DNA from: a virus
DNA: 64,000 nucleotides
Virus record (IMG/VR): IMGVR_UViG_3300023082_000010
Coordinates: 1-64,000 of that record
Direction: 5' to 3' (one strand)
Shown: piece by piece, positions 1-64,000 of the stretch
How positions within the stretch are numbered: position 1 is the first letter of the stretch
Layout of the letters: every line of letters begins with the position of its first letter
Notes under the pieces: model-generated
Database searches by the model: none
Told to the model about the DNA's origin: nothing
The model's input: only the letters and a program-made list of their open reading frames with translations
Translations under genes and position numbers: made by a program

Positions 1-172
1 CAGACGGTTTTGTATAAAGATAGCCAGTCTTGATTTCCTCTTCCACGCCTTGGACAATCACTTTACAACGCTTGTCACCATCATAGTAGAGAATCTTAAC
101 CTCACGAATAGGTGCCTCTTCTCCTGAGATATCGCCTAAAGCTAGGATGGGATAGTCTGTATACGCCCGCAT
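1..172 (-). CDS. hypothetical protein, partial (runs off the window edge)
   Basis: Hand translation MRAYTDYPILALGDISGEEAPIREVK..., open to position 1, directly downstream of the promoter at 206-234. Confidence 0.6.
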   Translation of the reverse strand, partial: MRAYTDYPILALGDISGEEAPIREVKILYYDGDKRCKVIVQGVEEEIKTGYLYTKPS

Positions 173-205
173 TTCATTCTTCCTATATTTGGTTTGTATG
201 CTTGA

Positions 206-234
206 ATTCTAAGCAAAGAAAAGCCGCCTGTCAA
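206..234 (-). promoter_or_regulatory. sigma70-type promoter
   Basis: TTGACA-17 nt-TAGAAT on the minus strand; the -35 lies in the loop of a GC hairpin followed by a U-tract. Confidence 0.8.
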
Positions 235-258
235 GGGCGGCTGTAGTAGTCTCTTCAA

Positions 259-636
259 TTATTTCTCATCGCTTGGAGCCAGAAACTTCTTGCAATCCTG
301 TGCAATGAGCGCTAGCAAATCACGCATCTCCATCAGATTGTCTGTCTTCTTACTTGCCAAATCAGCAATACCTTCCAAAAGTTCAATAGCGTCCTCAAGG
401 ATTTCTTTAGTGGACGACAGTTGTTCTGAATGGATCTTGTAAAGCTCCTCCGCCATCTCCCTGTAATCTTCAAAGGATATGTCTCTTTGTTCGGGATTTT
501 CTCCCTCTAAAACTGTTTGCTGAGCAACGAGAGGTGTTACCTTGTAATTGTTATCTTCAAGCGCCCACTCTATATTATCGCGAAGAAACAGTTCACGACC
601 TTGACACTCGATAAGGTAGCCTTTGACTTCAGACAT
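259..636 (-). CDS. hypothetical early protein
   Basis: 125-aa ORF packed in tandem with its neighbours. Confidence 0.7.
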   Translation of the reverse strand: MSEVKGYLIECQGRELFLRDNIEWALEDNNYKVTPLVAQQTVLEGENPEQRDISFEDYREMAEELYKIHSEQLSSTKEILEDAIELLEGIADLASKKTDNLMEMRDLLALIAQDCKKFLAPSDEK

Positions 637-637
637 A

Positions 638-976
638 TTAGTTACTCCTTCTGATAGTCTTGAAGGCGTCTTTTAGAAAAGGTTTGATCCTTGACTTACC
701 ATCTCGTGTACGAATAGCCTTGTATCCGCCGCCATGTTCTTTATCAAGTTTAACAATCACACCAAGGTGATTGCCCATCTGATCGTACACATGACGCACA
801 CCACTTCCCGACAATTCGCTGAACCGACCTTTTACCACGTTAGACTGTGCCATCTCAATATTCTCCGATTGGTCGCACCTTGATTGGTGCTCATAAAAGT
901 GTTTAGGCAATTCTTTGTAAGCAATGGCTTTAGCGCCTTCATTGGTTCGGAAGAATCTCACTTCAACCTGTCTCAT
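638..976 (-). CDS. hypothetical early protein
   Basis: 112-aa ORF downstream of the promoter at 1031-1059. Confidence 0.65.
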   Translation of the reverse strand: MRQVEVRFFRTNEGAKAIAYKELPKHFYEHQSRCDQSENIEMAQSNVVKGRFSELSGSGVRHVYDQMGNHLGVIVKLDKEHGGGYKAIRTRDGKSRIKPFLKDAFKTIRRSN

Positions 977-1030
977 CCTTAGCTTTAGCAGCTTTGTGTT
1001 GGGACAGTGTTTCTGCTCTTCATGGGACTA

Positions 1031-1059
1031 AGAATACTGAATGTTGCAAGGCGTGTCAA
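1031..1059 (-). promoter_or_regulatory. sigma70-type promoter
   Basis: TTGACA-17 nt-TATTCT. Confidence 0.7.
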
Positions 1060-1127
1060 CACCTTTAGCAGAGAATTTTGTAATTATTTTCTCTGCCTAT
1101 GGCTAGGAATGGTGAACTGCTTAGAAA

Positions 1128-1334
1128 TCAATCATGTATGACACAATGTGACCATATATCCTCTCCTTGGTCATCTTTTTCAAAAGAGAACTCGACAATG
1201 TGTGGCTCAGTCACCTCATATTCTAAGTCTCCAACCACCTCACCTACAGTACCATCTGTGTGTAGAATGAATGTCATAAACGGTGACTCTTTGATTTCTG
1301 TTCCATTTTCAAGTCTCATCACTCGATATCGCAT
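1128..1334 (-). CDS. hypothetical protein
   Basis: 68-aa ORF preceded by an AGGAG SD. Confidence 0.65.
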   Translation of the reverse strand: MRYRVMRLENGTEIKESPFMTFILHTDGTVGEVVGDLEYEVTEPHIVEFSFEKDDQGEDIWSHCVIHD

Positions 1335-1427
1335 TGTGTATCTCCTTTCCTGTCATTAAAGCGTGTCTAAGGCCATATCCTGCAAAGCCCTCTCACAACA
1401 TCTGTATCGGCTGTGAAACACAAAGCT

Positions 1428-1658
1428 TTAGCTCTCTTTTTCTTTAGCCAGCATAATGTTTTGTGTCGTAGTGCTTGTCAAATAACCACCTACCAGAAGG
1501 TAGAGAATATTCTGATAGACCACTTGATCAATTTTACCTCCCCAAAGCAATCCTGTTGTAATAAGGATGCAACCAACACTCATCCAGAATTTACGCGATT
1601 GCCATTTAGTGGAAGTGTAGGGTGTTTCTGTGGCGACAGTGTCTGTTGAGTCTGTCAT
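1428..1658 (-). CDS. small two-TM membrane protein, holin-like
   Basis: KWQSRKFW motif followed by two hydrophobic segments and a charged C-terminus. Confidence 0.5.
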   Translation of the reverse strand: MTDSTDTVATETPYTSTKWQSRKFWMSVGCILITTGLLWGGKIDQVVYQNILYLLVGGYLTSTTTQNIMLAKEKES

Positions 1659-1886
1659 TTTCTATTCCTTCTTCATATCCTAATAGGATTTATTAATTAC
1701 ACATCTTTCCACTCTAAATAATCTTCCCAAGCCTCTGTCAATGTCTCTCCTAGCCCAAAGTAATCACAGCTATTAATGTCACGATATGGGCACACCATGT
1801 AGCCGGGAGTTGGTGTGTGGTCTTTAAGGAGCTTAGGTTCCCAGTTTTCTATACATTACACTTTGATTATGTGTGGCTTAGGATTG

Positions 1887-2177
1887 CTATACATAGCTCA
1901 CTTTCTCTGTCACCACTTGTTCAACTTTACGTGTCAAGCCTTCACAGCTGATATCACCATAACCCCATCCATTATCATAAGATGTTTCTACGCTCACTTC
2001 TGCATAAGTATCCCCATCAATTTTCTTTACATAGAAGTGGTCATATGTGTTTCGTTTATGAGGCTCTGATTCAAGATCATACTGTGTGTCAGGATCATAG
2101 CTGTTTTCATCACACCAATCACAAAACTGAGAATAACCATCAAAATTAAAAGGTGTGCTCATTTTAAACTTCTCCAT
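1887..2177 (-). CDS. hypothetical protein
   Basis: 96-aa acidic ORF in the early cluster. Confidence 0.6.
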   Translation of the reverse strand: MEKFKMSTPFNFDGYSQFCDWCDENSYDPDTQYDLESEPHKRNTYDHFYVKKIDGDTYAEVSVETSYDNGWGYGDISCEGLTRKVEQVVTEKVSYV

Positions 2178-2327
2178 CTACAAATTGTGATAGGAACCCA
2201 ATCAACTCAATAACATCATCACGAAACAGAACATTAGGGTAATCAGAATTAACATACAAAAGAATTTCATCTGAATCCTCGTACTTAAATTCTACTTCAT
2301 CACACGATCTTGATAGCATTAACTCTT

Positions 2328-2594
2328 TCATACAAACTTATCCTTTGGAATGTCTTCAAACTTATTGGAGAATGATCCAATACTGTGCATGTATTCCCAA
2401 CTTACTTCCATCTGCTCTACAGATTCAATATGATGATTGTTAATTAGCTCAATCCAATCTTGCGTATGCAGGCTGTGGTTTTCTCCCCATAGTGTGTAAT
2501 TATCTTTACCATCTGACAAGAAGATTCCTGACCAGTCCCCATCGTCAGAATTTACTACAATCACTTTCTTATAAATCCGGCTGTCGTTGCTCAT
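2328..2594 (-). CDS. hypothetical protein
   Basis: 88-aa ORF with a GGAG SD. Confidence 0.65.
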   Translation of the reverse strand: MSNDSRIYKKVIVVNSDDGDWSGIFLSDGKDNYTLWGENHSLHTQDWIELINNHHIESVEQMEVSWEYMHSIGSFSNKFEDIPKDKFV

Positions 2595-2645
2595 TTAATA
2601 TCTCCAATGTCTTTACCACCATCACGAGTAAGAGGCTTATCATCC

Positions 2646-2822
2646 TCAAGCATAACTGATGATAAGTTCAATTTGAATAACAAGCTTGCCTACATCATAA
2701 CAAGGCCCCTCTGTATTAGATCGGCTAAGTGCTTGTTGTAGGAGTTTCTTAATCTGTGCGTAATCCCAAGTCATCTCTCTATCCTCTCTCAACATCTCGT
2801 TAAATTCGTTCTGAAATGCCAT
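2646..2822 (-). CDS. hypothetical protein
   Basis: Likely start is MAFQNEF at 2822, inside the longer track ORF. Confidence 0.5.
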   Translation of the reverse strand: MAFQNEFNEMLREDREMTWDYAQIKKLLQQALSRSNTEGPCYDVGKLVIQIELIISYA

Positions 2823-2884
2823 ATTATCACGGTGTTTTAGGGGTGTAAAGCTGTTTAAAGAGATTGTTCGTCTCCCACAGCCTC

Positions 2885-3082
2885 TTAGCCAACAACACCA
2901 CACCCATCAATGAAATTAAGTAGATTAGAAAGCTTCTCAGCAGAGAGATTTTCCATATAATGACTCTCATCACCTTCAACATCTAGGCGAACGAATGTGT
3001 GAGAGAATGTGAGGCCAACAGATTCACATTCCTGAAGTGCGTTGATAAGTTTTTGTAGGCAAGCCATTTGTGTGTTGTTCAT
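2885..3082 (-). CDS. hypothetical protein
   Basis: ATGA overlap with the upstream gene. Confidence 0.6.
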   Translation of the reverse strand: MNNTQMACLQKLINALQECESVGLTFSHTFVRLDVEGDESHYMENLSAEKLSNLLNFIDGCGVVG

Positions 3083-3303
3083 TTTAGGAGATCCTTTGTA
3101 TATTTTTCAATAGATTCTATTGCTGCTTTAATGTCAAAGTGAATCAACACAAGAGCCTCATCAATTGGTCCGTCTTCAAGAAGGTTGATGGCATCAGTTA
3201 GGCAGTCATGACATTCATCCAGAAGACTAATCTTTTCTTGTTTAAAGTGCGCTAGAAAAGACTCAACATCTTCCATTGTATATTGCTTGTGAAGATCAGT
3301 CAT
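3079..3303 (-). CDS. hypothetical protein
   Basis: Likely start is MTDLH at 3303, coupled to the upstream stop. Confidence 0.55.
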   Translation of the reverse strand: MTDLHKQYTMEDVESFLAHFKQEKISLLDECHDCLTDAINLLEDGPIDEALVLIHFDIKAAIESIEKYTKDLLK

Positions 3304-3505
3304 TAGTTGGCCTCGGTTTATTAAGCTCTGTCCAGTGAGTAGGGCACTGTACTGCACAATATTCATCATTACTATCCAGAACCATAAACACATCGTCTTC
3401 TATGTAAGCAATTTCAATATTGGTATACCCAAAACTGTCAAAAGCAACAAGGTATTCTCCAACAGTGTCTGGCATCTTATCTGCACAGCGGTTCCAATTA
3501 ATCAT
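3296..3505 (-). CDS. DUF551-like small protein
   Basis: N-terminal W..C..KMP and C-terminal THW..L..P pattern typical of DUF551. Confidence 0.6.
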   Translation of the reverse strand: MINWNRCADKMPDTVGEYLVAFDSFGYTNIEIAYIEDDVFMVLDSNDEYCAVQCPTHWTELNKPRPTND

Positions 3506-3703
3506 TTATTCAACTCCTAAAATCAAGCTCATTGATGTCTGACGTGACTGCATCTGAGGGTCACAAAAACATACAGCTTCTGTAACAGACACTTCCTCAT
3601 CACCAAATGCACCATCTTCAGTTTGTGTACTGTTTTCAATAACACTTACTTCCAAGTGCTGTGGTTGTTTCTCAAGCCATTTAATAAATTGTGCTACGTT
3701 CAT
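3506..3703 (-). CDS. hypothetical protein
   Basis: 65 aa; M.V.QFI.WLE..PQ.LEV start is common in phage early proteins. Confidence 0.6.
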   Translation of the reverse strand: MNVAQFIKWLEKQPQHLEVSVIENSTQTEDGAFGDEEVSVTEAVCFCDPQMQSRQTSMSLILGVE

Positions 3704-3861
3704 TTCAAACTCTCCAATCTCTCACCAAGAATAATACGAGTATACACCTTATCACGATCAACACCAGTGATTTCAGCAATTTCTGACAAAGAAAATCCTT
3801 GCTCACGAAGCTTATAGCAGCGGATTGCTAAGTCTTGGCTGCGATTCTCTGAGGGCTTCAT
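3700..3861 (-). CDS. small helix-turn-helix DNA-binding protein (53 aa, below the ORF-track cutoff)
   Basis: Hand translation MKPSENRSQDLAIRCYKLREQGFSLSEIAEITGVDRDKVYTRIILGERLESLK; the G.S..EIA...GV....V pattern is HTH-like. Confidence 0.65.
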   Translation of the reverse strand: MKPSENRSQDLAIRCYKLREQGFSLSEIAEITGVDRDKVYTRIILGERLESLK

Positions 3862-3862
3862 T

Positions 3863-4057
3863 TTAATCCTCCCTCACAACTTTAAATTCACTGATAAGAG
3901 TGAAATCAGGAATATGTTCACCGTTATAGATCATTCTCCATGTTCCATCAGCAAGCTCATCCAAGTGAATCATACGCTGTTTAGTGCGAACAGCTGTCAC
4001 TTTGGATAATTCTAGCACAATACCAGTGCCAGTCAATTCGATTGCTCTGCGTGTCAT
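3863..4057 (-). CDS. hypothetical protein
   Basis: 64-aa ORF with a GGAG SD. Confidence 0.6.
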   Translation of the reverse strand: MTRRAIELTGTGIVLELSKVTAVRTKQRMIHLDELADGTWRMIYNGEHIPDFTLISEFKVVRED

Positions 4058-4140
4058 CTCAATACTCCAAATCTAGGCTGTTAATGTCAAATTCACTCTC
4101 ACGAATATACCCCACATCGGTGAGGTTTACAACAAAATTT

Positions 4141-5379
4141 TCAATCATTTGTAAGCCAGTCCTGAAAGAGCTTACGCATACGTTTTGACAAAATGCAAAT
4201 CTTAATTGGCTTTCCGTCACGAATTTGTGAACGCCATACAAATTGTACAAGCTCAGACAATGCAAACTGATTATTGTCAACATCCACACCATAATCTTGT
4301 AGGAATGAGGAAACAGAAACATGAGTAAAACGGTTATAAGCATGCACCAATACAGAACGATCACGATAAGCGTTTGTTGCTCTTGCTGTACAGGCTAGGA
4401 AGCATCCTTGTGCAATACCATCCTCATCAATCTCGCCATCTCCTGCACTATATCCTCTAGGTGAAACCTTTCTTGCACCTGAACGTGTCTGGTTAACAAG
4501 TGTAGACGGTACACACCAAACAAGATCAGTATTCTTAGCTTTGTTAGCATCACCAATAGCACGAATAGATTTACCAATAGCTGTCAAATCTTTCTGTGTA
4601 GCTTTTGAATACCAACTAGACGATAAAGATTCACCAGCCCACTCTTTAACTTGCTTATCTCCAACAAATTCAATCAAAGGAAAAAGGTTCGATTTACTCT
4701 GTTCATTAAGCTTTACCTCTGTAAAGTCAACAACTTCAACCCCTTTAAGTTTAAGGAATGAAGACATAATACTGCCTTTAAAAAGGTAAGTAAGAACAAT
4801 AACTCTTTCTGCTGAATGTATCAAACCAATAGGCAACTGAGTAACAAACATACTATCACTGCGTTTAGCCTGATAAATCATTCCAAGCTTACACATATTC
4901 GCAAGTTTAGTGTATTTAGCACCATCTTTAATCTCATCATTAAGCCAAACTAAACATCCATCTTCTTCAACCCTAATCTGTTTCAAATCTTTAAGGTAAT
5001 CAAAGTCAGACTTAGTGTAACCAGCATTCAGAGGTTCAATAAAACTTACTTCTTCATCAAGTATAAGTGTATATTTGTTTTGTTTAATCCAAAAAAGATG
5101 TGGTTGTTTAAGACTTGAATAAAGAGAGTGTGTAATACTAATATTAACACCAGACTGTAACAAGTCTAGTAAGTGCTCGCCCTTAGTGTCGAACTCTTCT
5201 GTACTAGGTGCAATGAATTTAGATTGAACACAAAAAGCTACAACCCTACCTTCACTCTCACTTAACAAAGGAGTAACATAAATGAATGGAGTAGTAGGGT
5301 TCGCTTCACACCACTTAAGAATAGAAGTAGTTTTACCACTACCCATTAGCTTATCTAAAACCTCAATCTTAAAGGTCAT
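4141..5379 (-). CDS. SF2/DEAD-like helicase-type P-loop ATPase, copy 1 (paralog of 27518-28756)
   Basis: Walker A MGSGKTT, motif Ia IYVTP, Walker B LILDEE, C-terminal ELVQFVWRSQIR. Confidence 0.75.
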   Translation of the reverse strand: MTFKIEVLDKLMGSGKTTSILKWCEANPTTPFIYVTPLLSESEGRVVAFCVQSKFIAPSTEEFDTKGEHLLDLLQSGVNISITHSLYSSLKQPHLFWIKQNKYTLILDEEVSFIEPLNAGYTKSDFDYLKDLKQIRVEEDGCLVWLNDEIKDGAKYTKLANMCKLGMIYQAKRSDSMFVTQLPIGLIHSAERVIVLTYLFKGSIMSSFLKLKGVEVVDFTEVKLNEQSKSNLFPLIEFVGDKQVKEWAGESLSSSWYSKATQKDLTAIGKSIRAIGDANKAKNTDLVWCVPSTLVNQTRSGARKVSPRGYSAGDGEIDEDGIAQGCFLACTARATNAYRDRSVLVHAYNRFTHVSVSSFLQDYGVDVDNNQFALSELVQFVWRSQIRDGKPIKICILSKRMRKLFQDWLTND

Positions 5380-5421
5380 ATTTTTTAAAAACCTCTCTTT
5401 CTTAGATACTTCTTTTCTTTA

Positions 5422-5466
5422 AGGACTGAAACACACAAACCCTTATAAATCAAGGGTTGTAGAGGT
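5422..5466 (-). promoter_or_regulatory. palindromic cis element beside helicase-like copy 1
   Basis: ACCTCTACAA-CCCTTG-N5-TAAGGG-TTTGTGTGTTTCAGTCCT; homologous to 28784-28827. Confidence 0.55.
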
Positions 5467-5475
5467 GTTTTACAA

Positions 5476-5664
5476 TCATTTCTCGACAGTGTTAGTCGAG
5501 TCTAAATTAAACATATCTAAGTAGCTATGGAAAGTGTTTATGTAATCTTCGTATGTTTCATGGTCAATCCATTCCCAATTACCTTTAGGATATTCATAAC
5601 CAACAGAAAGACATTTTTTATCACCTTTATATTCTTGAAATTGCTGTTTTGTGTAAGCAGCCAT
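5476..5664 (-). CDS. hypothetical protein
   Basis: 62-aa ORF coupled to the upstream stop. Confidence 0.55.
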   Translation of the reverse strand: MAAYTKQQFQEYKGDKKCLSVGYEYPKGNWEWIDHETYEDYINTFHSYLDMFNLDSTNTVEK

Positions 5665-5849
5665 TATATGTTCTCCGAAGATGGAACTACTTTACAAGTG
5701 TATATAGTGTATTCATAATCAGAATTCTTTAATTCAAATGAGCGTTTGTCTAAGTTTGCATCTTTCGATGATTCGTAAAAAGCAACAGTTTCTTCTGTTG
5801 TCTCAAAACTGTATCGTACCCACTTGTTTAGTTGATATATTACTTTCAT
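5664..5849 (-). CDS. hypothetical protein
   Basis: 61-aa ORF, ATGA overlap. Confidence 0.55.
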   Translation of the reverse strand: MKVIYQLNKWVRYSFETTEETVAFYESSKDANLDKRSFELKNSDYEYTIYTCKVVPSSENI

Positions 5850-6058
5850 TTTACAACCTCAGAATTAACAAAACCGTTAACTATCTGCCTGTGTTGGACA
5901 ACGTACATCAAGGGCTCAACATTCCCAACTCTTGCAAACAATCCATAATTCTCTTTCAAAAAGTCATCAGAAGGAATTCTTTCAGAATAAATATAAGAGT
6001 GCGTTCCGATAGGAACAAGAACTTCAATCTGGTAGCAGACAACTTCCTCGTCAACCAT
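5846..6058 (-). CDS. hypothetical protein
   Basis: 70-aa ORF with a strong AAGGAGG SD. Confidence 0.6.
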   Translation of the reverse strand: MVDEEVVCYQIEVLVPIGTHSYIYSERIPSDDFLKENYGLFARVGNVEPLMYVVQHRQIVNGFVNSEVVK

Positions 6059-6245
6059 TTAATACCTCCTTGATTTTACCATAAGACAAACCGACTTCCA
6101 GGATAAGACCAAGCATATCGGTGTTACCAGCTTCACGATACTCTCTCATCAGTTCAATAGTGATTCGGTCTGTCTCATAGCTCTTACCGTTAGCTTCAAA
6201 TGTGTAGGTCATGATCTTGATTCCGTGTTTGTCTTTGATGTGTTG

Positions 6246-6274
6246 ATTCTAGGGCAAAACAAAACCCCAGTCAA
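6246..6274 (-). promoter_or_regulatory. sigma70-type promoter
   Basis: TTGACT-17 nt-TAGAAT; the -35 is inside a hairpin loop. Confidence 0.75.
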
Positions 6275-6287
6275 GGGTTTTGTAAAA

Positions 6288-6608
6288 TTATTCATCATCT
6301 GTCAGCCCTCTAACGCCCTTGATCGGACCATACTTCTCAAAGCCACCTGCACCTAAAACACAGTCTAAATAGTCACTACCTGTTCCTGTGTAAGCTGGCT
6401 CGTCAAGGCCCTTAGAGTTTACGCCTGCCTCTAGCATAACAATCTGATATTTAAGATCACAGATAGTCTGTTCATGTTTATAGCAAAGTTGTCGCCAACT
6501 GTTACAACGACTTTCAAGTTCTGCATATTGCTGTTGTGTGTAAGCCATCATCCCTTCACCCGTTTCTTCACGAAGTTTGCGAACATCTTCAGCAGTGATT
6601 TGTTTCAT
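6288..6608 (-). CDS. protein with an EF-Ts N-terminal-like segment
   Basis: MKQITAEDVRKLREETGEGMM resembles the EF-Ts start ITA..VK.LRE.TGAGMM. Confidence 0.55.
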   Translation of the reverse strand: MKQITAEDVRKLREETGEGMMAYTQQQYAELESRCNSWRQLCYKHEQTICDLKYQIVMLEAGVNSKGLDEPAYTGTGSDYLDCVLGAGGFEKYGPIKGVRGLTDDE

Positions 6609-6907
6609 TCTGTTCTCCATTCAACTTCCATGCCTTCCCCACAAAGAAATGCTAGCACATAATCGGCAAATTCTTTATCCTGAATAAGTTCATTCCAGTT
6701 GTTTCTGTAGCGCTTCGTGCAGTTATCCAGAAGGTTGTAGGCCCTGCTTTGGCTGCCCATGCACATCCTAAAGAAAAGCTCACCACTGTGATTTCGCTGT
6801 TGTTTGTGGAAATCATTGCCTAAAGTGTCGTGTTCTGCAAGGTTATCTGCAATCTTCTTAGCCAGAGCTTCATATTGGTCATCATCTAATGTCTCTAAAT
6901 AAGTCAT
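6605..6907 (-). CDS. hypothetical protein
   Basis: 100-aa ORF with an AAGGAGG SD; first gene of the leftward unit. Confidence 0.7.
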   Translation of the reverse strand: MTYLETLDDDQYEALAKKIADNLAEHDTLGNDFHKQQRNHSGELFFRMCMGSQSRAYNLLDNCTKRYRNNWNELIQDKEFADYVLAFLCGEGMEVEWRTE

Positions 6908-6941
6908 ATCTACAACCTCCTTCCAATAAAATGTGTAGCCA

Positions 6942-6971
6942 AGTATGCCCCACCCAAATCACCCCTGTCAA
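6942..6971 (-). promoter_or_regulatory. sigma70-type promoter (leftward, in the divergent region)
   Basis: TTGACA-18 nt-CATACT. Confidence 0.6.
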
Positions 6972-7122
6972 CACCTCATCCCCAAGCCCCTCAAAAATAA
7001 TTCTCTAAATTTTCCTCCACATCCCCTTGCATTGTGTAAAGGTGTGTGCGAATATGGCTCTCGTAAGCAAATAGACAAGAAGGCTGGACGAATGGACAGC
7101 CTATCACATGAGGGGAAGAGAG

Positions 7123-7263
7123 ATGAGTAACGTTCAGAAGCTCGGTTGGGATGCAGCTATGCAAGGTAAGACTTATGAAGACTGCCCCTACCCCGAAGAC
7201 ACTGTTGGTTGGGTCGCTTGGACAAAAGGCTTCTTTAACGGTTTGTCTTGGCTTGAAGCTTGA
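7123..7263 (+). CDS. ribosome modulation factor (Rmf)-like small protein, 46 aa
   Basis: Hand translation MSNVQKLGWDAAMQGKTYEDCPYPEDTVGWVAWTKGFFNGLSWLEA matches the Rmf pattern G(Y/W).A...G.....CPY.......W..G(W/F); purine-rich SD upstream. Confidence 0.65.
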   Translation: MSNVQKLGWDAAMQGKTYEDCPYPEDTVGWVAWTKGFFNGLSWLEA

Positions 7264-7288
7264 CACCCACCTACACGTCTGCTATCTT
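7260..7288 (+). promoter_or_regulatory. sigma70-type promoter (rightward)
   Basis: TTGACA-17 nt-TATCTT. Confidence 0.7.
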
Positions 7289-7559
7289 CCTGACTGTACA
7301 GGCGTGACGTAAGACGTGTAAAACATTATTAATTGTGCAATTTAGGGCGAGATGTCGCCTTTGCGAATGGAGAGGTAAAATAAATGACTAGTTATATTAA
7401 TTATGGTCAAATGTCCAGCCTTGAGCGCCATGTGTTTCAATCCACTGGTGAGTGTGATAAACAGTTTCATATGGGCGAGAGTGAATTTAATCAGATGATT
7501 GATGAAATGGTGCATAAGCAAGTTATGCAACAGCAGGAAGAATTGATTGAGGAGGAAGT

Positions 7560-7790
7560 GTGATGGAAACTTTTTATATTGTCTGTGGATGGGACAACTA
7601 TTATCCCGATGCTGGTATTGGTAACATTAAGCTAGTGACCTTCGATGAGAATGAAGCCAAAGCTTATGTAGAAGAACAAATGAAACTTGAAAAATATGAT
7701 CGTTGTAATCAGTTTAAAATCTACACAAGTGACCAGTTGCCGTGGGGTGGATCAGATTATGTTAGCCCAGATTATTCTGGATCAGTATAG
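7560..7790 (+). CDS. hypothetical protein
   Basis: 76-aa ORF with a GAGGAGG SD. Confidence 0.6.
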   Translation: MMETFYIVCGWDNYYPDAGIGNIKLVTFDENEAKAYVEEQMKLEKYDRCNQFKIYTSDQLPWGGSDYVSPDYSGSV

Positions 7791-8019
7791 GCTCGATATA
7801 GAATACAGCTATGAGAGCGGTGATCAGTATCACTGCCTAGATTGGATTGATCTATCAGTGCTCTCTGGCACAATTTGTCTAGAAGGGTCGCATAGCTGCT
7901 CTCATGGCTGTGAAGAATATGTTGACATGACAGATGATGAGCTGTATTTTGTTGGGGAGATGTTTGGGAATGACATTGAAAAGAAATTATTGGAGGATTT
8001 GAGAGATGAGTTACCTTAA
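7759..8019 (+). CDS. hypothetical protein
   Basis: Likely start MLAQII at 7759; acidic. Confidence 0.55.
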   Translation: MLAQIILDQYRLDIEYSYESGDQYHCLDWIDLSVLSGTICLEGSHSCSHGCEEYVDMTDDELYFVGEMFGNDIEKKLLEDLRDELP

Positions 8020-8293
8020 AATGAGTGAAGAAGAAATCCACGATCTTGTTGAACGTGGTGGATTGGACGATGATATGTTCTTCAGCCTACATGAAGAAGC
8101 ACAAGAGCAGATCAATAAGACTGAATCAGCTTATAATGCTGTCATTGGGTATATGCTTGGTAAAGGTTATTGTGAAGAGCCCTTAAGTTTTTTACGCTGC
8201 TGGAACGAAGGTAACTTTGACGCATTGCGTGAAGAGTGGCCTGATGCACCAGAAGAGATTTACTTTGCTGATCCATTGTATAAAGGTAATTAA
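8006..8293 (+). CDS. hypothetical protein
   Basis: 95-aa ORF in a tandem array of small genes. Confidence 0.65.
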   Translation: MSYLKMSEEEIHDLVERGGLDDDMFFSLHEEAQEQINKTESAYNAVIGYMLGKGYCEEPLSFLRCWNEGNFDALREEWPDAPEEIYFADPLYKGN

Positions 8294-8294
8294 T

Positions 8295-8528
8295 ATGCGT
8301 GATGAAATGAGTCAATATTCTGGTGTGGCTAATTCCTACAAAGATTTCCCATTGTCTGCCTTGCGTCAGATGCAGAGTATTCTTGAGTGGGAAATAGAAC
8401 AAAGACTATTGAGTTTTGGTGAGATTAAGGTGGAGAAAGATCTGGGCAAGCTAGGAGACGTTGAAGGCAAACAAACAGTTTTTAGTTGGCAAAACAACGT
8501 AGTTATTGGCAATTTTGGGAGGAAATGA
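8295..8528 (+). CDS. hypothetical protein
   Basis: Likely start MRDEMS at 8295. Confidence 0.55.
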   Translation: MRDEMSQYSGVANSYKDFPLSALRQMQSILEWEIEQRLLSFGEIKVEKDLGKLGDVEGKQTVFSWQNNVVIGNFGRK

Positions 8529-8834
8529 GTGATGATCAACGCTAAAGATGAGTTCTTGGAAGAAGTAGACGGCAAGGAAGTTAAATGTGCCCTTGTCGAG
8601 CATTTCAACGGTAATTTTAGTTTGGTTGTCGGTTATTCGGAAGAGGACTTGAGTCGTTTCTTGTCTGAGCTTGACTTTAATTATGACGATGGATTTGGTG
8701 GACAAGAGTTGTATGGCACCATCTGGTATGAACATGGCACATGGTCTGAACGTGGTGAGTATGATGGTTCTGAGTGGTGGAATCATTGTCGAGTTCCAGA
8801 TATTCCAGAAAGTTTGAACGAAGGTGTACAATGA
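8529..8834 (+). CDS. hypothetical phage protein
   Basis: 101 aa with the aromatic-rich segment YDDGFGGQELYGTIW...WSERGEYDGSEWW. Confidence 0.7.
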   Translation: MMINAKDEFLEEVDGKEVKCALVEHFNGNFSLVVGYSEEDLSRFLSELDFNYDDGFGGQELYGTIWYEHGTWSERGEYDGSEWWNHCRVPDIPESLNEGVQ

Positions 8835-8994
8835 ACAGCACAAGACTAAAATCTCTTACAGCACTATTTAAGGCTATTAAAGAGGAGCAGCCTAGTCAAT
8901 TCGCTGTCACCTCTGAAGTGGATGAGGCTGGAAAAGTGCAATATGTTTATAGTAGGCCGTTTGTTGGTGAGCAAGTTAAAGGAGTAGAGAAATA

Positions 8995-9258
8995 ATGTTT
9001 ACAGCAAAAGATGTTGCTAAGCTAGTTAAAGAAAATGATGAGTGCCCTAATCTGGATTATTTCATTGAAAATTCTCTGGTGAAACAGTTTATGGCAAGTC
9101 CCAAAGCAACAGTATCAGCAGCTATTCTTCGGGTAAATAATTGGACATCAAAAGGTTTTATGTTTGCAATGGTACAGCGAGGTTTTAATGTAGCTTTTGT
9201 AACAGATCAACGCGACGGAGATTTTTACACAATCACATATCCACCACAGGAGCGTTAA
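8995..9258 (+). CDS. hypothetical protein
   Basis: 87-aa ORF, TAATG coupling. Confidence 0.6.
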   Translation: MFTAKDVAKLVKENDECPNLDYFIENSLVKQFMASPKATVSAAILRVNNWTSKGFMFAMVQRGFNVAFVTDQRDGDFYTITYPPQER

Positions 9259-9260
9259 TT

Positions 9261-9464
9261 ATGTTTGTAGATATTAAGAAAGGCTATAGGCAGTACAGCG
9301 AGAAAGAGATTCTTGCGTACGCTCAGTCAGGCGTGCTAGTCTGCGGTGATTATGAACTCGATGACTTCATCACATACCTTATGACAGGCATTGATGAGAT
9401 TATTGATGAGCGAATTCAGCAGGCTCGTGAAGAGTGGCAGAATAGTTGGGATGATGAGCAGTAA
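9261..9464 (+). CDS. hypothetical protein
   Basis: 67-aa ORF with an AGGAG SD. Confidence 0.6.
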   Translation: MFVDIKKGYRQYSEKEILAYAQSGVLVCGDYELDDFITYLMTGIDEIIDERIQQAREEWQNSWDDEQ

Positions 9465-9482
9465 TTTTTAGGGGAGAGGATT

Positions 9483-11342
9483 GTGAGTAACATCCGTAAA
9501 GTTATTGAAAACTATCTAGATGTTACTGGTGATAAATGTTGCTGCCCTTTCCATAAGGAACGCACACCATCGCTAAACATTTTTGATGATACAAATTCAT
9601 TCTATTGCTTTGGTTGTGGTCAATCAGGTGATGAGATTGAATTTGTTAAAGAACATAAAGGGTTAAGCTTTCTTGATGCAGTTAAAGAAGTCTGTTCAAT
9701 TCTTAAAATGACGAAAGAGGAGCTTATGGAAAGTAAAGATAAAGAAAAGGTTGCTGAGAAAGCAGCAATTGAGAACGCCGAAGCTATGGATATTGAAGAA
9801 GTTAAAGCGCTCATCCAATCCACAGGTTATGTTAGCCACGGTTATCGTGGTATTCGTGATGAGATTAATAAGTTCTTTGGTCACTTGAGTAAACTTGATT
9901 CTCACGGCAATGTACTTGCTCGGTACTACCCTGAGACTAATAACAACGGTAAGTTGACACGTTATAAATGCAGAAACACACCAAAAGATTTTAGTCACGG
10001 AAGTTTGGGAAATGGTGGAAGTAAAAGTCAACTAAGCGGGCAAGTTAAATTCAAGTCCCCGGCTAAGTACGTGCTCTACGTTGGCGGCGAAGAGGATAAA
10101 GCAGCAGCTTTTCAGATGCTTAAGGACAATCGCAAAGATCAAGATTTTGATCCTATCCCCGTAGTAAGCTCTACAGTGGGTGAGTTGACAGCTGCTAAAC
10201 AAGCCGCTCAACAGTATGAGTGGTTTGATATGTATGATATTATCATCATTGGGATGGATAATGATGAAGCTGGACGTGCTGCTGCAAAGAAAGTTGCAGA
10301 TGTATTACCTAAAGAGAAAGTACGGATTGCTACGTGGTCGGGCAAAGATCCAAATCAGATGCTTATCGATGGTAAAGAAAAGCAGTTTGTTCGTGACTTC
10401 TACAATGCTAAAGAGTTCATCAGCAGTGGTATTTCATCTTCTGGCGATGCTGAAGCCGGGTTGGCTGAATTCTTGACAGCACCTAAGATTGGCTTGCCAC
10501 CACAACTGAGTAAACTTGAAGCAGCAATGCGAGGAGGCATTAAATCCACTGGTTCAGTTGTCAATATTATCGGTGACACGAGTATTGGTAAGAGCTTTCT
10601 GTCTGATACGTTGATCTATCATTGGTTGTTCAATAGTCCTCGTGTTCCAACTATTGTCAGTCTTGAGCGTACAAAGGAAGAATTGACAATTGATTTGCTG
10701 TCAATGCATCTTAAGAAAAACCTGATGTGGTTCACAGATGGTCATGATGCTGTTGACTATTTGAATCAACCAGAAGTGCAAGTGTTAAAGAATAATCTTT
10801 TGTACAATGATGCTGGAGAGCCACGCTTTTTCATCATTGATGAGCGAGAGGGTGAGATTGAACTTCTTAAACGTCAGATGGAAAAGAGTGGTAAGGTGAA
10901 TGATTCACGGTTGATGGTGATTGATCCACTAACAGACTTCTTGCGATCTTTGGGTACAGAGGTTCAAGAAAACTTCATGATGTGGCAGAAGCTACAAAAG
11001 AAAAATGGGTTTGTATTCATTAACATTCTTCATACTCGCAAGCCTCCAACTGACAAAGATGGTAATGTGCGTAAAGTAACCGAATATGATGCGTTAGGGT
11101 CGGGGACATTTATTCAGTCAGCAGACGTGAACATTGTGATCAATCGTGATAAAATGGCTAGTGATCCGATTGAGAAAAATACTACGTATGTTGACATGCC
11201 AAAGTGTCGTGGGGGTATCACCGGTGAGATTTGTGCGCTATACTATGACGCTGAAACTCGTCAGCAGTATGATCGTGATGAGTATTTTGATCGTCAGGTA
11301 GATGAACCACCGCAACATCATGCGGATGAGATTGATTTTTAA
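9483..11342 (+). CDS. DNA primase-helicase
   Basis: CHC2 Zn finger (CPFH...CFGC), TOPRIM (GGEED, MDNDEAG), SF4 helicase Walker A GDTSIGKS and VIDP. Confidence 0.92.
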   Translation: MSNIRKVIENYLDVTGDKCCCPFHKERTPSLNIFDDTNSFYCFGCGQSGDEIEFVKEHKGLSFLDAVKEVCSILKMTKEELMESKDKEKVAEKAAIENAEAMDIEEVKALIQSTGYVSHGYRGIRDEINKFFGHLSKLDSHGNVLARYYPETNNNGKLTRYKCRNTPKDFSHGSLGNGGSKSQLSGQVKFKSPAKYVLYVGGEEDKAAAFQMLKDNRKDQDFDPIPVVSSTVGELTAAKQAAQQYEWFDMYDIIIIGMDNDEAGRAAAKKVADVLPKEKVRIATWSGKDPNQMLIDGKEKQFVRDFYNAKEFISSGISSSGDAEAGLAEFLTAPKIGLPPQLSKLEAAMRGGIKSTGSVVNIIGDTSIGKSFLSDTLIYHWLFNSPRVPTIVSLERTKEELTIDLLSMHLKKNLMWFTDGHDAVDYLNQPEVQVLKNNLLYNDAGEPRFFIIDEREGEIELLKRQMEKSGKVNDSRLMVIDPLTDFLRSLGTEVQENFMMWQKLQKKNGFVFINILHTRKPPTDKDGNVRKVTEYDALGSGTFIQSADVNIVINRDKMASDPIEKNTTYVDMPKCRGGITGEICALYYDAETRQQYDRDEYFDRQVDEPPQHHADEIDF

Positions 11343-11352
11343 GGAGAAGGTT

Positions 11353-13530
11353 TTGGATAAGAAGTGGTATGAATCAGATTTCATTTACGATCTCGAAAGT
11401 TACCCGAATGTATTCTCTATGAGCATCGTTCATGCTTCGGGTAAACATATGCGAGTCTTTGAGATTAGCGACCGTAAGAATGAGATTGAAGGGATTGCTA
11501 AATGCTTGCGGTATCTGGTTCAGAATAAATGTCGTATGGTAGGTTTCAATAATCTCTCATACGACTACACTCTTATCCATGAAATCGTAAAGTCTTTGAA
11601 AGAAGCTAAGGAGACAGGTAAAGCTCCAAAGATCACTGCCCAAAAGCTTTACAATTTAACAACACAAATCATTACAAAGATGCAAAATTCTGATGATAAG
11701 TGGTATGGGATTAAAGAGTCTGATCATTTTATTCAGCAAGTGGATTTGTATAAGATTCACCATATGGATAATATTGCAAAGGCTACATCGTTGAAAATGC
11801 TTGAAGTGAATATGCGGTCTACTAACGTAGAGGATTTACCATTCCCTGTTGGTAAAAAACTTTCAAGCTCAGAGATTGATACACTGCTTTATTACAACCA
11901 ACACGATGTAAAAGAAACGCTTAAGTTTTACTACTACTCTTATGAGGCTATTGAACTTCGGAAAGAATTGTCAGAGAAGTTTGGTTTTGACTGCACAAAT
12001 TCAAGTGATTCTAAGATTGGTGAAACTCTCTTTATTAATCGACTTGAGCAGGCACAGAAAGGTTTGTGTTATACCACAGGGAAGTTTGGACGTAAGATTA
12101 ATCAGACAAAACGAGATACTATTCCTCTGAAGGAATGTCTCTTTAAGTATCTGAAGTTTGAACGTCCAGAGTTCAAGGCTGTGCATCAGTGGTTGATGGG
12201 TCAGACTGTCAGTGAAACAAAAGGTGTGTTCAATGATTACGAGGAGCACCAAATTGGTGAGCTTGCTAAATACGCTCAGATGAAAACTAAGAAGGTGCTG
12301 TTCAAGAATAAGTTAAATCTGGATAAGAACGGTAAAGCTAAACCAGACTTTGATTTTACAGATATCAATCACCTTGAAGAGCTTCAGAATCAAAAAGAGT
12401 TGTTCCTTAAAGAACATCCTATGGGATTGTTTGAGGAGAAAGAAACAAAGACTTCGCGTTCACACAAGATTAAAGTAAGCGGTACATACCGTGTAGTTGA
12501 GGCAATCAACACAGTTATTGATGATAAAGTGTATGTCTATGGTACTGGTGGTATCCATATGTCTATTGAAAGTCAGACTGTTAGGTCTGATGATGAATGG
12601 ATGATTCTGGACGCCGATGTCACCTCGATGTACCCGAGCATTAGTATTGCTAACAATGTTTATCCTGAGCACTTAGGTCAAACATTTTGTAAGGTGTACA
12701 AGGATCTGTTTAATGAACGTGGTCGATACCCTAAAGGCAGTGGTCCAAACGGTGCTATTAAGCTTGCATTGAACTCTGTCTATGGTAAGTCCAATAGCGA
12801 GTTTAGTCCGCTTTATGACCCTAAATATACCCTGACAATCACGCTTAATGGTCAACTCTGTTTGTCTATGCTTGCAGAACAATTGATTGGTTTGGGTTGT
12901 CAGATGATTCAATGTAATACGGATGGTGTGACAGCTTTGGTTCCACGTAGTAAGGAGGCTGAGTATTATGCAATCACAAAAGCTTGGGAAGAAACCGTTG
13001 GACTTAAGCTTGAGTATGCTGTATATTCAATGATGGCACTGGGAAATGTTAATAATTACGTAGCGGTTTATGAAGATGGTAAGGTGAAAAGTAAAGGACA
13101 GTATGAGGTTGCTCACTTTGAGAAGCTTGGATGGTCTAAGAATCACTCTGCAATGATTGTGGCTAAAGCTGCACTTGAGTATATTGTTTATGGAGTGGAT
13201 ATTGAAAAAACTATTCGCGATTGCAAAGACGAGTATGATTTCTGTCTTCGTGCGAAAATTCCACGTAGCTCACAGCTTTATTTGTGTTATGAAGATGGTC
13301 GTGAAGTACAACAGCAAAACATCTGCCGATATTATCCATCGGAACAAGGTGGTAAGTTGGTCAAGTTGATGCCTGCCCTGATTAAAGGTGGTGACTGGCG
13401 TAGGCTTGGACTGGACACTGAATGGAAAGTCGAGACGTGCAACAATATTGCTGAATTTGATTGGAATAAACTCAACTATGATTATTACATCAAAGAGGCT
13501 CAAAAACTAATCGATGGTGTGGGGATGTGA
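11353..13530 (+). CDS. DNA polymerase, family B-type, with 3'-5' exonuclease
   Basis: ExoI YDLESY; motif A DADVTSMYPS; motif B KLALNSVYGK; motif C NTDG. Probable TTG start at 11353 after AAGGAG. Confidence 0.9.
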   Translation: MDKKWYESDFIYDLESYPNVFSMSIVHASGKHMRVFEISDRKNEIEGIAKCLRYLVQNKCRMVGFNNLSYDYTLIHEIVKSLKEAKETGKAPKITAQKLYNLTTQIITKMQNSDDKWYGIKESDHFIQQVDLYKIHHMDNIAKATSLKMLEVNMRSTNVEDLPFPVGKKLSSSEIDTLLYYNQHDVKETLKFYYYSYEAIELRKELSEKFGFDCTNSSDSKIGETLFINRLEQAQKGLCYTTGKFGRKINQTKRDTIPLKECLFKYLKFERPEFKAVHQWLMGQTVSETKGVFNDYEEHQIGELAKYAQMKTKKVLFKNKLNLDKNGKAKPDFDFTDINHLEELQNQKELFLKEHPMGLFEEKETKTSRSHKIKVSGTYRVVEAINTVIDDKVYVYGTGGIHMSIESQTVRSDDEWMILDADVTSMYPSISIANNVYPEHLGQTFCKVYKDLFNERGRYPKGSGPNGAIKLALNSVYGKSNSEFSPLYDPKYTLTITLNGQLCLSMLAEQLIGLGCQMIQCNTDGVTALVPRSKEAEYYAITKAWEETVGLKLEYAVYSMMALGNVNNYVAVYEDGKVKSKGQYEVAHFEKLGWSKNHSAMIVAKAALEYIVYGVDIEKTIRDCKDEYDFCLRAKIPRSSQLYLCYEDGREVQQQNICRYYPSEQGGKLVKLMPALIKGGDWRRLGLDTEWKVETCNNIAEFDWNKLNYDYYIKEAQKLIDGVGM

Positions 13531-13593
13531 AATAAAAGCTTGATTTATAAAATTAGGTTTGTTATTATTCTAAAGAGGAGCGTGTTAATAAAA

Positions 13594-14118
13594 ATGAAAA
13601 TTTTAGATGTAGAGTTTTTAAAAGATAGATTTGATTATGATCCTGAAACTGGTAAACTATTTTGGAAAGAAATTAATCAAATAAATACAAATCTTAGAAG
13701 AAGTCAGTTCGCTGGAAAAGAAGCTGGTTATGAGTATCAAGGTTATATTTATGTCCGAATCGGGAAAAGTAACTATTTATCACATAGGATTTGTTATGCC
13801 ATTTACAACGAGGAATTTCCAAAAGGTATTATAGATCATATTGATGGTAATAAGAAAAATAATAAAATTGAAAACTTAAGGGTTTGCACTCCGGCAGAGA
13901 ATGCTAAAAACGCAAAAAGATATTTGACTAATAAATCAGGAATAACAGGAGTTAGGTGGGATAAAAAAGATAACGCGTGGAGAGTTCAAATAGGTAGCAA
14001 TGATGGAAAAGTGCAAAAATCTTTTCATGATTTCTTTGAGGCTTGTTGCTTTAGGAAGTCAATGGAATTAAAATTAGAATATTCATTAAATCATGGTACA
14101 GACAGAGAAGGTAAATAA
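13594..14118 (+). CDS. HNH homing endonuclease with AP2-like C-terminal domain
   Basis: HRI...IDHIDGNKKNNKIENLR, then NKSGITGVRW; AT-rich insertion after pol. Confidence 0.85.
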   Translation: MKILDVEFLKDRFDYDPETGKLFWKEINQINTNLRRSQFAGKEAGYEYQGYIYVRIGKSNYLSHRICYAIYNEEFPKGIIDHIDGNKKNNKIENLRVCTPAENAKNAKRYLTNKSGITGVRWDKKDNAWRVQIGSNDGKVQKSFHDFFEACCFRKSMELKLEYSLNHGTDREGK

Positions 14119-14383
14119 ATATGAAAAGTAATTTTAAATATAGTTATAAAATTGTAGCTAAGTTAGAATGTATTACGGAAGGATTAGCTACTAGAAGTGT
14201 TGCGCGTAATGAGTTGCGTGAGGTCAAGGCAATGGGTTATGCTGATGCAAAGATTGTTCGGGAAGAATACCTGTTGGTTAATACACGACAAGTGCGATAG
14301 AATTTGTCTTAGGACAGATAAAGCAACAAATATCTCACAATAATGTGAACTAAACTTAATACACACCAAATAGAGAAAATTAA

Positions 14384-15106
14384 ATGACTAACAAAACAGA
14401 AGTGATCGTTCGTAACCTGCCTAAATCTGGCACATTGGAAACGGCCAACGTTTACATCAAAAATGCTGTAGTGTTCTACGCAGCTGTGCATGAACCAAAG
14501 CTGAAGTATCAATCTGTAGACAAAGAGTTTAGTGCAACAGTCTTTGTGGATGAAGATGCTAAGGACAATTTGCTTGATGTAGTGATGGTTAACAAAAACT
14601 TTGCACAGGTTGGGATTACCAAGACGAGCAAGCCACCTCGGAAGATTAAATACGCCTTGTCCTCGCAAGTAGAGGAAGGTAAAGCTAACTATGATCTGGT
14701 AGATGGTCTGTGGGGTTTCAACATTGCTAAACCACAATTTAGCAAGAAGGGGGCACCAATGAGTGTTAATGTCATTGATACTGAAGGCAACGCATTTACT
14801 GAGAATGTCGGTAATGGTAGCGTTGTTAACTTGAAACTGTTCGGATACAAGAATCAGGACGGTCAACTAACAGTTACCCTTGATACCATGCAAGTAGTTG
14901 AGCACATTGCATATGAAGGCAAAGGTTCTTCTGATGAAGTAGTTGATGATGTGTTGGGTAGCTACAAGGTTAAGAAGGCTGAGGCTAAAGTGGCAGCTGA
15001 TCCTGTTGAGGAGAAAGAGGAGGCTGTGTCAGTCAAACCAAAAGCTAAGGCTGCTCCACAACCAGCACCAGACTTTGACAGCTTCGATGAAAATATTCCT
15101 TTTTGA
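14384..15106 (+). CDS. single-stranded DNA-binding protein (T7 gp2.5-like)
   Basis: VGNGSVVN motif, acidic tail ending FDENIPF, position in the replication module. Confidence 0.7.
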   Translation: MTNKTEVIVRNLPKSGTLETANVYIKNAVVFYAAVHEPKLKYQSVDKEFSATVFVDEDAKDNLLDVVMVNKNFAQVGITKTSKPPRKIKYALSSQVEEGKANYDLVDGLWGFNIAKPQFSKKGAPMSVNVIDTEGNAFTENVGNGSVVNLKLFGYKNQDGQLTVTLDTMQVVEHIAYEGKGSSDEVVDDVLGSYKVKKAEAKVAADPVEEKEEAVSVKPKAKAAPQPAPDFDSFDENIPF

Positions 15107-15114
15107 GGTAGGAT

Positions 15115-15627
15115 ATGGAATGTAAGAATTGTGGTCTTGAAAAAGACCCTTCTCTTTTCTACAACGGAATCAAGTCTGAGTGTAAGGAATGTGTTAAGGC
15201 TAGAACCAAACGTAATAGGAAAGAGAAAGAAGAGTATTATAAAGAGTACGATCGTAACAGACCAAATGCTACAGAAAGGTCAAAGAAACAAAGTTTTAAA
15301 GTTTGGGAACGAGTAAAGAAAGATGAGGAATTTAAAGAAAGAATCTTTAAAACTAAATCTGATTGGGCAAAAAGGAATCAAGAAAAACGTAAAGCTCAAT
15401 ATGCCATTAGTAATGGACTTCGTGATGGTTATGTGGTTAGGGCAGATTCTTGTGAACACTGTGGAACTTCTGAAAAGAAAATCCAAGGTCATCATTGGTC
15501 TTACTTGCCTGAACATTGGCTAGACGTTATTTGGCTTTGTACAAGCTGCCACGGTAAAGAACACAAACGTTTAAACGAACTGGGACGTGATCCCGACAAT
15601 CAAATTAAAGAGGAAAATGTAGCATGA
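15115..15627 (+). CDS. Zn-binding HNH endonuclease
   Basis: CKNC...CKEC and CEHC...GHHWSY...VIWLCTSCHGKEH. Confidence 0.75.
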   Translation: MECKNCGLEKDPSLFYNGIKSECKECVKARTKRNRKEKEEYYKEYDRNRPNATERSKKQSFKVWERVKKDEEFKERIFKTKSDWAKRNQEKRKAQYAISNGLRDGYVVRADSCEHCGTSEKKIQGHHWSYLPEHWLDVIWLCTSCHGKEHKRLNELGRDPDNQIKEENVA

Positions 15628-15872
15628 AAGAACGTCAATCGCTGTATAATCGTGCTTACCAACTGGCCCAAGAAGCTATCACTAATAAAGAAGACGTGAA
15701 AGAACTGATCGGTGAGTTCAGTTACGATAAAGAATACAACACTGCCGGGTTTGACAAAGCTGAAGTGAAAGATATTGTCAAGGCTGCTACTGCGAAAGCT
15801 AAGCAAGATAACTTGGCAGAGAAAGTTGAAGAACTTAATAAGCTGCAACAGATTCAGGAAGCATATAGCTGA
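15624..15872 (+). CDS. small helical protein, possibly a T4 DsbA/GapR-like dsDNA-binding protein
   Basis: 82 aa; EDVKELI.E......GFD...V..IVK pattern. Confidence 0.4.
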   Translation: MKERQSLYNRAYQLAQEAITNKEDVKELIGEFSYDKEYNTAGFDKAEVKDIVKAATAKAKQDNLAEKVEELNKLQQIQEAYS

Positions 15873-15880
15873 TTTTGATT

Positions 15881-15902
15881 GCCCCGAAAGGGGCTTTCTT
15901 TT
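15881..15902 (+). terminator. rho-independent terminator
   Basis: GCCCC-GAAA-GGGGC followed by TTTCTTTT. Confidence 0.8.
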
Positions 15903-15917
15903 AGGAGTTAGATATGT

Positions 15918-16874
15918 ATGGCAAAGAAACCAATCTGCGTGATTGACGGAGACCTTTTAGCATTTAAAGCGTCTGCTGCAAATGAAACTCGGGGCATCAT
16001 TGCATTGCACAAACCAAGTAATAGAAGTCGTGCATTCAAACACCGTACAGAGTTTAAAGAATTTATTGGCGAGAAGTTCCCACTTGATGATTTTGATATC
16101 TCAGATACACAAGTGACAGAAGATATCTCTCACGCTTTGTTCACAGTTAAACGAATGATTGAAAGTATTTGTGAGACATGTAAGACTGATAAGTATGAGA
16201 TTTATATCAGTGGAAAGGACAACTTCAGAGATGAGCTACCCTTGCCTCAGAAGTACAAAGGAAACCGTTTAAACCTTGTAAAACCCCTACAACTTAAAGA
16301 AGTTATGGAGTATCTGAAGGGTGTTCACAAGGCTGAAGTGGTGATTGGTGAGGCCGACGATAGAATTTCTATCCGTCAGTATGAGGGGATTAAATCAAAG
16401 ACTAAAGTGATTGGTTGTTCGACAGATAAAGATAGTATGGGCACTGACGGTTGGGTTTACAACTGGGATAAGATGTCAGAACCAATGCTTGTGAAAGGAC
16501 TAGGTGATCTGTACATTGATGAGAAGAATAAAGTCAGAGGCCATGGAAGTAAGTGGAAATATCTTCAGTGGCTTGTGGGTGATTCTATTGATGGTCTAAA
16601 TCCTTGCTATCTTGCTGGTGTTAAGTTTGGTGAAAAGGCTGGTTACAAGATTCTCAAAGATCTAACAACAGAGCAAGAGTGCTGGCAAGCAGTTCACGAC
16701 ACTTACAAGTCTTGGTATCCGGTTGAGGTGGAGTATGTAGATCAATGTGGTCGACCTCAAGTTGCGGACTACTTGAAGCTTGCACAAGTGTATTGGGATG
16801 GTATTCACATGTTGAGGTTTGAGGGTGACTTTGTAGATGTGCGTGAAGTTATGTTGAAGATGGGGATTGTATGA
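15918..16874 (+). CDS. 5'-3' exonuclease (T7 gp6/FEN-like)
   Basis: IDGDLLAF, NFR, YKGNR, EADD, DKD and GDSIDG motifs. Confidence 0.88.
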   Translation: MAKKPICVIDGDLLAFKASAANETRGIIALHKPSNRSRAFKHRTEFKEFIGEKFPLDDFDISDTQVTEDISHALFTVKRMIESICETCKTDKYEIYISGKDNFRDELPLPQKYKGNRLNLVKPLQLKEVMEYLKGVHKAEVVIGEADDRISIRQYEGIKSKTKVIGCSTDKDSMGTDGWVYNWDKMSEPMLVKGLGDLYIDEKNKVRGHGSKWKYLQWLVGDSIDGLNPCYLAGVKFGEKAGYKILKDLTTEQECWQAVHDTYKSWYPVEVEYVDQCGRPQVADYLKLAQVYWDGIHMLRFEGDFVDVREVMLKMGIV

Positions 16875-17392
16875 AAGAGCCTTGGAAACAAAGCCCTGAT
16901 GTGTGGCCCACGAAGTCTAGCTTTTTCACTTGGCTGAGGGGCGCACTTAGGAAATCCATTTGGCAATTCTACCCTCCAAAGATGCAGTTTAAGAATGAAG
17001 GATGTTCTAAGCCACCAGAAGATTACAAAGGACGTGCTAAGTCTGGAGCCTATTGTGAACTTACTGGTGAGTGGACTGGGAAGTCTTTGTTGGAAGTAGA
17101 TCACCGCATTGGTAATGTAAAGTTCACCGAGTGGGAAGATGTCCTACCTTTCATTCTGCATCTGTGTTGTGATAAAGATGAAATGGCCTTGGTTAATAAA
17201 GAGGCACATAAAATCAAGAGTTATGCTGAGAGAATGGGGATTACTTTTGAAGAGGCAGTTATTCAAAAAGAAATTATTGCAATCTGCAAGTCGAAGAAGG
17301 ATAGCATTTGGCTTAGAGAACATGGTATTATCCCAGCCTCTACAGCCGCTAAAAGACGAAAACAGATAGAGGAGTATATGAAGAATGAGTGA
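16871..17392 (+). CDS. putative HNH-type endonuclease of the replication module
   Basis: WLRGALRK...YCELTG...LEVDH...H.IKS; directly follows the exonuclease. Confidence 0.6.
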   Translation: MKEPWKQSPDVWPTKSSFFTWLRGALRKSIWQFYPPKMQFKNEGCSKPPEDYKGRAKSGAYCELTGEWTGKSLLEVDHRIGNVKFTEWEDVLPFILHLCCDKDEMALVNKEAHKIKSYAERMGITFEEAVIQKEIIAICKSKKDSIWLREHGIIPASTAAKRRKQIEEYMKNE

Positions 17393-17687
17393 CATGGAAG
17401 CTGTAAAAGTAACTTTGCAACGTATGGCACCACTACACGAATCATGTCACCTCAAAGCAGTTCAGGAAATTGAAGATGACTATGACCGCCATTTGTATTG
17501 CGAAAAGAATAAACTCAAATACTTGAACGGTGTCATCTACTCAGCGACTATTGAAGAGCTTGATCCTTATGGTTTTATAACTAAAACAGAGAATGAAAAT
17601 GGCTCAACAGAAATTGTTGCACTCTGGTATAACGGTGGAGCTTCGCTTAATGAAATTCTGGAAGAGGGTTTGAGGAATGACGTCTGA
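17385..17687 (+). CDS. hypothetical protein
   Basis: 100-aa coupled ORF. Confidence 0.6.
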   Translation: MSDMEAVKVTLQRMAPLHESCHLKAVQEIEDDYDRHLYCEKNKLKYLNGVIYSATIEELDPYGFITKTENENGSTEIVALWYNGGASLNEILEEGLRNDV

Positions 17688-17886
17688 CAGAGATATTGAT
17701 GAACTCTTTCGCAAATTCACTGAGCTTGATGCTGAGCTGAAAGAATTGAAGAAGGAAGTGTCTGAGATTAAATGGTATCAGCAGCATGGTACAAAAGGTA
17801 CTGTTGCATATTCTGCTGCTTATTTGCAACCATCAACAAAACCTAGTTGGCCTATACCGCAATGGGAAGAGGATCTGGAGAAATGA
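17677..17886 (+). CDS. hypothetical protein
   Basis: 69-aa coupled ORF with a GAGG SD. Confidence 0.55.
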   Translation: MTSDRDIDELFRKFTELDAELKELKKEVSEIKWYQQHGTKGTVAYSAAYLQPSTKPSWPIPQWEEDLEK

Positions 17887-18045
17887 AAACTACACTGTTG
17901 AATGTTTATCAATACCTAGCAACACACCACATCTGCACATTTGAAAGTATTGTGCAATATTATGTGTTTGCATATGTTTATTTGAACAACATTGGCTTGT
18001 TGAGTGTTGTGGTAGGGCAATTTAATTAATTTAAGGGGAAGTATT

Positions 18046-18819
18046 TTGAGCACACGTATTCTAGTAATTCCAGATGCGCAAGTTAAAGATGGTGTGAACA
18101 TTGACCACTTGAAGTGGTGTGGTGAATACCTAGTAGAGAAACGTCCAGACACTATCGTATGCCTTGGAGATTTCTGGGATTTTGAGAGTCTTTCTTTCTA
18201 TGATAAAGGTACGTTATCTTTTGAAGGCCGTCGGCTTATCAAGGACATTGAGGTTGGTAAAGAAGCAATGGAAGTTATGCTTAAACCACTTAAAGACTTG
18301 CAAGCCAAACAACGAGCAGCTAAGAAGAAAGTTTATGAACCAAGGATGGTATTCACACTTGGCAATCACTGTGAACGACTGATGCGTGTGCCTAAGTCTT
18401 CACCAGAGTTCTCAGGTTTTATTGGTTATGAGCTTTTAGGTCTTGAAGCTCATGGTTGGGAAGTTTATGACTTTCTACTGCCTGTTGAAATTGAAGGTAT
18501 TTACTTTGTACACTTCTTGGCTAATCCGATGACAGGTAAGCCATATGGTGGTACAGCTACAAGTATGCTGAAGAACGTAGGTAAGAGCTTTGTTCAGGGG
18601 CATAAGCAAACACTTGACATCGCTGTACGGCCAACAATTGATGGTAAGATGCAATTAGGTATTGTTGCTGGTGCTTTCTATCAGCATGAAGAAGCTTACA
18701 AGGGATACACAGGTAATAATCATTGGCGTGGCATGGTCATGCTCAACAATGCGAAAGATGGCTATGCTGACCCTTGCTTTATTTCTATTGACTATCTTAA
18801 AAAGAAATACGGTAACTGA
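18046..18819 (+). CDS. calcineurin-like metallophosphoesterase
   Basis: IPDAQ, LGDFWD, LGNH, VH and GHKQ motifs. Confidence 0.85.
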   Translation: MSTRILVIPDAQVKDGVNIDHLKWCGEYLVEKRPDTIVCLGDFWDFESLSFYDKGTLSFEGRRLIKDIEVGKEAMEVMLKPLKDLQAKQRAAKKKVYEPRMVFTLGNHCERLMRVPKSSPEFSGFIGYELLGLEAHGWEVYDFLLPVEIEGIYFVHFLANPMTGKPYGGTATSMLKNVGKSFVQGHKQTLDIAVRPTIDGKMQLGIVAGAFYQHEEAYKGYTGNNHWRGMVMLNNAKDGYADPCFISIDYLKKKYGN

Positions 18820-18822
18820 TAC

Positions 18823-18852
18823 TTGACAGCGCCCCTAAAAAAGGGGCATAGT
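18823..18852 (+). promoter_or_regulatory. putative sigma70 promoter with a hairpin in the spacer
   Basis: TTGACA-18 nt-CATAGT; the spacer holds GCCCCT-AAAAA-AGGGGC. Confidence 0.5.
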
Positions 18853-18877
18853 CCGCTTACTTTAATTGGAGGTGTAA

Positions 18878-19942
18878 ATGGTCTATTATTTGGCAAGTCC
18901 GTATAGCGTAGATGCTGATTACGAGCTGATGAGACTTCGTTATAAATGTGTCATGAAAAAGACAGCAGAACTTACACGGGAAGGTTTTGCAGTTTTTAGC
19001 CCCATTGTAAATTCACATATATTGTCAACTCGTTACGCCATGCCTACCACTTTTGATTTTTGGGCGAAGATTGATTACGAATTTATCGCTGTCTGTTCTG
19101 AGGTTTGGGTGTATAAGATGGACGGATGGGAAGATTCAGTAGGCGTGCAAAAGGAAATAGAGTATGCACAAAGCTTAGGAAAGACAGTAAAATATATTGA
19201 GTGCGAAGATAGTCCTCCAGCGAGAGCATATAAAGCCCGTATGAAAGACATTTCAAAAAGTAAGCCTTTGTATGGTGTTGGTATCAACGATGTTTGGTAC
19301 AGCCCCACCCAAGTTAAGAGAGTTTCAGAAGGAAGGGGGCAAGGGTGCTTTAAAGCAATTTGGCACTGTATAGTCTATCAACGCTGGGCAAATACCTTGA
19401 AACGGTGCTATGATGAGAAAAATCTTTTACTGGCGCCGAGCTATGAGGGTTGCACCATGGTTGAAGAGTGGCATTCATTTAGTAATTTTAAAGCTTGGCA
19501 TGATATTAATTTTGTCCCAGAATGGCACTTGGATAAAGATATCCTGAAGGATAATAACAAGATATACGGCCCTGACAGTTGCGTATTCGTTCCCGTCTAT
19601 TTGAATCAAATACTGGCGGTAAATACATCAGGTAAATGCTTGCCCGGAGTTAACAAAAGAGTTGAAAAGTGGAGAACAAAGCCTTACCATGTATCCCATG
19701 AGTTTGGCTCCATTGTAAAACGTAAAGATTTCGCTACAGAAGAAGAAGCCCACGGTTGGTGGTGTGAACAACGCGCAGAATCAATTCGTTGGAAGCTGCG
19801 TAAATATAACCTCGATGAGCGTGGAATGCATAAAGAAACTGTTACAGAAAGGCTTGAAGCTTTAGCAAAAAGATTGGTAGAATTGAAATCTTGGGACAAA
19901 GCATATAATTACAGCGAAAACATTGCAGACAAAGTGGCTTAG
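18878..19942 (+). CDS. DUF1937 (nucleoside deoxyribosyltransferase-like) domain fused to an HNH-type homing endonuclease
   Basis: N-terminus YLASPYS...VFSPIV.SH...GWEDSVGVQKEI.YA; C-terminus LYGVGIND...RCY...LDKDIL...YGPDSC.FVP. Confidence 0.75.
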   Translation: MVYYLASPYSVDADYELMRLRYKCVMKKTAELTREGFAVFSPIVNSHILSTRYAMPTTFDFWAKIDYEFIAVCSEVWVYKMDGWEDSVGVQKEIEYAQSLGKTVKYIECEDSPPARAYKARMKDISKSKPLYGVGINDVWYSPTQVKRVSEGRGQGCFKAIWHCIVYQRWANTLKRCYDEKNLLLAPSYEGCTMVEEWHSFSNFKAWHDINFVPEWHLDKDILKDNNKIYGPDSCVFVPVYLNQILAVNTSGKCLPGVNKRVEKWRTKPYHVSHEFGSIVKRKDFATEEEAHGWWCEQRAESIRWKLRKYNLDERGMHKETVTERLEALAKRLVELKSWDKAYNYSENIADKVA

Positions 19943-19952
19943 GAGAGAAGGC

Positions 19953-20609
19953 ATGATTTTTAAAGTTGGAGACAAAGTTAAGCTCATTGTTAATGACTAC
20001 AACCTTGACGGCGAAGGTAGCGGCCCTGTTCTGGGCGCTGTTCTAGAGGTTAAAGAAAACTGTGACACACGGGGTTTGTGGATTGATAAGACATCTGTGC
20101 AGCTGAAAAATATTAATGAATATTATTCAGAAGATTTTGAGCCTATTGAGCAAGAGAAACTAAAAACTAAATTCTCTCTAGATGACCGTGTAATCAGCAT
20201 CAAAAACACACCAGAAGTACCTGAAGGATACATCGGCTACGTTGTAGAAGATCCTTTGGTGGATGTAGTGGGACGGTGGGATTATGCAGTTCGTAAAGAG
20301 AATAATGCTCTGCAAACTGAATACTTTAATGAAGATGAATTAGAGTTGTTGAGTGCGGGACAAACAGCCGTCCCTAGCCCGCAAGATAAACCAAGCTCTG
20401 CACTACACAAACAAGTGAGTGGCGATCACTATAAAGATTGTAAGATTCAGCCTATTGAGTATATTCACGCCAATGGTTTGAGCTACCTTGAAGGAAATGT
20501 TATCAAGTACACCACACGGCATAGCAAGAAGAATGGCAGGAAAGATATTGAAAAGGCCATTCATTATCTTGAACTGATTTTGGAAATGGAATATAAGGAT
20601 AAAGAATGA
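19953..20609 (+). CDS. DUF3310 / T7 gp1.7-like nucleotide kinase domain protein
   Basis: C-terminal QVSGDHY...IQPIEYI.AN......GNVIKY..R...KNG..DIEKA.HYL. Confidence 0.75.
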   Translation: MIFKVGDKVKLIVNDYNLDGEGSGPVLGAVLEVKENCDTRGLWIDKTSVQLKNINEYYSEDFEPIEQEKLKTKFSLDDRVISIKNTPEVPEGYIGYVVEDPLVDVVGRWDYAVRKENNALQTEYFNEDELELLSAGQTAVPSPQDKPSSALHKQVSGDHYKDCKIQPIEYIHANGLSYLEGNVIKYTTRHSKKNGRKDIEKAIHYLELILEMEYKDKE

Positions 20610-21349
20610 GTCAGATTAAGGTGGAATATATTAATCACTGTGGTCATGACCTTTCAGTGGTAGATGCGGCACGGTGTAGTTTTGATAAATTAAGTGATTG
20701 GGAATATCCATCACAGTTTCCTGAAGAAAATTATAAAGATCCAGATAGTCGATTTTATCGAAACGAACTTGGAGGCTTTCAACGACTGAAGTCTTCAGAT
20801 GAAAAGCTTATTAAATACCTTGCAACTCACAAACATTTCTCGCCATTCAATCACAGCTTTATTAGTGTTCGTGTAAAGGCTCCTGTGTTTGTTGCTCGTC
20901 AACTTGTTAAACATAAATTTATGCCTTGGAATGAAGTGAGCAGACGCTATGTGAAAGGTGAAGTTGAATTTTATACACCGGAATATTGGCGAGAGGGTTC
21001 AGATAATGTAAAACAAGGCAGTGTAGATGAAGATGCGTATCCTCCAAGCATGAGTACTCATAACGCAAGTTGGTACGGTGATATAAATGACTATCACGAT
21101 TCTGCACTCAACTACTATAATCATTTGATTGAAAATAATGTTTGTGCCGAACAAGCTAGGCAAGTGTTACCACAATCGATGATGACGACGTGGATTTGGA
21201 GTGGCACACTGGGCGCTTTCTGTGATATGCTTAAGCTGCGACTTGATAGCCACACTCAATATGAAACGAGAATTGTTGCACAAGAAGTTGCTAAGATTGT
21301 AAAAGAATTGTTTCCTGTATCCTATGAGGCATTGGTTGGAGTAGAATAA
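20606..21349 (+). CDS. thyX: flavin-dependent thymidylate synthase
   Basis: VVDAARCSF, H.SPF.H, PVFVARQLVKH...NEVSRRY, EQAR.VLP, LR...HTQYE.R. Confidence 0.92.
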   Translation: MSQIKVEYINHCGHDLSVVDAARCSFDKLSDWEYPSQFPEENYKDPDSRFYRNELGGFQRLKSSDEKLIKYLATHKHFSPFNHSFISVRVKAPVFVARQLVKHKFMPWNEVSRRYVKGEVEFYTPEYWREGSDNVKQGSVDEDAYPPSMSTHNASWYGDINDYHDSALNYYNHLIENNVCAEQARQVLPQSMMTTWIWSGTLGAFCDMLKLRLDSHTQYETRIVAQEVAKIVKELFPVSYEALVGVE

Positions 21350-21350
21350 G

Positions 21351-21551
21351 ATGAGTTTTGTTAATGCAGAAGAATCACCAATTGAATATTATATTATTGA
21401 AGTAGCAGAACTTATGGCTGTACGAGAGGGTTTGAAACGACGAGAGGCACACTTGCGTATCCTTGAAACTCTTGGTGACTGGATTGTTTATTACGAAGCT
21501 GGTTTGAGTGCTAAGAAATCATATTCTAAGTTTTGGGGAGAAAGTGTATGA
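21351..21551 (+). CDS. hypothetical protein
   Basis: 66-aa ORF. Confidence 0.55.
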   Translation: MSFVNAEESPIEYYIIEVAELMAVREGLKRREAHLRILETLGDWIVYYEAGLSAKKSYSKFWGESV

Positions 21552-21721
21552 TTAACAAAGAACGTGTAGAAGAGCTTGTAGAATTTATTAAGTTTGAAAA
21601 AGAGTTGTTTATGGATTTGCATGCGGACATGGATGAGGAAGATTATGATAATTGCCTTGTTAATTTTGATGACACCGTTCAAGTGTTGTGCTCAGTCTTG
21701 AATGAAATGGGTGGTGTATGA
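21548..21721 (+). CDS. hypothetical protein
   Basis: Acidic small ORF, likely start MINKE. Confidence 0.5.
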   Translation: MINKERVEELVEFIKFEKELFMDLHADMDEEDYDNCLVNFDDTVQVLCSVLNEMGGV

Positions 21722-21816
21722 GTGATCACAGTCTGTCGTTCTTCGATCTTGAGAAGGTTGAAGGTTGGAGTAGTGCTTGGCAGGCACAAGATAAGAAAGA
21801 TGTGGGAGGCTAGGCT

Positions 21817-22554
21817 ATGAAAGTTGGCGACATCTACACCAATAAGTTCGGAGAAACATTTAAAGTGGTGGAGAAAACCACCAGTAAAAATGTCGTCGTA
21901 GAGTTTTGTGATGCGTATAAAGGCAGGACAACTACTCAAAAAGTACATATTCTCAGGGGCGCTGTTAGGAACCCTTTTGCTAGAAACTTATACGGTGTAG
22001 GTTATCTTGGACAAACAACAAAAGACAAATCACCAACAAGTAACCCTGAATATATTCGAGCTTACAGTGCTTGGTGTGGTATTATGGAAAGGTGTTACAA
22101 TAAAAATTTCCAAGAAATTCATCCCTCTTACGTAGGTTGTTATGTAAAAGAAACTTGGCATTGTTTCATGGTATTTGCCGAATGGTATATTGAGAATTCA
22201 ATTCTGAATTGGGATTTAGATAAAGATATTTTAGTAGTGGGTAACCGTGAGTATGGTCCTGAGACTTGTTTGTTTCTACCGCGTCACATTAATAATCTTT
22301 TTCACAAAAATGAGGGTCATAAGGAATCTGAATTGCCTGTAGGTGTTACACTCGCAAAGTCAGGTAAATACAGGGCAAGACTTTCAGAAAAAGGTTTTAG
22401 AAAACATTTAGGATACTATTTTACTCCTGAAGAAGCTCACCAAGTATACCGAGAAGCTAAGGTTGAATATGTACGGAAGGTTGCTTTTGATCATAAAGAA
22501 AATCTTCACCCTAAAGCATTTGAATTGTTAAGTAATTGGAGTTATATTGAATGA
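21817..22554 (+). CDS. HNH-type homing endonuclease
   Basis: LYGVGYLG, W..IM.RCY, LDKDIL..GN..YGPETC.FLP, AP2-like C-terminus. Confidence 0.8.
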   Translation: MKVGDIYTNKFGETFKVVEKTTSKNVVVEFCDAYKGRTTTQKVHILRGAVRNPFARNLYGVGYLGQTTKDKSPTSNPEYIRAYSAWCGIMERCYNKNFQEIHPSYVGCYVKETWHCFMVFAEWYIENSILNWDLDKDILVVGNREYGPETCLFLPRHINNLFHKNEGHKESELPVGVTLAKSGKYRARLSEKGFRKHLGYYFTPEEAHQVYREAKVEYVRKVAFDHKENLHPKAFELLSNWSYIE

Positions 22555-22916
22555 CAGACGCAACGCTTAGCTATTATGATCTAATGAATCAACCCGAGTT
22601 TAAACAGGCTGTAATGAAAGATGACAAGAAATTGATTGATAAACTTCTTTACTCTGTGGGTGTAAATCTTGAAGTTGGTTATGAGACAATAACTTGTAAC
22701 CATCGTCCGCTAGGTACTAACAAAGAGTGGATGGGCCCGATGATTATCTACGAGGAACGTCAGGATAAGGAATGGTTGTCTAGTGGAGCTGCCTCACTGA
22801 ATGCTCATATTAGTTCTTGTAAAGACCCCTTTTTGAAGGGTAGCCTGAGGGCAGCTAGTGCCCAAAGTTGTCCGGATATGGCTTGGGATGCCGACCTACA
22901 GAAAGAATGTAAATAA
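22551..22916 (+). CDS. hypothetical protein
   Basis: 121-aa coupled ORF before nrdB. Confidence 0.65.
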   Translation: MTDATLSYYDLMNQPEFKQAVMKDDKKLIDKLLYSVGVNLEVGYETITCNHRPLGTNKEWMGPMIIYEERQDKEWLSSGAASLNAHISSCKDPFLKGSLRAASAQSCPDMAWDADLQKECK

Positions 22917-22945
22917 ATTTTTAATTTAATCACTAAGGAGTAACA

Positions 22946-23941
22946 ATGGCACGTATTGAAGAATCAAAGGAGTCTTACACAGTAGACTATCCTCAAGCAA
23001 TTGAAGCTGCTAAGAAACAAACAAGCATTATTTGGTTTGCTGAAGAGCTAGGCGTGGAGAAAGATGAGAATGACCTCCGCACTAAATGCACAGAGGGTGA
23101 GCGACATGGTATCACTACAGTTTTGAAGCTATTCACACAATATGAACTGATGCTTGGTGGCGAAGAATTCTGGGGTGGGAAGGTTCAAAAGATGTTTCCT
23201 CGCCCAGATATTCAACGTATGGCAACCACATTTGCTTTTGTTGAAATTGGGATACATGCGCCCTTTTATGATCTTATTAACAAAACGCTAAGTATTGCAA
23301 CCGATGAGTTTTACCTGAGCTGGAAAGAAGACGAAGTATTGAAGGCTCGTGTTGAGTTTATTGATAAGTTTGCAGCCAGCGATGACAAACTTCGGGCAAC
23401 AGCAGCTTTTGCTTTTATGGAAGGCGCTGTACTATTCTCAAACTTTGCTTTTCTAAAGAGTTTTAATGTTGGTGGTTACAATATGATCCCCCATATTACT
23501 TCGGGCATCGATGCTTCGAGTAAGGATGAGGACTTCCACTCTATGGCATCAGCTTGGCTGTTCAATCAACTGCTGTCTGAGAAGTTAGAGGGTAAAGAGA
23601 TTACAAAAAAGGCTGTTAAAGAGCTTTATGAAGATATCAAACTTATTGCTCAGGAAGTTTATGAGCACGAGGCTCGTATTTGTGACATGATCTTTGAGAA
23701 AGGTGGTATCCGCACTATTGAAAAAGAAGATATGCTCCACTTTGTACGTAACCGAATTGATGTGGTGTTAACTTATTTGAATGCTAAAACTCTGTTTAAA
23801 GATAAGCAAGGGAAAGTGAGTGAATGGTTTTATAATCAACTCTCTACTTTTAAGTATGCAGACTTTTTTAATAACACTCAAATTCAATACGTACGGAATT
23901 GGAACAAAAGTAAGTTGAAATTTGTTAAGGAGTTGGTATGA
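22946..23941 (+). CDS. nrdB: ribonucleotide reductase class I beta subunit
   Basis: E...H...Y (VEIGIHAPFY), EG..LFSNF, DE..H and a C-terminal ADFF motif. Confidence 0.92.
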   Translation: MARIEESKESYTVDYPQAIEAAKKQTSIIWFAEELGVEKDENDLRTKCTEGERHGITTVLKLFTQYELMLGGEEFWGGKVQKMFPRPDIQRMATTFAFVEIGIHAPFYDLINKTLSIATDEFYLSWKEDEVLKARVEFIDKFAASDDKLRATAAFAFMEGAVLFSNFAFLKSFNVGGYNMIPHITSGIDASSKDEDFHSMASAWLFNQLLSEKLEGKEITKKAVKELYEDIKLIAQEVYEHEARICDMIFEKGGIRTIEKEDMLHFVRNRIDVVLTYLNAKTLFKDKQGKVSEWFYNQLSTFKYADFFNNTQIQYVRNWNKSKLKFVKELV

Positions 23942-25632
23942 CACAGAGTTTTGAAGAACTGAGTACAGAACGAAAGGATTTGCAAAGTAAGGGATTGGTT
24001 CCTGACTGGTTCACTACACAGTCTTGGCAGATGTTCAAATCCAAATATGCTGTTGCGGGTGAAGTAGGTGTTATTGGCCGTCATAAAACAATTGCTAAAA
24101 CACTTTCGCAATATATGGTTGGCAAAGAAGTTGAGTGGGAAGAGAAGTTTTTTAATCTTTTGTGGAAGGGTTGGCTCTCACCCGCCACACCAGTGCTGAG
24201 CAATTGTGGCACTGATCGTGGTCTTACTGTGTCTTGCTCAGGTCAATACGTGGCTGATAGTGTAGACAGTTTTTATAAGAATCGTCACGAGTCAGCAATG
24301 CTTGGTAAGTATGGTTTTGGTTGTTCTGGTTACTTTGGGGATATTCGCCCACGAGGCAGTAACATCAGTGTTGGTGGTCAAGCGTCTGGCGTTGTTCCGG
24401 TTATTATGGGATTCTCTCAAGATGCAGCCGAGATTAGCCAAGGTAGTCAACGACGAGGTAGCACAGCATCCTATCTACCTATTGAACATGGGGATTTTGA
24501 TGAGTTGGTTGATACTCTGGAAGCTACGCCAGATGGTTTGAATATCGGATGGGTAGTGTCAGATGGGTTTATTGCAAAGCTTAAATCAGGTGATGAAGAT
24601 GCAAATCGTCGCTTTACACGAGCCTTGTATGTGAAGCTTGTGACAGGCCGTGGGTATTTCTTCTTTGTGGACAAAGCAAACCGTCATCGTCCACAAGCCT
24701 ATAAAGATTTGGGTTTGGATATTAAAGCTTCAAATCTTTGCTCGGAAATTATGCTGCATTCATCTGAGAACCTATCCTTCTCTTGTGTGTTGAGTAGCAT
24801 GAACCTCGCTAAATATGATGAATGGAAAAACACGGATGCAATCTTTGAATCCACTGTGTTTCTGGATTGTGTAGTGAGTGATTTCCTTGTAAAGAGTGAA
24901 GGTATTCCGGGTCTAACTAAAGTCCGTAAATTCACTGAGAAAGGTCGTGCCGTAGGTTTGGGTGGCCTTGGGTTTAGTACGCTGCTCCAACAACGTCGGA
25001 TTCCATATGAAAGTATTGAAGCACAGTTTCTTAATGCTGAAATCTTTAAAAGTTTACATGATCAAAGCTTAGAAGCTTCTAAGTGGTTGGCCAAAGAATA
25101 TGGAGAGCCTGAATGGTTGAAAGGTTACGGTGAACGGATGACACATCGAACTGCTCTAGCACCCAACAAGTCCACAGCCCTTCTGATGGGTGGTGTGTCT
25201 GAGTCCGTCTCTCCAGATCCGGGTACGGTATTTGAACAAGGTAGTGCTGCTGGTGGGATGTTTCGTATCATTCCAGAGATTCACAAAATCATGGTAGAAC
25301 GTGGTGTTTATAGCAAAGAAACGCTTGATGATATCATTTCCAAGGTAGGTAGTGTCCAGCACGTTACTTGGCTTGATGAGAACGAAAAACTAGTGTTTAG
25401 GACTGCTTTTGAGGTGGATCAGAACGTCATCTTGCGGTATGCTTCACAACGGCAAAAATACCTGTGCCAAGGACAATCTTGCAACTTCTACGTTTCTGAG
25501 GAAGGTGATGAAGACCGTATTGCTGAGCTGCATACCAAAGCATTTTTGGATGAAAACATCTTGAGTCTATATTACATCTACAGTCGAACAGGAATCATCG
25601 TAAATAATGTGTGTATTAGCTGTGAAGCTTAA
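23938..25632 (+). CDS. nrdA: ribonucleotide reductase class I alpha subunit (no ATP cone)
   Basis: SPATPV, VSC, SNLCSEI, APN.ST, QGQS, LYY and a C-terminal CISCEA. Confidence 0.93.
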   Translation: MTQSFEELSTERKDLQSKGLVPDWFTTQSWQMFKSKYAVAGEVGVIGRHKTIAKTLSQYMVGKEVEWEEKFFNLLWKGWLSPATPVLSNCGTDRGLTVSCSGQYVADSVDSFYKNRHESAMLGKYGFGCSGYFGDIRPRGSNISVGGQASGVVPVIMGFSQDAAEISQGSQRRGSTASYLPIEHGDFDELVDTLEATPDGLNIGWVVSDGFIAKLKSGDEDANRRFTRALYVKLVTGRGYFFFVDKANRHRPQAYKDLGLDIKASNLCSEIMLHSSENLSFSCVLSSMNLAKYDEWKNTDAIFESTVFLDCVVSDFLVKSEGIPGLTKVRKFTEKGRAVGLGGLGFSTLLQQRRIPYESIEAQFLNAEIFKSLHDQSLEASKWLAKEYGEPEWLKGYGERMTHRTALAPNKSTALLMGGVSESVSPDPGTVFEQGSAAGGMFRIIPEIHKIMVERGVYSKETLDDIISKVGSVQHVTWLDENEKLVFRTAFEVDQNVILRYASQRQKYLCQGQSCNFYVSEEGDEDRIAELHTKAFLDENILSLYYIYSRTGIIVNNVCISCEA

Positions 25633-25641
25633 AATAAACGC

Positions 25642-25670
25642 TTGACCCCACCCTAAATCCTTGCCATACT
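25642..25670 (+). promoter_or_regulatory. sigma70-type promoter
   Basis: TTGACC-17 nt-CATACT. Confidence 0.6.
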
Positions 25671-25719
25671 GCCACCTTAGCTGAAAATGCTTTGGTGGCT
25701 TTCTTTTGGACTAAGATAT

Positions 25720-26016
25720 ATGAACTACAACGAACAATGCAGACGTGACTTCCAAACCAACAAATCATCTTGTGTTGCATGGTATTTGATGGCATCCTAT
25801 GCCTATTACAAACAAAATGAATCCTTGCTGTCTGATGAAGTCTTTGATAAGATGTGTAAATGGATGATAGAGAATTGGGATAGTATTGAACACAAACATA
25901 AAGGTTTTATAAATAAAGAATCTCTATCAGCCGGGACTGGCTTTGATATTGAATTCAATTTCTTTCCTCAGGGTTTACTGAGAGTTATTAATAAATTAAT
26001 TGGTGAACTTAAATGA
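25720..26016 (+). CDS. stand-alone NAD+-dependent DNA ligase domain Ia-like protein
   Basis: ASYAYY....SLLSDEVFD resembles LigA domain Ia Y.YY.D.P.ISDAEYD; no catalytic KxDG. Confidence 0.55.
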   Translation: MNYNEQCRRDFQTNKSSCVAWYLMASYAYYKQNESLLSDEVFDKMCKWMIENWDSIEHKHKGFINKESLSAGTGFDIEFNFFPQGLLRVINKLIGELK

Positions 26017-26210
26017 AAAACACTAACAGTTGGGTTGATGTCATTGCAACCCTCACTATCCTTGCAGCGTTGATTGCTGGAGGGTACTTGTGGCTTGTTT
26101 CAGAGAGTGATAAGATTATTCAAAGTAAGCATAGCCATTCTCAAGAGAAGTCTAGCTTGGAGAAGTTGGCGCCTAAGACATTTGAGGCTATCCAAAAGAG
26201 GACTGAATGA
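26013..26210 (+). CDS. small single-TM membrane protein
   Basis: Hydrophobic N-terminal segment. Confidence 0.55.
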   Translation: MKNTNSWVDVIATLTILAALIAGGYLWLVSESDKIIQSKHSHSQEKSSLEKLAPKTFEAIQKRTE

Positions 26211-26389
26211 TGAATATGATTGACAACGGTGTAGAAAAGTTTATCTCATTTGAAATTATTAATGATGGTGAACGCCTTGGCTATGAAATTACATTCGTAG
26301 ATTATTATAATAAGGTTTGTAAGAAGCTTGTCACCACCATGGATGAGGTTAGATGCTATCAAGAATGTAAAGCGAGTTGGGTGGAGTAG
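26207..26389 (+). CDS. hypothetical protein
   Basis: 60-aa coupled ORF. Confidence 0.5.
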   Translation: MMNMIDNGVEKFISFEIINDGERLGYEITFVDYYNKVCKKLVTTMDEVRCYQECKASWVE

Positions 26390-26391
26390 AT

Positions 26392-26757
26392 ATGAGCGAA
26401 GACTGTAAGCAATGTGGTACAATGATGTGGGATTTGGACGAAGACGGCCACTGCCCAGACTGTTCATACTATCAAAAAGAGGAAACAATGTTGAATAAGT
26501 ATGAAATGTATGAGCCTTATTATAGAAGTCGTTATGCAAGTACCAACATAGTAGCTTGTATTGAATCGGCTTACCCCGAACTTCTGCAAGATGAGGTTAT
26601 TGCAGGCTGGGTTGCAGAGATACATAACCTTGAGTATCTTCTTGATTGTCGAATGACAGATATTGCAGAGTTGAATCCGGGAAACATTAAAGCCATCAGA
26701 CTTCCCGGCAAAATTCATCAAGTAACTATTAAAGCCGAGGTTGATAATGAAAGTTAG
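26392..26757 (+). CDS. hypothetical protein with an N-terminal Zn ribbon
   Basis: CKQC...CPDC; GGAG SD before the ATG at 26392. Confidence 0.55.
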   Translation: MSEDCKQCGTMMWDLDEDGHCPDCSYYQKEETMLNKYEMYEPYYRSRYASTNIVACIESAYPELLQDEVIAGWVAEIHNLEYLLDCRMTDIAELNPGNIKAIRLPGKIHQVTIKAEVDNES

Positions 26758-26908
26758 TGATTTGCTTGAGGAGTTGATTAGGTTGACAGAAGAAGATGAA
26801 TCTGTGCTAGACCTTCGCGTCACTCTTGCTGGTTTAGAGTATAACTGTACAGCTGTTTATGTAAGAACTAACTGGGAAGAAACTGAAACTGTCTTGGATA
26901 TCACTTAG

Positions 26909-27148
26909 ATGAATACAACAGTTGAAGATGTCTTGTTTAGCATGGATTGCGTTGGTCTAGATAAAATCTTTGTTACACGAGAGATGTTTAGACGTGCAGA
27001 ACTAGAAGGTTTTCCAACAGATCGTATGGCTGTAAATTGCTTTCTTGATCAAAGTATGTCAGACTCACAAATCAAACAGAAAGAATCTGTTAAAGGTCCA
27101 CGTAATCGTTGGGGGGCGTTAAGTGAAGTGGATTATGAGCAGCTTTGA
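26909..27148 (+). CDS. hypothetical protein
   Basis: 79-aa ORF. Confidence 0.5.
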   Translation: MNTTVEDVLFSMDCVGLDKIFVTREMFRRAELEGFPTDRMAVNCFLDQSMSDSQIKQKESVKGPRNRWGALSEVDYEQL

Positions 27149-27238
27149 GACTGACAAGCATCTTTCTGGTGGTAAGCGCTCTGTCTGGGTGACATACAAG
27201 CACACTAAGATTTCAGTTTATAGAATACAACGTGAGGT

Positions 27239-27517
27239 TTGGTGATGAAAAGATTTGAGTATGATGGTGTTAAATATGTTGCTGACATCAGAGAAGAAGA
27301 TGGTTATGCATACCCTTGCATTTACAAAGAAAGTAAGTGGCTTTGGTTTGTAAGTAAGAAGCTGGTCTACACACAATCCGGTATCTCGTGGCCTTGGCAA
27401 TATGCTATCACATCCCGACCTGATCAGATTGAAAGCGCTTACAATACAGTCATTTCTTTCTTCAAGAGCTACAAGAAAGAGTGGGAAGGTAAAGATAACC
27501 CTTTTAGCGAGGCTTGA
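27239..27517 (+). CDS. hypothetical protein
   Basis: About 90-aa ORF abutting the helicase-like gene. Confidence 0.55.
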   Translation: MVMKRFEYDGVKYVADIREEDGYAYPCIYKESKWLWFVSKKLVYTQSGISWPWQYAITSRPDQIESAYNTVISFFKSYKKEWEGKDNPFSEA

Positions 27518-28756
27518 ATGAAAACTAAGATTGAACTTCTAGACTCAATCATGGGTAGCGGAAAGACACAAGGTGTAATTCAGTGGATGCTTAATAACCC
27601 ACAGAATAAATACTTGTACGTCTCACCAATGCTTACAGAAGTAGAACAAAGGATTCCTGAAGCTTGTCGCTCTCTAGAGTTTGTATACCCTTGCACAGAA
27701 GAATATAAAACCAAAGGAGAACACCTTCTAAAGTTGTTAGAAGAAGGCTGTAATGTTTCTTTTACACACTCCCTGTTCACTGATTTGACAAAGAAACATC
27801 TTGCACTAATCAAGAAACATGAATATATTCTTATTGTGGATGAGGAAGTTGCTCTGATAGAGCCATACAAAGGTATTTATGATCGTGATGATATTCTGTC
27901 TCTTGAGAAAGCTGGACACATTAAAGTGTTAGAAAATGACCTTGGTCGTGTAGAGTGGCTTTGGTATAATGATGATGAGATGAACAAGACTGTATACAGC
28001 AAGCTTAAACGTATGTGTGATTTAGGTATGCTGTATTGTGCTAAACGTGATCGTAAGATTATGGTTGTGCATCTTCCTATTGAGCTTGTGCAGTCTTCAA
28101 GACGTGTTGTACTTCTTACATACTTGTTTGAAGGTTCTGTTATGGAAGCCTTTATGAAACTTAAAGGTATTGATATAGTTCCATTTAAGGATGTAAAACC
28201 TATTAAAGAAACAAAAGATGTGCTTGCTAAGGCTAAAAGCCTGATTACATTTATTGATACACCATCTAGTAAGGCTGTAGCTAAACTTTCTATGTCTGCT
28301 ACTTGGTATGCAAAGAATGCCTCAGCAACAGATTTAGAAAAGATTAAGAATGCTCTTTTCTCTGTTTATAGGAAATATGGAGATAAAGATTTATTTTTGT
28401 TTACAGCACCTAAAACACAAGCTTGTTTGGAATACATAAAGAAAGAAGATATCACAAGGCACATCTTGCATAAGAATCTACCTAAAGATTTAGACTGGAT
28501 TTATTGTGGAACTAAAGCAACTAACATCTGGGCACATAAAACTATAGCTGTACATGCTTACAATAGGTATGTAAATACAGCTATTAAAGCATATTTACAA
28601 GATTATGGTACACCACCAAATGATGATAAATTTGCGTTGTCTGAGATGGTACAGTGGATATATAGAACACAAATCAGGAATGATAAACCAATATCTTTGT
28701 GTATTATGAGTGCTAGAATGAAGAAGCTTTTATGTAATTGGTTAGATAGTAAATAG
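27518..28756 (+). CDS. SF2/DEAD-like helicase-type P-loop ATPase, copy 2 (paralog of 4141-5379)
   Basis: Walker A MGSGKTQ, LYVSP, Walker B LIVDEE, C-terminal EMVQWIYRTQIR. Confidence 0.75.
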   Translation: MKTKIELLDSIMGSGKTQGVIQWMLNNPQNKYLYVSPMLTEVEQRIPEACRSLEFVYPCTEEYKTKGEHLLKLLEEGCNVSFTHSLFTDLTKKHLALIKKHEYILIVDEEVALIEPYKGIYDRDDILSLEKAGHIKVLENDLGRVEWLWYNDDEMNKTVYSKLKRMCDLGMLYCAKRDRKIMVVHLPIELVQSSRRVVLLTYLFEGSVMEAFMKLKGIDIVPFKDVKPIKETKDVLAKAKSLITFIDTPSSKAVAKLSMSATWYAKNASATDLEKIKNALFSVYRKYGDKDLFLFTAPKTQACLEYIKKEDITRHILHKNLPKDLDWIYCGTKATNIWAHKTIAVHAYNRYVNTAIKAYLQDYGTPPNDDKFALSEMVQWIYRTQIRNDKPISLCIMSARMKKLLCNWLDSK

Positions 28757-28783
28757 TTAGTGTTTTAGATTTTCAAACAGTGG

Positions 28784-28827
28784 ACCTCTGTAAGCTACGT
28801 ATTCCGTGGCCTGTAGGTTTATATCCT
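28784..28827 (+). promoter_or_regulatory. palindromic cis element beside helicase-like copy 2
   Basis: ACCTCTGTAA-GCTACG-N5-CGTGGC-CTGTAGGTTTATATCCT; homologous to 5422-5466. Confidence 0.55.
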
Positions 28828-28857
28828 ATAATGCTAGAAAGCTTAATTTTAGACACA

Positions 28858-28887
28858 GAAAAGCCCCGACCGTAAGGAAGGGGCTAA
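28858..28887 (-). terminator. terminator at the convergence of the replication and late arms
   Basis: AGCCCC...GGGGCT stem followed by a U-tract on the minus strand. Confidence 0.65.
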
Positions 28888-28911
28888 AGGTCTTGTATCT
28901 GTATATTATTC

Positions 28912-29466
28912 TTATTGTCTTGCTGTAGTGATAGCACCAAAACTATTGTTATTAATATTAGTGTTTATTACTTTTGTTCCATTCTTTTTATCTTGTTGCA
29001 ACCCTTCAACTCTTTGTTCTAAAACACTAACTCTTGCACTTAATCTGTTGTCAACAATGTCTAACTTCTCATCAAGTTTGTTGGCCTTACTTTCAAAGTA
29101 GGATAAATTCTTGTCGATAACAGAATCATTATGAGGAAGAGCACTTGCTACTATTTGTGCTGGTGTATTAGCATTAACAATAGGTGCAGGATCTTTCTGA
29201 TATAGCTCATATAATTTGTCAAGTCTTTGAGCATACAACTGAGCACGGGCCTCTCTCAGTTGCTGATACCTATTAAGATTGTCTTCTACTATTTTAATCT
29301 TACCTTCGTAGTTCTTTTTCTCAACATCAAATCTATCTTGCACTTGTCTTTGAAAGTCTTCTAGAGCCGTGTTAGCAGATTGTTTAGTTGTGATTGTAAT
29401 TATTAAAACTAAAGCTAGGACTATAATTATTGCATGTGAGAGTCCCTTCAACACTTTCAAAAACAT
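28912..29466 (-). CDS. membrane-anchored coiled-coil protein of the lysis region
   Basis: N-terminal TM segment then long heptad-rich stretches. Confidence 0.6.
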   Translation of the reverse strand: MFLKVLKGLSHAIIIVLALVLIITITTKQSANTALEDFQRQVQDRFDVEKKNYEGKIKIVEDNLNRYQQLREARAQLYAQRLDKLYELYQKDPAPIVNANTPAQIVASALPHNDSVIDKNLSYFESKANKLDEKLDIVDNRLSARVSVLEQRVEGLQQDKKNGTKVINTNINNNSFGAITTARQ

Positions 29467-29502
29467 ATCAATCTCCTACTGCTTATTTTATTTTTAAGGA
29501 GA

Positions 29503-29784
29503 CTATTTCTTTTCGTTCTGAGCCTGCACCAATTTCAGGAGCAAATCGAGTCTTGAACTAAGATCGCTAAACCTAACCTCAATCGACCTTGAAATTCTTT
29601 CCTCTAATTGGGTTGCAGACTGCTGAGTCATCGCAGTAGCCTGCATCGTATATAAACGTTCTTCTAGGCGATTAATACCATTATAGAAGTATCCTGCCAA
29701 AAGAAACAGAAGTGCAATCAAAGCACTTTTAATACTCTCGTAAGATTTTTCTCTTTGTGCTGCATTAGGATCTGATGTAGGCAT
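29503..29784 (-). CDS. single-TM membrane protein (possible holin or antiholin)
   Basis: One TM segment (ALIALLFLLAGYFY) plus a coiled coil; lies in the lysis cluster. Confidence 0.5.
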   Translation of the reverse strand: MPTSDPNAAQREKSYESIKSALIALLFLLAGYFYNGINRLEERLYTMQATAMTQQSATQLEERISRSIEVRFSDLSSRLDLLLKLVQAQNEKK

Positions 29785-30050
29785 TATTTATCCCCAAACC
29801 TTTCTGAGTTGATACGCTTCCATGTTTGGAGCATTTTTAGTTTCTTCTGACAAGCAGCTAAATTTGTAGTCTGTTGAATCCAAGCTGATGTTAGTGTAAG
29901 CTTGTCTTTGGAGTCTTTACCAGAAATTTCAGGAGGGGGACTAATGACACAATCTGATATTGCCTCATCAGAAGGTAAAATAACTATTGGTTTTTGATAA
30001 CCACAAGAAGAGATAGACATACAAACAAGGCAGAGGAGTATATATCTCAT
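29784..30050 (-). CDS. o-spanin (Rz1-like lipoprotein), second copy
   Basis: Signal peptide with lipobox ISSC, Pro-rich segment with Cys, C-terminal helix AACQKKL...W. Confidence 0.7.
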   Translation of the reverse strand: MRYILLCLVCMSISSCGYQKPIVILPSDEAISDCVISPPPEISGKDSKDKLTLTSAWIQQTTNLAACQKKLKMLQTWKRINSERFGDK

Positions 30051-30544
30051 TTCTTCACCTTCGGACAGATTTTATCTTCAGGAAAACTTGTGCAAAAACT
30101 TGTCTTCATCATAGCCTTAAGTTCAGCATCAACTGGAACTAATTTTTCAATAGTTTGTGTCTGAGTTTTAGTTATTACTTTTGTCTCAACAACAGGAGTG
30201 TTGATTAGAGTGTTTTGTACTTTCTCAATCTTATCATTCAAGCGATTACTAATCTTTTCAACTGTAACAGACACGGGAGGTTGTGCAACAGGCAGGTTAG
30301 ATGAGGGTACTTTATTCAACTCTGCTTGAGATTGAAGAATGGAGATTGCACGATCTTTCTCAATACCCGTCATCATAAGCTGTGTGTTAGCTTGCCTCAG
30401 GTCCTTATTCTTTTCTGTTTCCGTGTAAAGCATAACTCCCAGTACGGATACAACCACAATGGTTAGAACACCAAAATAGATGTGTAAGTCATTCTCTATA
30501 AACCATGCTTCTGATTTAGCCAAGAAAGGTTTTATACGGTGCAT
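30047..30544 (-). CDS. i-spanin-like protein, second copy
   Basis: TM segment, coiled coil, C-terminal Cys pair; directly upstream of a lipoprotein. Confidence 0.55.
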   Translation of the reverse strand: MHRIKPFLAKSEAWFIENDLHIYFGVLTIVVVSVLGVMLYTETEKNKDLRQANTQLMMTGIEKDRAISILQSQAELNKVPSSNLPVAQPPVSVTVEKISNRLNDKIEKVQNTLINTPVVETKVITKTQTQTIEKLVPVDAELKAMMKTSFCTSFPEDKICPKVKK

Positions 30545-30546
30545 GG

Positions 30547-30831
30547 TTATTCCTTCTTTGGTTTGTAAATTCTTTGCTGATCAGCGTCCCATTCAGCTAA
30601 TTTCTTTAGCCTAATACTAAACTCACCAATACACCCTGTATTACTCACATACCCTTGTGCCAAACTAGACAGTGTGTCACCAGCCTCCACAGGCTTACAC
30701 GGATCACTTAAGAGGTTGATTGGGATCGATACATAGACCGGGGATTGATTGACAATAGCTTTCTGAGAGCACGCTACGCAACTCATCACTAAGATAAATA
30801 TCATCAGAGCTTGCATTATTTGTTTTAACAT
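30547..30831 (-). CDS. o-spanin (Rz1-like lipoprotein)
   Basis: Lipobox VAC, P..LL.PC, C...F..RL..L.EW; overlaps the i-spanin 3' end out of frame. Confidence 0.75.
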   Translation of the reverse strand: MLKQIMQALMIFILVMSCVACSQKAIVNQSPVYVSIPINLLSDPCKPVEAGDTLSSLAQGYVSNTGCIGEFSIRLKKLAEWDADQQRIYKPKKE

Positions 30832-31147
30832 CTGATGCCTCTTTGTCTTTAGTCAGTCGTGCGAGAGTGTTAATCTTCTTATTCAGTACACTTACTTTGC
30901 CTTGCAATACTTCACGCTCTTTTGAGTCTTCTAAACTCTTAAGAGTGGTTGAAGCTAAGGTAGCACTCAGGTTCTCTTTATCCTTGTTTGCGCTGATTAA
31001 TTGTGCAGATAAAGCGTCATTCTGAGCGGATAAAGCGCCTGTCTCAGCAATAGAATTCTTTAGAAGATATCCTGAAGCAAAAAGAGCAATAACAAGTGCT
31101 ACAATGAGGTAGTAGGTCCAAGAGATGCCTGATAGGAAAGACATCAT
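30704..31147 (-). CDS. i-spanin (Rz-like)
   Basis: N-terminal TM segment, periplasmic coiled coil, C-terminal D..LSDELR.VL. Confidence 0.75.
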   Translation of the reverse strand: MMSFLSGISWTYYLIVALVIALFASGYLLKNSIAETGALSAQNDALSAQLISANKDKENLSATLASTTLKSLEDSKEREVLQGKVSVLNKKINTLARLTKDKEASDVKTNNASSDDIYLSDELRSVLSESYCQSIPGLCIDPNQPLK

Positions 31148-31461
31148 TCTTTAGGCTCTTCTGTTACTGTATACTGCCAAAGCGACTTTTGTTTTATGAA
31201 ACGTGCAAAAAGTCCCAATGCGTTAAAAGAAAACATCAAGATTGCGTAGGTTTGTGTGGTCATCGTAGGTTCAAGCAACCCAAGAAACGGCAACAATTGG
31301 TCGATGAACGTAAGTATTACAGATGAGAGGTGGAGCCAAAATGACCAAGTAAGAAAGATTTGCCTCCAGTTACTGACGACGGAAACCTTTGAAACTTTTT
31401 CCTTTACAATCTCTGCGCTTTGGGGTATAGTCAATTCTGAGGTAGGAGTTTCTTCTGCCAT
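31144..31461 (-). CDS. holin (two TM)
   Basis: NWRQ....WSFW, two TM segments, ARFIKQ; lies between the endolysin and the spanins. Confidence 0.65.
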   Translation of the reverse strand: MAEETPTSELTIPQSAEIVKEKVSKVSVVSNWRQIFLTWSFWLHLSSVILTFIDQLLPFLGLLEPTMTTQTYAILMFSFNALGLFARFIKQKSLWQYTVTEEPKE

Positions 31462-31492
31462 AATTTAATATTCTTGATAAAGGTGATATATA

Positions 31493-32100
31493 ATGAAGTT
31501 AGTTTATGGTGTGGGTATAAATGATGCTGATTACACCCTCAGTAAATATGAAAAATTTGTCAGCGCGGAGGGCTTATTGAAGGTTCGTCAGGTATGGGTT
31601 TGTCCTTTTTATTCGAGATGGCAATCCATGATTACTCGCTGTTACAGTAAGAATTTTCTTATAGAGAATCCATCCTACAAAGATTGTACCGTCTGTGAGG
31701 AATGGTTAACTTTTAGTAAATTTAAATCTTGGATGGAGACGCAGAATTGGAGTGGTAAGACCCTTGATAAAGATATATTGTGTAAAGGCAATAAAATTTA
31801 CTCTCCCGAATTTTGTGTTTTTGTTCATGCCAAAGTAAATCTTTTTATCATTGAACGTGAGAGTAAACGTGGTGAATGGCCTATTGGTGTTCACTTTGAA
31901 GAGAGCTACCAAAAGTATAAATCCACAATAACTTCTAACAATAAGACTGTAAACTTAGGTAGGTATGATACAGCTGAGCAAGCCCATCAAGCTTGGTTGG
32001 ACTTTAAGCTTGATGGGCTTATATACTAGCTTCAGAGCAAGAAGACGATAGGGTAGCTAAAGCTCTCGTAGAAAGGTACAAAAATTATTCTCGCACATAA
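31493..32100 (+). pseudogene. HNH-type homing endonuclease, antisense in the lysis cassette, frameshifted near the C-terminus
   Basis: LVYGVGINDA...RCY...LDKDIL..GNKIYSPE; the ORF stops at 32029 but a plausible tail AYILASEQEDDRVAKALVERYKNY continues in another frame to 32100. Confidence 0.7.
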
Positions 32101-32153
32101 GGCTTTGTAAAGCTGTTACAACAACATAACAGCTTTATTTTAAATCACCAAAA

Positions 32154-32582
32154 TTAAGAGAGAAACAATTCCTTCTCAGCCAACCTGCGTTTAGTCAATC
32201 CTGCCAGAACTTTACCACCAGCTTTATCCCACCTTGGAAACTCAGATGCTGCACCAGTATAATCCAGAGAGTTTAGCTTACGAAGCAAAGTAGAGGATTT
32301 GAGATTACCCAGTCCTAAGTTAAAAGAGAAACTAATCAAAGCAGCATGTTGGTTTTCATTCAAAGGAACTTTAACCAACTCAGCAACACCTTTTTCAAAC
32401 TTTGCAAGGTCAGATTTTAAAAGAGTTTCCGCTTGGGATTCAGTAATAACTTGTCCCATATAGACATCAGAGCCAGTGTGTCCATATCCAATAGTCACTA
32501 CACCAACAGAGTCCTTGTAAGCTTTTAGCTCAAGTCCCTCAAACTCTTTAATCAGATCAATCCCTTTTTGAGATGTCTTCAT
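32154..32582 (-). CDS. endolysin, GH24 phage lysozyme
   Basis: Catalytic E-x8-D-x5-T (EGLELKAYKDSVGVVTIGYGHT) and GL.KRR.AE; no SAR segment. Confidence 0.95.
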   Translation of the reverse strand: MKTSQKGIDLIKEFEGLELKAYKDSVGVVTIGYGHTGSDVYMGQVITESQAETLLKSDLAKFEKGVAELVKVPLNENQHAALISFSFNLGLGNLKSSTLLRKLNSLDYTGAASEFPRWDKAGGKVLAGLTKRRLAEKELFLS

Positions 32583-32595
32583 GTTTTATTTCCTC

Positions 32596-32622
32596 AAAAG
32601 ACATCTGCCCTTACGGGCAGAA
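32596..32622 (-). terminator. putative terminator after the tail fibre
   Basis: TCTGCCC-GTAA-GGGCAGA followed by TGTCTTTT. Confidence 0.55.
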
Positions 32623-32632
32623 CATCCCCGTA

Positions 32633-33643
32633 TCAATACCACTCAATAATAATCAGACCACCTGATCCATTACCACCTGTGCCACCACGGTTGCTGCCAT
32701 TCACACGATAGCAACCACCACCACCTCCACCGCCTGCACCAAACTGTCCGGCGTTAACACCCGGATCACCATTGGATTTAGTACCACGGCCGCCCGCACC
32801 ACCACCACCAAACGGGCTACTGGCACCATTACCACCAGCACCACCGGAGCCTGCATTATCATCACCAATGGAGCCAGAAGCGTCTGAGCCACCACCACCA
32901 TTGGGGTAGCCTGTACCACCTAGAACACCACCACCAGAACCATTGTTTACATTAGGACCTCCAAGCCCACCATTACCACCATCCAGGGTGAGGAAAGTAC
33001 CAACTTTGGTGTCTCCGCCAGCTTGCCCGTTTGGGCCTGTGGTAAATGTACCTTGGAAACCTGATCCACCTGCACCGATAACAACTGCTAGAGTGCTGCC
33101 GGGAACTACAGTGAAAGGCACTTTGATAATAGACTGTCCAGCACCACCACCGCCTGCGTTAGCACCAATGCGCCCTAATGATCCAGAGGCAGCAGAACCA
33201 CCTCCAGCCCCACCACCACCACCACCTGCAACACCGCTGATGTAGATAGTGGTTTTACCAGCAGGAACTACAAAGTAGCCGCTGCTAATAAACCGCATCA
33301 TACCAGCAGAGGATACACCAAATGCTGTAGTCCAAGCACCGGTGGTATCTGTTACAGGGTTTACATTAGAGTTGGTTCTTACCGCACGATAGAGAGTACC
33401 GTTGCTGCCTTTGGTGTAGCTAAGGCTTGCCTGATACTCTGTCGCGTTATCCCACACAGGGATGCCATGTTGGTTTACGTGAGCGTTAAATCTGTCTTGT
33501 TTATTATCAAGCCAGTTGAAATACTCACGAGGTGGGATAATAGCTTCCCAACCATTTGCAACATAAGCTGCATCTGGAGCTGCAATGTCTCCAGTAGCAG
33601 CCCAGATATTGTTAATGTCATTAGGTTTGTTTATGTTAGGCAC
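32633..33643 (-). CDS. tail fibre protein with a glycine-rich C-terminal domain
   Basis: N-terminal WA.TGD...GW...P.REYFNWL...Q.GIP.W anchor; GGGGG-rich tail ending GLIIIEW. Confidence 0.85.
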   Translation of the reverse strand: MPNINKPNDINNIWAATGDIAAPDAAYVANGWEAIIPPREYFNWLDNKQDRFNAHVNQHGIPVWDNATEYQASLSYTKGSNGTLYRAVRTNSNVNPVTDTTGAWTTAFGVSSAGMMRFISSGYFVVPAGKTTIYISGVAGGGGGGAGGGSAASGSLGRIGANAGGGGAGQSIIKVPFTVVPGSTLAVVIGAGGSGFQGTFTTGPNGQAGGDTKVGTFLTLDGGNGGLGGPNVNNGSGGGVLGGTGYPNGGGGSDASGSIGDDNAGSGGAGGNGASSPFGGGGAGGRGTKSNGDPGVNAGQFGAGGGGGGGCYRVNGSNRGGTGGNGSGGLIIIEWY

Positions 33644-33644
33644 G

Positions 33645-35915
33645 TTACATCCTCTTTATTACATTTCCGGCAGCAGTATCAACCCACAAACTTCCGGCTG
33701 GTAAGCCGCTAGAGGATGTTGGTAGACTAGAAAGATTTAACTGTTCAAAACTAATACGCCCAAAAACTACAGGCTCTCTTGCGTGGTATAGTCTTATACG
33801 GCCCACTGCTAGTGTACCTGTTGCCCCAGACAAATTTATAAGCTGAAATGTTGGAGCTAACGTATTACTACGGAACTTGAAAGGAAATCGAAACCTTGTC
33901 CAACCGATCCCCGGCACTGCTATTCGTTGAAAAGAGTTTGCACCAGAGCTGTGGGCTATTCTGGCAGTTATCAGAGTTAGAGGAGTAGTACCGTTGGCCT
34001 TAAGATCAAACTCAATCCAACTTACAGCCCCTGCAACAATTGATCCTGTTGGCAGTACACAGTTAACTGCCGAAAAGTTAGGGAATGTTAGAGCATATGC
34101 ATCACTTTCTCCGGTGGCATCTGTTGTAGTTCCCTGAGAAGTTGACCCACCCGCCAAAGGCATTCCAGAAATCCTGCTATTAAATAACTCTACATACCCT
34201 GTCTTGTCATTAGCACCAGATGTGTGCGGATAGAAAAGAGTACCCCTCCCTGCATTTTCATAAGACGTGTCAACAAAAGTTGCAGTATAGTTTCCATTAC
34301 TTGGTGATAAAGGAGGTGTAGCAAGGCCAGCACTAAGATTAATATTATCCGAGAGAAGGTTTAAGGATGCTGTACCTTCGTTGACAGTAGGCGTTGTTCT
34401 AAATTCAAGCAAAAATTTAGGTGTATTGTACTGTAGTTGGTTATCAGATACTACCAATCCTCGAATATAAGGGGTAGTTGTATACACAATTGAAGGGCTT
34501 GATAGATCGCTACCACAGAAAACATTCTCTGAAATTGTAGCTCCATATACATACTCAGCCGTATCCGCCGACAGATCGGGCATTGCTAGGCCATTTGATG
34601 CCCCTGATAATTCAGGGGCATAAACGACTCTATAGTCAGTTGCTTGAAGATTCTCAAGGCCAAATTTATTACCGCCCGATATCGTACAACCATGCCCCTC
34701 ATTCGTTGCGCCCGGTACTAACCAAATTGAAATTCGGGGTGTTCCATTTCCAGTTTCAAACTGAATGAAGTCATTAGACTCAACAGCAACACATTGTCCT
34801 GCGGTGCGCAGCTTTAGGTGGATTCTATTTGTAAGGAAGGCATTGCCTTTTATCAGCGATACATCTGCCCAGCGGTTTAGCGCGATACCGATAGTGGATA
34901 CCGAATTTGCGGCACGGAAACTATTGAACTGGATTTTCCAGTACGGGCAATCACTCGCGTTTACATCGATTGCGCAGGCCGTATAACCGATGAATACGTT
35001 CTTATGGATCAGCTTTTGATAGCTTACGTCCACGCCTGCAAACGTGGACCGGAAGGCACCTAGACCGTTAGCGAATTGCAGGCCTTGAATTTCTAAAACT
35101 ACCTTGGCGGTGGCGGTATCGATCAGGCGAGAGGTTGCCCCGAGAATTATTACCGTAGCCTCCGCGCCTTCACCCTCGATAAATAGACGCGTTCCTGTAA
35201 ATGGATGCCCTGTACCCGTGTAACGATATGTGCCTTTCTTGAACCATAGACATTTGGAGTTAGTGCTACAGTAAGTAAGCGCGGGATCGATTGCGAAAGT
35301 ATCATCACTAGCCGCATCGTTACCGTTAGCACCCCACCACTGAGGGAAAACCTTACCATCAAAGCGGCGTTTTATCCTACGCCCTAATCCATCAACAAAC
35401 GTAACACCCCCGTCATCGGGAGTAGTAGTATCGCTTGTGTCGATATAGAATTCACCACCAATACCCGGTGTTACAATTTCAAAAGCTGTTGCTGAACCTG
35501 TATATGCACGCATCTGCGCATAACTAGCAAATTTCTTGGATAAATTTAGTTGTGATGTTAATGGGCCGCTGTCCCAACCAATTAAATTGGCTCCAAGATC
35601 TGTACTATCTTGTCTCGCAAGATCTGCTCTAAGAGCGGCAGCACTGCCCCCACTTGATATTTCACCTTCGATTATATCTACACGACCATCAATATCAGTG
35701 GCTTGTGTTTGAAGGGTGCCAATATCACTCTCAGCAGTTGTGAGCCTTTGATTAAGATTGAATGTACGATTAGCTAATTGCTGTGCTTGAGCATTTGCAT
35801 GGCCTGCACTTGGAACACCACCGTCAATAACTGGAGCGCCACCAAGAACAGGAGTGGACTTCTCTAGTTGAAAAATCCCTTCTTCATAAATAGGACTCTC
35901 AGTTAAGTTGGTCAT
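33645..35915 (-). CDS. tail spike / receptor-binding protein with a pectate-lyase-like beta-helix
   Basis: N-terminal I.QLE...PVLGG...AN.QAQQLANRT, DDGG, WWGA.G....DD..AI, parallel beta-helix repeats. Confidence 0.8.
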   Translation of the reverse strand: MTNLTESPIYEEGIFQLEKSTPVLGGAPVIDGGVPSAGHANAQAQQLANRTFNLNQRLTTAESDIGTLQTQATDIDGRVDIIEGEISSGGSAAALRADLARQDSTDLGANLIGWDSGPLTSQLNLSKKFASYAQMRAYTGSATAFEIVTPGIGGEFYIDTSDTTTPDDGGVTFVDGLGRRIKRRFDGKVFPQWWGANGNDAASDDTFAIDPALTYCSTNSKCLWFKKGTYRYTGTGHPFTGTRLFIEGEGAEATVIILGATSRLIDTATAKVVLEIQGLQFANGLGAFRSTFAGVDVSYQKLIHKNVFIGYTACAIDVNASDCPYWKIQFNSFRAANSVSTIGIALNRWADVSLIKGNAFLTNRIHLKLRTAGQCVAVESNDFIQFETGNGTPRISIWLVPGATNEGHGCTISGGNKFGLENLQATDYRVVYAPELSGASNGLAMPDLSADTAEYVYGATISENVFCGSDLSSPSIVYTTTPYIRGLVVSDNQLQYNTPKFLLEFRTTPTVNEGTASLNLLSDNINLSAGLATPPLSPSNGNYTATFVDTSYENAGRGTLFYPHTSGANDKTGYVELFNSRISGMPLAGGSTSQGTTTDATGESDAYALTFPNFSAVNCVLPTGSIVAGAVSWIEFDLKANGTTPLTLITARIAHSSGANSFQRIAVPGIGWTRFRFPFKFRSNTLAPTFQLINLSGATGTLAVGRIRLYHAREPVVFGRISFEQLNLSSLPTSSSGLPAGSLWVDTAAGNVIKRM

Positions 35916-35924
35916 AAACTTCCT

Positions 35925-36731
35925 TTAATATAAAATAATTTCAATATCTGATTCATCAAATTTATCAGAATATGTTGGAACTGAATTGTATGTAGCTGGG
36001 ATGTCATACGGGAATGAGCCGTTATATGTCACAGACCAGCTAATTGGTGTGTCTGTACGAACATATTCACCGTATCTTACGTTAACACCAATTGTCTTAG
36101 GAATAAGGCCTGATGCGTACCCTGAAGAGGAATCTGTATAATTCAATAGACCCCTTTCAAAATCAGATAAAGGTCTTCCAAATAACACCGTGACATTACC
36201 AGACTGCTCAGCACTCTCATCTTCAATGGCAATAACTGAGCTGTCACCAAAGATAAGGTTCATACTCCTGATAAATTCTTCAGAAGTAGAAGATGTAGTA
36301 TTCTTTAAAATCTTAGCTCTGATAAACAACCGATAGGTTTCATCATCAAGCTCGACATTCCCACCTAATGGCTCACCAAGAGAGTAGAAAATGCTGCCAA
36401 TTGTTGGGTCACTCAGAGTACCCATAGACCCTGCTTTCAAAGCACCTTGAAAACCGAAGAATGTGTACAAGTCTGAGTTGAGCAACACCCTGTCTTGACC
36501 AACGATGCGCCCAAGGATATTAAGCTGCTCACCTGTTGCTGTGTCTAGTGAGCGAAGTTGCATAAGGTCTTTAAAGACAGACTGGATTTCGACTTGGGCC
36601 GATATCATCAGTCTTAGAAATCGGTCCAGCACCTTCGCGCCAGTATCAGTGTTTGGATCATAGCGAAACTGCTCAGTTATTCTTGAGCGTGCAACACCTA
36701 GGTAGTCTTCTTCAATAAATTCATTCAACAT
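35925..36731 (-). CDS. baseplate wedge protein (DUF2612-like)
   Basis: LDTATGEQLNILGRIVG...LDDETYRLFIRAKI. Confidence 0.8.
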   Translation of the reverse strand: MLNEFIEEDYLGVARSRITEQFRYDPNTDTGAKVLDRFLRLMISAQVEIQSVFKDLMQLRSLDTATGEQLNILGRIVGQDRVLLNSDLYTFFGFQGALKAGSMGTLSDPTIGSIFYSLGEPLGGNVELDDETYRLFIRAKILKNTTSSTSEEFIRSMNLIFGDSSVIAIEDESAEQSGNVTVLFGRPLSDFERGLLNYTDSSSGYASGLIPKTIGVNVRYGEYVRTDTPISWSVTYNGSFPYDIPATYNSVPTYSDKFDESDIEIILY

Positions 36732-36745
36732 TTAGAAGACCTCAT

Positions 36746-38185
36746 TTATGATATAACTATGTTGGACGCAGACAGCGTGGCGATCTGCTGAAAGCTGATA
36801 GGAATATTGATGACGCCTGTTGGACTAGCAGCTGTACCAATCCGGAGACTGTTGACAAAATGACCGGGAATACTATTAATTGGCGTATAAAGACGGCTGT
36901 AGATAACATCATCCCCAATACCTAAATTATTATTGAAGTATTCTATCAAAGCCGTTTTGATGGCATCATCGCCATTACCGGGATAAGAGCTATCTTTGGT
37001 CAAGCTGATTGTGATATAAATAGGCACAGGATCTGGGCGCTTAAATGCAATATTATGAGCAAACCCTTGTGTGTCATAAATCACAACAACTGTGTCACCA
37101 AAACTTCTGATCCCCATTGGTTTGTTTTCCCAAATAGCTTGTCCAATCTCTGAGGACAAACCACCAAGAACAATAGGAAGAAAGCTGTGAGATGGGATCC
37201 CCATGCTATCTGTTACATCACTATCATTTTCATACACAACTACTTGATCAACACCACTAATATCAATCAATGCTGAATAAATACTGTCCACTGTTGAGCT
37301 TGCACGTTCAAACTTGGTGTTCCTAAAACGGATACGAAGCTCTTCATCTGTCTCAATGTTACGTCCCTCAGATGCAGCAAGGGGGTTTGTAACGTTATCC
37401 CAGCCAAGTTGAGGGGTTAGGATGTTGGTTAATGTACCCACTTCAGATGCAACAGGACCAGCTTCATCAGCCACCACTTCACCTATCTTCTGAATCTTGG
37501 TAATGCCAAGGTTTGCAGAGGTGGTGAGATTAACTACAGAGAAGGGGTCAACTCGTGTAAGAGTGAGGCTTGTACCATTAATACTTGCAGAAAAAGAGGG
37601 GTGTGAGACGCCTACAACAGCTGCAAGACCTGCTACAATGGATGCAGCTGTAGCACCAACTGTTGAGGTATAATTGATGGTGTTTGTTGTGGTTATGCTT
37701 TGATATGTGATGGTGTAGAGCGCGCTATCAGCAATCACTAGAGGAGTGAAGCTGCCACCACTTGCACCTGTAGCTGATAGTGTGACAGGAGCTACAAGAG
37801 TCCACTGTGTACGGTCTACAGAGCTACCGATAGAAAGGTTGTTTGCAATAACAGTGTCCGTGTCACCTGTGAGCAACACTTGAGCTGTGGAGAATGTCTG
37901 CTCTTGGCGTGTAATACCGCCCAAAGCTACAAGGTTATCAAGAGCAATGCCCATAGATGTGTTTGGGTCAAAGGCTGCATAGTCTTGTTGAGCTGCTTCC
38001 CATAGGTCTGCAAGGGACGGAGAGATTGTATTAATCAATCGACCTAGAACAGCACTGTCACTGACATCTACCTGATCGCCTACCGCTACTTGATCTTGAA
38101 ACAACTCAATAGCTTTAGCGCGTAAATCTGAGACAACCTCAGTTAGCCTCTTAATTGCAAAACCTTGGTCAGAGATACCCGCCAT
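36746..38185 (-). CDS. baseplate J-like wedge protein
   Basis: G.ALDNL...GITR, G...ETDEELR.R, HSF..IV.GG. Confidence 0.88.
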   Translation of the reverse strand: MAGISDQGFAIKRLTEVVSDLRAKAIELFQDQVAVGDQVDVSDSAVLGRLINTISPSLADLWEAAQQDYAAFDPNTSMGIALDNLVALGGITRQEQTFSTAQVLLTGDTDTVIANNLSIGSSVDRTQWTLVAPVTLSATGASGGSFTPLVIADSALYTITYQSITTTNTINYTSTVGATAASIVAGLAAVVGVSHPSFSASINGTSLTLTRVDPFSVVNLTTSANLGITKIQKIGEVVADEAGPVASEVGTLTNILTPQLGWDNVTNPLAASEGRNIETDEELRIRFRNTKFERASSTVDSIYSALIDISGVDQVVVYENDSDVTDSMGIPSHSFLPIVLGGLSSEIGQAIWENKPMGIRSFGDTVVVIYDTQGFAHNIAFKRPDPVPIYITISLTKDSSYPGNGDDAIKTALIEYFNNNLGIGDDVIYSRLYTPINSIPGHFVNSLRIGTAASPTGVINIPISFQQIATLSASNIVIS

Positions 38186-38200
38186 TTTATTTCCTTTTAA

Positions 38201-38575
38201 TTAATTTGTTGGGTTAACTGTAATTGTATCCGTCACAGAGCCGTCTACAACTCTGACACTAAAGGTCAGTGAATAAATTCTGTTTACAAGAGTTGAGTCA
38301 AAAGTAACAATCTCTTTGACTCCGGGCTCACTTAAAATAGCTTGTTGGAACAATAGGTCTACGCCAGCTTTTGAAGCTTGCTTGCGGCCTAATATCCTGC
38401 CCCAGTAATCTATACCGTATGCTAGGTTCCAGAAGTACTCTCCCATAAAAGTCAAAAGCAATATTTTAAGCCTTTGAGCCACTGTTTCTGTATAAGGTTG
38501 TGTCGTTTCACTTTTACGTAAAGGACCATTCACCCAAACACAATCATGAGTCACTTCATCTAATTTTAAATCCAC
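38201..38575 (-). CDS. baseplate wedge / sheath initiator (gp25/W-like)
   Basis: VAQRLKI.L.TF.GE.F.....GI; synteny. Confidence 0.75.
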   Translation of the reverse strand: MDLKLDEVTHDCVWVNGPLRKSETTQPYTETVAQRLKILLLTFMGEYFWNLAYGIDYWGRILGRKQASKAGVDLLFQQAILSEPGVKEIVTFDSTLVNRIYSLTFSVRVVDGSVTDTITVNPTN

Positions 38576-38585
38576 CTCTATATCC

Positions 38586-39356
38586 TCAGATCATAGGGCC
38601 TGTATTTGACGGCCCGGATTGCACGCCCGGATGGAAGTGTGTATTGACGTTAACACCATTCAAGGTGTAAATGCCTGTCTGAGTGTACCCACCCAAATGT
38701 GTAATATTGCCAATGAATGTAATATCCGGTACATCCACAGTAATTTGAGGACTGTTAATATTTACACTCTCAGATGCATTAATAGTTGCATTTGAACAAT
38801 TAATAGTGACAGGTTGGTTGCTCGTATTAATCTCAATACTGCCATCAGCTTTTAGCCTTACCTCGCACTCTACAGCACCTAAGTTTCCAAAAAGAACTGT
38901 GTCTTCTGTGCTGTGGGTCAGCACATGCTTGGCTGGGTTGTTTACGGCCATTCCCGGAGGTTGAATTCCCGGATAAAATACAGCATCACCAGCAGCCATC
39001 TTGGAAGTGTTGTTAGGTGTTGAGGGCCTACCATTACCAGATTTCCAAGCATCCATATCTCTCATTGAGAATACAGCTAACCCTGTATCACCCACTTTAA
39101 TGGGGAAGGTCATTCCTGCTGTACTGGACACTTGGAAGCCGATGGGGACACCAAGAATAGGGGGTCTTTCTTTTATACTACCGTCTTGCAGCTTCTGGTT
39201 AATCGTTGGTTGGATATCCACCATCTGCCCAGCACCGCTATCCCTTACAGCCAGAACAATGCAAGGAATGGATGTATTAATACTTTCCATTTTATAATCA
39301 AAAGCTGAGTTCACCGTATCTTGGATAGCAGCTACCAAACCTGTATCAACTGGCAT
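38586..39356 (-). CDS. baseplate central spike (Gp138-like)
   Basis: OB-fold N-terminus FPIK.GD.GL.VF..RD; beta-repeat; iron-binding apex HFH. Confidence 0.85.
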   Translation of the reverse strand: MPVDTGLVAAIQDTVNSAFDYKMESINTSIPCIVLAVRDSGAGQMVDIQPTINQKLQDGSIKERPPILGVPIGFQVSSTAGMTFPIKVGDTGLAVFSMRDMDAWKSGNGRPSTPNNTSKMAAGDAVFYPGIQPPGMAVNNPAKHVLTHSTEDTVLFGNLGAVECEVRLKADGSIEINTSNQPVTINCSNATINASESVNINSPQITVDVPDITFIGNITHLGGYTQTGIYTLNGVNVNTHFHPGVQSGPSNTGPMI

Positions 39357-40245
39357 TTTTATCTACCTTCTCAAGATATGAAGCTCTTATTTCTGTTGCC
39401 CACTCGCGACTTCTCCAACCACCTGTGTGACGAAGACTGTCTACACGAAACCAACCTGTGATGTATGTGTCTTCAAGACGAATAATATCTCCAGCATTGA
39501 TATCTGGATTTAGCATTATTTTCATCTGAATACCGGGTTTCTTGGCCTTATCTTTCTTGGATCTTTTACGATCACCAGCAACACGGTAGGCATTTTCAAT
39601 TAAACCTGTGTATTTAGAAATTACATAAGCTTGATTGAAGTTCTCATTGTTAGCTCTGTCATTATTTTTAACGTACAGAACATCATCATCCACTTGCCAA
39701 TCAAGTGCATACTTGGAAGCTAGTTCATCAAGCATCTCTTTAGGACTACCCATTAAAGGATACCCATAAAGAATTTGATTATTTAGGTTAGTTCCATTGT
39801 AAACACCACGACTAACTCCCGGAAGAGCCTTACGAAGAGTTTCAGCTACATCTCTTACACTTTTACCGGGAGGGACTATCTCACTCAATACAGAGTGGTT
39901 AAGGTCTGTGTATCCACTACCGATCTGAAGCTGTGTCACCAAATCCGTTCCTTGCTTCCTTGTAGAGACGTGGTTAACTTGACCACCAAAGATGCGTTTG
40001 ATGTTACCAGCATCTAAGTACCCTACACTAAAACTTGCAGCTGGGTAGTCTGTATCAAGGAGTTTTATCTGATCAGCGTTGAGATTATAAATTTCAATTG
40101 CCGCAGAGTTGGTACGCTTTTTGTTATCTGTAGACTTTGAAATATCAAAAGTAATCTGAAGCTGATTAGAAACTTGAAAGGCTTCGCCAGTCTTACCATC
40201 ACCTACGATAAGTTCGTAGACTCTATTGATTTGCTGGCCTTCCAT
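39346..40245 (-). CDS. baseplate hub protein
   Basis: ITFDI.K......N.A.I.IYNL; synteny. Confidence 0.75.
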   Translation of the reverse strand: MEGQQINRVYELIVGDGKTGEAFQVSNQLQITFDISKSTDNKKRTNSAAIEIYNLNADQIKLLDTDYPAASFSVGYLDAGNIKRIFGGQVNHVSTRKQGTDLVTQLQIGSGYTDLNHSVLSEIVPPGKSVRDVAETLRKALPGVSRGVYNGTNLNNQILYGYPLMGSPKEMLDELASKYALDWQVDDDVLYVKNNDRANNENFNQAYVISKYTGLIENAYRVAGDRKRSKKDKAKKPGIQMKIMLNPDINAGDIIRLEDTYITGWFRVDSLRHTGGWRSREWATEIRASYLEKVDKNAS

Positions 40246-40251
40246 AAGCTA

Positions 40252-40587
40252 TCAGTCCTCGGTAGAATAGAGATAATAAAAATTATAATACTGGTCAATA
40301 TTTTCAGGGTATACTTTGTAAGGTTCAGAGATAATGTCTGCCTTCTCTTCTAACCAGAAAAAACCAGTAAGAGGGTACAGGGCATAATCTTTGGTTATCG
40401 GATATGTTGGAACCAAACCTACACCAAGCACAATAGGCACATTCTCCGCTGTATAGATAGAAAGAAAATATAACTTAACTCTTTCATTATATTTAAAATC
40501 AAGAATATATGACTGACCTTGAAGATTTACAGCATAGCTATAGTCAGCCTCACTATACAAAGGCAAGGAAATAAAATGATCAGCCAT
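40252..40587 (-). CDS. baseplate/virion structural protein
   Basis: L.G..Y.L.F.YN.R....LSI pattern; synteny. Confidence 0.65.
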   Translation of the reverse strand: MADHFISLPLYSEADYSYAVNLQGQSYILDFKYNERVKLYFLSIYTAENVPIVLGVGLVPTYPITKDYALYPLTGFFWLEEKADIISEPYKVYPENIDQYYNFYYLYSTED

Positions 40588-41368
40588 TGTTTGCCTGTGC
40601 CTCTATTGAAGGATCTACATCTGGTGGATTTTTAGGTGCAGTCCCTGCGTCTGGTGTACTGTCAACCTTACCTTTTGTAGAAGGTGCTGCTGCTTTCTTT
40701 TTCAAAGAGTTAGTAATATCTTTCGGGATAGTGGTTTTCTTCAAGAAAGCAAAAGTAACTTGCTCAAGCGTCATATCAAAATACAGAGCATATCCTGTAT
40801 TGGCATCTTCTTTAAAATTAAGATTTGTTACAACAAGATTGTTAATTACTTTACGAAGTAATGTTCCATCATACTCGTATATTTGAACAAGTTGGATATT
40901 AGGGTCAAACTGTCCAGTTTTGTCATTAAAGATTACACCGGAAGTAAGCTTCTCAAGAGATTCTCTTACTTGTTCAAGCATATCTTCCCTTGCACCATCC
41001 ATAACAACATCAGGGCTACTGTCAGAGAGAAACTGTCCAATGCTATCAGGCAAAAACTTCTTCAAAACACTCTGATCAGTGCTGTTAACACTAACTGGCG
41101 TAGGAGGTAACGAGCTATTGTATGGTGAATTACCTTCATCATCTAAAAGTAAGTAGCTATTGGTGGATATGTCAGCGCCAGATATCACAGCAGACAAGGT
41201 TAGTATCTGATTATCCTTAAGATAATGATCAGTGACGGATGATCCTGTAGAAATAGGGTGCTTAGTTACTTGACCTTTATTATTCCTAGTATATGCAGTG
41301 GTACAGTCAAATGTTATAAAACCTGCATTTTGAGTATTATCAACACCCCAAGAAATTGCTAATGACAT
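40580..41368 (-). CDS. tail tube initiator / Dit-like baseplate protein
   Basis: VT.HPI..GS.VTDH motif; follows the tape measure gene. Confidence 0.7.
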   Translation of the reverse strand: MSLAISWGVDNTQNAGFITFDCTTAYTRNNKGQVTKHPISTGSSVTDHYLKDNQILTLSAVISGADISTNSYLLLDDEGNSPYNSSLPPTPVSVNSTDQSVLKKFLPDSIGQFLSDSSPDVVMDGAREDMLEQVRESLEKLTSGVIFNDKTGQFDPNIQLVQIYEYDGTLLRKVINNLVVTNLNFKEDANTGYALYFDMTLEQVTFAFLKKTTIPKDITNSLKKKAAAPSTKGKVDSTPDAGTAPKNPPDVDPSIEAQANNG

Positions 41369-41380
41369 GTTGATTTATCC

Positions 41381-43657
41381 TTATTCACGGCTTGGGAAGT
41401 TAACTTGAGCTTGTTCAAATGCACCAGTAAGTTGAGCTGTAAATGCTTCTGCCATAGCTTGTGCTTGAACTTCAATATCCATACCACCAAGGGTGGCTGC
41501 ATCAACATTGATTGAGATATCAAACTGATTGGTTTGTGTATTGTTGTTGGTGATTTGTTGATTAGCCTGAGACATGGCAGCAGATTTATTCATATCTGCC
41601 AACTCTTCTGGTGTAGTTGAGTTATACTGAGAGAGGTCTTGGAATGGCTGTCCTGAAGGAGTAACGTCTGGATTTCCGTAAAGCATAAGAGAAGCTTCTA
41701 TCGGATTTCTGTTATCAAATCCAAACCCTTGGTTCTTATAATTGTCGGAGATAATATCCCTTGTAGACAATGTACTCTTAAGCCTTTCACCAAGAGACTC
41801 CGCATCCATTGCTTCTTGTACAGCATTCCCTAAAGCAACACCATCAGGATCAGCTTGGATAGCCTTAAAGTTCTGGTAGGCTTGAGCATTACCCTCACGA
41901 TCTTGGTCAAACTTTGCAGGATTCTGATAGAAAGGGGATGTAGGGTCATCATAAATAGCCCGCCCACGAAGTTTAGCCACTCCAAGACCAACACCGATAT
42001 CTGTGATAGCATCACCAACAACAGCAGCAGGACTTGTATAGGTCATACCGAATGCTGTAGCTTTTTCAGTTTCTGAGCGTTTACCTTTTTCAGGTACAGT
42101 AGGAAGATCGCCATTTTTCCAGCGCTCAAGTGCTGCAATTCCATTTAAAATAGCTGCAATTTCTTGAGAAGTAGCTTTAAGTGTCGGCAAGAAATCAAAT
42201 TTAAGACCAGAAATATCAGTGAAGATTTGTTTAATTGCTTTCCAATCTTCTTGGAGTTGCTTAGTCTTACCTTCACCAAGCCAATTTGCCACAAGACTAT
42301 CTTTACCTTCCAAGGCACGTATGAAGGATTGTGGAAACAGTAGAAGATCATCAGCCCATTTTGTAGCGTTATTGAAGCCTTCTGCCAAGGTTTTAACTAA
42401 CCCACCAGACTCACTTAGTCCAGCGTTAAGGGTGCGGAAAATACGAGCAAAACCCTCTTCTACACCTGAGTTTGAAGCTACTACAGCAAGATCGTTTACA
42501 CTGTTCTGATATCGGGCTTGTTCGGCTTGGGATGCTGTAGAGGCTTTACCTAAAGCACCGCCCTCATTAGCCCGTTGCGAAGCTGTTGCACCGGCATATG
42601 TAAGAATCTCACTAGAAACACTTCCTTTCTTCATATCCGCAAGAAGTTTTTGGATAGCAGCTTGCCCAGTTAATCCACCTCCCTGACCTTTAGCTGCTAG
42701 TTGAGCTTGATAAGCTTGGGCAAAGAGAGCTGTACCACCCGGCAAAGCCTCACTTATTTGGCCGACCAACTCTTCAGATTGCAATTTTCCTTTACCGGCA
42801 ACTTGTGACAATGCCCTGAACAATCTATTTTGAGTAGTCTTATCAAGTTTGTTTACACGGGCAAGCTCTGCAAAACCAGAGAATACTTTCTGACTTTCTT
42901 TAATACTAACACCAGAACCTGTCAATCCGGAAATAAGCTTGTTGTAATCACCGGAAGCGTCTAGGTAGTTAAACCCAATACGTTGACCTTCACCTCTCAA
43001 ATACTGAAAAGAGTTACTACCTTCTTGAGCAGTACCACCAGCTTGTTGTACCACAGCTTGAGATTGTAGCTGAGCACTAACCACTTGCTGGTTACGTTGG
43101 TTGAGCTGTGACAGACCATAGCCGCCGAGGGCCAACCCCAAGGCTGGAGCATAAAGGCGAGACAATCCACCAGCAATACCACCTGCTGCAACAGCAGACC
43201 TTCGTGGAATACCCCTTTCTGCTTCAGCCAATCCTTGTCCTGCAACACGAGGACGCAGCACCGAAGCAGCGGAAGCAACCTTAGTAGCCGCAACCATCGC
43301 TGCAATCATTGACGCGTTAAGATGAGACTGATCAACATTGAACTTTGCAATATGAAATGTTGTTCTTGTAGATGCAATATCTAAAGCTGTACCTAGTGCA
43401 ATATTCAAGGCTGTCTGATTTACATCAAACTTGCCTATATTGAATACCGACTTAAGGCTTGCAATTTCTAAAGCTTTGGCAAGTTCAGCTTCAAGCTTTG
43501 TCTGGTTGACATTGAATCGACCAAGTCGAAAACCACTAGCCCTACCACCTAAACCGTTTAGTCGAGCTTCTAAACCATCAAGAGTTGCATCAACTTTCTT
43601 TACAGAAGCTTTATCAATCTTGATGGAAAACTCTGAAAAGTATTCTGAAATCTTGAT
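41381..43657 (-). CDS. tail tape measure protein (758 aa, probable AUC start)
   Basis: Tape-measure domain ALSQ.AGKGK.QSEEL..QISE.LPG; frame open to ATC at 43657, 9 nt after GGGAG, with an in-frame TAA just upstream. Confidence 0.85.
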   Translation of the reverse strand: MKISEYFSEFSIKIDKASVKKVDATLDGLEARLNGLGGRASGFRLGRFNVNQTKLEAELAKALEIASLKSVFNIGKFDVNQTALNIALGTALDIASTRTTFHIAKFNVDQSHLNASMIAAMVAATKVASAASVLRPRVAGQGLAEAERGIPRRSAVAAGGIAGGLSRLYAPALGLALGGYGLSQLNQRNQQVVSAQLQSQAVVQQAGGTAQEGSNSFQYLRGEGQRIGFNYLDASGDYNKLISGLTGSGVSIKESQKVFSGFAELARVNKLDKTTQNRLFRALSQVAGKGKLQSEELVGQISEALPGGTALFAQAYQAQLAAKGQGGGLTGQAAIQKLLADMKKGSVSSEILTYAGATASQRANEGGALGKASTASQAEQARYQNSVNDLAVVASNSGVEEGFARIFRTLNAGLSESGGLVKTLAEGFNNATKWADDLLLFPQSFIRALEGKDSLVANWLGEGKTKQLQEDWKAIKQIFTDISGLKFDFLPTLKATSQEIAAILNGIAALERWKNGDLPTVPEKGKRSETEKATAFGMTYTSPAAVVGDAITDIGVGLGVAKLRGRAIYDDPTSPFYQNPAKFDQDREGNAQAYQNFKAIQADPDGVALGNAVQEAMDAESLGERLKSTLSTRDIISDNYKNQGFGFDNRNPIEASLMLYGNPDVTPSGQPFQDLSQYNSTTPEELADMNKSAAMSQANQQITNNNTQTNQFDISINVDAATLGGMDIEVQAQAMAEAFTAQLTGAFEQAQVNFPSRE

Positions 43658-43672
43658 AGTATATTACTCCCG

Positions 43673-44223
43673 CTATTTCTTAGTATTCTTAGCTCGAATA
43701 TCAGCTTGTTCTTTTTGTGCATCATACATATCAAGCATTTCAATTGTATTGAACAAAGTTCTTACACTATATCTATCAGATAAAAACTTGGCTGCAAAAT
43801 CAAATCCACCTTTTGGGTGTGTTGCTATGCGATAGATATAGAATGAACCTGAAAACTTATCTTGTATTTCTTTATCTACACTTGATACAGCCGCTAAAGA
43901 TTTTTCTTTTACTCTTCTGTAGCGGGTGCCTGAAAAAAATCAGGGAAGTTCCAAGTAATAACTTTCTGGTACAAGTCAGACAGATGCTTATACTTACGAG
44001 AGAACACAGCATCAAAGCGCTTCTCTGTAATCATCTGATTGTCTTTAGAAACATAGTTACAGATAACTTGTTTACGCATTGCAAGGTTATCTTTACCACT
44101 GTCCAACTCTTCTTGAAATTGCTCAAGAAATTGTAAACCTTTGGTAGTTGGCATAGCACTTACGAGGTACTGAACGCCATCAACTTCAATTTCAGTCTGT
44201 TCTAGGATTTCTAGAGTAGCCAT
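43673..44223 (-). CDS. tail assembly chaperone (short form 43909-44223; -1 frameshift form extends to 43673)
   Basis: T TTT TTT slippery heptamer at 43933-43939; the -1 frame is open to TAG at 43673; directly upstream of the tape measure gene. Confidence 0.8.
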
Positions 44224-44236
44224 GTTAATCCTTTAG

Positions 44237-44734
44237 TTAAAATAGGTCGTTTATAAAGCTTGAAGCTTCATCCAACAAACCATCAAGTAGGTTAGTAGAA
44301 GCTCTTGCATTACCAGCCAAGGTATAGCTTCCTGTCTTTTGCAGGAACAATTCCCATGTGCGAAACTCAAACTGTCCCGAGAATGTTGTAACTGGATAGC
44401 TAGTGAGATATGCTTCATCTGATGAGAACACACTCTTACCAGACTTATCTTTGAGAATCACCGAGATTCTACCTGTACTATATTCCAAATCCTGTTCGTG
44501 AATAGAGGACAACACCTCATTACTTTGAGATGTTTGCAGAACTGGGAATGTAATAGTGGCAGAAGTATCTGTATTTTTAACTCGTGTGTTTTTACCACGA
44601 ATTCCACGAATAGATGTGAATCCTTTCACTGAGCGAGCAATACTAATCCTCTCCCATCCCGTGATTGTATATCCTGCTATCACAAGTTGGATATCCTTTG
44701 GACTATAGCTGTTTACTGTAAATCCATTAGCCAT
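44237..44734 (-). CDS. tail-tube-related structural protein (DUF3277-like)
   Basis: YSPKD..LVIAG..ITG; paralog of the two upstream genes. Confidence 0.7.
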   Translation of the reverse strand: MANGFTVNSYSPKDIQLVIAGYTITGWERISIARSVKGFTSIRGIRGKNTRVKNTDTSATITFPVLQTSQSNEVLSSIHEQDLEYSTGRISVILKDKSGKSVFSSDEAYLTSYPVTTFSGQFEFRTWELFLQKTGSYTLAGNARASTNLLDGLLDEASSFINDLF

Positions 44735-45236
44735 TTAAGACATCCTCAACAATAGGAAGGGCTGAAGATGCAAGGTTAACCAAATCATTTAAGATGGAAG
44801 ATGCATCACCATTACCACCAATATTGATAACTGCCTGAGATGATCTAATCACCCATGTACGAGCTTCAAAACTATCACTCTTGACAATAGGTGGAACAGA
44901 TTCAATCCAACTTGTGGTTGAGAAGAATAAGTCAGAGCCACTACCATCTTTGATGAAGGTTGGAAACTTACCTCTCTGAGTGACCTCGTCCAACAACCAA
45001 AGCTTGGTTAGCACATCGTTGGAGTCGCTACCACTATAAAGAGTTAAGGCAATTGTGTAAGTTTGGTCACTATTGTAAAGTCTTGCTACAGTTCCATCTG
45101 GAGTCTTGACGGTTGTAAAAGGATTAATATCTTTAGTTATAGATATGAAAGTTCCTTTAGCAAAACCGTCAAGAGGGATACCAAATACTAGAAATGTACA
45201 GTCTTCAGGAATGTAAGTTGCAAGATTGTTAGCCAT
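44727..45236 (-). CDS. tail-tube-related structural protein (DUF3277-like)
   Basis: TY.PED.....G..L.GFA.GTFISI. Confidence 0.7.
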   Translation of the reverse strand: MANNLATYIPEDCTFLVFGIPLDGFAKGTFISITKDINPFTTVKTPDGTVARLYNSDQTYTIALTLYSGSDSNDVLTKLWLLDEVTQRGKFPTFIKDGSGSDLFFSTTSWIESVPPIVKSDSFEARTWVIRSSQAVINIGGNGDASSILNDLVNLASSALPIVEDVLNG

Positions 45237-45251
45237 AATCATTCCTTGTTA

Positions 45252-45272
45252 AAGGGCAGAAATTCTGCCCTT
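45252..45272 (-). terminator. hairpin after the tail tube gene
   Basis: AAGGGCAGAA-A-TTCTGCCCTT inverted repeat. Confidence 0.55.
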
Positions 45273-45284
45273 ATTGTACATTTC

Positions 45285-45815
45285 TTAAGTCAACTGCCAA
45301 CGAGTATCAACCTCAGCACCCAATGCATTCATAGCTTGAACTTCGGAAGCAGAGAATAGAGTGTTAGAGCCAATATTAGCACTCAAGCTAACAGCTTGGA
45401 TTACCCAGTCACGAGTCTCAGTAGTTGTACTGAAAGTGGTATCTGGGTTAGTAGCAATAAATGCTTGGTTAGAAGACCAAACACCAGTGCCTGACAAGTC
45501 GCGGATGGTGATTGCAAAAACGAATTTGTTGCCAGTATCATCTTCTTCATCAGCACGTTGTAGAGCTTGCAACACAGCATTCGATGCACTATGTTGAAAC
45601 AAAGTTAGTGTAATGGTAGAAGCTTTATTACGACGCTTGGTACGACCTGTACTCAAATCTGCCGCAACATACAGCTCTGAAGCTGGCGTAATACGGGAGA
45701 TGGATAAAAATGTACCATCGGCCATTCCTGTAAGGGTATGTACGAAATCACCCTTACTAATAACAATGACCATACTTTCTGGGCTGTAACTGCCCAGCAG
45801 AGAATCCGAAGCCAT
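45285..45815 (-). CDS. tail tube protein
   Basis: Immediately after the sheath; YSPES...GMADGTF...TITLTL.Q.S.SN..L. Confidence 0.8.
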   Translation of the reverse strand: MASDSLLGSYSPESMVIVISKGDFVHTLTGMADGTFLSISRITPASELYVAADLSTGRTKRRNKASTITLTLFQHSASNAVLQALQRADEEDDTGNKFVFAITIRDLSGTGVWSSNQAFIATNPDTTFSTTTETRDWVIQAVSLSANIGSNTLFSASEVQAMNALGAEVDTRWQLT

Positions 45816-45832
45816 ATTAATAACCTCCTAGG

Positions 45833-47116
45833 TTATACAGAAAGGAAGCCATTTACGATGACTTTGCGAATGGACCCGGCCAGACGTGCCCGGAATACGA
45901 AAACACCAGCTGTACGAGCAGCACGAAGTGTTACTGGGATGTCCAATACATCAGGTGTAGTTACAGTCCAACCACGAGCAATCAAGCCATTAGCTTCTGC
46001 TTGAGAGAGTACGGAACGAATTTCATTTTCAATGATAACCAAACCTTGGTTTGTCATTGGGATTTTCAAAGTGTTGATCAGGCGGAAGTAGATTTGCTCT
46101 TGCAGACGAGCATAAAGCCAGTCCACTCCAATCGTTTCGTCAATCGGTGTACCATCAAACATGTTACCATCTTGCATCACGTTGACACCACCAACAGCGG
46201 TGTACATGTTCATGTTCTTGGCACGAAGATTTGCACGAGCAGTGTCGCTAATGTTGCTGACAGTTACGCCAGATACACGTTTGAAATCCCAGTCGTTGCT
46301 GCCCGGAGTATAGGCAAGTTGAGCCCCCATCCAAGCTGCTTCAGGGTACTCAGTGTCGGCAGTAGGCAGATAGACGCCATAGGTGCGAGACGCGCTAGCA
46401 GCACTCAAAACAGCGGCAATATCGGTTGTTCCTGTGGTGATTACAGCAGGGTCTTGACTAGATGTACCGAAGATTTTACGGCGACTTGCAACAGCATTAC
46501 TAAGAGCTACCACCTCAGCTTGAACATGGGTATCAGCAACTACTGCATACCAAGTGTTGTTAACTTGAGCAACGGCGTCCAAAGCATCAGCCATAGCTTC
46601 AGTTGACGCAACGTTGGTCTGAGTAAGGTTTGAGCTGCCAGTTACGCTCCAGTTGGAACCGGGAGTGGTTGGTGCCACAGTGAGGCTAGTTGTACCAGAA
46701 AGAGTAATGCCTGCTGGTGTACCAATTGCAGCTTTCAAGCCAGTAACGATGCTAGTGGCAGTAGCACCAGTCCCAGAAGTGAAGGTGTACGGAACACCAT
46801 TGACTGTGACAGTGTAGACAGTTGCATCTGCTACAGTTGGCACCAGTGTAGCACTATCAATCTGGCGACGACCAATTACGATACTTGGTGGGACAGCGCC
46901 AACAGCGCTTTGACCAAATTCTTTCTGAGCGATGATGTAAGCTTTGTCGGTAGCATTAAAGTCTTCTGCAACAGCATCCATGTCACCATAGACACGGGCA
47001 CGTTCAGGGAAATTAGTGAAGGATGCCAGAATCAGGGGGATATTGAAACTAGCTGTGCTAACAGCGGTACTCTCCCGGCTAATCGTAATTTGTACTACGT
47101 TATCAATCTCACTCAT
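45833..47116 (-). CDS. tail sheath protein (DUF3383-like)
   Basis: V.ITISRE......F...LI, W.FK..SGV, IDE..G.DWL, KIP.T..G, A.LAG.I..V.VNG. Confidence 0.9.
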   Translation of the reverse strand: MSEIDNVVQITISRESTAVSTASFNIPLILASFTNFPERARVYGDMDAVAEDFNATDKAYIIAQKEFGQSAVGAVPPSIVIGRRQIDSATLVPTVADATVYTVTVNGVPYTFTSGTGATATSIVTGLKAAIGTPAGITLSGTTSLTVAPTTPGSNWSVTGSSNLTQTNVASTEAMADALDAVAQVNNTWYAVVADTHVQAEVVALSNAVASRRKIFGTSSQDPAVITTGTTDIAAVLSAASASRTYGVYLPTADTEYPEAAWMGAQLAYTPGSNDWDFKRVSGVTVSNISDTARANLRAKNMNMYTAVGGVNVMQDGNMFDGTPIDETIGVDWLYARLQEQIYFRLINTLKIPMTNQGLVIIENEIRSVLSQAEANGLIARGWTVTTPDVLDIPVTLRAARTAGVFVFRARLAGSIRKVIVNGFLSV

Positions 47117-47898
47117 TGGTAAGGCCTCTTGCTGATTTCATAAGAATATTCATAGGTAAATCCTTCTTTGTTTTCATTTAAATTGTTAGAGATTTTACTT
47201 CTAGAAATACCTGTCTGTTTTGAGGCGCTTAGTATGGAGTCATAAACAATATTATCTATTTTAAACTTCCACTTACCAACTCTAGAATTCTTATTTTTAA
47301 TGCTTATATCTTCTTCTACCAAACCTAGTGATATATGGAGATATAAAAGCTCGGGATCTTCATTTAAAGCTTCTGCTGCTTCTCGTAAAGTATTAAACCA
47401 AATACCTCTTACATACTGAGGAGCATCATATACAGACCCTTTTCTTGGATTAGATACTTCACCTAATATCCCTTGCCTTTTTCTGTTATGGAAGGTTACA
47501 GCAGCCATGCCAAGAGAAGCTAAGGCCACTCTTCTATTAGGAAACCAGAAACCTGATACAAATACTGGTTCATCATCAGACCTAGATGCAACTTTATGGC
47601 CTGTTCCACCAGCACCACCCGGCTTGATGTTGTAACCATTTTCCACTGTATTAAAAGCTGAAATGGCTTTTACTTCTAGATCATAAATATATTCTTTTGA
47701 GCCAACACATAACACATCAAAACTGAAATTCTCCGGGCCGTATTTATTTACAGCCTTTTTAATGATTGAATTTTTATTTTGATTAGGGTTGTAGAAGTGT
47801 TGTTTCTTTCGTGCGCTTAAGTTCTTAGTAACACCAATGTATAGCTTTCCATTTACCAAATTCGTAATCTTATAAAGATAGTGAACAATTTCTTTCAT
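47113..47898 (-). CDS. GIY-YIG homing endonuclease
   Basis: HYLYKITN.VNGK.YIG.T.N...R...H...GYN...GG; NUMOD-like C-terminal repeats; AT-rich. Confidence 0.85.
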   Translation of the reverse strand: MKEIVHYLYKITNLVNGKLYIGVTKNLSARKKQHFYNPNQNKNSIIKKAVNKYGPENFSFDVLCVGSKEYIYDLEVKAISAFNTVENGYNIKPGGAGGTGHKVASRSDDEPVFVSGFWFPNRRVALASLGMAAVTFHNRKRQGILGEVSNPRKGSVYDAPQYVRGIWFNTLREAAEALNEDPELLYLHISLGLVEEDISIKNKNSRVGKWKFKIDNIVYDSILSASKQTGISRSKISNNLNENKEGFTYEYSYEISKRPYQ

Positions 47899-47913
47899 TT
47901 ACTACCTCTATGT

Positions 47914-48456
47914 TTATATTACGGGGATTGGGCCTTCCGGCACTCTGAAAATTGTATCTGCTGTTACATCTTCAACTACTACGGCTTCTATCAAATCAAC
48001 TACATCTTGCGTCAGTGCAATATAAGAGAAGGTGACATCCATGTTATGATATTCAACCCACTTAGTATCTCTTTTCTGTGGAGCACGTCTCACATTACTT
48101 TTTCGCATAATACCAAGTTTGTTTCTTTTTAAATCTTCAAATACAAGATAGTTATTATTAATTCTTTGATTGAGGCTGTGTGACATGTCGCCACTTTGAC
48201 TACCAATAAAACTTAGTTGTACCAATACCTCATAAGCTACTTGAGTTGCTTGTCTGTTTTGGATGTCAAGCTTACTGGATGTTACGTGATGACCTTGTTG
48301 TGTAATACTTAAGATGTTTACAACAACATAGGATTCAGCAGGTTCAGATCCATTTGAGTTTGAGTGGATTACTGGTACTGTTGGATATTCTGATAAAGCT
48401 GTGATTACCACTTTGCGAATGTTTGTTCTAAGCTGAGTGAATAAATTACTTGCCAT
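47914..48456 (-). CDS. tail terminator / neck protein
   Basis: Synteny between head-completion genes and the sheath. Confidence 0.65.
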   Translation of the reverse strand: MASNLFTQLRTNIRKVVITALSEYPTVPVIHSNSNGSEPAESYVVVNILSITQQGHHVTSSKLDIQNRQATQVAYEVLVQLSFIGSQSGDMSHSLNQRINNNYLVFEDLKRNKLGIMRKSNVRRAPQKRDTKWVEYHNMDVTFSYIALTQDVVDLIEAVVVEDVTADTIFRVPEGPIPVI

Positions 48457-48944
48457 TAAACACTCCCAACCCTTGAGCTAACATTTGCAATCAACTCACT
48501 GGTTTCAACCAAAGGATCATCAAACCCTTTGAGTTCAATTGTAAGGGGTGCGTTTCGTGGAGTATCCCAATCCAGCATCACTTTACGAAGAGTTCGTTCA
48601 AAGTTTTGACCAGCCTTGTTCAGTACAGTCATAACCTCTTTCCCGGAAGCTACAGCTTTAATCATATCCTTGAAATCATCTTTATTAGCACCGGCTTTCA
48701 ATGCACCCATAAGACCAGAAGTCATGAACGGTCTGGGTGGTGTAACAGAACCCGGAACTAGGGAGTTTTGACCGTTGATATGGCCTTCATTTGCCCATTG
48801 AGCTACCTGAGCGTAGGGAAGGTTATCATTGTCTGAACCATAGTTTTGACCAGCGAACCAACCAACATTTACAGGAGGGATGTTCTTTAGAAGGTCAGCT
48901 TTAAGTTTATCCCACACAGCTGTGTTTTTCTTTATAGTGGCCAT
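48456..48944 (-). CDS. neck / tail completion protein
   Basis: VGW...Y....A.VA...E.G...PPRPF...NAP.TI..KG.D.PL..T. Confidence 0.75.
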   Translation of the reverse strand: MATIKKNTAVWDKLKADLLKNIPPVNVGWFAGQNYGSDNDNLPYAQVAQWANEGHINGQNSLVPGSVTPPRPFMTSGLMGALKAGANKDDFKDMIKAVASGKEVMTVLNKAGQNFERTLRKVMLDWDTPRNAPLTIELKGFDDPLVETSELIANVSSRVGSV

Positions 48945-48953
48945 GGGGAATCC

Positions 48954-49322
48954 TTAGTTTGGGGTGAGTTCTATGCGGACTAGCTTTGCCTCAAAATGGT
49001 CTTGCACACCCATTTTAAAATTCTGAACCGCACGAACCTCGTACAAATCACCATCCCACGTTACACGGTCGGCGTCATTTCCATTAGCGCCTTCTTTCTT
49101 TTGTCTGACCAAACTTGCGGTAAACAACCACATCCAACTTTTAGTTCTGTCACTCTCAGGGAGCATCATTACTTGATAGTCTGAGAAAGGGTGTACGTTG
49201 GCTTGAATAACTACCTGTTGTTCAGCACCTTCCACCCAATCTCCATCAACGAAAGCGCCTTGGGAGTGACGTAGAATTGTGACTGGTGTTTTTCTTACTA
49301 GGGAGAATTGTGCAATACTCAT
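48954..49322 (-). CDS. head closure / head-tail joining protein
   Basis: G..VDG.WV.G....I.ANV.P....LPE..R...AD.V.W.G..YEV. Confidence 0.7.
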   Translation of the reverse strand: MSIAQFSLVRKTPVTILRHSQGAFVDGDWVEGAEQQVVIQANVHPFSDYQVMMLPESDRTKSWMWLFTASLVRQKKEGANGNDADRVTWDGDLYEVRAVQNFKMGVQDHFEAKLVRIELTPN

Positions 49323-49789
49323 AACCACTGACCGTTGGTATAATCATTGTAAAAATCATATGAAGTATTATTCCAAAATAAGTGGTTATATGGACAACCA
49401 GAAATCCTTGGTAAGCAAAGTCTCACAACATCCGGGTTAAGATTATTACGGAGCATATCCTGCCTAGAAATACCACCAGCATAAGGCATAGCTACAAAAA
49501 GGGAAGACTCACCACCACTAATCAAGTCACCCAAAGCGGCTGTATAAAGTGCTGCAAAATCATTCCAAACTTCATACTTACCCGCAGTTTCACGAGTAGG
49601 AGCTTTTGCAATTTGAAACCTTATTACTTTGGCAGCGGCGATTCCCGCTGACATCTCATCGTTAGGGTATTTATCTGCAAAATACTGATATGTGGCATCG
49701 TCAAGTATTTCAAAATCCTCAAAAACATCGCCTGTTATTAGTCTTAGGCGATCTATTACTGAGGTTGCGGGGTGTCCTGTATAAGCCAA
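49319..49789 (-). CDS. head-tail adaptor protein
   Basis: DRLRL..GD......L.D..Y; PYAGGIS; synteny. Confidence 0.7.
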   Translation of the reverse strand: MAYTGHPATSVIDRLRLITGDVFEDFEILDDATYQYFADKYPNDEMSAGIAAAKVIRFQIAKAPTRETAGKYEVWNDFAALYTAALGDLISGGESSLFVAMPYAGGISRQDMLRNNLNPDVVRLCLPRISGCPYNHLFWNNTSYDFYNDYTNGQWL

Positions 49790-49828
49790 TGCTATCTCCT
49801 TATTCTACATAAGGCAGCAATGCCTTCA

Positions 49829-50032
49829 TTATTCTTGAAGAGCTTTAACAAGCTTGTTATAAGCTTCAGCTACATCTTTAATTGTAAGCTTGGATTCAAG
49901 ATCCAATTCTTCAATCTTACTAAAATCTCTAGCTTCACCACCCAAAGTATTTACATGGGCAACAAGCTTATCCATCATTTGACGATTACCAGAGCGCAAA
50001 TCATCTTGTGTAAATTCAAAACTCATATTCAT
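49829..50032 (-). CDS. small virion protein (head-fibre-like C-terminal helix)
   Basis: T..DVA.AYN.LV.AL tail; follows the major capsid gene. Confidence 0.45.
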   Translation of the reverse strand: MNMSFEFTQDDLRSGNRQMMDKLVAHVNTLGGEARDFSKIEELDLESKLTIKDVAEAYNKLVKALQE

Positions 50033-50048
50033 ATCCTTTATTAAATGT

Positions 50049-50073
50049 AAGAGGGGCTTTTACACCCCTCTTT
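50049..50073 (-). terminator. terminator after the major capsid gene
   Basis: AAGAGGGG...CCCCTCTT hairpin. Confidence 0.65.
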
Positions 50074-50083
50074 AATCCAAGTC

Positions 50084-51187
50084 TTATGGAGTATAAGGTT
50101 GAACTGGAACAGTACCACCCGGCAGGTAGGCAACAACAATTTCCTGTGGACGACTTACGAAGTTCAAGAGGTTAGTCTCAGTTTCAACTTCAATGATTTC
50201 GTCTTTAGGGTCACGGAATTCCCAAGCGTAGGAAGCTTGAGCAACCGAGTTGACGGTGCTGAACTTGTTAGGAGTGGCATAGTAGGTGGTGAACAGATCA
50301 TCTACGCCCAACGGCAGGAAGTAGGCTTGACCTTCTGGAATGAAGGTGGTGCCAGCTTGAGGACGTACTTCGTAGAAAGTAACACCTTGGTATTCAAAGC
50401 TGCGATACAGAACACCTTCTGCGCCACCAACCAAACCACCAACTTGACGATTCAACAGGAGGTTGGACGTACCACCAGCCAGTTGAGCTTTCAGGATATC
50501 AGTGATGTAAGCGTTGTTGATCAGCGCTTGGAAGTAGGTAGGCGAGCACAGAGCGATGAAACGGTTTACAATTTCACCCGATTGCAGGTTATCTTGCAGA
50601 CCAGCAACTACGTTGTTAATAGTTGCATCTGGGGTGGTGGAGGTAGCCAGATCAGTAGAAATCTGAGTACGCTGTACTTGGAACTCTTGGTAGAAGTTCT
50701 GGGTAACAGTGCCACGAGGGGCGTAAACACTACCAGTGGTGATCAGGTTGAAACGTGAGACTTCACGAACCCATGCGTGTGCTTTACGGGCTTTAGCCAG
50801 CTTGCGAGCACGAACGGCATCGATGGTTTCCAGATCATTACCTTGATACACTTGTGCCCAAGCAGCGATACCTTCCACGTCCTGTGGAGTGATAGCGTAA
50901 GATGCTGGGAAGTGAGGAACGTCAATGCGCATGTAGCGCTTGCCATCTGGAGACAGAGTTTGGGATTTCTCACCCCAGTTGTAGTCTTGCAGAGCACCAG
51001 CCAAAACTTCGTTGTAAACTGGAACCAGAGCGTGTTTCTGGGTCAAGAATACATCTTCAAACAGACCAAGTTGGTCCATCAAGAAATAGCGGTTAGGGAC
51101 AATGTTGATTGCAGGGGTGATTTCAATACGGCGATTTGCGTTAGCCGGATCGAAAGCGAGTGCTTTACTCAGGAATTGCTCAGACAT
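50084..51187 (-). CDS. major capsid protein (lambda gpE-like)
   Basis: IT.AIN.VPN.Y.L..QLGLF, IDVPHF, EV.TETN.L....RP; strongly biased codon use. Confidence 0.9.
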   Translation of the reverse strand: MSEQFLSKALAFDPANANRRIEITPAINIVPNRYFLMDQLGLFEDVFLTQKHALVPVYNEVLAGALQDYNWGEKSQTLSPDGKRYMRIDVPHFPASYAITPQDVEGIAAWAQVYQGNDLETIDAVRARKLAKARKAHAWVREVSRFNLITTGSVYAPRGTVTQNFYQEFQVQRTQISTDLATSTTPDATINNVVAGLQDNLQSGEIVNRFIALCSPTYFQALINNAYITDILKAQLAGGTSNLLLNRQVGGLVGGAEGVLYRSFEYQGVTFYEVRPQAGTTFIPEGQAYFLPLGVDDLFTTYYATPNKFSTVNSVAQASYAWEFRDPKDEIIEVETETNLLNFVSRPQEIVVAYLPGGTVPVQPYTP

Positions 51188-51213
51188 TTAATATATTTCC
51201 TTTAGATTAATTT

Positions 51214-51615
51214 TTAGACAGCGACCAACACGTCAATACCTTGGGCATTGAGTTGGGCGGTGACAGCAACCATCTGAGCAGTATTAATACCGTTTACAGA
51301 TTTCAGCAGGTAGTCACTAACTTGAGCCGGACCACGATACATAACCAATGCAGGAGCGTTGGCAGTCAGGGTGAAAGTGTCACGAACGTCGTAGTGATCA
51401 CCCAACACCATTGCCAGAATAGAACCGGCAGGAATAGCAGCACCAGCAACATACTTAGCAAAGGTAGCGCTCAAAGCAGTACCGACAACCAAAGTACCCA
51501 GCGGGTAGGTGCCAGCAGGCAAGGTGACTTCATCACGGCAGTAGCCATCAGCAGGCGAGAATTCACGTACAACGAGGTCGCCGAGGGTGCGAATATTAAA
51601 GTTTACCAGAGGCAT
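51214..51615 (-). CDS. head decoration protein
   Basis: L.DLV.RE.....GYCR..VT...RGPA; between scaffold and MCP. Confidence 0.8.
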   Translation of the reverse strand: MPLVNFNIRTLGDLVVREFSPADGYCRDEVTLPAGTYPLGTLVVGTALSATFAKYVAGAAIPAGSILAMVLGDHYDVRDTFTLTANAPALVMYRGPAQVSDYLLKSVNGINTAQMVAVTAQLNAQGIDVLVAV

Positions 51616-52589
51616 TATTTAGCTTCCTTTTGAAATTTTTCTTGATAGGATTTGGTAAGAGCAGCAACACCGTCAAGTTCAACAGTATCGGCAGCTTCAC
51701 CCGAAACGCCTTGTTCTTTGAACAGGTCACTTTCTTCAACAGCTTTTTTGTCCTTAGCCATTGCTTTAGCAACTACTTCAAAGGCTTCAGCGGACAACGC
51801 CTCGGTGGATTTGTAGAGAATTTCTACTTCGTCTTCGGCTACACCTGCTTCTTTCAGGACTGCTTTACGGCCCTTCTCAACAGATTCTTTTTCTTTAGCT
51901 TGCAAGCCTTTGACAACTTCAAGAGCTGCATCCAGTTCGACTTGTTTAGCTACGATTTCTTCTTGTTTTTCTTGAACAGCTTTAGCTACAGCTTCTTCAA
52001 CAGCTTTGCTAATCTGTTCTTCGTGAACTGCTTTAGTTACGAACTCAGACATTTCATTACCTTTATTGATGGACTTTTCCACAGAGGGAGAGGTTGTACC
52101 TTGCAGTACGTTCACGCCCTCTTGCGAGGACAATGCTTGCTCAAACTTCTTTTGTGTCTCAAGAAGCAAAAGCAATTCTTCTGGTTTAAGGGAAGCAATA
52201 GCTTTGTTAATCTCAGCCTCGCTTTTATCCATAACCAAGGATTTCATAAGAGTTACAGCAGATACTTTTTCATTAATCCACTGCTCATACCAATCTACAG
52301 TTTCTTCTTGCTCTTCGGGCTCAGTATCCAGTCCCATAATCTTTGCAAGAACAATTGCGTCATCCCACCAAAGGCCAAAGAATGTGGTTAGGAAGTCAAC
52401 AATGTTCATTTCAACTTGAACCATTGTTGCTTTATCTACTTGCTCGTCGGTAATCTTGTCAGTAGCTTTTGTGAGCAAAGTAGTGACGCCATTTGCTGGA
52501 CCACCCTGATGCTTTCCAACAAGGGCTACGTGCGAGCCTTCACCTTCAAAGTTAAAGTTAGATAGCCGCTTACGTGCTTGATCTGTCAT
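51615..52589 (-). CDS. capsid scaffolding protein
   Basis: HVALV...QGG.ANG N-terminus, E/K/A-rich coiled coil; synteny. Confidence 0.7.
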   Translation of the reverse strand: MTDQARKRLSNFNFEGEGSHVALVGKHQGGPANGVTTLLTKATDKITDEQVDKATMVQVEMNIVDFLTTFFGLWWDDAIVLAKIMGLDTEPEEQEETVDWYEQWINEKVSAVTLMKSLVMDKSEAEINKAIASLKPEELLLLLETQKKFEQALSSQEGVNVLQGTTSPSVEKSINKGNEMSEFVTKAVHEEQISKAVEEAVAKAVQEKQEEIVAKQVELDAALEVVKGLQAKEKESVEKGRKAVLKEAGVAEDEVEILYKSTEALSAEAFEVVAKAMAKDKKAVEESDLFKEQGVSGEAADTVELDGVAALTKSYQEKFQKEAK

Positions 52590-53042
52590 TTACAATTCTT
52601 CCACAGTAGCGCGGCAACCAATGCTGACTCCGCAAATATCACCAGATTTAACTTGCTTCCACAGTTTATCGGAATCACTGTTTCCTTCTGGAAAGTAAAA
52701 CCACTGTAGCCAAGTACCTTTTTTAATCATTCGTCCATCATCAAGCATAAAGTCTGAGGGAGAGATAAATGATTGTTCAATCTTTGCAGTTTCAATTTGA
52801 ACTTGATGAAACAAGTTTGCTTTATTACAATGAGTGTTAAAGTTAATGCAAGCTTTCTCTACTTCATCAGCAGAATAGATATCACCATGCAAGTCAACAG
52901 TGTCAGGCTCAAGAACCACAAACAAAGCTCTTCGCTGTTCAAGGTCAATAGTTTTGGTCACCTCTACAACAGGTTCTTGTTCCTTTGAACCACCAAAGAA
53001 TTTCTCAAGCAGTTCGTAAAGCTTTTCTGATTTATTAGGCAT
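52590..53042 (-). CDS. prohead protease (XkdF-like)
   Basis: VLEPD.VD.HGD.....EV.KAC..F...H...IKKGTW...W..VKSG...G.SIG; start MPNKS overlaps the portal stop. Confidence 0.8.
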   Translation of the reverse strand: MPNKSEKLYELLEKFFGGSKEQEPVVEVTKTIDLEQRRALFVVLEPDTVDLHGDIYSADEVEKACINFNTHCNKANLFHQVQIETAKIEQSFISPSDFMLDDGRMIKKGTWLQWFYFPEGNSDSDKLWKQVKSGDICGVSIGCRATVEEL

Positions 53043-54537
53043 TTTCTGTATTCCCTGTTGAACTATCACCACTGCCGCCTGTGTTATCACCCGTACCACC
53101 GGGAAGCCCTGAACTAAATGAATCGCCACTTGAGCTTGTCTTTTCAGGCAAGTATTCTTCCATAGGTTCTTTATCCATGTCGTGTGGCTTAGCACCAATA
53201 GACTGCCGAGTGATGTTCAATACTTCACGGTCAAGTTCAATAGAGCCGGTAGCAGCATAACGTTGAACAGCCTTGGACAAGATATCAAGATCACTTTGTT
53301 GAACTTCTTCATATTCCCAGTAAGGCAATTCGCCTTCTAGGTTCCAGCCATTCATCTTGAATAGAAGATCACGAAGCTCTTTAAGAGTCTCTTGCATACC
53401 CATGAGCTTGTCTTCAACAGCCATTATTACCAAGGAATTCTTGGTATCGGACAGGCTGTAGGAGCCAACCGAACTCTGACCCATCTGAAGGATATCGGCC
53501 CAAAGAGCTTGTAAAATAGCAGAGTTATACCGACCAATGATGTCGTTTGTATTGAATCGATTAGACCCACCAGAGCTTACAAGGTCGAACTCAAATAACA
53601 AGTTACCATTATCATCCCGATCAGATGGGGTTGTAAGAGATGCCTGTTCATTAGCTTGAATATTACGCCCAATATTCATGTAAGCTTCATAAGCAGCTTT
53701 CTTATCATCACTAGCATTCTCTGCCATGTAATCAGACGGAATCCTAAAATGGGGAATACCATTCAAATCACGAGACAGGCTTATAGCTTCATGCTCTTCA
53801 ATCTTGGTGCGATACTTCCAAGCGTAGTAGCACTTTAGCAAAGGGCTTGTACCCATTGGGTTGCCACGGCTGCTGTCACAAGTAAAGTTCAGAAGCTTAC
53901 TCTTACGAATAAACACTTCATCCATACTTGTAGCTTTACCACCGTTAAAACCACCATAGAAATCTAGAATACCTTTGGGATTCTGCCAGAAGCCCAGAAA
54001 TGTACGACCGTCTTCTGAAAACTCAGCACGACTAATGGTGTCTTGTGAACGAATGGGCAATTTTCTAATTGCTACCAAACCATCATCATACTTAGAACCA
54101 GCAGACTTCAAACGTTTACGCAGTACGATTTCATGAGGGGCAAATCCGTAAGTATAAAAACTTACAGCTTCCTTAATAAATGAATACCACGAATGCTCCA
54201 TGTCATCTTGTACTTGAGCCAAGAACTTAGCGTGTTTCTTAGTCTCTTCACTAGCATCCACAGGGACATGAACATTCCATTTAACCCTACTCATCATCAT
54301 CTGAAAGAGGTTAAGACCAGATGCAATAGTTGCATCATTGCTCATTGTCTTGTAAGTTTTAGCTGCTTGAGGATATTGAAGTTCTCTGCGCGATTCCTCA
54401 AGGATTTGACCATTAATTTGCTTCAGACCAATTGCACCAGTTTCACTGTAAGGGATACGTGGCACACTTTCAGATCCAGTGGAGAGGTCTAGGCTATCAG
54501 CAGCAGCTTTTTTAACGCGTGCCATAGGCATCACCAT
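53035..54537 (-). CDS. portal protein
   Basis: Follows terL; Y..M..D..I, YGF..HE, NP.G.SPL..CY..W.Y, GS.SL. Confidence 0.88.
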   Translation of the reverse strand: MVMPMARVKKAAADSLDLSTGSESVPRIPYSETGAIGLKQINGQILEESRRELQYPQAAKTYKTMSNDATIASGLNLFQMMMSRVKWNVHVPVDASEETKKHAKFLAQVQDDMEHSWYSFIKEAVSFYTYGFAPHEIVLRKRLKSAGSKYDDGLVAIRKLPIRSQDTISRAEFSEDGRTFLGFWQNPKGILDFYGGFNGGKATSMDEVFIRKSKLLNFTCDSSRGNPMGTSPLLKCYYAWKYRTKIEEHEAISLSRDLNGIPHFRIPSDYMAENASDDKKAAYEAYMNIGRNIQANEQASLTTPSDRDDNGNLLFEFDLVSSGGSNRFNTNDIIGRYNSAILQALWADILQMGQSSVGSYSLSDTKNSLVIMAVEDKLMGMQETLKELRDLLFKMNGWNLEGELPYWEYEEVQQSDLDILSKAVQRYAATGSIELDREVLNITRQSIGAKPHDMDKEPMEEYLPEKTSSSGDSFSSGLPGGTGDNTGGSGDSSTGNTENA

Positions 54538-54576
54538 TAGGCATCCGTGTGTGCCTCCTTATAGTAGTTTGGCTAA

Positions 54577-56300
54577 TCAAAGCCTGAATTCGTTTGTCTT
54601 GGTGTAGATGGGAACTGCGAAGGATGGTACGCTTTTGTTTTGTGCCAAAGTGAGGTAGGCCAAAGAAGCACAGTCTGCCATATCATCGTGGCCCATTTCT
54701 CCACTACGTCTCTGTCCATCAAAAGCTTCAAGTTCCTTGTGAAAGAAATCATTATCCGCTACAATTTTATTCCAAAGATCATTGCAGCAACCTTTCACAA
54801 TAGAAACAACACCTAGTTCGGCAGATGCAGCAAAAGGTCTGAAGGAGTCCAGCTTACCTAGTGATGCTCTTTTTGTTTTAACCACATATCCATGTTCAAT
54901 AATAGAACGAGCTATTAGCATAGTAGATGCCTTAGCTGCTGGGTTAGGGTCTTCTCCGAGAATAATTTCTACTTCGGGACCATCCCTTTGAGCACTGTCT
55001 AGGATTTGTTTTTCCCAATCACCAAATGTTATTCGTGTTCTATAGACATCAAGGATCACATAATTACCATTTCTCAGCTTACCAAGCTTCAATGAGGCGA
55101 AGTAATCGGGCGATCTGTTTCCGTCGTGTGGCAAAGTGCCAGCGAAGTCAAAAACCCGAACTACCTTTGAAAACTCTGAATGGTGGGGTGCTTGAGTCAA
55201 CACTGGAACAGTATTCCTATCGTAATAGGTGCTGTTCTCCGGCTTTGCAAACCAATTCCCATAGAGCAATCGCTCGCGGTCAAGTTTTGGAAGAGATTCC
55301 AAATTTGAGCGATATAGTGGGTTACTTTTCTTCAGTGGGGGGTTATCATCAATAGTGCCAAATAACCCTTGAAAGCTAATTGGCTTTACTTGATCGTCAT
55401 GTTCGGCTTCTAATTTAGGATTTCCGTACTTGTCAATAAGCTCTTGCGCACTTTCACCCCAAACAATATCACCAGCCACTCGGAGCAGATAACGAACTGT
55501 GCCATTCTTTTCTGGGTCTGGGCGGCCAGCTAGTGCATGGCCCTCTGGATATAAATACCATTGTGCGTACTTTAGAAGCCAGCTTGAATTGTCAGGATTG
55601 CATGACATGACAATTCCGTGGACATTCTTCGCCTCAGACCTAAGCCGCGACCAAAGCCACCAAATATCTTCTTCCTCCGCGTGAGTTGCCTCATCATAAA
55701 AGATATTTGAAATTTGAATACCTTGATATTTCTTAGCTGCGTTAGCATTCTCATAGTGCGAGAAGCTAATCTCTGCACCACTAGAAAATACTAATTTTTG
55801 ATCTTTCAATCGAATTTTAAGACTAGGATCATACTGACTATATAGTTTAACTGCTTCCTGAAACAGACCACCAGAAGCCATAATCGCACTGGAGTTCTTA
55901 CGAATACAATAAGCCTTATAGTTTGGATCTTCTACGAAACGAAGATGCCGCATTAACCCAACATAACTTTTGGAACTACCCAATAAATTCTAAGGTTCGT
56001 TAAACCTTCTCACATTTCTATGAGGATCGGACTATATCACCTGTTATTTCTAACAGCCCCCCGTTTCGATTGCACTTGCAACCTACTCTGCTACACTCAT
56101 CACAGATAGTCTCTGAACGTTACTTATTTCTAAGTCTTCGCTGCTGATTACCTTTAACTTAATAGTAAGGGTTCCAGCAATTAGAGGGGTTTAAAGCGGC
56201 CCGTAGTTCAAGCCGCCCCTCCAACTAGGAGGATTTGAGCATCTGAGAGCAGGTATTGCGATTGGAACCTGCTCTGAGCTGAGATAACAGTTTCTGTCAT
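54577..56300 (-). CDS. terL: terminase large subunit, spliced (exon 1 56211-56300, exon 2 54577-55980; 497 aa)
   Basis: The exons join to give LLVGGAA|GSSKS (Walker A); Walker B FYDEATH, SCNP, nuclease DFAGT...HDDMAD. Confidence 0.92.
55981..56210 (-). ncRNA. group I self-splicing intron (IA2-like, ORF-less, 230 nt) in terL
   Basis: P AAUUGCUGGAA, Q AAUCAGCAGC, R GUUCAGAGACUA, S GAUAUAGUCC; P1 with U.G at the 5' splice site; P10; P7.1/P7.2; terminal G. Confidence 0.93.
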
Positions 56301-57034
56301 ACTTGCACCAGTTTAATCCTTTTAGTTCTTGGAGTTTTTGAGGCTGCTGATTTGTTTTCAAACTCAGTAGCGAAAATACAAGCTTCTCTAGAATAAACTT
56401 TATTACCTTCAAATTTAAGATCTTTGTCTAAATTATAAGGGCTTGTACCGAGCTGTTTAGCTTCCAACCAAGAATCAAAATTATCTAAACTGGAGATGTC
56501 TGAAAGAAAGTTAGCAAAACAATGCCACCTCGTATCTACGAAACATTTGCCAAAATACCCATGAGCATCTTTAGGATTATAACAACGCTTCATCATATTT
56601 GACCAAAGCTGCTTAGCTTGTTTCCAATAAGGCAGAAGCTCATACTCTCCTAAATAACCAATCCCAAGAAAGGTTTTGCTATAAGGATCGGATATTTTAC
56701 CCATCCGTACATTATCAATGTGTACTTCTGCTGTGTAGCCTGTATCATAGAATTGAACTACGCACTTCTTGGACTTCTTACTAATAATTTTTCCACTGTA
56801 TCCAGCATTATTAGTAAACTCTTCGTCCCAAGGTTGCCAGTCGTGAGCTGTACATTTTGGTACGCTAAAGTCTCTAACCTTACCAGCAAGTACATTGCCA
56901 GCGTCAGCTGTTGTTTCATAACCTGTAGTAACAAATCTTAAATGTAGTTTTCGGCCATCTCGACCAATAACTTCCATAATTCCGTAGCCATTCGACTCGT
57001 AAAACTGATCATAAATTTTTCTTACATTAGCCAT
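56297..57034 (-). CDS. free-standing HNH-type homing endonuclease
   Basis: FLGIGYLG, W.NM..RCY, W.CF.NF, LDKDL...GNK.YS.E.C.F; its stop overlaps the terL ATG (ATGA). Confidence 0.8.
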   Translation of the reverse strand: MANVRKIYDQFYESNGYGIMEVIGRDGRKLHLRFVTTGYETTADAGNVLAGKVRDFSVPKCTAHDWQPWDEEFTNNAGYSGKIISKKSKKCVVQFYDTGYTAEVHIDNVRMGKISDPYSKTFLGIGYLGEYELLPYWKQAKQLWSNMMKRCYNPKDAHGYFGKCFVDTRWHCFANFLSDISSLDNFDSWLEAKQLGTSPYNLDKDLKFEGNKVYSREACIFATEFENKSAASKTPRTKRIKLVQV

Positions 57035-57073
57035 GTGAATTCTCCCATGCTAGTTAGTTAGATTTTAAACTTC

Positions 57074-57418
57074 TTATTTCTTCTCAAAACTTTCTTCATA
57101 CTGTCGAATAAGCTGTGCTCTGTCGCGACCACTAATGCCACGTTCTTTACAGACAGCTTTCAACTTATCCCATTCAAATTCTTCAAGCTGCTCTTTACTA
57201 TACTGCAACTCAACAGGATACACCCGAACACCATTCACCATGTCATCTTCAAGAAACTCTTCAGTTTCAACGTTCAGCATGACTTTATTCGGAAAGGTAT
57301 TTTTGGTTGGATAACTGCTGTCAATCGTAGCACCGAGGTTAGCGAACCGTACCACATTCTCAAGAAATTTAATCCCTGAGCTATCTGTTGCTTTAAGCTC
57401 TACTTTATAAGTATTCAC
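57074..57418 (-). CDS. hypothetical protein with a C-terminal Rho-N/HeH-like motif
   Basis: LE..EW.KLK.VCKERGISGR.RA.LI. Confidence 0.6.
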   Translation of the reverse strand: MNTYKVELKATDSSGIKFLENVVRFANLGATIDSSYPTKNTFPNKVMLNVETEEFLEDDMVNGVRVYPVELQYSKEQLEEFEWDKLKAVCKERGISGRDRAQLIRQYEESFEKK

Positions 57419-57451
57419 TGTTCGTTTCGCCTTTCTAATGTCTATATGAGT

Positions 57452-57480
57452 ATATTACTGAGAAAGGTCAATTCTGTCAA
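57452..57480 (-). promoter_or_regulatory. sigma70-type promoter upstream of the terL operon
   Basis: TTGACA-17 nt-TAATAT. Confidence 0.65.
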
Positions 57481-57560
57481 TAGATATTTTCAATTAAGTT
57501 AAAGTATTTTAATAAGAACCTCTATATTGCAAGAGGCTCCTATAAATCACCTTATTTTAA

Positions 57561-59693
57561 TTACAACAGCACTTCCTGTGCTGATTGAAACGCATACGTT
57601 GGTGTTCCGGTTACGTTTGCCGTTCTCAACCTTACAAACTTACCTGCGGGAATAATACCTGCAAGGTTTGCTGTGCCAAGATTTGTAATACTCAGAACAC
57701 CGCCTGTAGAATTACCAGAAGATGCTACTACCGTAACCCCTGTAGTAAAGCCAACCTCGTTAGCATATTCAAGATAAACCCTACCACTTGTGCCACCAAT
57801 CAAAATAGCTTGAACAGTGATATCCACGGAATACACCACTTGACTATCTCGTGTACTGCTCACTTGAAATGCTGTGTTTAATGTTCTTGTAGGGTTTGTA
57901 AATACACGAGCTTGAGGAAGGCTTGTTAATGGTGCCTTAGCATCCAATGCAGACTGCAACGCTGTCACGTCTGCAATAACATGTGTATGAGCAGACGGTG
58001 GGAAGCTTGTAGGCTTGCCAGTTAGACTTGCATACGTTCCATCAAACAATACTGGCTTATTTGTAAGGTCAGTGTAACTTCCACTAAATAATGTTGGCTT
58101 CCCTGTCAGATCCGAATATACACCACTGAACAATACAGGCTTATTGATCAAGTCTGTATAAGACCCTGAAAACAGTGACGGCTTATTCAGTATCTGTGCA
58201 GCACCTGATGTCGCATTCCAATCACTCTGAACCTGTGCAGCAGGGATAATCGGAAAAGTTACTACAGATCCATCGCCCCGAAGATATTCAGTTGTAAATC
58301 CTGTTGGTGAATTAAACTTACCGGCTAATAGGTTATTCAAGGATTGTGTAGTGGTGTAGTTACCTAGTGTCGAAGTAACACTTGCTGTTGTAGCATATCC
58401 ACTCAAAGCCGCTGTAGATACTTTGCTATCAAGAGTGTTTTGAAGATTGGTAACATCACTAATGGCATGTGTGTGACTTGTGGGAGCTGCACCAACATCT
58501 ATGTTCGTTAGAACAACAGTTCCAGTCTTACCATTAACAGACACAACAGGGAAAGTTACGTTTGTAAGATATCCACTATCATTAGTGAGTTGTGATGTCT
58601 TGGTGACAGCTGAAGGAATAATTGGTTGGTTGGTCAAATCAGTGTAGCTACCTGAAAACAGAACAGGTTTTCCACTTAGATCAGAATAAGCGCCAGAGAA
58701 CAGATTAGGTTTATTTGTCAGATCATTATAGCTGCCTGAAGTAGCAACTGTTGCCAGCCCACCTAGTCCACTATTTGCAGCTTGAATACCGCTTGTTAGT
58801 GCTGATAATTGATCAGTTAAACCGTTTACTTCGGATATGCTGTGAGTGTGTTGACTTGGAACAAAGGACGCTGGAACACCCGTTAAATCTGCATACTTTC
58901 CAGAGAATGGTGTAGCCATTGTACTAATTTGTGTTTGAAGATTTGCCACATCATTGGCATCAGCAACACCAACAAAATAACCTTCTTGCAGCCAAGCTGA
59001 TATCGCGGGAACTCCATTGGTTCCTGACAAAGCAATATTATCCCCCTGAATATCATAGGCCAATACTGTGCCAGCTTGGAAGATTAATGCAGTATCTTGA
59101 AAATCAATTAAATTATCACCAACCTCAAAGGTTGTACCACCCTCTCCAGTCAACCATGCAGACTTACTAGGGAAATACTTTACAACAATGCCACTCACCT
59201 TATCCATGATACGCAGACGAACATTATTCATCTGTTGTGTTGCATTAAAGCTTAGTGTATTAGTACGAGCCGTAAGACGTGTCGTGTATTCAAAATGTAA
59301 AGGGTTTGTTGTGATGACTGTATTGCCTGCCGAAGCTTGAAATTTCTTCTGAGCTTCGATCAGTTTAAAATAATATGGCTTAGATGATGCGGATGTTCTT
59401 GGAACTGCATAATCTACAAGTTGGTATTTGATACCATCAACCATGTTTTCAAATGCAAGGAAACCCGCTGATTCTGATAGTCGTAAAACATCACCAAAAT
59501 CAATACTGCCTGATTCTACAGAAAACCCCACAGGAGCCAAAAGGCTTCCTGATGTCAGCATTCTCAGGCCAGAGCTTTGTAGTGTCCCATCTGGAGCTTT
59601 ATAGGGTACTTCAAAAGTTTCTAAGTTATCCAGATTTACACCACTGTCACCAGTGATAACCGTAACAGCATTCTTGCTAGGTATGATAGCCAT
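57561..59693 (-). CDS. fibre-like virion protein with tandem repeats
   Basis: 14-aa LFSGSY.DLT.KP repeats, HTH.ISDV..LQ repeats, V.SVNG.TG.V.L motif. Confidence 0.75.
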   Translation of the reverse strand: MAIIPSKNAVTVITGDSGVNLDNLETFEVPYKAPDGTLQSSGLRMLTSGSLLAPVGFSVESGSIDFGDVLRLSESAGFLAFENMVDGIKYQLVDYAVPRTSASSKPYYFKLIEAQKKFQASAGNTVITTNPLHFEYTTRLTARTNTLSFNATQQMNNVRLRIMDKVSGIVVKYFPSKSAWLTGEGGTTFEVGDNLIDFQDTALIFQAGTVLAYDIQGDNIALSGTNGVPAISAWLQEGYFVGVADANDVANLQTQISTMATPFSGKYADLTGVPASFVPSQHTHSISEVNGLTDQLSALTSGIQAANSGLGGLATVATSGSYNDLTNKPNLFSGAYSDLSGKPVLFSGSYTDLTNQPIIPSAVTKTSQLTNDSGYLTNVTFPVVSVNGKTGTVVLTNIDVGAAPTSHTHAISDVTNLQNTLDSKVSTAALSGYATTASVTSTLGNYTTTQSLNNLLAGKFNSPTGFTTEYLRGDGSVVTFPIIPAAQVQSDWNATSGAAQILNKPSLFSGSYTDLINKPVLFSGVYSDLTGKPTLFSGSYTDLTNKPVLFDGTYASLTGKPTSFPPSAHTHVIADVTALQSALDAKAPLTSLPQARVFTNPTRTLNTAFQVSSTRDSQVVYSVDITVQAILIGGTSGRVYLEYANEVGFTTGVTVVASSGNSTGGVLSITNLGTANLAGIIPAGKFVRLRTANVTGTPTYAFQSAQEVLL
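58010..58180 (-). repeat. 42-nt coding tandem repeat (four units of (L)FSG.Y.DL..KP)
   Basis: Visible in the translation; a second block of three units lies near 58620-58745. Confidence 0.75.
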
Positions 59694-59980
59694 TAGTCAA
59701 AAACCTGAATAAACATTTTACCATTTCCTTTAGCCCAAACTCTGGAGCCAACAGGAACCTTATTAATAGTTGTCCATTCACCACCTGCTGCCGTACCTAT
59801 ACCATTCAACTGCCATCCATCAATCGATGCAGCCGTGGGCGTACTTGCTCTAATCTGAATATAAATTGCATTACTACTTTTATTTTTTACTACAAGATCA
59901 CTCTGTGGAGCAATACCTGATGCAGCATAGACATCTAACCAAACACCACTTATAAGTGTGAGATCTGGGATTGTATCCAT
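59693..59980 (-). CDS. small virion-associated protein
   Basis: Likely start MDTIPD; beta-rich, ends RVWAKG. Confidence 0.6.
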   Translation of the reverse strand: MDTIPDLTLISGVWLDVYAASGIAPQSDLVVKNKSSNAIYIQIRASTPTAASIDGWQLNGIGTAAGGEWTTINKVPVGSRVWAKGNGKMFIQVFD

Positions 59981-60130
59981 TTGTAAACACCTTTTTGTTA
60001 TTTTATTTTTAGGTGTCTTTTTTCGAGGTATTATAGCCACAGACAGACAAACAGTGGCTTCTATATTTAACAGCCTCGCCTGTTCTAAATCTGTTTAGAA
60101 TGTATGGGCTTCCCTGCCCCTTAATGCTCT

Positions 60131-62701
60131 TCAGCTATTCAACGCAGCCGAGGTGATAGGCATATCCTCGGCAGCCAATTCAATATGGCCTTGTGTCTGA
60201 GGGTGTAGCCCATCATTGGTGTAAACACGAGGTGTGCTGGACGATACTTTCCATTTGTGTACATCTGTGCCACGAACAGCATTGCCGGGAAGGATATAAT
60301 CAAACCCCGCATTATCAATCAGTGTGTTGTACTGATCAGCTTGTTGTCCCGTATTCCAGCCATATACAGTTGTCTGATCAGCTTCTGTCTGATAATTACC
60401 TGTACCATCTTGTGTGCAAAGCAGAAGATGTCTTACACCAATTGGAGACAGACTCTGTGCTTTAAAATCAGATACACGAAGCTTGAGCTGTTCAAACACT
60501 TGTTGTGCTGTAACACCATTATCAGAGCCACGAGGAAGATCATTTGTGCCCAATGTACCAGCTTCAGCAAATGTTGACATACGTGCGTATTGCAATACAC
60601 GCTCATCGTTCATGCCAGCAACTGTCTTACCGCCCGGTACACAGAAGTTAAATCCTGCTGCTGGAACTGGAAGACTTGCAAGTTTACGCTGTGTAAAGCC
60701 AATACCAGAGACTGAGCCAGCACCACTATCACCAATACCTGCCGGGATAGAATCACCAATGAAGAATGCTACAGAAGGTGTTGAGCCTGTCACATACTTA
60801 CCAAGAATATAAGGTGTGTAGCCTGCTGCAATAGAATCTGGGGCTGGACCTGATGTGACAGTGAATGCACCAGAGACATCTACACTTGAAAGTGTTGTGA
60901 CAGATGGATCGTACACATATACTTTATCACGAGGGAATGCTGTAAGAAGACCACGAACACCAAATGGACACTGACCACCGTTAGGAAAGGCAAGCCTTAC
61001 TTTAACATGAACCTGTGTGCCTGCTGGCAAACTATCTACACCAAATGCTGTAGGGATGGAAATAGGATTCATCATTACACCACCATGTCCGTCAGGTAGT
61101 GTAAAGGATCTTGTATTACCCGAAAAGAAGCATGGAACTGTAACACCTAATGCCTCAAAGGATACGTCCAATACAGGACGATCAGCACCTACGTTAGTCC
61201 CCATACCTGTGCTTTCACTTGTTACAATAAAGTTTGGAAGGCATAAGGTGATTTCATTAACTGGGGCACCGCCTGCAATAATACTTGTAAAGTCTGTTGC
61301 TACAACACGATTAGAGGATACACCAAAGAGACTTGTGTAGACAGCATTCCAATATGTGACGCCCATTGTACGATTAGCTTGTGGGACATCTGCAAGGTCT
61401 TCTGCCCACGCTGTAACCCCATCAATCTCAGCATCTGTAAGATCACGGTTAACAATTAATAGCCCTGCCACTGTGCTGTTGACACTATAGGATGTACCAA
61501 TTGTCTGGTTGGAAAGAATCTGTGCCCCAACCCCTGCAATACTTTTAACAACTGTGACATTGCTCCCAAGAGCCGTCCCAAAGTTTACAGGAAGAGCATC
61601 ATCAACACCATCTGCATAGACATGGGCTGGAACGCTTCGATAACTTAAGCGATTGCCGCCTGTTTGCCTAGCATGGTTTCCTGCCACAGCTTGAATCGTG
61701 ACATTAGCCCAAGATGATCCACCGTTGCCATTACCAGCACTACCAATTGTCAGACGGGCTGTCTTGGTAGTTGGAACAGTGAAATAAACATTGCCTGTGT
61801 ATGTACCACCATAAAGTGATGGACGAATAACATCTTGCTCATCAAATCGGATAGCTAAATCTGTATCTCCGTAACCACCAAAGGTGCCCGATGCTTTGTA
61901 GAGCTGACCTGCAACACCTGCAAACGAGCCATTAAGCTGCGATTGGCTAAAGTTGTTATCAGCATTGCCTGTAGCATTTTCCAATACAGCGTTAGCACCA
62001 AGAGTGAGGCCTTTGGACTTATCTAGCCACAAACCTACACCATCTCCCATTGCTGTGACAGGGCGTGCCCCATCAAAGTATTGGAAGAGAGTGGATGTAT
62101 CAGATGCATCAAGCCACAACCCACGTTCACCATCTGCAAACAACCCTTCCATTGTAAATGGGCCGGGATCAGTTGCTACAACAGCATTTGTGCTATAAAG
62201 CTTCCAGTGCTGTGCATCGGAGCTATAAGCTGGAACACCGCCCATGTCGCTGATAAAGACTGTCGTGTTTGGATGATCTGCTGCAAGGTAGGTGCTTTTA
62301 AGCTCAACAAGGGTTTTACTTAAAGGTGAGCTTGGGGCGATAGAATTGATAGCTTGTTGTACAGCTGTGCTGATAGGCTTGTTTAGATCTGATGTGTTGT
62401 CAACTTGAGATAAACCAATATCAGATTTATCAAGGACAACTACTCCCGTCTCACCATTTACACTCTGAACACCTGATGTACCACTACCAACATCTCCCTT
62501 CTGAGCCAAAACACCCCAATAACTAGTGTTGGTTGGAACGTGATTGATACCAGCAGAGATAGCAAGATAGCTAGACCCGTTATAACTTACAGCATCATCG
62601 ATAGCGTAAGTTTGTGTAGGGTTGTAGACACCTTTCCAGATAATCCCCTTGTCACCTTTATCACCTTTGAAATATTGCCCTACAAATTCCACATCAATCA
62701 T
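60131..62701 (-). CDS. virion-associated protein with a C-terminal SGNH/GDSL esterase domain
   Basis: KGDKGD and W.G.Y.....Y...DAV.YNGSSY N-terminus; SGNH blocks FIGDSI, GTND, DGLHP. Confidence 0.75.
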   Translation of the reverse strand: MIDVEFVGQYFKGDKGDKGIIWKGVYNPTQTYAIDDAVSYNGSSYLAISAGINHVPTNTSYWGVLAQKGDVGSGTSGVQSVNGETGVVVLDKSDIGLSQVDNTSDLNKPISTAVQQAINSIAPSSPLSKTLVELKSTYLAADHPNTTVFISDMGGVPAYSSDAQHWKLYSTNAVVATDPGPFTMEGLFADGERGLWLDASDTSTLFQYFDGARPVTAMGDGVGLWLDKSKGLTLGANAVLENATGNADNNFSQSQLNGSFAGVAGQLYKASGTFGGYGDTDLAIRFDEQDVIRPSLYGGTYTGNVYFTVPTTKTARLTIGSAGNGNGGSSWANVTIQAVAGNHARQTGGNRLSYRSVPAHVYADGVDDALPVNFGTALGSNVTVVKSIAGVGAQILSNQTIGTSYSVNSTVAGLLIVNRDLTDAEIDGVTAWAEDLADVPQANRTMGVTYWNAVYTSLFGVSSNRVVATDFTSIIAGGAPVNEITLCLPNFIVTSESTGMGTNVGADRPVLDVSFEALGVTVPCFFSGNTRSFTLPDGHGGVMMNPISIPTAFGVDSLPAGTQVHVKVRLAFPNGGQCPFGVRGLLTAFPRDKVYVYDPSVTTLSSVDVSGAFTVTSGPAPDSIAAGYTPYILGKYVTGSTPSVAFFIGDSIPAGIGDSGAGSVSGIGFTQRKLASLPVPAAGFNFCVPGGKTVAGMNDERVLQYARMSTFAEAGTLGTNDLPRGSDNGVTAQQVFEQLKLRVSDFKAQSLSPIGVRHLLLCTQDGTGNYQTEADQTTVYGWNTGQQADQYNTLIDNAGFDYILPGNAVRGTDVHKWKVSSSTPRVYTNDGLHPQTQGHIELAAEDMPITSAALNS

Positions 62702-63040
62702 TTATGCCACCACAGAATTAGTAAGGAAAGTAATATCTTGGATGATATTGACAGAGATTGTAGAGGTGCTAATGACAACACCAAGAGGGCTTGTCAGTTG
62801 AATGTCAATTGAGGCATCCCCTACAGGCCATGCCGTTGTATCAAGGTGAGAGATACGAACAGTGCGTGTAGTAGCGGGATCAAGCCATTCAGGGGAAAGG
62901 TCAGCAATAAACGTCAAGTAGCGGGATGTACGGATTTGGGAGGATAGAGTCCATGATGCAAAGTATCCGTCACCAAATGTGGCGGGGAGGTTGATTAGCT
63001 CCGAGAGTGAATCCCCTCTTTTTATTGAGATTGAAGCCAA
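62702..63040 (-). CDS. fibre adaptor (BppU N-terminal-like)
   Basis: IKRGD.......W...SQIR......T..WP.G....DIQ.T...G.V.ST.T..V.I..DIT. Confidence 0.65.
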   Translation of the reverse strand: MASISIKRGDSLSELINLPATFGDGYFASWTLSSQIRTSRYLTFIADLSPEWLDPATTRTVRISHLDTTAWPVGDASIDIQLTSPLGVVISTSTISVNIIQDITFLTNSVVA

Positions 63041-63061
63041 TTGAAATTCCCCTTATTATAA

Positions 63062-63235
63062 TAGTTGTGCCAGCGTCCACAATCTTAACCTGACCTGACA
63101 ACTCTCCCTCTGCAAGATTCAAAGGGTTTCTCCGCAATCAACCGTCTTTCCGGTTTGTCATTTATTTTAGCTAACCGCCAGATTAGCTTATGAAGGTCTA
63201 GGCAAGATCTTCAATACCAAGCATCACTACTTGAT
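63062..63235 (-). ncRNA. candidate structured RNA of unknown class
   Basis: Five or more consecutive helices in an intergenic region, with G.U pairs favouring the minus strand. Confidence 0.45.
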
Positions 63236-63238
63236 TCT

Positions 63239-63278
63239 TTATAGGTCATTATAGACCAATTATAGAGTGATTATAGAC
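63239..63278 (-). repeat. tandem TCTATAAT repeats with a 10-11 bp period
   Basis: GTCTATAATCA CTCTATAATTG GTCTATAATGA CCTATAAAG. Confidence 0.75.
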
Positions 63279-63304
63279 TAAGAACTCAGATATGAATAAT
63301 AAGA

Positions 63305-63709
63305 TTACTCGTCTTCGTCAGGGTCTACATACACCAACGAAAGTCGGGGTTTGAGTTCAGATTTGATTTCTTCAGGAGTCTGTTCTTCAGGATCACGCTT
63401 ACCTTCAAGACGTGCCTTGAAGTTAGAGATTTCATCGGCATTTGCGGCTTTTTCTACCGATACAAGTGATTGAATCACCCACTTGGCGCTCGCTACGCTG
63501 TCAGCGTTTACAGTCTCACTTTTCAGGCTCTTATCAATCAACTCCAATGCAATGTCTTCTCGCTGGCGTAGCTTATCCGCAAGATCACGCAATTTAGATT
63601 GTTTAATACGAACTTTCGAATTACCTTTGGTATTTCTATTACTTTTTTCACCATCAAAACGGGTTGCCTTTTGGGCAGCCGTTTGTTTATCTTTTGTTGG
63701 ACCAGCCAT
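63305..63709 (-). CDS. putative terminase small subunit
   Basis: TRF.G.....N.KG N-terminal motif, helical core, RLSL tail; first gene of the late arm in this window. Confidence 0.6.
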   Translation of the reverse strand: MAGPTKDKQTAAQKATRFDGEKSNRNTKGNSKVRIKQSKLRDLADKLRQREDIALELIDKSLKSETVNADSVASAKWVIQSLVSVEKAANADEISNFKARLEGKRDPEEQTPEEIKSELKPRLSLVYVDPDEDE

Positions 63710-63782
63710 TATTAAATACCTTTGTGTTATACACTTGTTTAAAGCCATTCGGTTACAGAATAGATACTGTGGTGACTAAGTG

Positions 63783-63982
63783 ATGGAATGGACTTAAAGA
63801 AATGTCTTCCAGAGCGGGAGAGGGCACTTTGGAAGACACAATACCAATAATAGGAGGAGAGAAACCACTATTGGCGAGGAGCACATACCATATGTTATCG
63901 GAGGATTATAATTGTGGTATGTGTAGGGAATTAGCCGGGGAGGTAGGATAATACATTTTCAGTCCTAGCCTCCCCGTAGCTT
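63783..63982. ncRNA. candidate sRNA: four tandem hairpins rich in GGA (plus strand) or CCUCC (minus strand)
   Basis: Stems TGTCTTCCA/TGGAAGACA, CCAATA/TATTGG, CACATACCA/TGGTATGTG, CGGGGAGG/CCTCCCCG; about 12 GGA triplets in about 170 nt. Confidence 0.45.
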
Positions 63983-64000
63983 ATCTGAAGTTCACTTTAA

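Follow-up and report, generated by a model that had tools for sequence, protein, structure and literature searches.

Palindromic elements accompany YonV-family helicase-like genes in phage genomes and may form exchangeable cassettes with them

Three YonV-family genes and their predicted products

The window, i.e., the whole 64-kb stretch of DNA that was analyzed, belongs to a phage genome of 92.4 kb (G000) with three YonV-family genes in total (Table 1). According to the initial annotation, two helicase-like open reading frames of the same length bracket the replication arm. Both were confirmed as colinear over their full lengths, with 40% identity and 62% positives (BLASTP E value of 3e-109), but the picture of a bracketing pair is incomplete, since a third paralogue (C), with an identity of about 30%, lies beyond the window. 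Paralogue B is the closing gene of a rightward block for replication and nucleotide metabolism.

Table 1. Positions of the YonV-family genes and associated features in phage G000
Feature	Coordinates	Strand	Description	Evidence
Paralogue A	4141..5379	(-)	YonV-family SF2 helicase-like ATPase, 412 aa	ORF; PHROG 2467, E 5e-66
Element at A	5411..5465	(-)	Upstream, co-oriented, ends ~32 nt before start codon; palindrome core ~5438-5458	nhmmer, E 9e-09
Paralogue B	27518..28756	(+)	YonV-family SF2 helicase-like ATPase, 412 aa	ORF; PHROG 2467, E 2e-62
Element at B	28785..28839	(+)	Downstream, co-oriented, starts 28 nt past stop codon	nhmmer, E 3e-08
GC-rich, terminator-like hairpin	28863..28884		Between B and convergent gene 28912-29466(-)	Sequence read
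Paralogue C	81394..82701	(+)	Third YonV-family copy, 435 aa; outside the 64-kb window	

Judged from their sequences, all three proteins are assigned to the YonV family (PHROG 2467; Pfam PF27199), which comprises 2,047 clusters at 50% identity. The PHROG 2467 profile matches A and B over residues 1 to 411, and PF27199 (YonV_C) is precomputed on homologues with 80 to 91% identity as well as on the nearest Atlas clusters. The family has a name but no described function, and no functional study was found in the literature on yonV, PF27199, the PHROG numbers, and the Acinetobacter relatives. The only datum retrieved on yonV is its cotranscription with the yonT toxin operon in lysogens (PMC5848175). 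A PADLOC search for anti-phage defense families gave no match, and the sole NCBIfam match, to CyRepA1, was below the threshold and located in the P-loop.

The sequence blocks initially noticed as shared by A and B correspond to SF2 motifs with little or no variation in a family alignment of 70 sequences. The Walker A P-loop (GxGK[ST]) is present in A, B, and C, with an invariant Lys16 and at least 90% conservation of Gly13 and Gly15. Asp108-Glu109 of Walker B (motif II) and Gln379, Arg383, and Arg387 of motif VI, with the arginine fingers of lobe 2, are invariant, and Asn336 is likewise invariant or nearly so. XPD/DinG-type helicases have a 4Fe-4S cluster domain with four conserved cysteines in lobe 1, but in this alignment, no cysteine is invariant or reaches 90% conservation. 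The AlphaFold model of B (pLDDT of 92.3) consists of two tandem RecA-like lobes with an insertion of about 85 residues (112 to 195) after motif II in lobe 1, and hundreds of SF2 helicases match it across residues 1 to 412. The best fold matches are CasDinG (Z score of 15.9), XPD (15.6), and DinG (15.1). The protein is hence predicted to adopt a compact two-lobe SF2 helicase core with XPD/DinG as nearest fold matches, and motifs and fold bear out its initial description as an SF2 helicase-like ATPase.

The accompanying analogy to the herpesvirus initiator UL9 had to be abandoned as a specific relationship. In the viral fold library, UL9 is found at rank 47 (TM score of 0.35) and is no nearer than any generic SF2 helicase. 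PDB profile matches have E values above 2, and the only Herpes_ori_bp match is a 40-residue P-loop segment in one homologue with an E value of 0.003, below the cutoff. Moreover, the YonV-type protein has half the length of UL9 and no room for a UL9-type C-terminal origin-binding domain.

The A protein is 96% identical to the single copy of the related phage G006 (nucleotide identity of 86%; dN/dS of 0.06), and B shares 80% identity with the only copy in G001 (dN/dS of 0.13). In the phylogenetic tree, A is located in its own clade with the copies of G006, G003, and P0121, C groups with YonV of SPbeta, and the copies of G000 are not mutual nearest relatives. The three paralogues represent old separate lineages rather than a local duplication. 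Of the two histories considered initially, the tree agrees better with a second acquisition than with an old duplication. The divergent copies have indeed been kept intact, as dN/dS ratios of 0.02 to 0.13, compared with 0.08 for the primase-helicase, are indicative of strong purifying selection.

A palindromic element at helicase and mini-polymerase genes

One copy of an approximately 55-nt element, composed of an imperfect palindrome and a short box, is located beside each of the three paralogues. The palindromic arm matches in both directions, whereas the element as a whole has the same orientation as its gene; one arm of the B element matches the element that follows paralogue C at 19 of 20 bases. 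An nhmmer profile detected no further significant match in G000. A profile built exclusively from sites of other genomes recovered exactly the three G000 sites, and the reciprocal profile from the G000 sites recovered sites in G001, G002 (two), G004, G006, and G007. The element always occupies a gene boundary, either 24 to 62 nt past the stop codon or 32 to 135 nt before the start codon. Leave-genome-out profiles located it next to YonV-like genes in five of the seven related genomes; none was detected by profile search at the YonV-type copies of G003 and G005. The initially proposed module of a gene plus adjacent element therefore holds, since the linkage survives these tests and extends to distant phages (see below).

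The A element folds better than its shuffles (z score of -2.4), but folding support per site is modest overall, and hairpin stability is absent at several sites. With RNAalifold, a consensus hairpin did not emerge column by column, as the arms are shifted from site to site. On comparison of the sites, the element is conserved in its sequence more than in its hairpin structure. Rfam searches found no known RNA family at the elements, and no tRNA is present in the 64-kb window. A general phage promoter or terminator was considered and rejected, as significant profile matches occurred at YonV-type and mini-polymerase genes only. The GC-rich hairpin downstream of the B element, together with neighboring genes, is also present behind the YonV-type genes of G001 (B type) and G003 (A type). 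It belongs to the context of the slot and lies outside the element.

The same palindrome is located upstream of every copy of a second gene, which encodes a 452-aa protein with a winged-helix-like part and a family-A polymerase part. All 10 upstream regions of this mini-polymerase scored 6.5 to 20.1 bits, whereas the 698 controls had a median of 0 (P = 8e-36), and two element matches that had seemed to be orphans proved to be polymerase associated. Asp254 (motif A), Lys319 (motif B), and His416-Asp417 (motif C) are invariant. The PDB profile matches, although weak (E values of 0.3 to 0.7), are all to Pol I and span the block from motif 1 to motif A. The best 50 Foldseek matches are all family-A polymerases, and VIA Z scores reach 13.2. 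The protein is accordingly classified as a family-A polymerase with Pol I-type palm and fingers. Single-subunit RNA polymerases (Z scores of 10.6 to 12.0) match its core almost as closely as DNA polymerases do, and its N terminus is similar to a DNA-binding winged helix. Several of the polymerase-associated element copies are followed by sigma-70-type -35 boxes. No mini-polymerase was detected in the element-bearing genomes of G002, Vibrio phage VH-8, and SPbeta.

Exchange between slots and occurrence in distant phages

Eight related complete genomes and the cultured Vibrio phage VH-8 contain one to three YonV-type genes each, as counted by repeated searches with single proteins rather than by profile searches of whole records. 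The types differ between genomes, and the slots are shuffled, e.g., an A-type gene occupies the B slot in G003, and a B-type gene adjoins primase and polymerase genes in G002. Between genomes, the gene and its flank are better conserved than the backbone, and similarity has sharp limits, one at the gene and the opposite one just past the element. The helicase family and the mini-polymerase family are each patchy and multicopy in their distribution. One family member, P0151, carries an intein within its P-loop, and each VH-8 copy is followed by a homing-endonuclease-like ORF.

Weaker copies of the element were found beside the gene in VH-8, SPbeta, BUCT082, and an Alicyclobacillus phage. All four matches in 97 kb of distant phage sequence are at most 70 nt from the end of a YonV-family gene (binomial P = 2e-5). 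Taken individually, the matches in SPbeta (E value of 0.95) and the Alicyclobacillus phage (E value of 0.16) are weak, and the SPbeta match coincides with an annotated stem-loop that is possibly an ordinary terminator. Bacillota phages and Pseudomonadota phages have retained the element sequence in common, with YonV-like proteins that share less than 30% identity. No element was detected at the copies of Acinetobacter, Psychrobacter, and Clostridioides phages or at two of the three VH-8 copies. Together with the copies of G003 and G005, this indicates that the coupling of gene and element is not universal.

Candidate roles and comparison with known systems

Overall, we tentatively favor, at somewhat less than even confidence, the explanation that the YonV-family SF2 ATPases are encoded by exchangeable cassettes of a gene and a cis element, with the element as a candidate protein recognition site. 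The element would be bound in a sequence-specific manner by a trans-acting protein, and the most parsimonious binder would be the YonV-type protein itself, because it is the only gene product present in every element-bearing genome examined. Binding might serve loading or initiation on the DNA, or the element might be an operator that couples the helicase and mini-polymerase genes in their expression. YonV-type proteins may be ATP-driven DNA translocases or helicases of an accessory phage DNA metabolism, which would act alongside the replicative primase-helicase and not in its place. A point against a recognition site is that XPD/DinG-type helicases are not known to bind DNA sequence specifically. 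The location at gene boundaries, in some genomes with a ribosome-binding site and then another gene behind the element, would also fit a plain transcription signal.

Such a signal, i.e., a terminator or insulator hairpin with a promoter-like box that is read by the host and coinherited with accessory gene cassettes ("morons"), is an unlikely explanation. It would account for the invariable boundary position and co-orientation, the flagging of the A element as terminator-like, the start codon and ribosome-binding site downstream of the G002 element, the -35 boxes at the polymerase-associated copies, and the stem-loop marked by the SPbeta annotators. However, the element is essentially missing from the roughly 170 other gene boundaries per genome, and at the B site, there is no gene that it could drive. 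In addition, the sequence has been retained from Bacillota to Pseudomonadota phages, while hairpin stability is modest and lacking at several sites. The sharp ends of intergenome similarity at the gene and just beyond the element, the swapping of types between slots, and the patchy, multicopy distribution of both gene families could alternatively reflect a mobility or recombination boundary, with the palindrome as a cassette exchange site, target of a structure- or sequence-specific nuclease, or recombination hot spot. This would explain the shuffling, and the family does attract selfish elements (the intein and the homing-endonuclease-like ORFs mentioned above). The proposal is nevertheless quite improbable, as no recombinase or nuclease is a constant neighbor, each cassette has a single element instead of two flanking copies, and neither target-site duplications nor empty sites with a lone element were found.

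The modules might also be accessory origins, opened at the element by the adjacent helicase and recognized by the mini-polymerase, which would start synthesis there. Hairpin-dependent initiation by single-subunit RNA polymerases is exemplified by the mitochondrial light-strand origin and the N4 early promoters. Linkage of gene and site over long evolutionary distances is in line with an origin, and so is the palindrome at a polymerase-like gene with a winged-helix-like N terminus and an RNA-polymerase-like core. The C element opens a 648-bp AT-rich noncoding gap, and conservation of this gap extends to G007 and G004. We still regard origins as unlikely, given that the A and B sites have neither iterons nor an AT-rich unwinding stretch, that the fold is not UL9-like, and that at least four origins in 92 kb would be many. 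The element is near-identical for proteins of only 30 to 40% identity, unlike coevolving initiator-origin pairs, and a mini-polymerase was not detected in three element-bearing phages. B and C are located at convergent transcription junctions, which are skew maxima and not minima, but GC skew tracks transcription in this genome and locates no origin. The most far-reaching proposal would be an undescribed portable system for site-specific initiation of DNA synthesis, composed of helicase, element, and, where present, mini-polymerase, that is swapped as an accessory origin or priming module and old enough to be common to Bacillota and Pseudomonadota phages; we consider it rather unlikely.

The conserved element tied to the gene is a candidate substrate that can be used to assay binding and unwinding, and it makes a phage DNA-handling module testable. 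This is relevant for a family of more than 2,000 clusters at 50% identity and no known function, whose carriers include model phages and therapeutic candidates, e.g., SPbeta and Acinetobacter baumannii myoviruses. SPbeta in Bacillus subtilis 168 offers a tractable system with a deletable element site. The link to the mini-polymerase points to an unrecognized accessory pathway of DNA synthesis, and the cassette-like exchange shows phages shuffling replication-associated functions.

Comparable systems share single traits with the modules described here. In the 5'-3' SF2 DNA helicases XPD/Rad3, DinG, and CasDinG, both RecA lobes align with those of the YonV-type protein (320 to 350 residues; Z scores of 15 to 16), and the insertion after motif II may be a counterpart of the arch domain inserted in lobe 1 of XPD/DinG-type helicases. 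The YonV-type proteins differ by the lack of a conserved Fe-S cysteine cluster, a far smaller size (412 aa), and an identity of only 12 to 14%. Herpesvirus UL9 is likewise a viral SF2 ATPase beside a separate replicative helicase and shows a weak, P-loop-only sequence resemblance, but its C-terminal origin-binding domain has no counterpart in YonV-type proteins. The N4 virion and mitochondrial RNA polymerases share with the 452-aa protein, which has a palindrome upstream of its gene, a family-A/T7-type polymerase core, whereas the latter is far smaller and devoid of their promoter-recognition modules. Persistent linkage of a DNA metabolism gene with a nearby specific site that moves along with it is known from lambda O/ori, P4 alpha/ori, and plasmid Rep/iteron systems; in the present case, the site lacks iterons and is nearly the same for diverged paralogues and an unrelated polymerase gene. 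Finally, YonV of SPbeta belongs to the same family and is represented by one copy, compared with three in this phage; it matches the proteins of this phage colinearly over their full lengths with 28 to 30% identity, and a related element is located just past yonV.

Three YonV-family paralogues and their genome setting

The source genome is complete (92,420 bp), and the window represents its first 64 kb. The initial annotation had described two helicase-like ORFs of equal length as colinear paralogues, and a pairwise protein comparison of these copies, A and B, confirmed their full-length colinearity (40% identity, 62% positives, E 3e-109). The proposal that two copies bracket the replication arm was only partly borne out. 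The arm is real, with a DnaG-DnaB-type primase-helicase, DNA polymerase, HNH endonuclease, ThyX, and ribonucleotide reductase (RNR) encoded between A and B and a myovirus structural block following on the opposite strand, but the count is incomplete because a third, more diverged paralogue, C, is present in the same genome (about 30% identity).

Sequence searches of A and B against local Pfam, NCBIfam, PADLOC, and PDB gave nothing above threshold. Both belong to PHROG 2467, a family of unknown function (E 5e-66 and 2e-62), and their close homologues and nearest ESM Atlas clusters bear Pfam PF27199 (YonV_C), named after YonV of phage SPbeta, whose yonV product is a full-length homologue (about 29% identity). 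The family is large: it forms 2047 clusters at 50% identity, and almost all of these are stand-alone proteins of about 410 aa. The Walker A Lys, the motif II Asp-Glu, an Asn in lobe 2, and the Gln...Arg...Arg of motif VI are invariant in an alignment of 70 sequences. In the metagenomic family member P0151 (750 aa), an intein with a LAGLIDADG domain sits right after the Walker A lysine and ends with His-Asn, followed by Thr.

Several other features of the genome were recorded. The two ORFs with AP2-like domains are probably free-standing homing endonucleases, and a pair of paralogous ORFs without Pfam match has homologues in all related genomes examined. A group I intron (Rfam; 76.6 bits, E 1e-17) lies within the 313-bp gap that precedes the terminase large-subunit ORF, whose PHROG match begins only at profile position 176; the intron therefore probably interrupts the terminase gene, and the upstream 245-aa ORF, which lacks a Pfam match, is a candidate first exon.

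Coordinates of the paralogues, their elements, and other features (positions above 64,000 are genome positions outside the window)
Feature	Position	Strand	Remarks
Paralogue A	4141-5379	-	412 aa
Paralogue B	27518-28756	+	412 aa
Paralogue C	81394-82701	+	435 aa
Element at A	5411-5465	-	ends about 32 nt before A start
Element at B	28785-28839	+	begins 28 nt after B stop
Element at C	82734-82786	+	begins 33 nt after C stop
Mini-polymerase	66225-67583 (L066:2225-3583)	-	452 aa, PHROG 4756, no Pfam
Non-coding gap after C	82702-83349 (L067:4702-5349)		648 bp, 36% GC
YpsA/SLOG-family protein	80614-81204 (L003:481-1071)	+	circularly permuted; just upstream of C
HNH endonuclease with AP2-like domain	13540-14118	+	directly 3' of DNA polymerase gene
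Second AP2-like ORF	31493-32029	+
Paralogous ORF	21817-22554	+	245 aa, no Pfam
Paralogous ORF	87328-88215	-	295 aa, no Pfam
ORF bounding intron gap	54577-55983	-
Group I intron	56008-56220	-
ORF bounding intron gap	56297-57034	-
tRNA gene	64226-64299	-

Separate lineages and exchange of the copies

A quick maximum-likelihood tree was built from 76 YonV family members. It places A, B, and C in three separate, well-supported clades, each shared with proteins of other phages; C clusters with YonV of SPbeta and with one of the copies of the cultured Vibrio phage VH-8. This topology speaks against an old duplication, which had been proposed alongside a second acquisition for A and B. The description of both copies as diverged yet kept intact was upheld, since dN/dS values of 0.06 for A and 0.13 for B were obtained, next to 0.02 for C and 0.08 for the primase-helicase; such values indicate, at the level of sequence, that all three genes are functional and constrained.

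At least one copy is present in each of eight related complete genomes (83-93 kb), but the types differ: G006 and G003 have the A type only, G001 the B type only, and G007, G004, and G005 the C type only, while G002 has two B-related copies. The cultured phage VH-8 has three copies. The related genomes are highly mosaic, with structural genes at 65-72% DNA identity, most small neighboring ORFs lacking a counterpart, and even the DNA polymerase replaced. Against this background, the helicase genes rank with the best-conserved segments (protein identity of 96% for A with G006 and of 98% for C with G007). The A-type gene of G003 occupies the slot held by B here, between the RNR genes and the genes at 28.9-30.5 kb, and one B-type gene of G002 adjoins primase and polymerase. 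The shuffling of both types and slots amounts to a cassette-like exchange rather than a duplication in place.

In annotated relatives, the gene stands first in, or is embedded in, extended arrays of small hypothetical genes, and no conserved protein partner was found beside it. A YpsA/SLOG-family protein adjacent to C is kept (80%) beside the C-type gene of G007. In VH-8, an ORF of homing-endonuclease type directly follows each of the three YonV-like genes (L023:2733-3401(+), L022:879-1547(-), and L024:2828-3598(+)); the GIY-YIG and NUMOD1 matches of these ORFs are weak and below the Pfam gathering scores, whereas T5orf172 and DUF723 reach theirs.

An element shared with a mini-polymerase gene

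The flanks after B and after C have a 20-mer in common (19/20 bases). Alignment of orthologous flanks (element alignment A4) revealed a larger unit: an imperfect palindrome that spans about 40 nt and, after a gap of 5-8 nt, a short conserved box. This element is co-oriented with its gene at all three places in the genome. A profile of ten sites matched whole genomes significantly only at these element places; because this test was circular, it was repeated leaving genomes out. A profile made exclusively from sites of other genomes recovered exactly the three sites of this phage and nothing else at E ≤ 0.01, and a profile from these three sites recovered those accompanying the YonV-like genes in G001, G002 (at both genes), G004, G006, and G007. 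It also gave one stray match, and no element was found at the genes of G003 and G005. The earlier idea of a module of gene and adjacent cis element thus holds. Only the C site opens a long AT-rich non-coding stretch. In this gap, which contains no ORF and no Rfam match, at least 270 nt are kept at about 90% with G007, and it is alignable with G004.

The element profile was also run over 97 kb around 12 distant family members (E ≤ 3). It gave four matches, none of them more than 70 nt from a gene end. One precedes the 8-kb copy of VH-8 (E 2e-4), and the other three follow the gene: in the SPbeta-like phage BUCT082 (E 5e-3), in an Alicyclobacillus phage (E 0.16), and in SPbeta, where the site after yonV is at an annotated stem-loop (E 0.95). 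At a chance expectation of about 6% per match, this gives a binomial P of 2e-5; treating the two SPbeta-like phages as a single case raises it to roughly 3e-4. Nothing was found at the Acinetobacter, Psychrobacter, and Clostridioides phages or at the other two VH-8 copies. In the Acinetobacter phage vB_AciJM_313 (L070:1635-2939), the depositors annotated, on an unstated basis, a "putative replication origin" that overlaps a tRNA cluster about 1 kb upstream of the YonV-like gene; the element profile has no match there.

A second stray match was contributed by G003 with the full profile. Each of the two is located a short distance 5' of an ORF of 440-457 aa, whose homologue in this genome we term mini-polymerase. 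Invariant residues of its family are Gly-Arg, Asp254, Lys319, and His416-Asp417. Its profile retrieved only Pol I enzymes from PDB, weakly (E 0.3-0.7) and over the diagnostic block from motif 1 to motif A. The confident structural model (pLDDT 92.7) resembles both family-A DNA polymerases, with Z of up to 13.2, and single-subunit RNA polymerases, with Z of 10.6-12.0. Residues 40-150 are weakly winged-helix-like (Z 5-6), and the protein has a minimal family-A polymerase core without exonuclease domain. Its distribution is patchy, with 0-2 copies per genome among the eight and 245 phage records, often with two or three copies each, e.g., in many Vibrio, Aeromonas, and Rheinheimera phages. When the 200-nt regions 5' of all ORFs of at least 100 aa in the eight genomes were scored with the YonV-derived profile, 10/10 mini-polymerase genes scored 6.5-20.1 bits, compared with a median of 0 for 698 controls (Mann-Whitney p 8e-36); in the single control reaching 8 bits, one of these sites is counted again from a divergent neighboring gene. 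By this measure, the palindrome marks two unrelated families of DNA-enzyme genes and essentially nothing else. The mini-polymerase was not detected in VH-8, SPbeta, BUCT082, the Alicyclobacillus phage, and G002. If these empty search answers, which are weak evidence, hold, it is excluded as a universal partner of the element.

Role of the element and comparison with known systems

The sequence of the element is conserved more than its structure. Folding of 19 element cores as DNA resulted in a mean z of -1.3 relative to dinucleotide shuffles (6/19 below -2; collective p 8e-4), i.e., a modest hairpin propensity, and several sites with conserved sequence have no significant hairpin. RNAalifold gave no column-wise consensus structure, and no Rfam family matches the element. 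The maintenance of the sequence between genes whose proteins share only 25-40% identity argues for recognition by a specific factor and not for a generic terminator, and an ordinary transcription signal of the cassettes is considered unlikely. True origin-initiator modules, as initially envisaged, are slightly less likely still; gene and element do form a module, and GC skew provides no origin signal, because it follows transcription and B and C are located at convergent junctions. That the element marks a recombination boundary of the exchanged cassettes is the least probable of these three alternatives, and the remainder is left to functions beyond those weighed, e.g., counter-defence.

We tentatively prefer a combined reading, to which we give somewhat less than even weight, in which the element would be the recognition site of a trans-acting protein, for which the YonV-type protein itself is the simplest candidate, and the YonV-type proteins are putative accessory DNA translocases or helicases. 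The element might then be a site of loading or initiation, or an operator through which the helicase and mini-polymerase genes are coupled.

No functional study was found in the literature on the YonV family and its relatives, and the sole datum found is that yonV and the yonT toxin operon are co-transcribed in SPbeta lysogens (PMC5848175). The confident AlphaFold model of copy B (pLDDT 92.3) predicts an SF2 core of two RecA lobes in which motif II is followed by an inserted stretch of about 85 residues. The analogy to the herpesvirus initiator UL9 receives no specific support from the fold, since UL9 ranked 47th in a library of viral structures (TM 0.35), on a par with generic SF2 proteins. 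The top solved structures were CasDinG (Z 15.9, 343 residues), XPD (Z 15.6), and Staphylococcus aureus DinG (Z 15.1); INO80/SNF2 translocases came next. XPD and DinG are thus nearest in fold, but the cysteines of their iron-sulfur domain are not conserved in the YonV family, which therefore resembles the XPD/DinG helicases without being a member of them.

Follow-up and report, generated by a model that had tools for sequence, protein, structure and literature searches.

A dyad-symmetric intergenic motif that accompanies helicase-like and polymerase-like phage genes, with a possible role as a protein-binding site

Two short palindromic elements lie next to two related genes in a phage genome, and the question that they raise is whether it is the ability to form a hairpin or the sequence itself that is conserved. 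The window analysed here covers the first 64 kb of one phage contig, 92,420 bp long, from a leaf-litter metagenome. Each element (E1 and E2) adjoins a gene for a 412-residue helicase-like protein. The original prediction took the two for homologous hairpins with compensatory changes in their arms, i.e., for a structure selected as RNA, single-stranded DNA or cruciform, in which the arms are free to vary provided that they pair. The elements had been read correctly: the reverse complement of positions 5422-5466 and the plus strand of positions 28784-28827 agree exactly with the text given for E1 and E2, the two are on opposite strands with 23.3 kb between them, and the six arm-pair changes listed between their 6-bp arms check out. 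The features at the two loci are the following.

4141-5379, minus strand: helicase-like paralog 1, 412 aa, family phrog_2467, with Walker A GSGKT, a DEE box and a C-terminal Q..R..IR
5406-5470, minus strand: full E1 element, with left flank ACCTCTACAA, the dyad and a 3′ box TCCTTAAAG at 5417-5425 (sequence and profile matches)
5438-5458, minus strand: E1 inner inverted repeat AACCCTT(G)-ATTTA-(T)AAGGGTT, arm type A/A′ (flagged in a terminator-like scan, 8 pairs)
5476-5664, minus strand: small ORF, 62 aa, with its stop codon 9 nt ahead of E1
27518-28756, plus strand: helicase-like paralog 2, 412 aa, phrog_2467
28783-28846, plus strand: full E2 element, with left flank ACCTCTGTAA, the dyad, right flank CTGTAGG and a 3′ box TCCTATAAT at 28824-28832 (sequence and profile matches)
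28794-28810, plus strand: E2 inner inverted repeat GCTACG-TATTC-CGTGGC, arm type B/B′, with one T.G (sequence)
28863-28884, minus strand: GC-rich hairpin followed by a T-run, the terminator of convergent lysis-side genes (sequence)

E1 is positioned 43-87 nt 5′ of the ATG (position 5379) of paralog 1. Since the stop codon of the 62-aa ORF lies 9 nt before it, E1 constitutes an intercistronic spacer in a run of minus-strand genes. The small ORFs 5′ of the two paralogs were considered as homologous partners of each other and dismissed (E 0.18). A second small hairpin, CTCGAC-TAACACT-GTCGAG, is present on the minus strand at 5482-5500, at the extreme end of the 62-aa ORF and just 5′ of E1; the relative G1 has one uncompensated mismatch in it. 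E2 starts 28 nt past the stop codon (28754-28756) of paralog 2, and the terminator is located between E2 and the minus-strand gene at 28912-29466 and is kept in the relatives G2 and L029. The 3′ box of E2 includes a perfect TATAAT (28827-28832) that faces the convergent terminator with no gene after it, and a transcript starting there would be at most roughly 50-70 nt. Among Logan contigs from leaf-litter metagenomes, one spans E1 unbroken, with no joint or loose end at this place, which is as much as contigs can tell, as they cannot show inversion, nicks or ends.

The description of the neighbouring genes as helicase-like paralogs is borne out. The two 412-aa proteins are 40% identical (E 3e-109), and the AlphaFold model (pLDDT 90) has an SF2 helicase fold with two RecA-like domains, Walker A, a DExx box and the motif VI arginines. 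Foldseek matched this model to XPD (TM 0.53) and also to RecQ/WRN, Hel308 and PriA (probability 1.0). K16, D108 and E109 together with Q379, R383 and R387 are invariant. By modeled fold and motifs, the proteins are SF2 helicase-like, with unwinding as a predicted activity only. They belong to phrog_2467, an uncharacterised family that has SPbeta YonV as a member; the literature on yonV contained nothing relevant, and a sequence search of Pfam and the PDB gave no match for either these proteins or the polymerase-like protein discussed below. In the relative G2 (IMG/VR 3300023082_000001), a single helicase-like gene (46354-47583, loci L006/L016) that is 75% identical to paralog 1 occupies the locus and has the orientation of paralog 2; the shared terminator follows directly after it, and there is no motif on either side.

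Are E1 and E2 at all related? Their raw identity is about 25 of 45 columns, and the literal 19-base pattern derived in the original prediction has four matches in IMG/VR, which are unrelated, neither hairpin-like nor near a homolog, and correspond to the chance level. Both numbers would be in line with a chance likeness of two AT-rich hairpins, an explanation whose probability we consider negligible. It is refuted by a leave-out profile that was built from 25 elements of other phages, none of them orthologous to the elements of this genome. On the 92-kb genome, this profile finds four sites only (E 1.8e-6, 9e-5, 2.6e-4 and 4e-4; next best 0.31), all of which adjoin a phrog_2467 or a phrog_4756 gene, and the association with these two gene families holds over 41 genomes. 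E1 (E 1.8e-6) and E2 (E 4e-4) are both recovered, in agreement with the predicted homology and with the expectation that equally good matches should not be scattered through the genome. The other scores are E 5e-11 (nhmmer, 5467-5406) and 4.4e-8 (sequence-only model R1) for E1, and 5.6e-9 and 4.3e-6, respectively, for E2. Moreover, E1 and E2 are the only places in the 92,420-bp genome with the 3′ half-pattern TGTNNGTTTNNNTCCT. Judged from the alignments, the literal pattern is too strict and the family has a looser consensus. The remaining two sites and their genes are situated beyond the window (genome coordinates).

66,225-67,583 (L095:2225-3583), minus strand: polymerase-like gene, 452 aa, phrog_4756, with the motifs DYSAIH, R..AK and YHDS
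about 67,667-67,701 (L095:3667-3701): E4, 5′ of the polymerase-like gene (motif match)
81394-82701 (L096:1394-2701), plus strand: third helicase-like paralog, 435 aa, 27% identical to the other two
82,738-82,790 (L096:2738-2790): E3, about 40 nt past the stop of the third paralog (profile from eight hand-aligned elements)

The motif is roughly 33 bp long and its layout is CTnnAG, an arm CCCTTR or GCCACG, five AT-rich bases, an arm YAAGGG or CGTGGC, and CTGTAG(AGG). The helicase-linked copies have an extra CCCTTA-like box about 13 nt downstream. The profile from eight hand-aligned elements detected the motif beside homologs in many IMG/VR phages. Enrichment near homologs of the helicase-like gene, which had been proposed as a check, is seen: 18 of 60 such loci in IMG/VR carry the motif, and here it is either 5′ of the gene, ending 48-53 nt ahead of the start codon, or 3′ of it, beginning 24-46 nt (in one case 133) past the stop codon, with no matches elsewhere in these loci of 4.2 kb. 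Likewise, the motif is present in 16 of 31 polymerase-like loci, 49-127 nt upstream of the gene. A sequence-only model run over 41 related genomes returned 44 distinct sites. They are spread over 27 genomes with about 1-4 copies in each, and 37 of the 44 are within about 300 nt of an end of a phrog_2467 or phrog_4756 gene. The clear exceptions to the gene-end location are at the head of gene-poor stretches. Some helicase genes (in G2, G014 and G015) lack the motif. Among cultured phages, Vibrio phage vB_VhaM_VH-8 (MN497415.1) is a carrier with an E1-like element at L002:1362-1428, and Psychrobacter phage D'Alembert (OV696620.1) is a carrier with a weak element. Compared with GenBank phages by megablast, the region itself had no match.

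In the following, arms are referred to as type A (CCCTTG, right arm CAAGGG) or type B (GCCACG, right arm CGTGGC). E1 is A-A′ and E2 is B-B′, and the pair therefore looks compensatory: the two differ at five of the six arm pairs and both still pair. Selection for a hairpin would also be in keeping with the finding that all copies are in transcribed-looking intergenic DNA in gene-sense orientation, that E1, L046, G5b and L136 fold well (z −3.5 to −5.9), and that, if G.U is allowed, the A-B′ hybrids lose no more than one inner pair. With more sequences, this interpretation becomes very unlikely. All four arm combinations exist; the helicase-linked elements comprise 7 AA′, 8 AB′/AC′, 4 BA′ and 2 BB′ (Fisher p 0.64), and left and right arm types assort independently. 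The polymerase-linked elements are nearly all A-B′. Nor are the arms paralog specific, as had been suggested, since genes of the copy-1 type are found with AA′, BA′ and AB′ and those of the copy-2 type with BB′, AB′ and AA′. Pairing was evaluated over 34 elements and a 14-pair dyad by shuffling the partners among sequences 500 times, a test that is only approximate because the elements are related by descent. The observed pairing (61.7%) is below that of the shuffled controls (66.0±1.3%), and so is the covariation (0.154 compared with 0.208); in both cases 500 of 500 shuffles reach at least the observed value. The original prediction had itself named non-significant covariation as grounds for abandoning the hairpin inference, which falls by this criterion together with the claim of compensatory change.

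The folding data point in the same direction as the pairing test. Over 36 elements, the folding z ranges from −5.9 to +1.1, with the polymerase-linked elements near 0, and not all members fold better than shuffled sequence. E1 is the best hairpin among the four in the genome (DNA −8.7 kcal/mol, z −3.5; RNA −12.1, z −2.3), E2 reaches only −4.0 kcal/mol as DNA (z −1.2; RNA −14.5, z −2.0), E3 folds weakly (z about −1 to −1.5), and E4 has a positive z and no fold. The B-A′ members are also unfolded, and the polymerase-linked form CCCTTATAAAC-CGTGGC is strongly conserved, yet unfolded (z about 0). Moreover, conservation extends to the loop-flanking and unpaired positions, and a relative's sole change inside E1, T5457C, is one-sided and toward the family consensus. 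In Rfam, the best scores are 11-17 bits against thresholds of 34-95 (E 0.26-9), i.e., without a match. Other structural and sequence candidates were rejected: a conserved RNA structure in the leader of the polymerase gene (consensus −0.57 kcal/mol), pairing of the right arm with the 3′ CCCTTA box (impossible for B′-type arms), and a T4-late-type TATAAATA, IHF or LexA consensus at the centre (inconsistent across members as judged by eye). Good folding (z −3 to −6) is nevertheless seen in several of the helicase-linked copies, and a hairpin or cruciform may have a role in this subset. A general caution follows for similar cases: homologous hairpins with "compensatory" differences can come from reassortment of half-sites and not from structure selection.

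What, then, is conserved? In the true register 61.7% of the positions pair, compared with 32-48% when the partners are slid, which means that a palindromic consensus exists. The invariant or near-invariant columns (alignment A6) are A14/T34, C17/G31 and C18/G30, and together they form the symmetric pattern A..CC-N11-GG..T, that is, an inverted-repeat consensus with symmetric invariant positions, as in a dyad site. In some elements the orientation of the core with respect to the gene is reversed, as in E1 compared with L038 and in E3 compared with E2. On the basis of these alignments, the motif is conserved as a symmetric sequence rather than as a helix. Because it is the symmetric sequence and not the pairing that is conserved, we read E1 and E2, with moderate confidence, as copies of a double-stranded, dyad-symmetric putative protein-binding site that forms a cassette with its gene and moves along with it. 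The motif would act as double-stranded DNA, and a sequence-specific protein, probably a dimer, would read its two half-sites, each of which could be of either type. The site would be tied to the adjoining gene, be it the SF2 helicase-like gene (phrog_2467) or a small gene for a family-A-polymerase/single-subunit-RNAP-like enzyme (phrog_4756). We infer that the site could be read by a common factor of the phage lineage or the host, or by both enzymes through a similar DNA-binding module, and that its leading effect would be common control of the expression of accessory enzyme genes.

Dyad operators of autoregulated mobile genes, e.g., the operators of restriction-modification C proteins and of phage repressors, are among the closest familiar counterparts of such a site. 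Like these, the motif has an inverted-repeat consensus with symmetric invariant bases, its half-sites vary independently, and the site is carried with the gene. It differs from them in that many sites are 3′ of the gene, in that one site type serves two unrelated, independent families, and in the ~16-bp spacing of the half-sites. Several points count against the protein-binding reading: 3′ sites with no downstream gene (E2, L029, L046 and E3) are odd for a transcriptional operator, a consensus scan finds no sigma-70-type promoter overlapping E1-E3, and half-site centres about 16 bp apart are unusual for a simple helix-turn-helix dimer. If the motif is an operator, the accessory nucleic-acid enzymes that it marks would form a small regulon in a lineage whose phages have genomes of about 85-93 kb and a replisome of the T7 type.

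The second gene family bears on the nature of the reader. E4 sits in a conserved 200-nt leader of the 452-aa polymerase-like gene. A promoter-like site, TTGACG-16-TATTCT, lies about 65 nt 5′ of the motif and outside it, which places the motif in the leader. The model of the 452-aa protein (pLDDT 91) has a winged-helix-like N-terminus followed by a family A DNA polymerase fold, to which single-subunit RNAPs are about equally good matches: Z scores are 13.3 for apPol, 12.4 for yeast mtRNAP, 10.7 for T7 RNAP and 7.6 for N4 vRNAP, and the HDS and DYS motifs are present. Up to three polymerase-like paralogs are found per genome in the relatives. The complete genomes G008-G012 have the polymerase-like gene and the motif and lack a helicase-like gene, and conversely the complete genomes G016 and G006 have helicase-like genes and the motif and lack a polymerase-like gene. 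Because the two families thus occur independently with the motif, neither neighbouring protein can be the sole reader; G016 and G006 rule out the winged helix of the polymerase-like protein in this capacity, and G008-G012 rule out the helicase-like protein. There is one weak lead to a module common to both enzymes, in that an insertion in the helicase has a slight local likeness to the winged helix found in the polymerase-like protein (hhalign E 0.017, probability 2.7%).

The protein-binding reading includes the proposition that site and gene travel together. Blocks consisting of gene and motif have 76-90% DNA identity between genomes that otherwise barely align (G1 86%, G3 90%, G5 and G6 76%) and are among the best-conserved DNA between these genomes. 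Their copy number (0-3 and 0-3 for the two families) and location differ from genome to genome, and relatives have one, two or three helicase-like genes at differing loci. Two of four homology blocks stop at, or about 20 nt past, an element (4156-5488 and 81394-82974 in the present genome, the latter at a second degenerate palindrome). We read this as gene and site probably behaving as a cassette that is inherited and exchanged together.

Mobile regulatory cassettes of a comparable kind, the promoter-early stem-loops (PeSLs), have been described in T4-type phages (Arbiol et al. 2010, PMC2839356; Comeau et al. 2014, PMC4122927). PeSLs contain a strong sigma-70 promoter and an effective terminator, and they are numerous and flank many unrelated ORFans (PMC2839356, PMC4122927). 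The motif resembles them as a short, conserved, partly palindromic intergenic sequence that borders non-core genes, is exchanged with its gene among related phages, and in some cases marks the end of a homology block. A cassette of this kind would provide a transcription signal, a terminator-like hairpin with a downstream promoter-like box, at the borders of accessory genes, and its repeats would serve as points of homologous exchange. This explanation is unlikely, although several details agree with it. E1 scores as a weak terminator-like hairpin, passing a lax pattern with 8 pairs (3 GC) and a weak T-run that E2 and E3 do not pass. The 3′ box is a good −10-like hexamer (TATAAT, TATAGT or TATACT) in E2, L027-L030 and L044, the blocks are exchanged between diverged genomes, and arms and cores seem reassorted or flipped among related elements. 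However, E1-E3 have no sigma-70 promoter consisting of −35 and −10, the 3′ box is not −10-like in E1, E3, G1, L035 and L038, and a GC-rich stem with a T-run is missing from most hairpins, the hairpin often not being formed. In addition, the few copies per genome beside two gene families differ from the numerous PeSLs beside many unrelated ORFans.

Integron attC sites and the core sites of recombinases (dif, lox) consist of two inverted arms around a short spacer. The motif is similar to these in that each gene cassette has a single imperfect palindrome, in many cases directly 3′ of the ORF, in the recombinant-like hybrid arm combinations, and in the arms of 12-14 bp around a short centre. It differs from them in having no R″/R′ core sequences and no attC-type structural conservation, in its scattered cassettes and in its 5-nt spacer. 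About 45 ORFs were scanned against Pfam or PHROGs, and these included no gene for an integrase or recombinase, the only related finding being HNH endonucleases; an enzyme of the host could also act here. The uses named in the original prediction, as an origin, a nick site or a recombinase site, are possible alternatives.

Rather than being read as an operator, the site could take part in replication or priming, as a secondary origin or as a loading site at which the adjacent helicase-like ATPase would unwind the DNA or the small polymerase/RNAP-like enzyme, with its winged helix, would begin synthesis, on the model of the promoter-dependent origins of T7 or the hairpin promoters of the N4 virion RNAP. 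Both neighbours are nucleic-acid enzymes (SF2 helicase fold; family A polymerase/RNAP-like fold), and the phage replisome is of the T7 type, being made up of primase-helicase, family A polymerase, gp2.5-like SSB, endonuclease and exonuclease, with no full-size RNAP in the genome. A site on either side of the gene is what is seen with origins. E3, moreover, is at the head of a 1-kb gene-poor stretch, and the homologs in cultured phages adjoin 1.2 kb of gene-free, repeat-rich DNA. We nevertheless consider this role quite improbable. As discussed above, some genomes have the polymerase-like gene only (G008-G012) and others the helicase-like gene only (G016 and G006); since either family occurs with the motif in genomes that lack the other, no fixed enzyme pair acts at it. 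Some helicase genes with no motif, the absence of an AT-rich unwinding tract or iterons at E1 and E2, and a hairpin form that is not conserved also argue against it.

The N4 virion RNAP recognises hairpin promoters with a 5-7-bp stem and a 3-nt loop that are read as an extruded single strand. The motif shares with them a low copy number in each genome, conserved bases in a sequence that is able to form a hairpin, and a protein of T7-like polymerase fold encoded nearby. The differences are the 5-nt loops, the stem, which is not conserved, and the presence of the motif in genomes without the polymerase-like gene. In addition, the phage has no giant virion RNAP, and its largest ORF is 856 aa.

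A related proposal, in our view quite unlikely, is that the dyad is the cis site of an undescribed replication or self-mobility module on which the adjoining enzyme acts in cis, so that gene and site would amount to a secondary origin or priming site that is portable, or to a gene that propagates itself. The enzymes in question would be the SF2 helicase-like ATPase, or a minimal family-A-polymerase/T7-RNAP-like enzyme of about 450 aa with a winged-helix head. If true, this would explain that the cassettes are the best-conserved DNA between diverged genomes. If the motif serves as an origin, or for priming or exchange, it could reveal by what means such enzymes are brought to a particular DNA address or spread together with it.

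Returning to the protein-binding site, the kind of feature is already familiar, i.e., a conserved intergenic dyad that moves with accessory phage genes, whereas the motif family itself and its link to two uncharacterised enzyme families appear to be undescribed. For phrog_2467 and phrog_4756, two widespread and uncharacterised phage families, the motif provides a defined DNA ligand of roughly 33 bp and a genomic signature.

Some observations on the surrounding DNA can be added. The stretch of roughly 1 kb that follows E3 (genome 82800-83700, L096:2800-3700) is without a sizeable ORF, an Rfam match or clear iterons. The second degenerate palindrome mentioned above is located in it, at about 82940-82975, and coincides with the end of the 90%-identity block that this genome has in common with the relative G3. 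In the cultured phages, the gene-free DNA of about 1.2 kb is 5′ of the helicase-like homolog (L001:330-1500 in Psychrobacter phage D'Alembert, L002:300-1460 in Vibrio phage VH-8 and L004:260-1500 in Acinetobacter phage B9). It has short repeated words (of the AGGATAT type in D'Alembert and VH-8) and AT-rich tracts, which give it an origin-like look.

Apart from its replisome, the phage encodes nucleotide metabolism enzymes, myovirus-type structural proteins and at least seven HNH endonucleases, and the genome is heavily colonised by homing-type nucleases.

13540-14118, 16871-17392, 18878-19942, 21817-22554 and 31493-32029: HNH endonuclease genes in the window
73588-74163 and 87328-88215: HNH endonuclease genes beyond the window (at least two)

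One of these, the 354-aa ORF at 18878-19942, matches the nucleoside 2-deoxyribosyltransferase family at residues 1-147 and HNH families at residues 117-336, and is possibly a fusion or read-through of two genes.

Follow-up and report, generated by a model that had tools for sequence, protein, structure and literature searches.

A probable ORF-less group I intron of IA2 type in the P-loop codons of a phage large terminase gene

The large terminase gene (TerL) of an uncultured 92-kb leaf-litter phage (genome of 92,420 bp) is interrupted by a 230-nt element which, with a probability that we put at about 0.93, is a genuine phage group I intron of IA2 type, devoid of an ORF and belonging to a horizontally spread family. 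Its sequence, its structure and covariation, the reading frame restored by its removal and its distribution argue for this assignment, from which we infer that the element is spliced out and that splicing is autocatalytic. The gene lies on the minus strand of the window, i.e. the whole 64,000-nucleotide stretch of DNA that was analysed, and is organized as follows:

56211..56300, minus strand: TerL exon 1, encoding 30 aa that include the N-terminal half of the P-loop and share 57-74% identity with the N-termini of intact ~500-aa homologs
55981..56210, minus strand: ORF-less, IA2-type group I intron of 230 nt (Rfam RF00028, covariation, MFE fold)
54577..55980, minus strand: TerL exon 2, starting with GSSKSYVG, which completes the P-loop, and encoding the rest of the ATPase and the nuclease domain (Pfam, PHROG)

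A covariance search with the Rfam model RF00028 returned the element with 76.6 bits (gathering threshold 50, E 1e-17) over the full length of the model (positions 1-253 of 253), and this was the sole match, whether in the window or in the whole 92,420-bp genome. As for the junctions, exon 1 (56300-56211) starts with an ATG that overlaps the stop codon of the upstream ORF (ATGA) and its product ends with LLVGGAA. The first three intron bases (56210-56208) form an in-frame TGA (UGA in the RNA), the last one is a G at 55981 (omega-G), and exon 2 resumes at 55980 with GGT AGT TCC AAA (GSSK). The insertion point falls after the Ala30 codon and before that of Gly31 in the P-loop (GGAA/GSSKS). An earlier reading, made from the letters alone (hereafter the sequence-only reading), had placed a group I intron between exactly these bases, and its coordinates proved correct to the nucleotide. 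Its description of the intron as ORF-less also holds: the sense strand of 56210-55981 contains no ORF of at least 25 aa and, unlike classical mobile introns, no homing endonuclease gene of its own. With its 230 nt, the element is roughly as long as a bare ribozyme.

Sixteen homologous introns with an identical insertion site share these boundaries. The terminal G and the U.G pair of P1 are present in 16/16, and exon 1 ends with U in all 16 intron-bearing alleles vs 6 of 27 intron-less ones (Fisher p = 3.6e-7).

In-silico removal of the 230 nt yielded a 497-aa TerL without internal stop. BLASTP aligned this product collinearly, in one stretch that runs ungapped through the junction, with the intact homologs P0003-P0006 (~500 aa, 78-85% identical). 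The Walker A motif GGAAGSSKS is complete only after splicing, and the intact homologs run through the junction as VGGAA/GSSKS, in agreement with the split motif proposed in the sequence-only reading. Exon 2 matched Pfam Terminase_6N (PF03237, 5e-17) and phrog_979 (5e-140), while its match to Terminase_6C (PF17289, 1.8e-4) scored 22.0 bits, slightly below the cut-off of 22.6. The spliced product combines an ATPase, a complete Walker A motif and an RNaseH-like nuclease domain, as expected for a terminase large subunit. An intein, a frameshift or a bypass at the gap was also considered and rejected, since the insert is a full group I ribozyme with stops in all frames.

The intron's secondary structure comprises the following elements:

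56194..56218, minus strand: P1 hairpin, formed by the exon strand 56218-56211 and the internal guide sequence 56201-56194
55973..55979, minus strand: 3' strand of P10, exon 2 GUAGUUC, pairing with intron GAACUAC at 56209-56203
56057..56189, minus strand: P3 (strands 56189-56184 and 56062-56057), enclosing P4 to P6a
56179-56174/56147-56142, minus strand: P4, UGCUG(G)/(U)CAGCA
56170-56167/56154-56151, minus strand: P5, inside P3
56141-56131/56126-56117, minus strand: P6/P6a, inside P3
56030..56111, minus strand: P7, the guanosine-binding helix, GACUA/UAGUC (strands 56111-56107 and 56034-56030)
56068..56106, minus strand: P7.1, G-U-A linker and P7.2 (pairing and covariation in 16 homologs)
55992..56056, minus strand: P8, P9 and P9.1 (pairing and covariation)

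In the window copy, each of the 71 proposed pairs is a standard one. Covariation was assessed on the 16 homologous introns, with shuffled and slid alignments as controls, and exceeded both: 92.2% of the cells were paired, vs 77.1% after shuffling and 35-46% (about 41%) after sliding, and 44 of the 71 pairs were changed on both sides, vs 25 and 8-15, respectively. The helices listed in the sequence-only reading (P1, P10, P3, P4, P7, P7.1, P7.2, P8 and P9) all pair fully, and the absence of P2 that it noted was confirmed, this helix being deleted in the Rfam alignment and the spacing between P1 and P3 being merely 6 nt. P5, P6/P6a and P9.1, which it omitted, are all present.

In P1, exon GCGGCU is paired with guide GGCCGC, with the U.G pair at the splice site (56211/56201) and two further G.U pairs. 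It is 97.7% paired among the 16 homologs, and its three pairs changed on both sides follow synonymous Ala codons. The loop of P1 (56209-56203) holds the 5' strand of P10. The five proximal pairs of P10 are supported by covariation with the Gly/Ser codons of exon 2 (e.g. GGU AGU vs GGA AGU, with the matching change in the intron), while its two distal pairs are specific to the window copy. P3 (CCCCUC/GGGGGG), P4 and P5 are 100%, 99% and 89% paired, with changes on both sides in all three, and such changes were also seen in P6a. P7 forms a pseudoknot with P3; its five pairs are invariant in 16/16 sequences and, since it never varies, it is uninformative for covariation. Changes on both sides affect 5/6 pairs in P8 (CUGUUA-GAAA-UAACAG, 56056-56051/56046-56041), 5/6 in P9 (CUCAUA-GAAA-UGUGAG, 56024-56019/56014-56009) and 6/6 in the P9.1 hairpin (AAGGUU/AACCUU, 56008-56003/55997-55992). 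The MFE fold of the isolated intron recovered P3-P6, P7.2, P8, P9 and P9.1, with a z-score of -2.2 that is modest by itself.

Group I introns of subgroup IA2 are recognized by P7.1 and P7.2, located between P7 and P3' and linked by G-U-A (PMC3428280, PMC4227781). In the window intron, P7.1 is UCUG/CAGA (56106-56103/56090-56087) and P7.2 is GGUUGC/GCAAUC (56083-56078/56073-56068), the latter being 100% paired with 4/6 pairs changed on both sides. The G-U-A linker between them (56086-56084) is invariant in 16/16 homologs. These features, together with the lack of P2, fit subgroup IA2, and the use of P7.1/P7.2 as its mark in the sequence-only reading agrees with the published definition. In the extended P9 domain, which consists of P9.0, P9.1 and P9.2 in IA2 introns, P9 and P9.1 were identified here.

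On the basis of this structure, the pre-mRNA would fold so that exon GCGGCU and guide GGCCGC form P1, with the U.G pair where cleavage takes place. P7 would bind an exogenous guanosine, which would attack after U56211, and exon 2 would be aligned by P10 (GAACUAC with GUAGUUC). The freed 3'-OH of exon 1 would in turn attack after the terminal G 55981, giving a ligated mRNA (GCGGCU-GGUAGU) that would be translated into the full-length 497-aa terminase, while translation of unspliced RNA would end at the UGA that opens the intron. That DNA packaging by TerL would depend on self-splicing, as the sequence-only reading proposed, is a sound inference from the sequence.

The element might instead be a decayed relic that no longer splices, the phage relying on a shorter TerL started internally, either at the TTG at 55983 or at the ATG chosen by gene callers (458 aa). 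We regard this as very improbable. Such starts do exist, since the TTG is present and gene callers yield the 458-aa protein P0001, but an internally started TerL would be deprived of the GGAA half of the P-loop and of the conserved N-terminal 30 residues that the intact homologs keep. The TTG corresponds to the last three intron bases and has no Shine-Dalgarno-like sequence ahead of it. Moreover, the pairs of the ribozyme core are all intact in the window copy, exon 1 is still in frame and keeps a start codon of its own, which is coupled to the upstream gene, and no second terL match was found in the genome, which is rated 100% complete. In another scenario, the intron is genuine, but under physiological conditions it would not splice by its own catalysis: its folding and splicing would require a phage or host protein or ongoing translation of exon 1, so that TerL would be produced conditionally, as a regulatory checkpoint on packaging. 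This seems unlikely to us, yet less so than a relic. The full catalytic core is conserved together with the peripheral P7.1, P7.2 and P9.1, and compact IA2 introns, e.g. those of T4, self-splice in vitro. The window intron is nevertheless minimal, without P2 and with a short P5, and the in-frame stop codon that opens 15 of the 16 family members implies that ribosomes halt right at P1. Furthermore, PMC11878797 describes several Bastillevirinae group I introns whose splicing was seen in vivo and failed in vitro, and its authors propose that terminase genes carry GTP-sensing "molecular switches". Because some phage introns fail to splice in vitro, the "self" in self-splicing may need to be qualified.

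The autocatalytic IA2-type intron that we favour has several known counterparts. The IA2 introns without P2 found in the DNA polymerase genes of cyanophage Pf-WMP3 and of the T7-like PhiI and W31 share with it the P1-P10 layout, the G-U-A-joined P7.1/P7.2, the exon-final U paired to G and the terminal G (PMC3428280). They differ in their host gene, terL being the one interrupted here, and that of Pf-WMP3 contains the gene for an HNH nicking endonuclease, whereas the window intron has no ORF. According to PMC11878797 and PMC8541194, group I introns also occur in terL of virulent phages of the Bastillevirinae (e.g. SIOphi) and Twortvirinae and of Shewanella phages KASIA, 1/4 and 1/40, and splicing restoring the frame was demonstrated experimentally for SIOphi and KASIA. 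Most of these introns are ~800 nt long with a homing endonuclease ORF, and their host phages are unrelated to the window phage; the searched text of the two papers makes no mention of a Walker A or P-loop site. In the case of mycobacteriophages, TerL is invaded by selfish inteins at the same two catalytic motifs, the P-loop and Walker B, with insertion points one residue apart (PMC5050341). These inteins splice as protein, while the window intron would do so as RNA.

The closest likeness was found in two Vibrio phages, vB_VpaM_R16F (OP793884) and 1.063.O._10N.261.45.C7 (MG592441). Their first terL intron is 73-74% identical at the nucleotide level over ~80% of the window intron and has the same insertion point (GGAA/GSGKS or GGSA/GSGKS). 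It is likewise ORF-less, ~230 nt long, preceded by an exon-final U and ended by G. These phages differ from the window phage in being 126-139-kb Vibrio myoviruses with a distant TerL. The R16F terL carries four such introns and is annotated as five CDS pieces; the R16F paper (PMC10152775) does not mention terminase or introns. Some phages with a TerL of only ~30% identity also have introns that match the window intron at 78-79% identity and, as these homologous introns occupy the same site, horizontal spread of the intron is indicated. Among relatives, the P-loop codons of TerL bear three nearby insertion positions (two of them, A1 and A2, being separated by 6 nt). Further sites lie downstream in TerL: a second one after residue ~119-128, which in our reading adjoins the Walker B motif, and, in two relatives, one close to the 3' end of the gene. 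Membership of such a widespread, horizontally moving family was overlooked in the sequence-only reading, and it lowers the novelty of the intron. An ORF-less intron in the TerL P-loop is a kind of element already well known, and its finding leaves current concepts unchanged.

Its practical bearing lies in annotation. The prediction that automated annotation would truncate TerL was borne out, the called protein P0001 having 458 instead of 497 aa with a start after the P-loop. Gene callers drop the TerL P-loop in many relatives as well: about one third of the TerL homologs returned by the search have N-truncated lengths, the terL CDS of 1.063.O is truncated and that of R16F is in five pieces. 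Because the P-loop is cut off in annotations, TerL-based phylogenies and packaging-type predictions are distorted. The intron also adds a well-supported example of putatively self-splicing, selfish elements that target the best-conserved catalytic codons of a phage motor gene, and the cultured Vibrio phages of the family offer a tractable system for studying splicing and intron spread.

An ORF that might bear on this spread is located directly upstream of exon 1:

56297..57034, minus strand: free-standing endonuclease-like ORF of 245 aa, outside the intron (phrog_2081 "HNH endonuclease", 1.3e-48)

Its product matched three PHROG families annotated as HNH endonuclease (phrog_2081, phrog_953 and phrog_374, 1e-48 to 1e-16), and a protein atlas placed it in unnamed phage clusters with a minority I-HmuI_NUMOD-like label. 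No significant match came from searches of Pfam, NCBIfam, PDB sequences or PDB profiles. With Foldseek, the whole model gave only weak Tudor/KOW/SH3-like matches for two N-terminal barrels, and the C-terminal domain gave nothing below E = 1, with ColE7, ColE9 and Cas9-HNH among the noise. The top VIA-align match of this domain was the HNH-type PacI, a weak one (Z 4.6, rmsd 4.0, 90 residues aligned).

One possible, rather doubtful explanation for the distribution of the intron is "collaborative homing", in which the predicted upstream endonuclease mobilizes the intron in trans. In co-infected cells, this enzyme would cleave intron-less terL in or close to the P-loop codons, and the cut would be repaired on the donor template, whereby endonuclease gene, exon 1 and intron would all be copied across; the donor itself would be protected, its target being disrupted by the intron. 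Such a scenario bears on the spread of the intron, not on its identity. It has a precedent in the psbA intron and F-CphI of cyanophage S-PM2, a collaborative homing pair with a patchy distribution among relatives, as here (PMC3984707); the window differs in that its ORF is a putative nuclease and that ORF and intron co-occur only partially. Besides the annotation of the PHROG families, PMC11878797 presents phrog_2081 members as intron-encoded nucleases in Bastillevirinae. L002 and L003, the closest relatives, lack the ORF in the interval from the ORF114 homolog to terL, which identifies it as an insertion. Four phages with TerL ~30% identical (L086-L089) have ORF homologs 72-74% identical at the same position beside their 78-79% identical introns, and the ORF family nearly always flanks terL, upstream or downstream, in dozens of phages. 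Also, 1.063.O carries a NUMOD4/HNH_3 endonuclease gene in the same upstream position beside the homologous intron; this gene is unrelated to the window ORF, hhalign of the C-terminal domain against its product indicating no relationship. On the other hand, intron and ORF are only loosely associated: L004, L006, L011 and L020 carry the intron but not the upstream ORF, in L085/L018, L090-L092 and L096 the ORF precedes a terL with an uninterrupted P-loop (the sole intron of L018 being at the second site), and many homologs sit downstream of terL. The co-occurrence is moreover counted on related, non-independent genomes. The nuclease identity is likewise tentative, given the lack of Pfam, NCBIfam and PDB sequence matches and the weakness of the PacI match, and in our reading of the alignment the position of the first His of HNH_3 is an invariant Asp in the LDKD motif of the ORF family.

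A homing partnership of the upstream ORF with the intron is no more than a plausible hypothesis. We tentatively consider, as a possibility rather than an expectation, that the two form a two-part mobile cassette targeting the TerL P-loop, with the ORF as a homing endonuclease of an uncharacterised family. This enzyme would consist of two SH3/Tudor-like barrels and a divergent beta-beta-alpha-metal-like domain marked by the invariant motif LDKD...N...N. It would cut intron-less terL alleles, while the intron would travel along and shield its carrier. If true, the cassette would explain the near-identical pairs of ORF and intron in phages whose TerL is only ~30% identical.

When the terL region was compared by megablast with 50,697 phage records, no match was obtained. 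Among the sequencing runs listed, no RNA run carried the sequence and two DNA runs, both of leaf-litter metagenome, did.

The source record is a 92,420-bp IMG/VR virus genome rated 100% complete. The DNA of the window was found in a leaf-litter metagenome by a sequencing-run search; among cultured phages, Pseudomonas phage phiPMW has the nearest large terminase (TerL, 54%). The terL gene is in two parts:

56300-56211, minus strand: TerL exon 1, a 30-codon ORF with the C-terminus ...LLVGGAA
from 55980, minus strand: TerL exon 2, a 467-codon stretch opening GGT AGT TCC AAA

A TGA codon (56210-56208, minus strand) directly continues the frame of exon 1, and the frame of exon 2 reopens 230 bases downstream of the exon 1 end. 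Exon 2 matches Pfam Terminase_6N (5e-17), Terminase_6C and phrog_979 'terminase large subunit' (5e-140). When it was used as a query, hundreds of homologs were obtained, and intact TerL proteins of about 500 aa (78-86% identical) read uninterrupted ...SDAQILLVGGAAGSSKSYVGLMRHLRF... across the gap. In the alignment to these proteins GSSKS is the exact start of exon 2, while exon 1 is 57-74% identical to their first ~30 residues. In-silico ligation of 56211 to 55980 gave a 497-aa protein with no internal stops, which aligned with four intact homologs (P0003 to P0006) in a single collinear BLASTP alignment. A junction shifted by one base was rejected, as it yields Ala-Cys-Ser versus the conserved Ala-Gly-Ser; the intron is thus placed at 56210-55981, splitting the P-loop as GGAA/GSSKS. 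The sequence-only reading had proposed these boundaries and a split Walker A motif, and the intact homologs, which read through this point, together with the conserved Ala-Gly-Ser at the junction, uphold both. It had also predicted that TerL would be wrongly annotated. Since the genome's own called TerL (P0001) is 458 aa long and begins downstream of the P-loop, this error is real.

The covariance-model search that had been proposed as a check was run with Rfam. The group I intron family RF00028 matched over the whole model at 56220-56008 (minus strand) with 76.6 bits (E 1e-17; gathering score 50). It is the sole RNA family found by Rfam in the 64-kb window, and this match is the sole one of RF00028 across the complete genome. 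All the helices previously read by eye pair perfectly in the window copy:

P1, minus strand: U56211 paired to G56201
P10, minus strand: 7 bp into exon 2
P3, P4, P7, P7.1 and P7.2, minus strand: perfect pairing
P8 and P9, minus strand: perfect pairing, with a GAAA loop on each

To these can be added P5, a P9.1 hairpin and P6/P6a, whose loop is GAAA. When the intron alone was folded without constraints, the minimum-free-energy structure contained P3, P4, P5, P6, P7.2, P8, P9 and P9.1 (z = -2.2). An ORF search of the intron found none, as the description "ORF-less" had implied.

A stronger test of the structure came from related introns. From viral contigs, 46 terL loci were gathered, together with 35 loci that have a common P3'-P8-P7' core, and from these sets 16 introns at the identical codon boundary were aligned and the pairs of the proposed structure counted, pseudoknots included. 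Paired cells made up 92.2%, versus 77.1% after shuffling (none of 500 shuffles reached the observed value), and fell to 35-46% when partners were slid by 1-3 columns. Both sides had changed in 44 of 71 pairs, versus 25 in shuffled and 8-15 in slid alignments, with compensatory changes in each of P1, P3, P4, P5, P6a, P7.2, P8, P9 and P9.1. Covariation says nothing on P7, because this helix is invariant across the 16 introns. The guide follows synonymous exon changes (GCG GCU with GGCCGC, GCC GCU with GGCGGC), and P10 follows the exon 2 variants GGU AGU and GGA AGU. Exon 1 ends in U in 16/16 intron-bearing alleles versus 6/27 intron-less ones (p = 3.6e-7); the last intron base is G in all 16, and 15 bear an in-frame stop codon at their start. 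Taken together, the original observation is confirmed and its interpretation supported: we put at about 0.93 the probability that a functional group I intron lies at 56210-55981 and that its removal restores TerL.

Published assignments of phage introns to subgroup IA2 rest on the presence of P7.1 and P7.2 with a G-U-A link between them (PMC3428280; PMC4227781). In the window intron this spacer is GUA (56086-56084), invariant in the 16 homologs, and P2 is absent, being deleted in the RF00028 alignment. P2 is likewise missing from the Pf-WMP3 intron, which was modelled on the PhiI and W31 introns (PMC3428280). The extended P9 domain is evident only in part. The IA2 label proposed earlier is therefore consistent with the criteria that could be checked, P7.1/P7.2 being separated by GUA and P2 absent.

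That group I introns interrupt terL is well documented in Twortvirinae, Bastillevirinae and Shewanella phages, where experiments have demonstrated splicing (PMC11878797, PMC8541194). Terminases are among the usual phage targets (PMC3984707), and in mycobacteriophages the P-loop and Walker B motif of TerL are insertion sites of inteins (PMC5050341). Because such introns are already established, the window intron is not new in kind; it adds a clean case. Judging from its sequence and the behaviour of related introns, it is probably spliced, presumably autocatalytically, and may have a regulatory role.

In L002 and L003, the closest relatives (TerL 82-83% identical), terL is uninterrupted; in many others it is split. 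The window's own insertion point is occupied in L004, L006, L011, L020 and L045. A site 6 nt upstream (GG/AA) is occupied in L005, L016, L021, L051-L053, L062, L067, L074, L076, L078, L079, L082, L093 and L097, by introns with the same core, the guide GCCUCC and one U-U mismatch in P1. The L064 intron occupies yet another position, which brings the insertion points in the codons of the P-loop motif to three. Further interruptions are as follows:

after TerL residue ~119-128, introns of ~245-260 nt, 13 related phages: L018, L020-L022, L028, L031, L032, L035-L039, L045
group I introns near the terL 3' end and in the Mu-type portal gene: L028 4445-4708 and 5719-6000; L045 4510-4814

The first of these, uninterrupted in the window terL, would by our reading of the TerL alignment lie approximately by the Walker B motif (IFYDE); three loci carry introns both there and in the P-loop. 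L028 and L045 are occupied at the site near the terL 3' end. A group I match lies inside the L028 portal gene, giving this locus three Rfam group I matches within 3 kb. L013, L022 and L027 likewise have a split portal match. Nearly all inserts of the relatives exceeded the Rfam threshold (57-95 bits), while no match above the cut-off was obtained for the P-loop inserts of L005 and L021. A sister branch with a P2 hairpin interrupts the family-A DNA polymerase gene in L048, L049, L059, L066 and L075; in L049 (~11230-11445) a GIY-YIG endonuclease ORF lies just downstream. FelixO1-like Salmonella and Escherichia phages gave BLASTN matches too, in their DNA polymerase genes.

The intron family of the window is also wrongly annotated in public records of cultured phages. 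In Vibrio phage vB_VpaM_R16F (OP793884, 2378-4868), terL was deposited as five 'terminase large subunit' CDSs with gaps of ~230 nt between them; the first gap is a homolog of the window intron, at GGAA/GSGKS. The terminase and introns are unmentioned in the R16F paper. Vibrio phage 1.063.O (MG592441, 565-905) also has an intron at this point, and its annotated terL CDS begins only past it. A NUMOD4/HNH_3 gene lies directly upstream of terL in this phage.

The window intron is 78-79% identical to those of L050, L055, L060 and L063. Because the TerL proteins of these phages are only ~30% identical to that of the window, this comparison indicates horizontal transfer of the intron into conserved P-loop codons. 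A candidate partner lies next to it:

56297-57034, minus strand: 245-aa ORF, directly upstream, overlapping the exon 1 ATG by ATGA

This ORF is missing at this position in L002 and L003. Homologs 72-74% identical stand upstream of exon 1 in the phages with the 78-79% identical intron. It matches PHROG 'HNH endonuclease' families (phrog_2081, 1.3e-48), has no Pfam domain itself and has hundreds of homologs, also without one. In viral contigs, many of them from uncultured phages, these homologs nearly always directly adjoin terL on one side or the other. Its predicted structure (pLDDT 88) has two tandem SH3/Tudor-like barrels and a C-terminal alpha/beta domain with an invariant YNLDKD...GN...C.F...EN motif. 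Structurally, this domain comes closest to the HNH-type enzyme PacI, though with a Z of just 4.6; by our reading of the alignment, an Asp of the motif stands in place of the first His of HNH_3 enzymes. On the family matches the ORF is a putative nuclease. The pattern of ORF and intron is as expected of a linked endonuclease and intron cassette and agrees with collaborative homing as published (PMC3984707). The ORF-intron link is loose, with intron-only genomes, ORF-only genomes and cases in which the ORF lies at the other side of terL, and the co-occurrence analysis rests on IMG/VR fragments that are phylogenetically non-independent. A linked endonuclease and intron cassette is thus a tentative and rather doubtful model of mobility.

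Further upstream, a 114-aa ORF without a family match (57074-57418, minus strand) is conserved beside terL, on its upstream side, in most relatives (24-60% identity) and may encode the small terminase subunit or some other packaging factor. In two related phages, tRNA genes lie ~2-2.5 kb upstream of terL (L022 535-607; L036 521-593 and 1018-1089).
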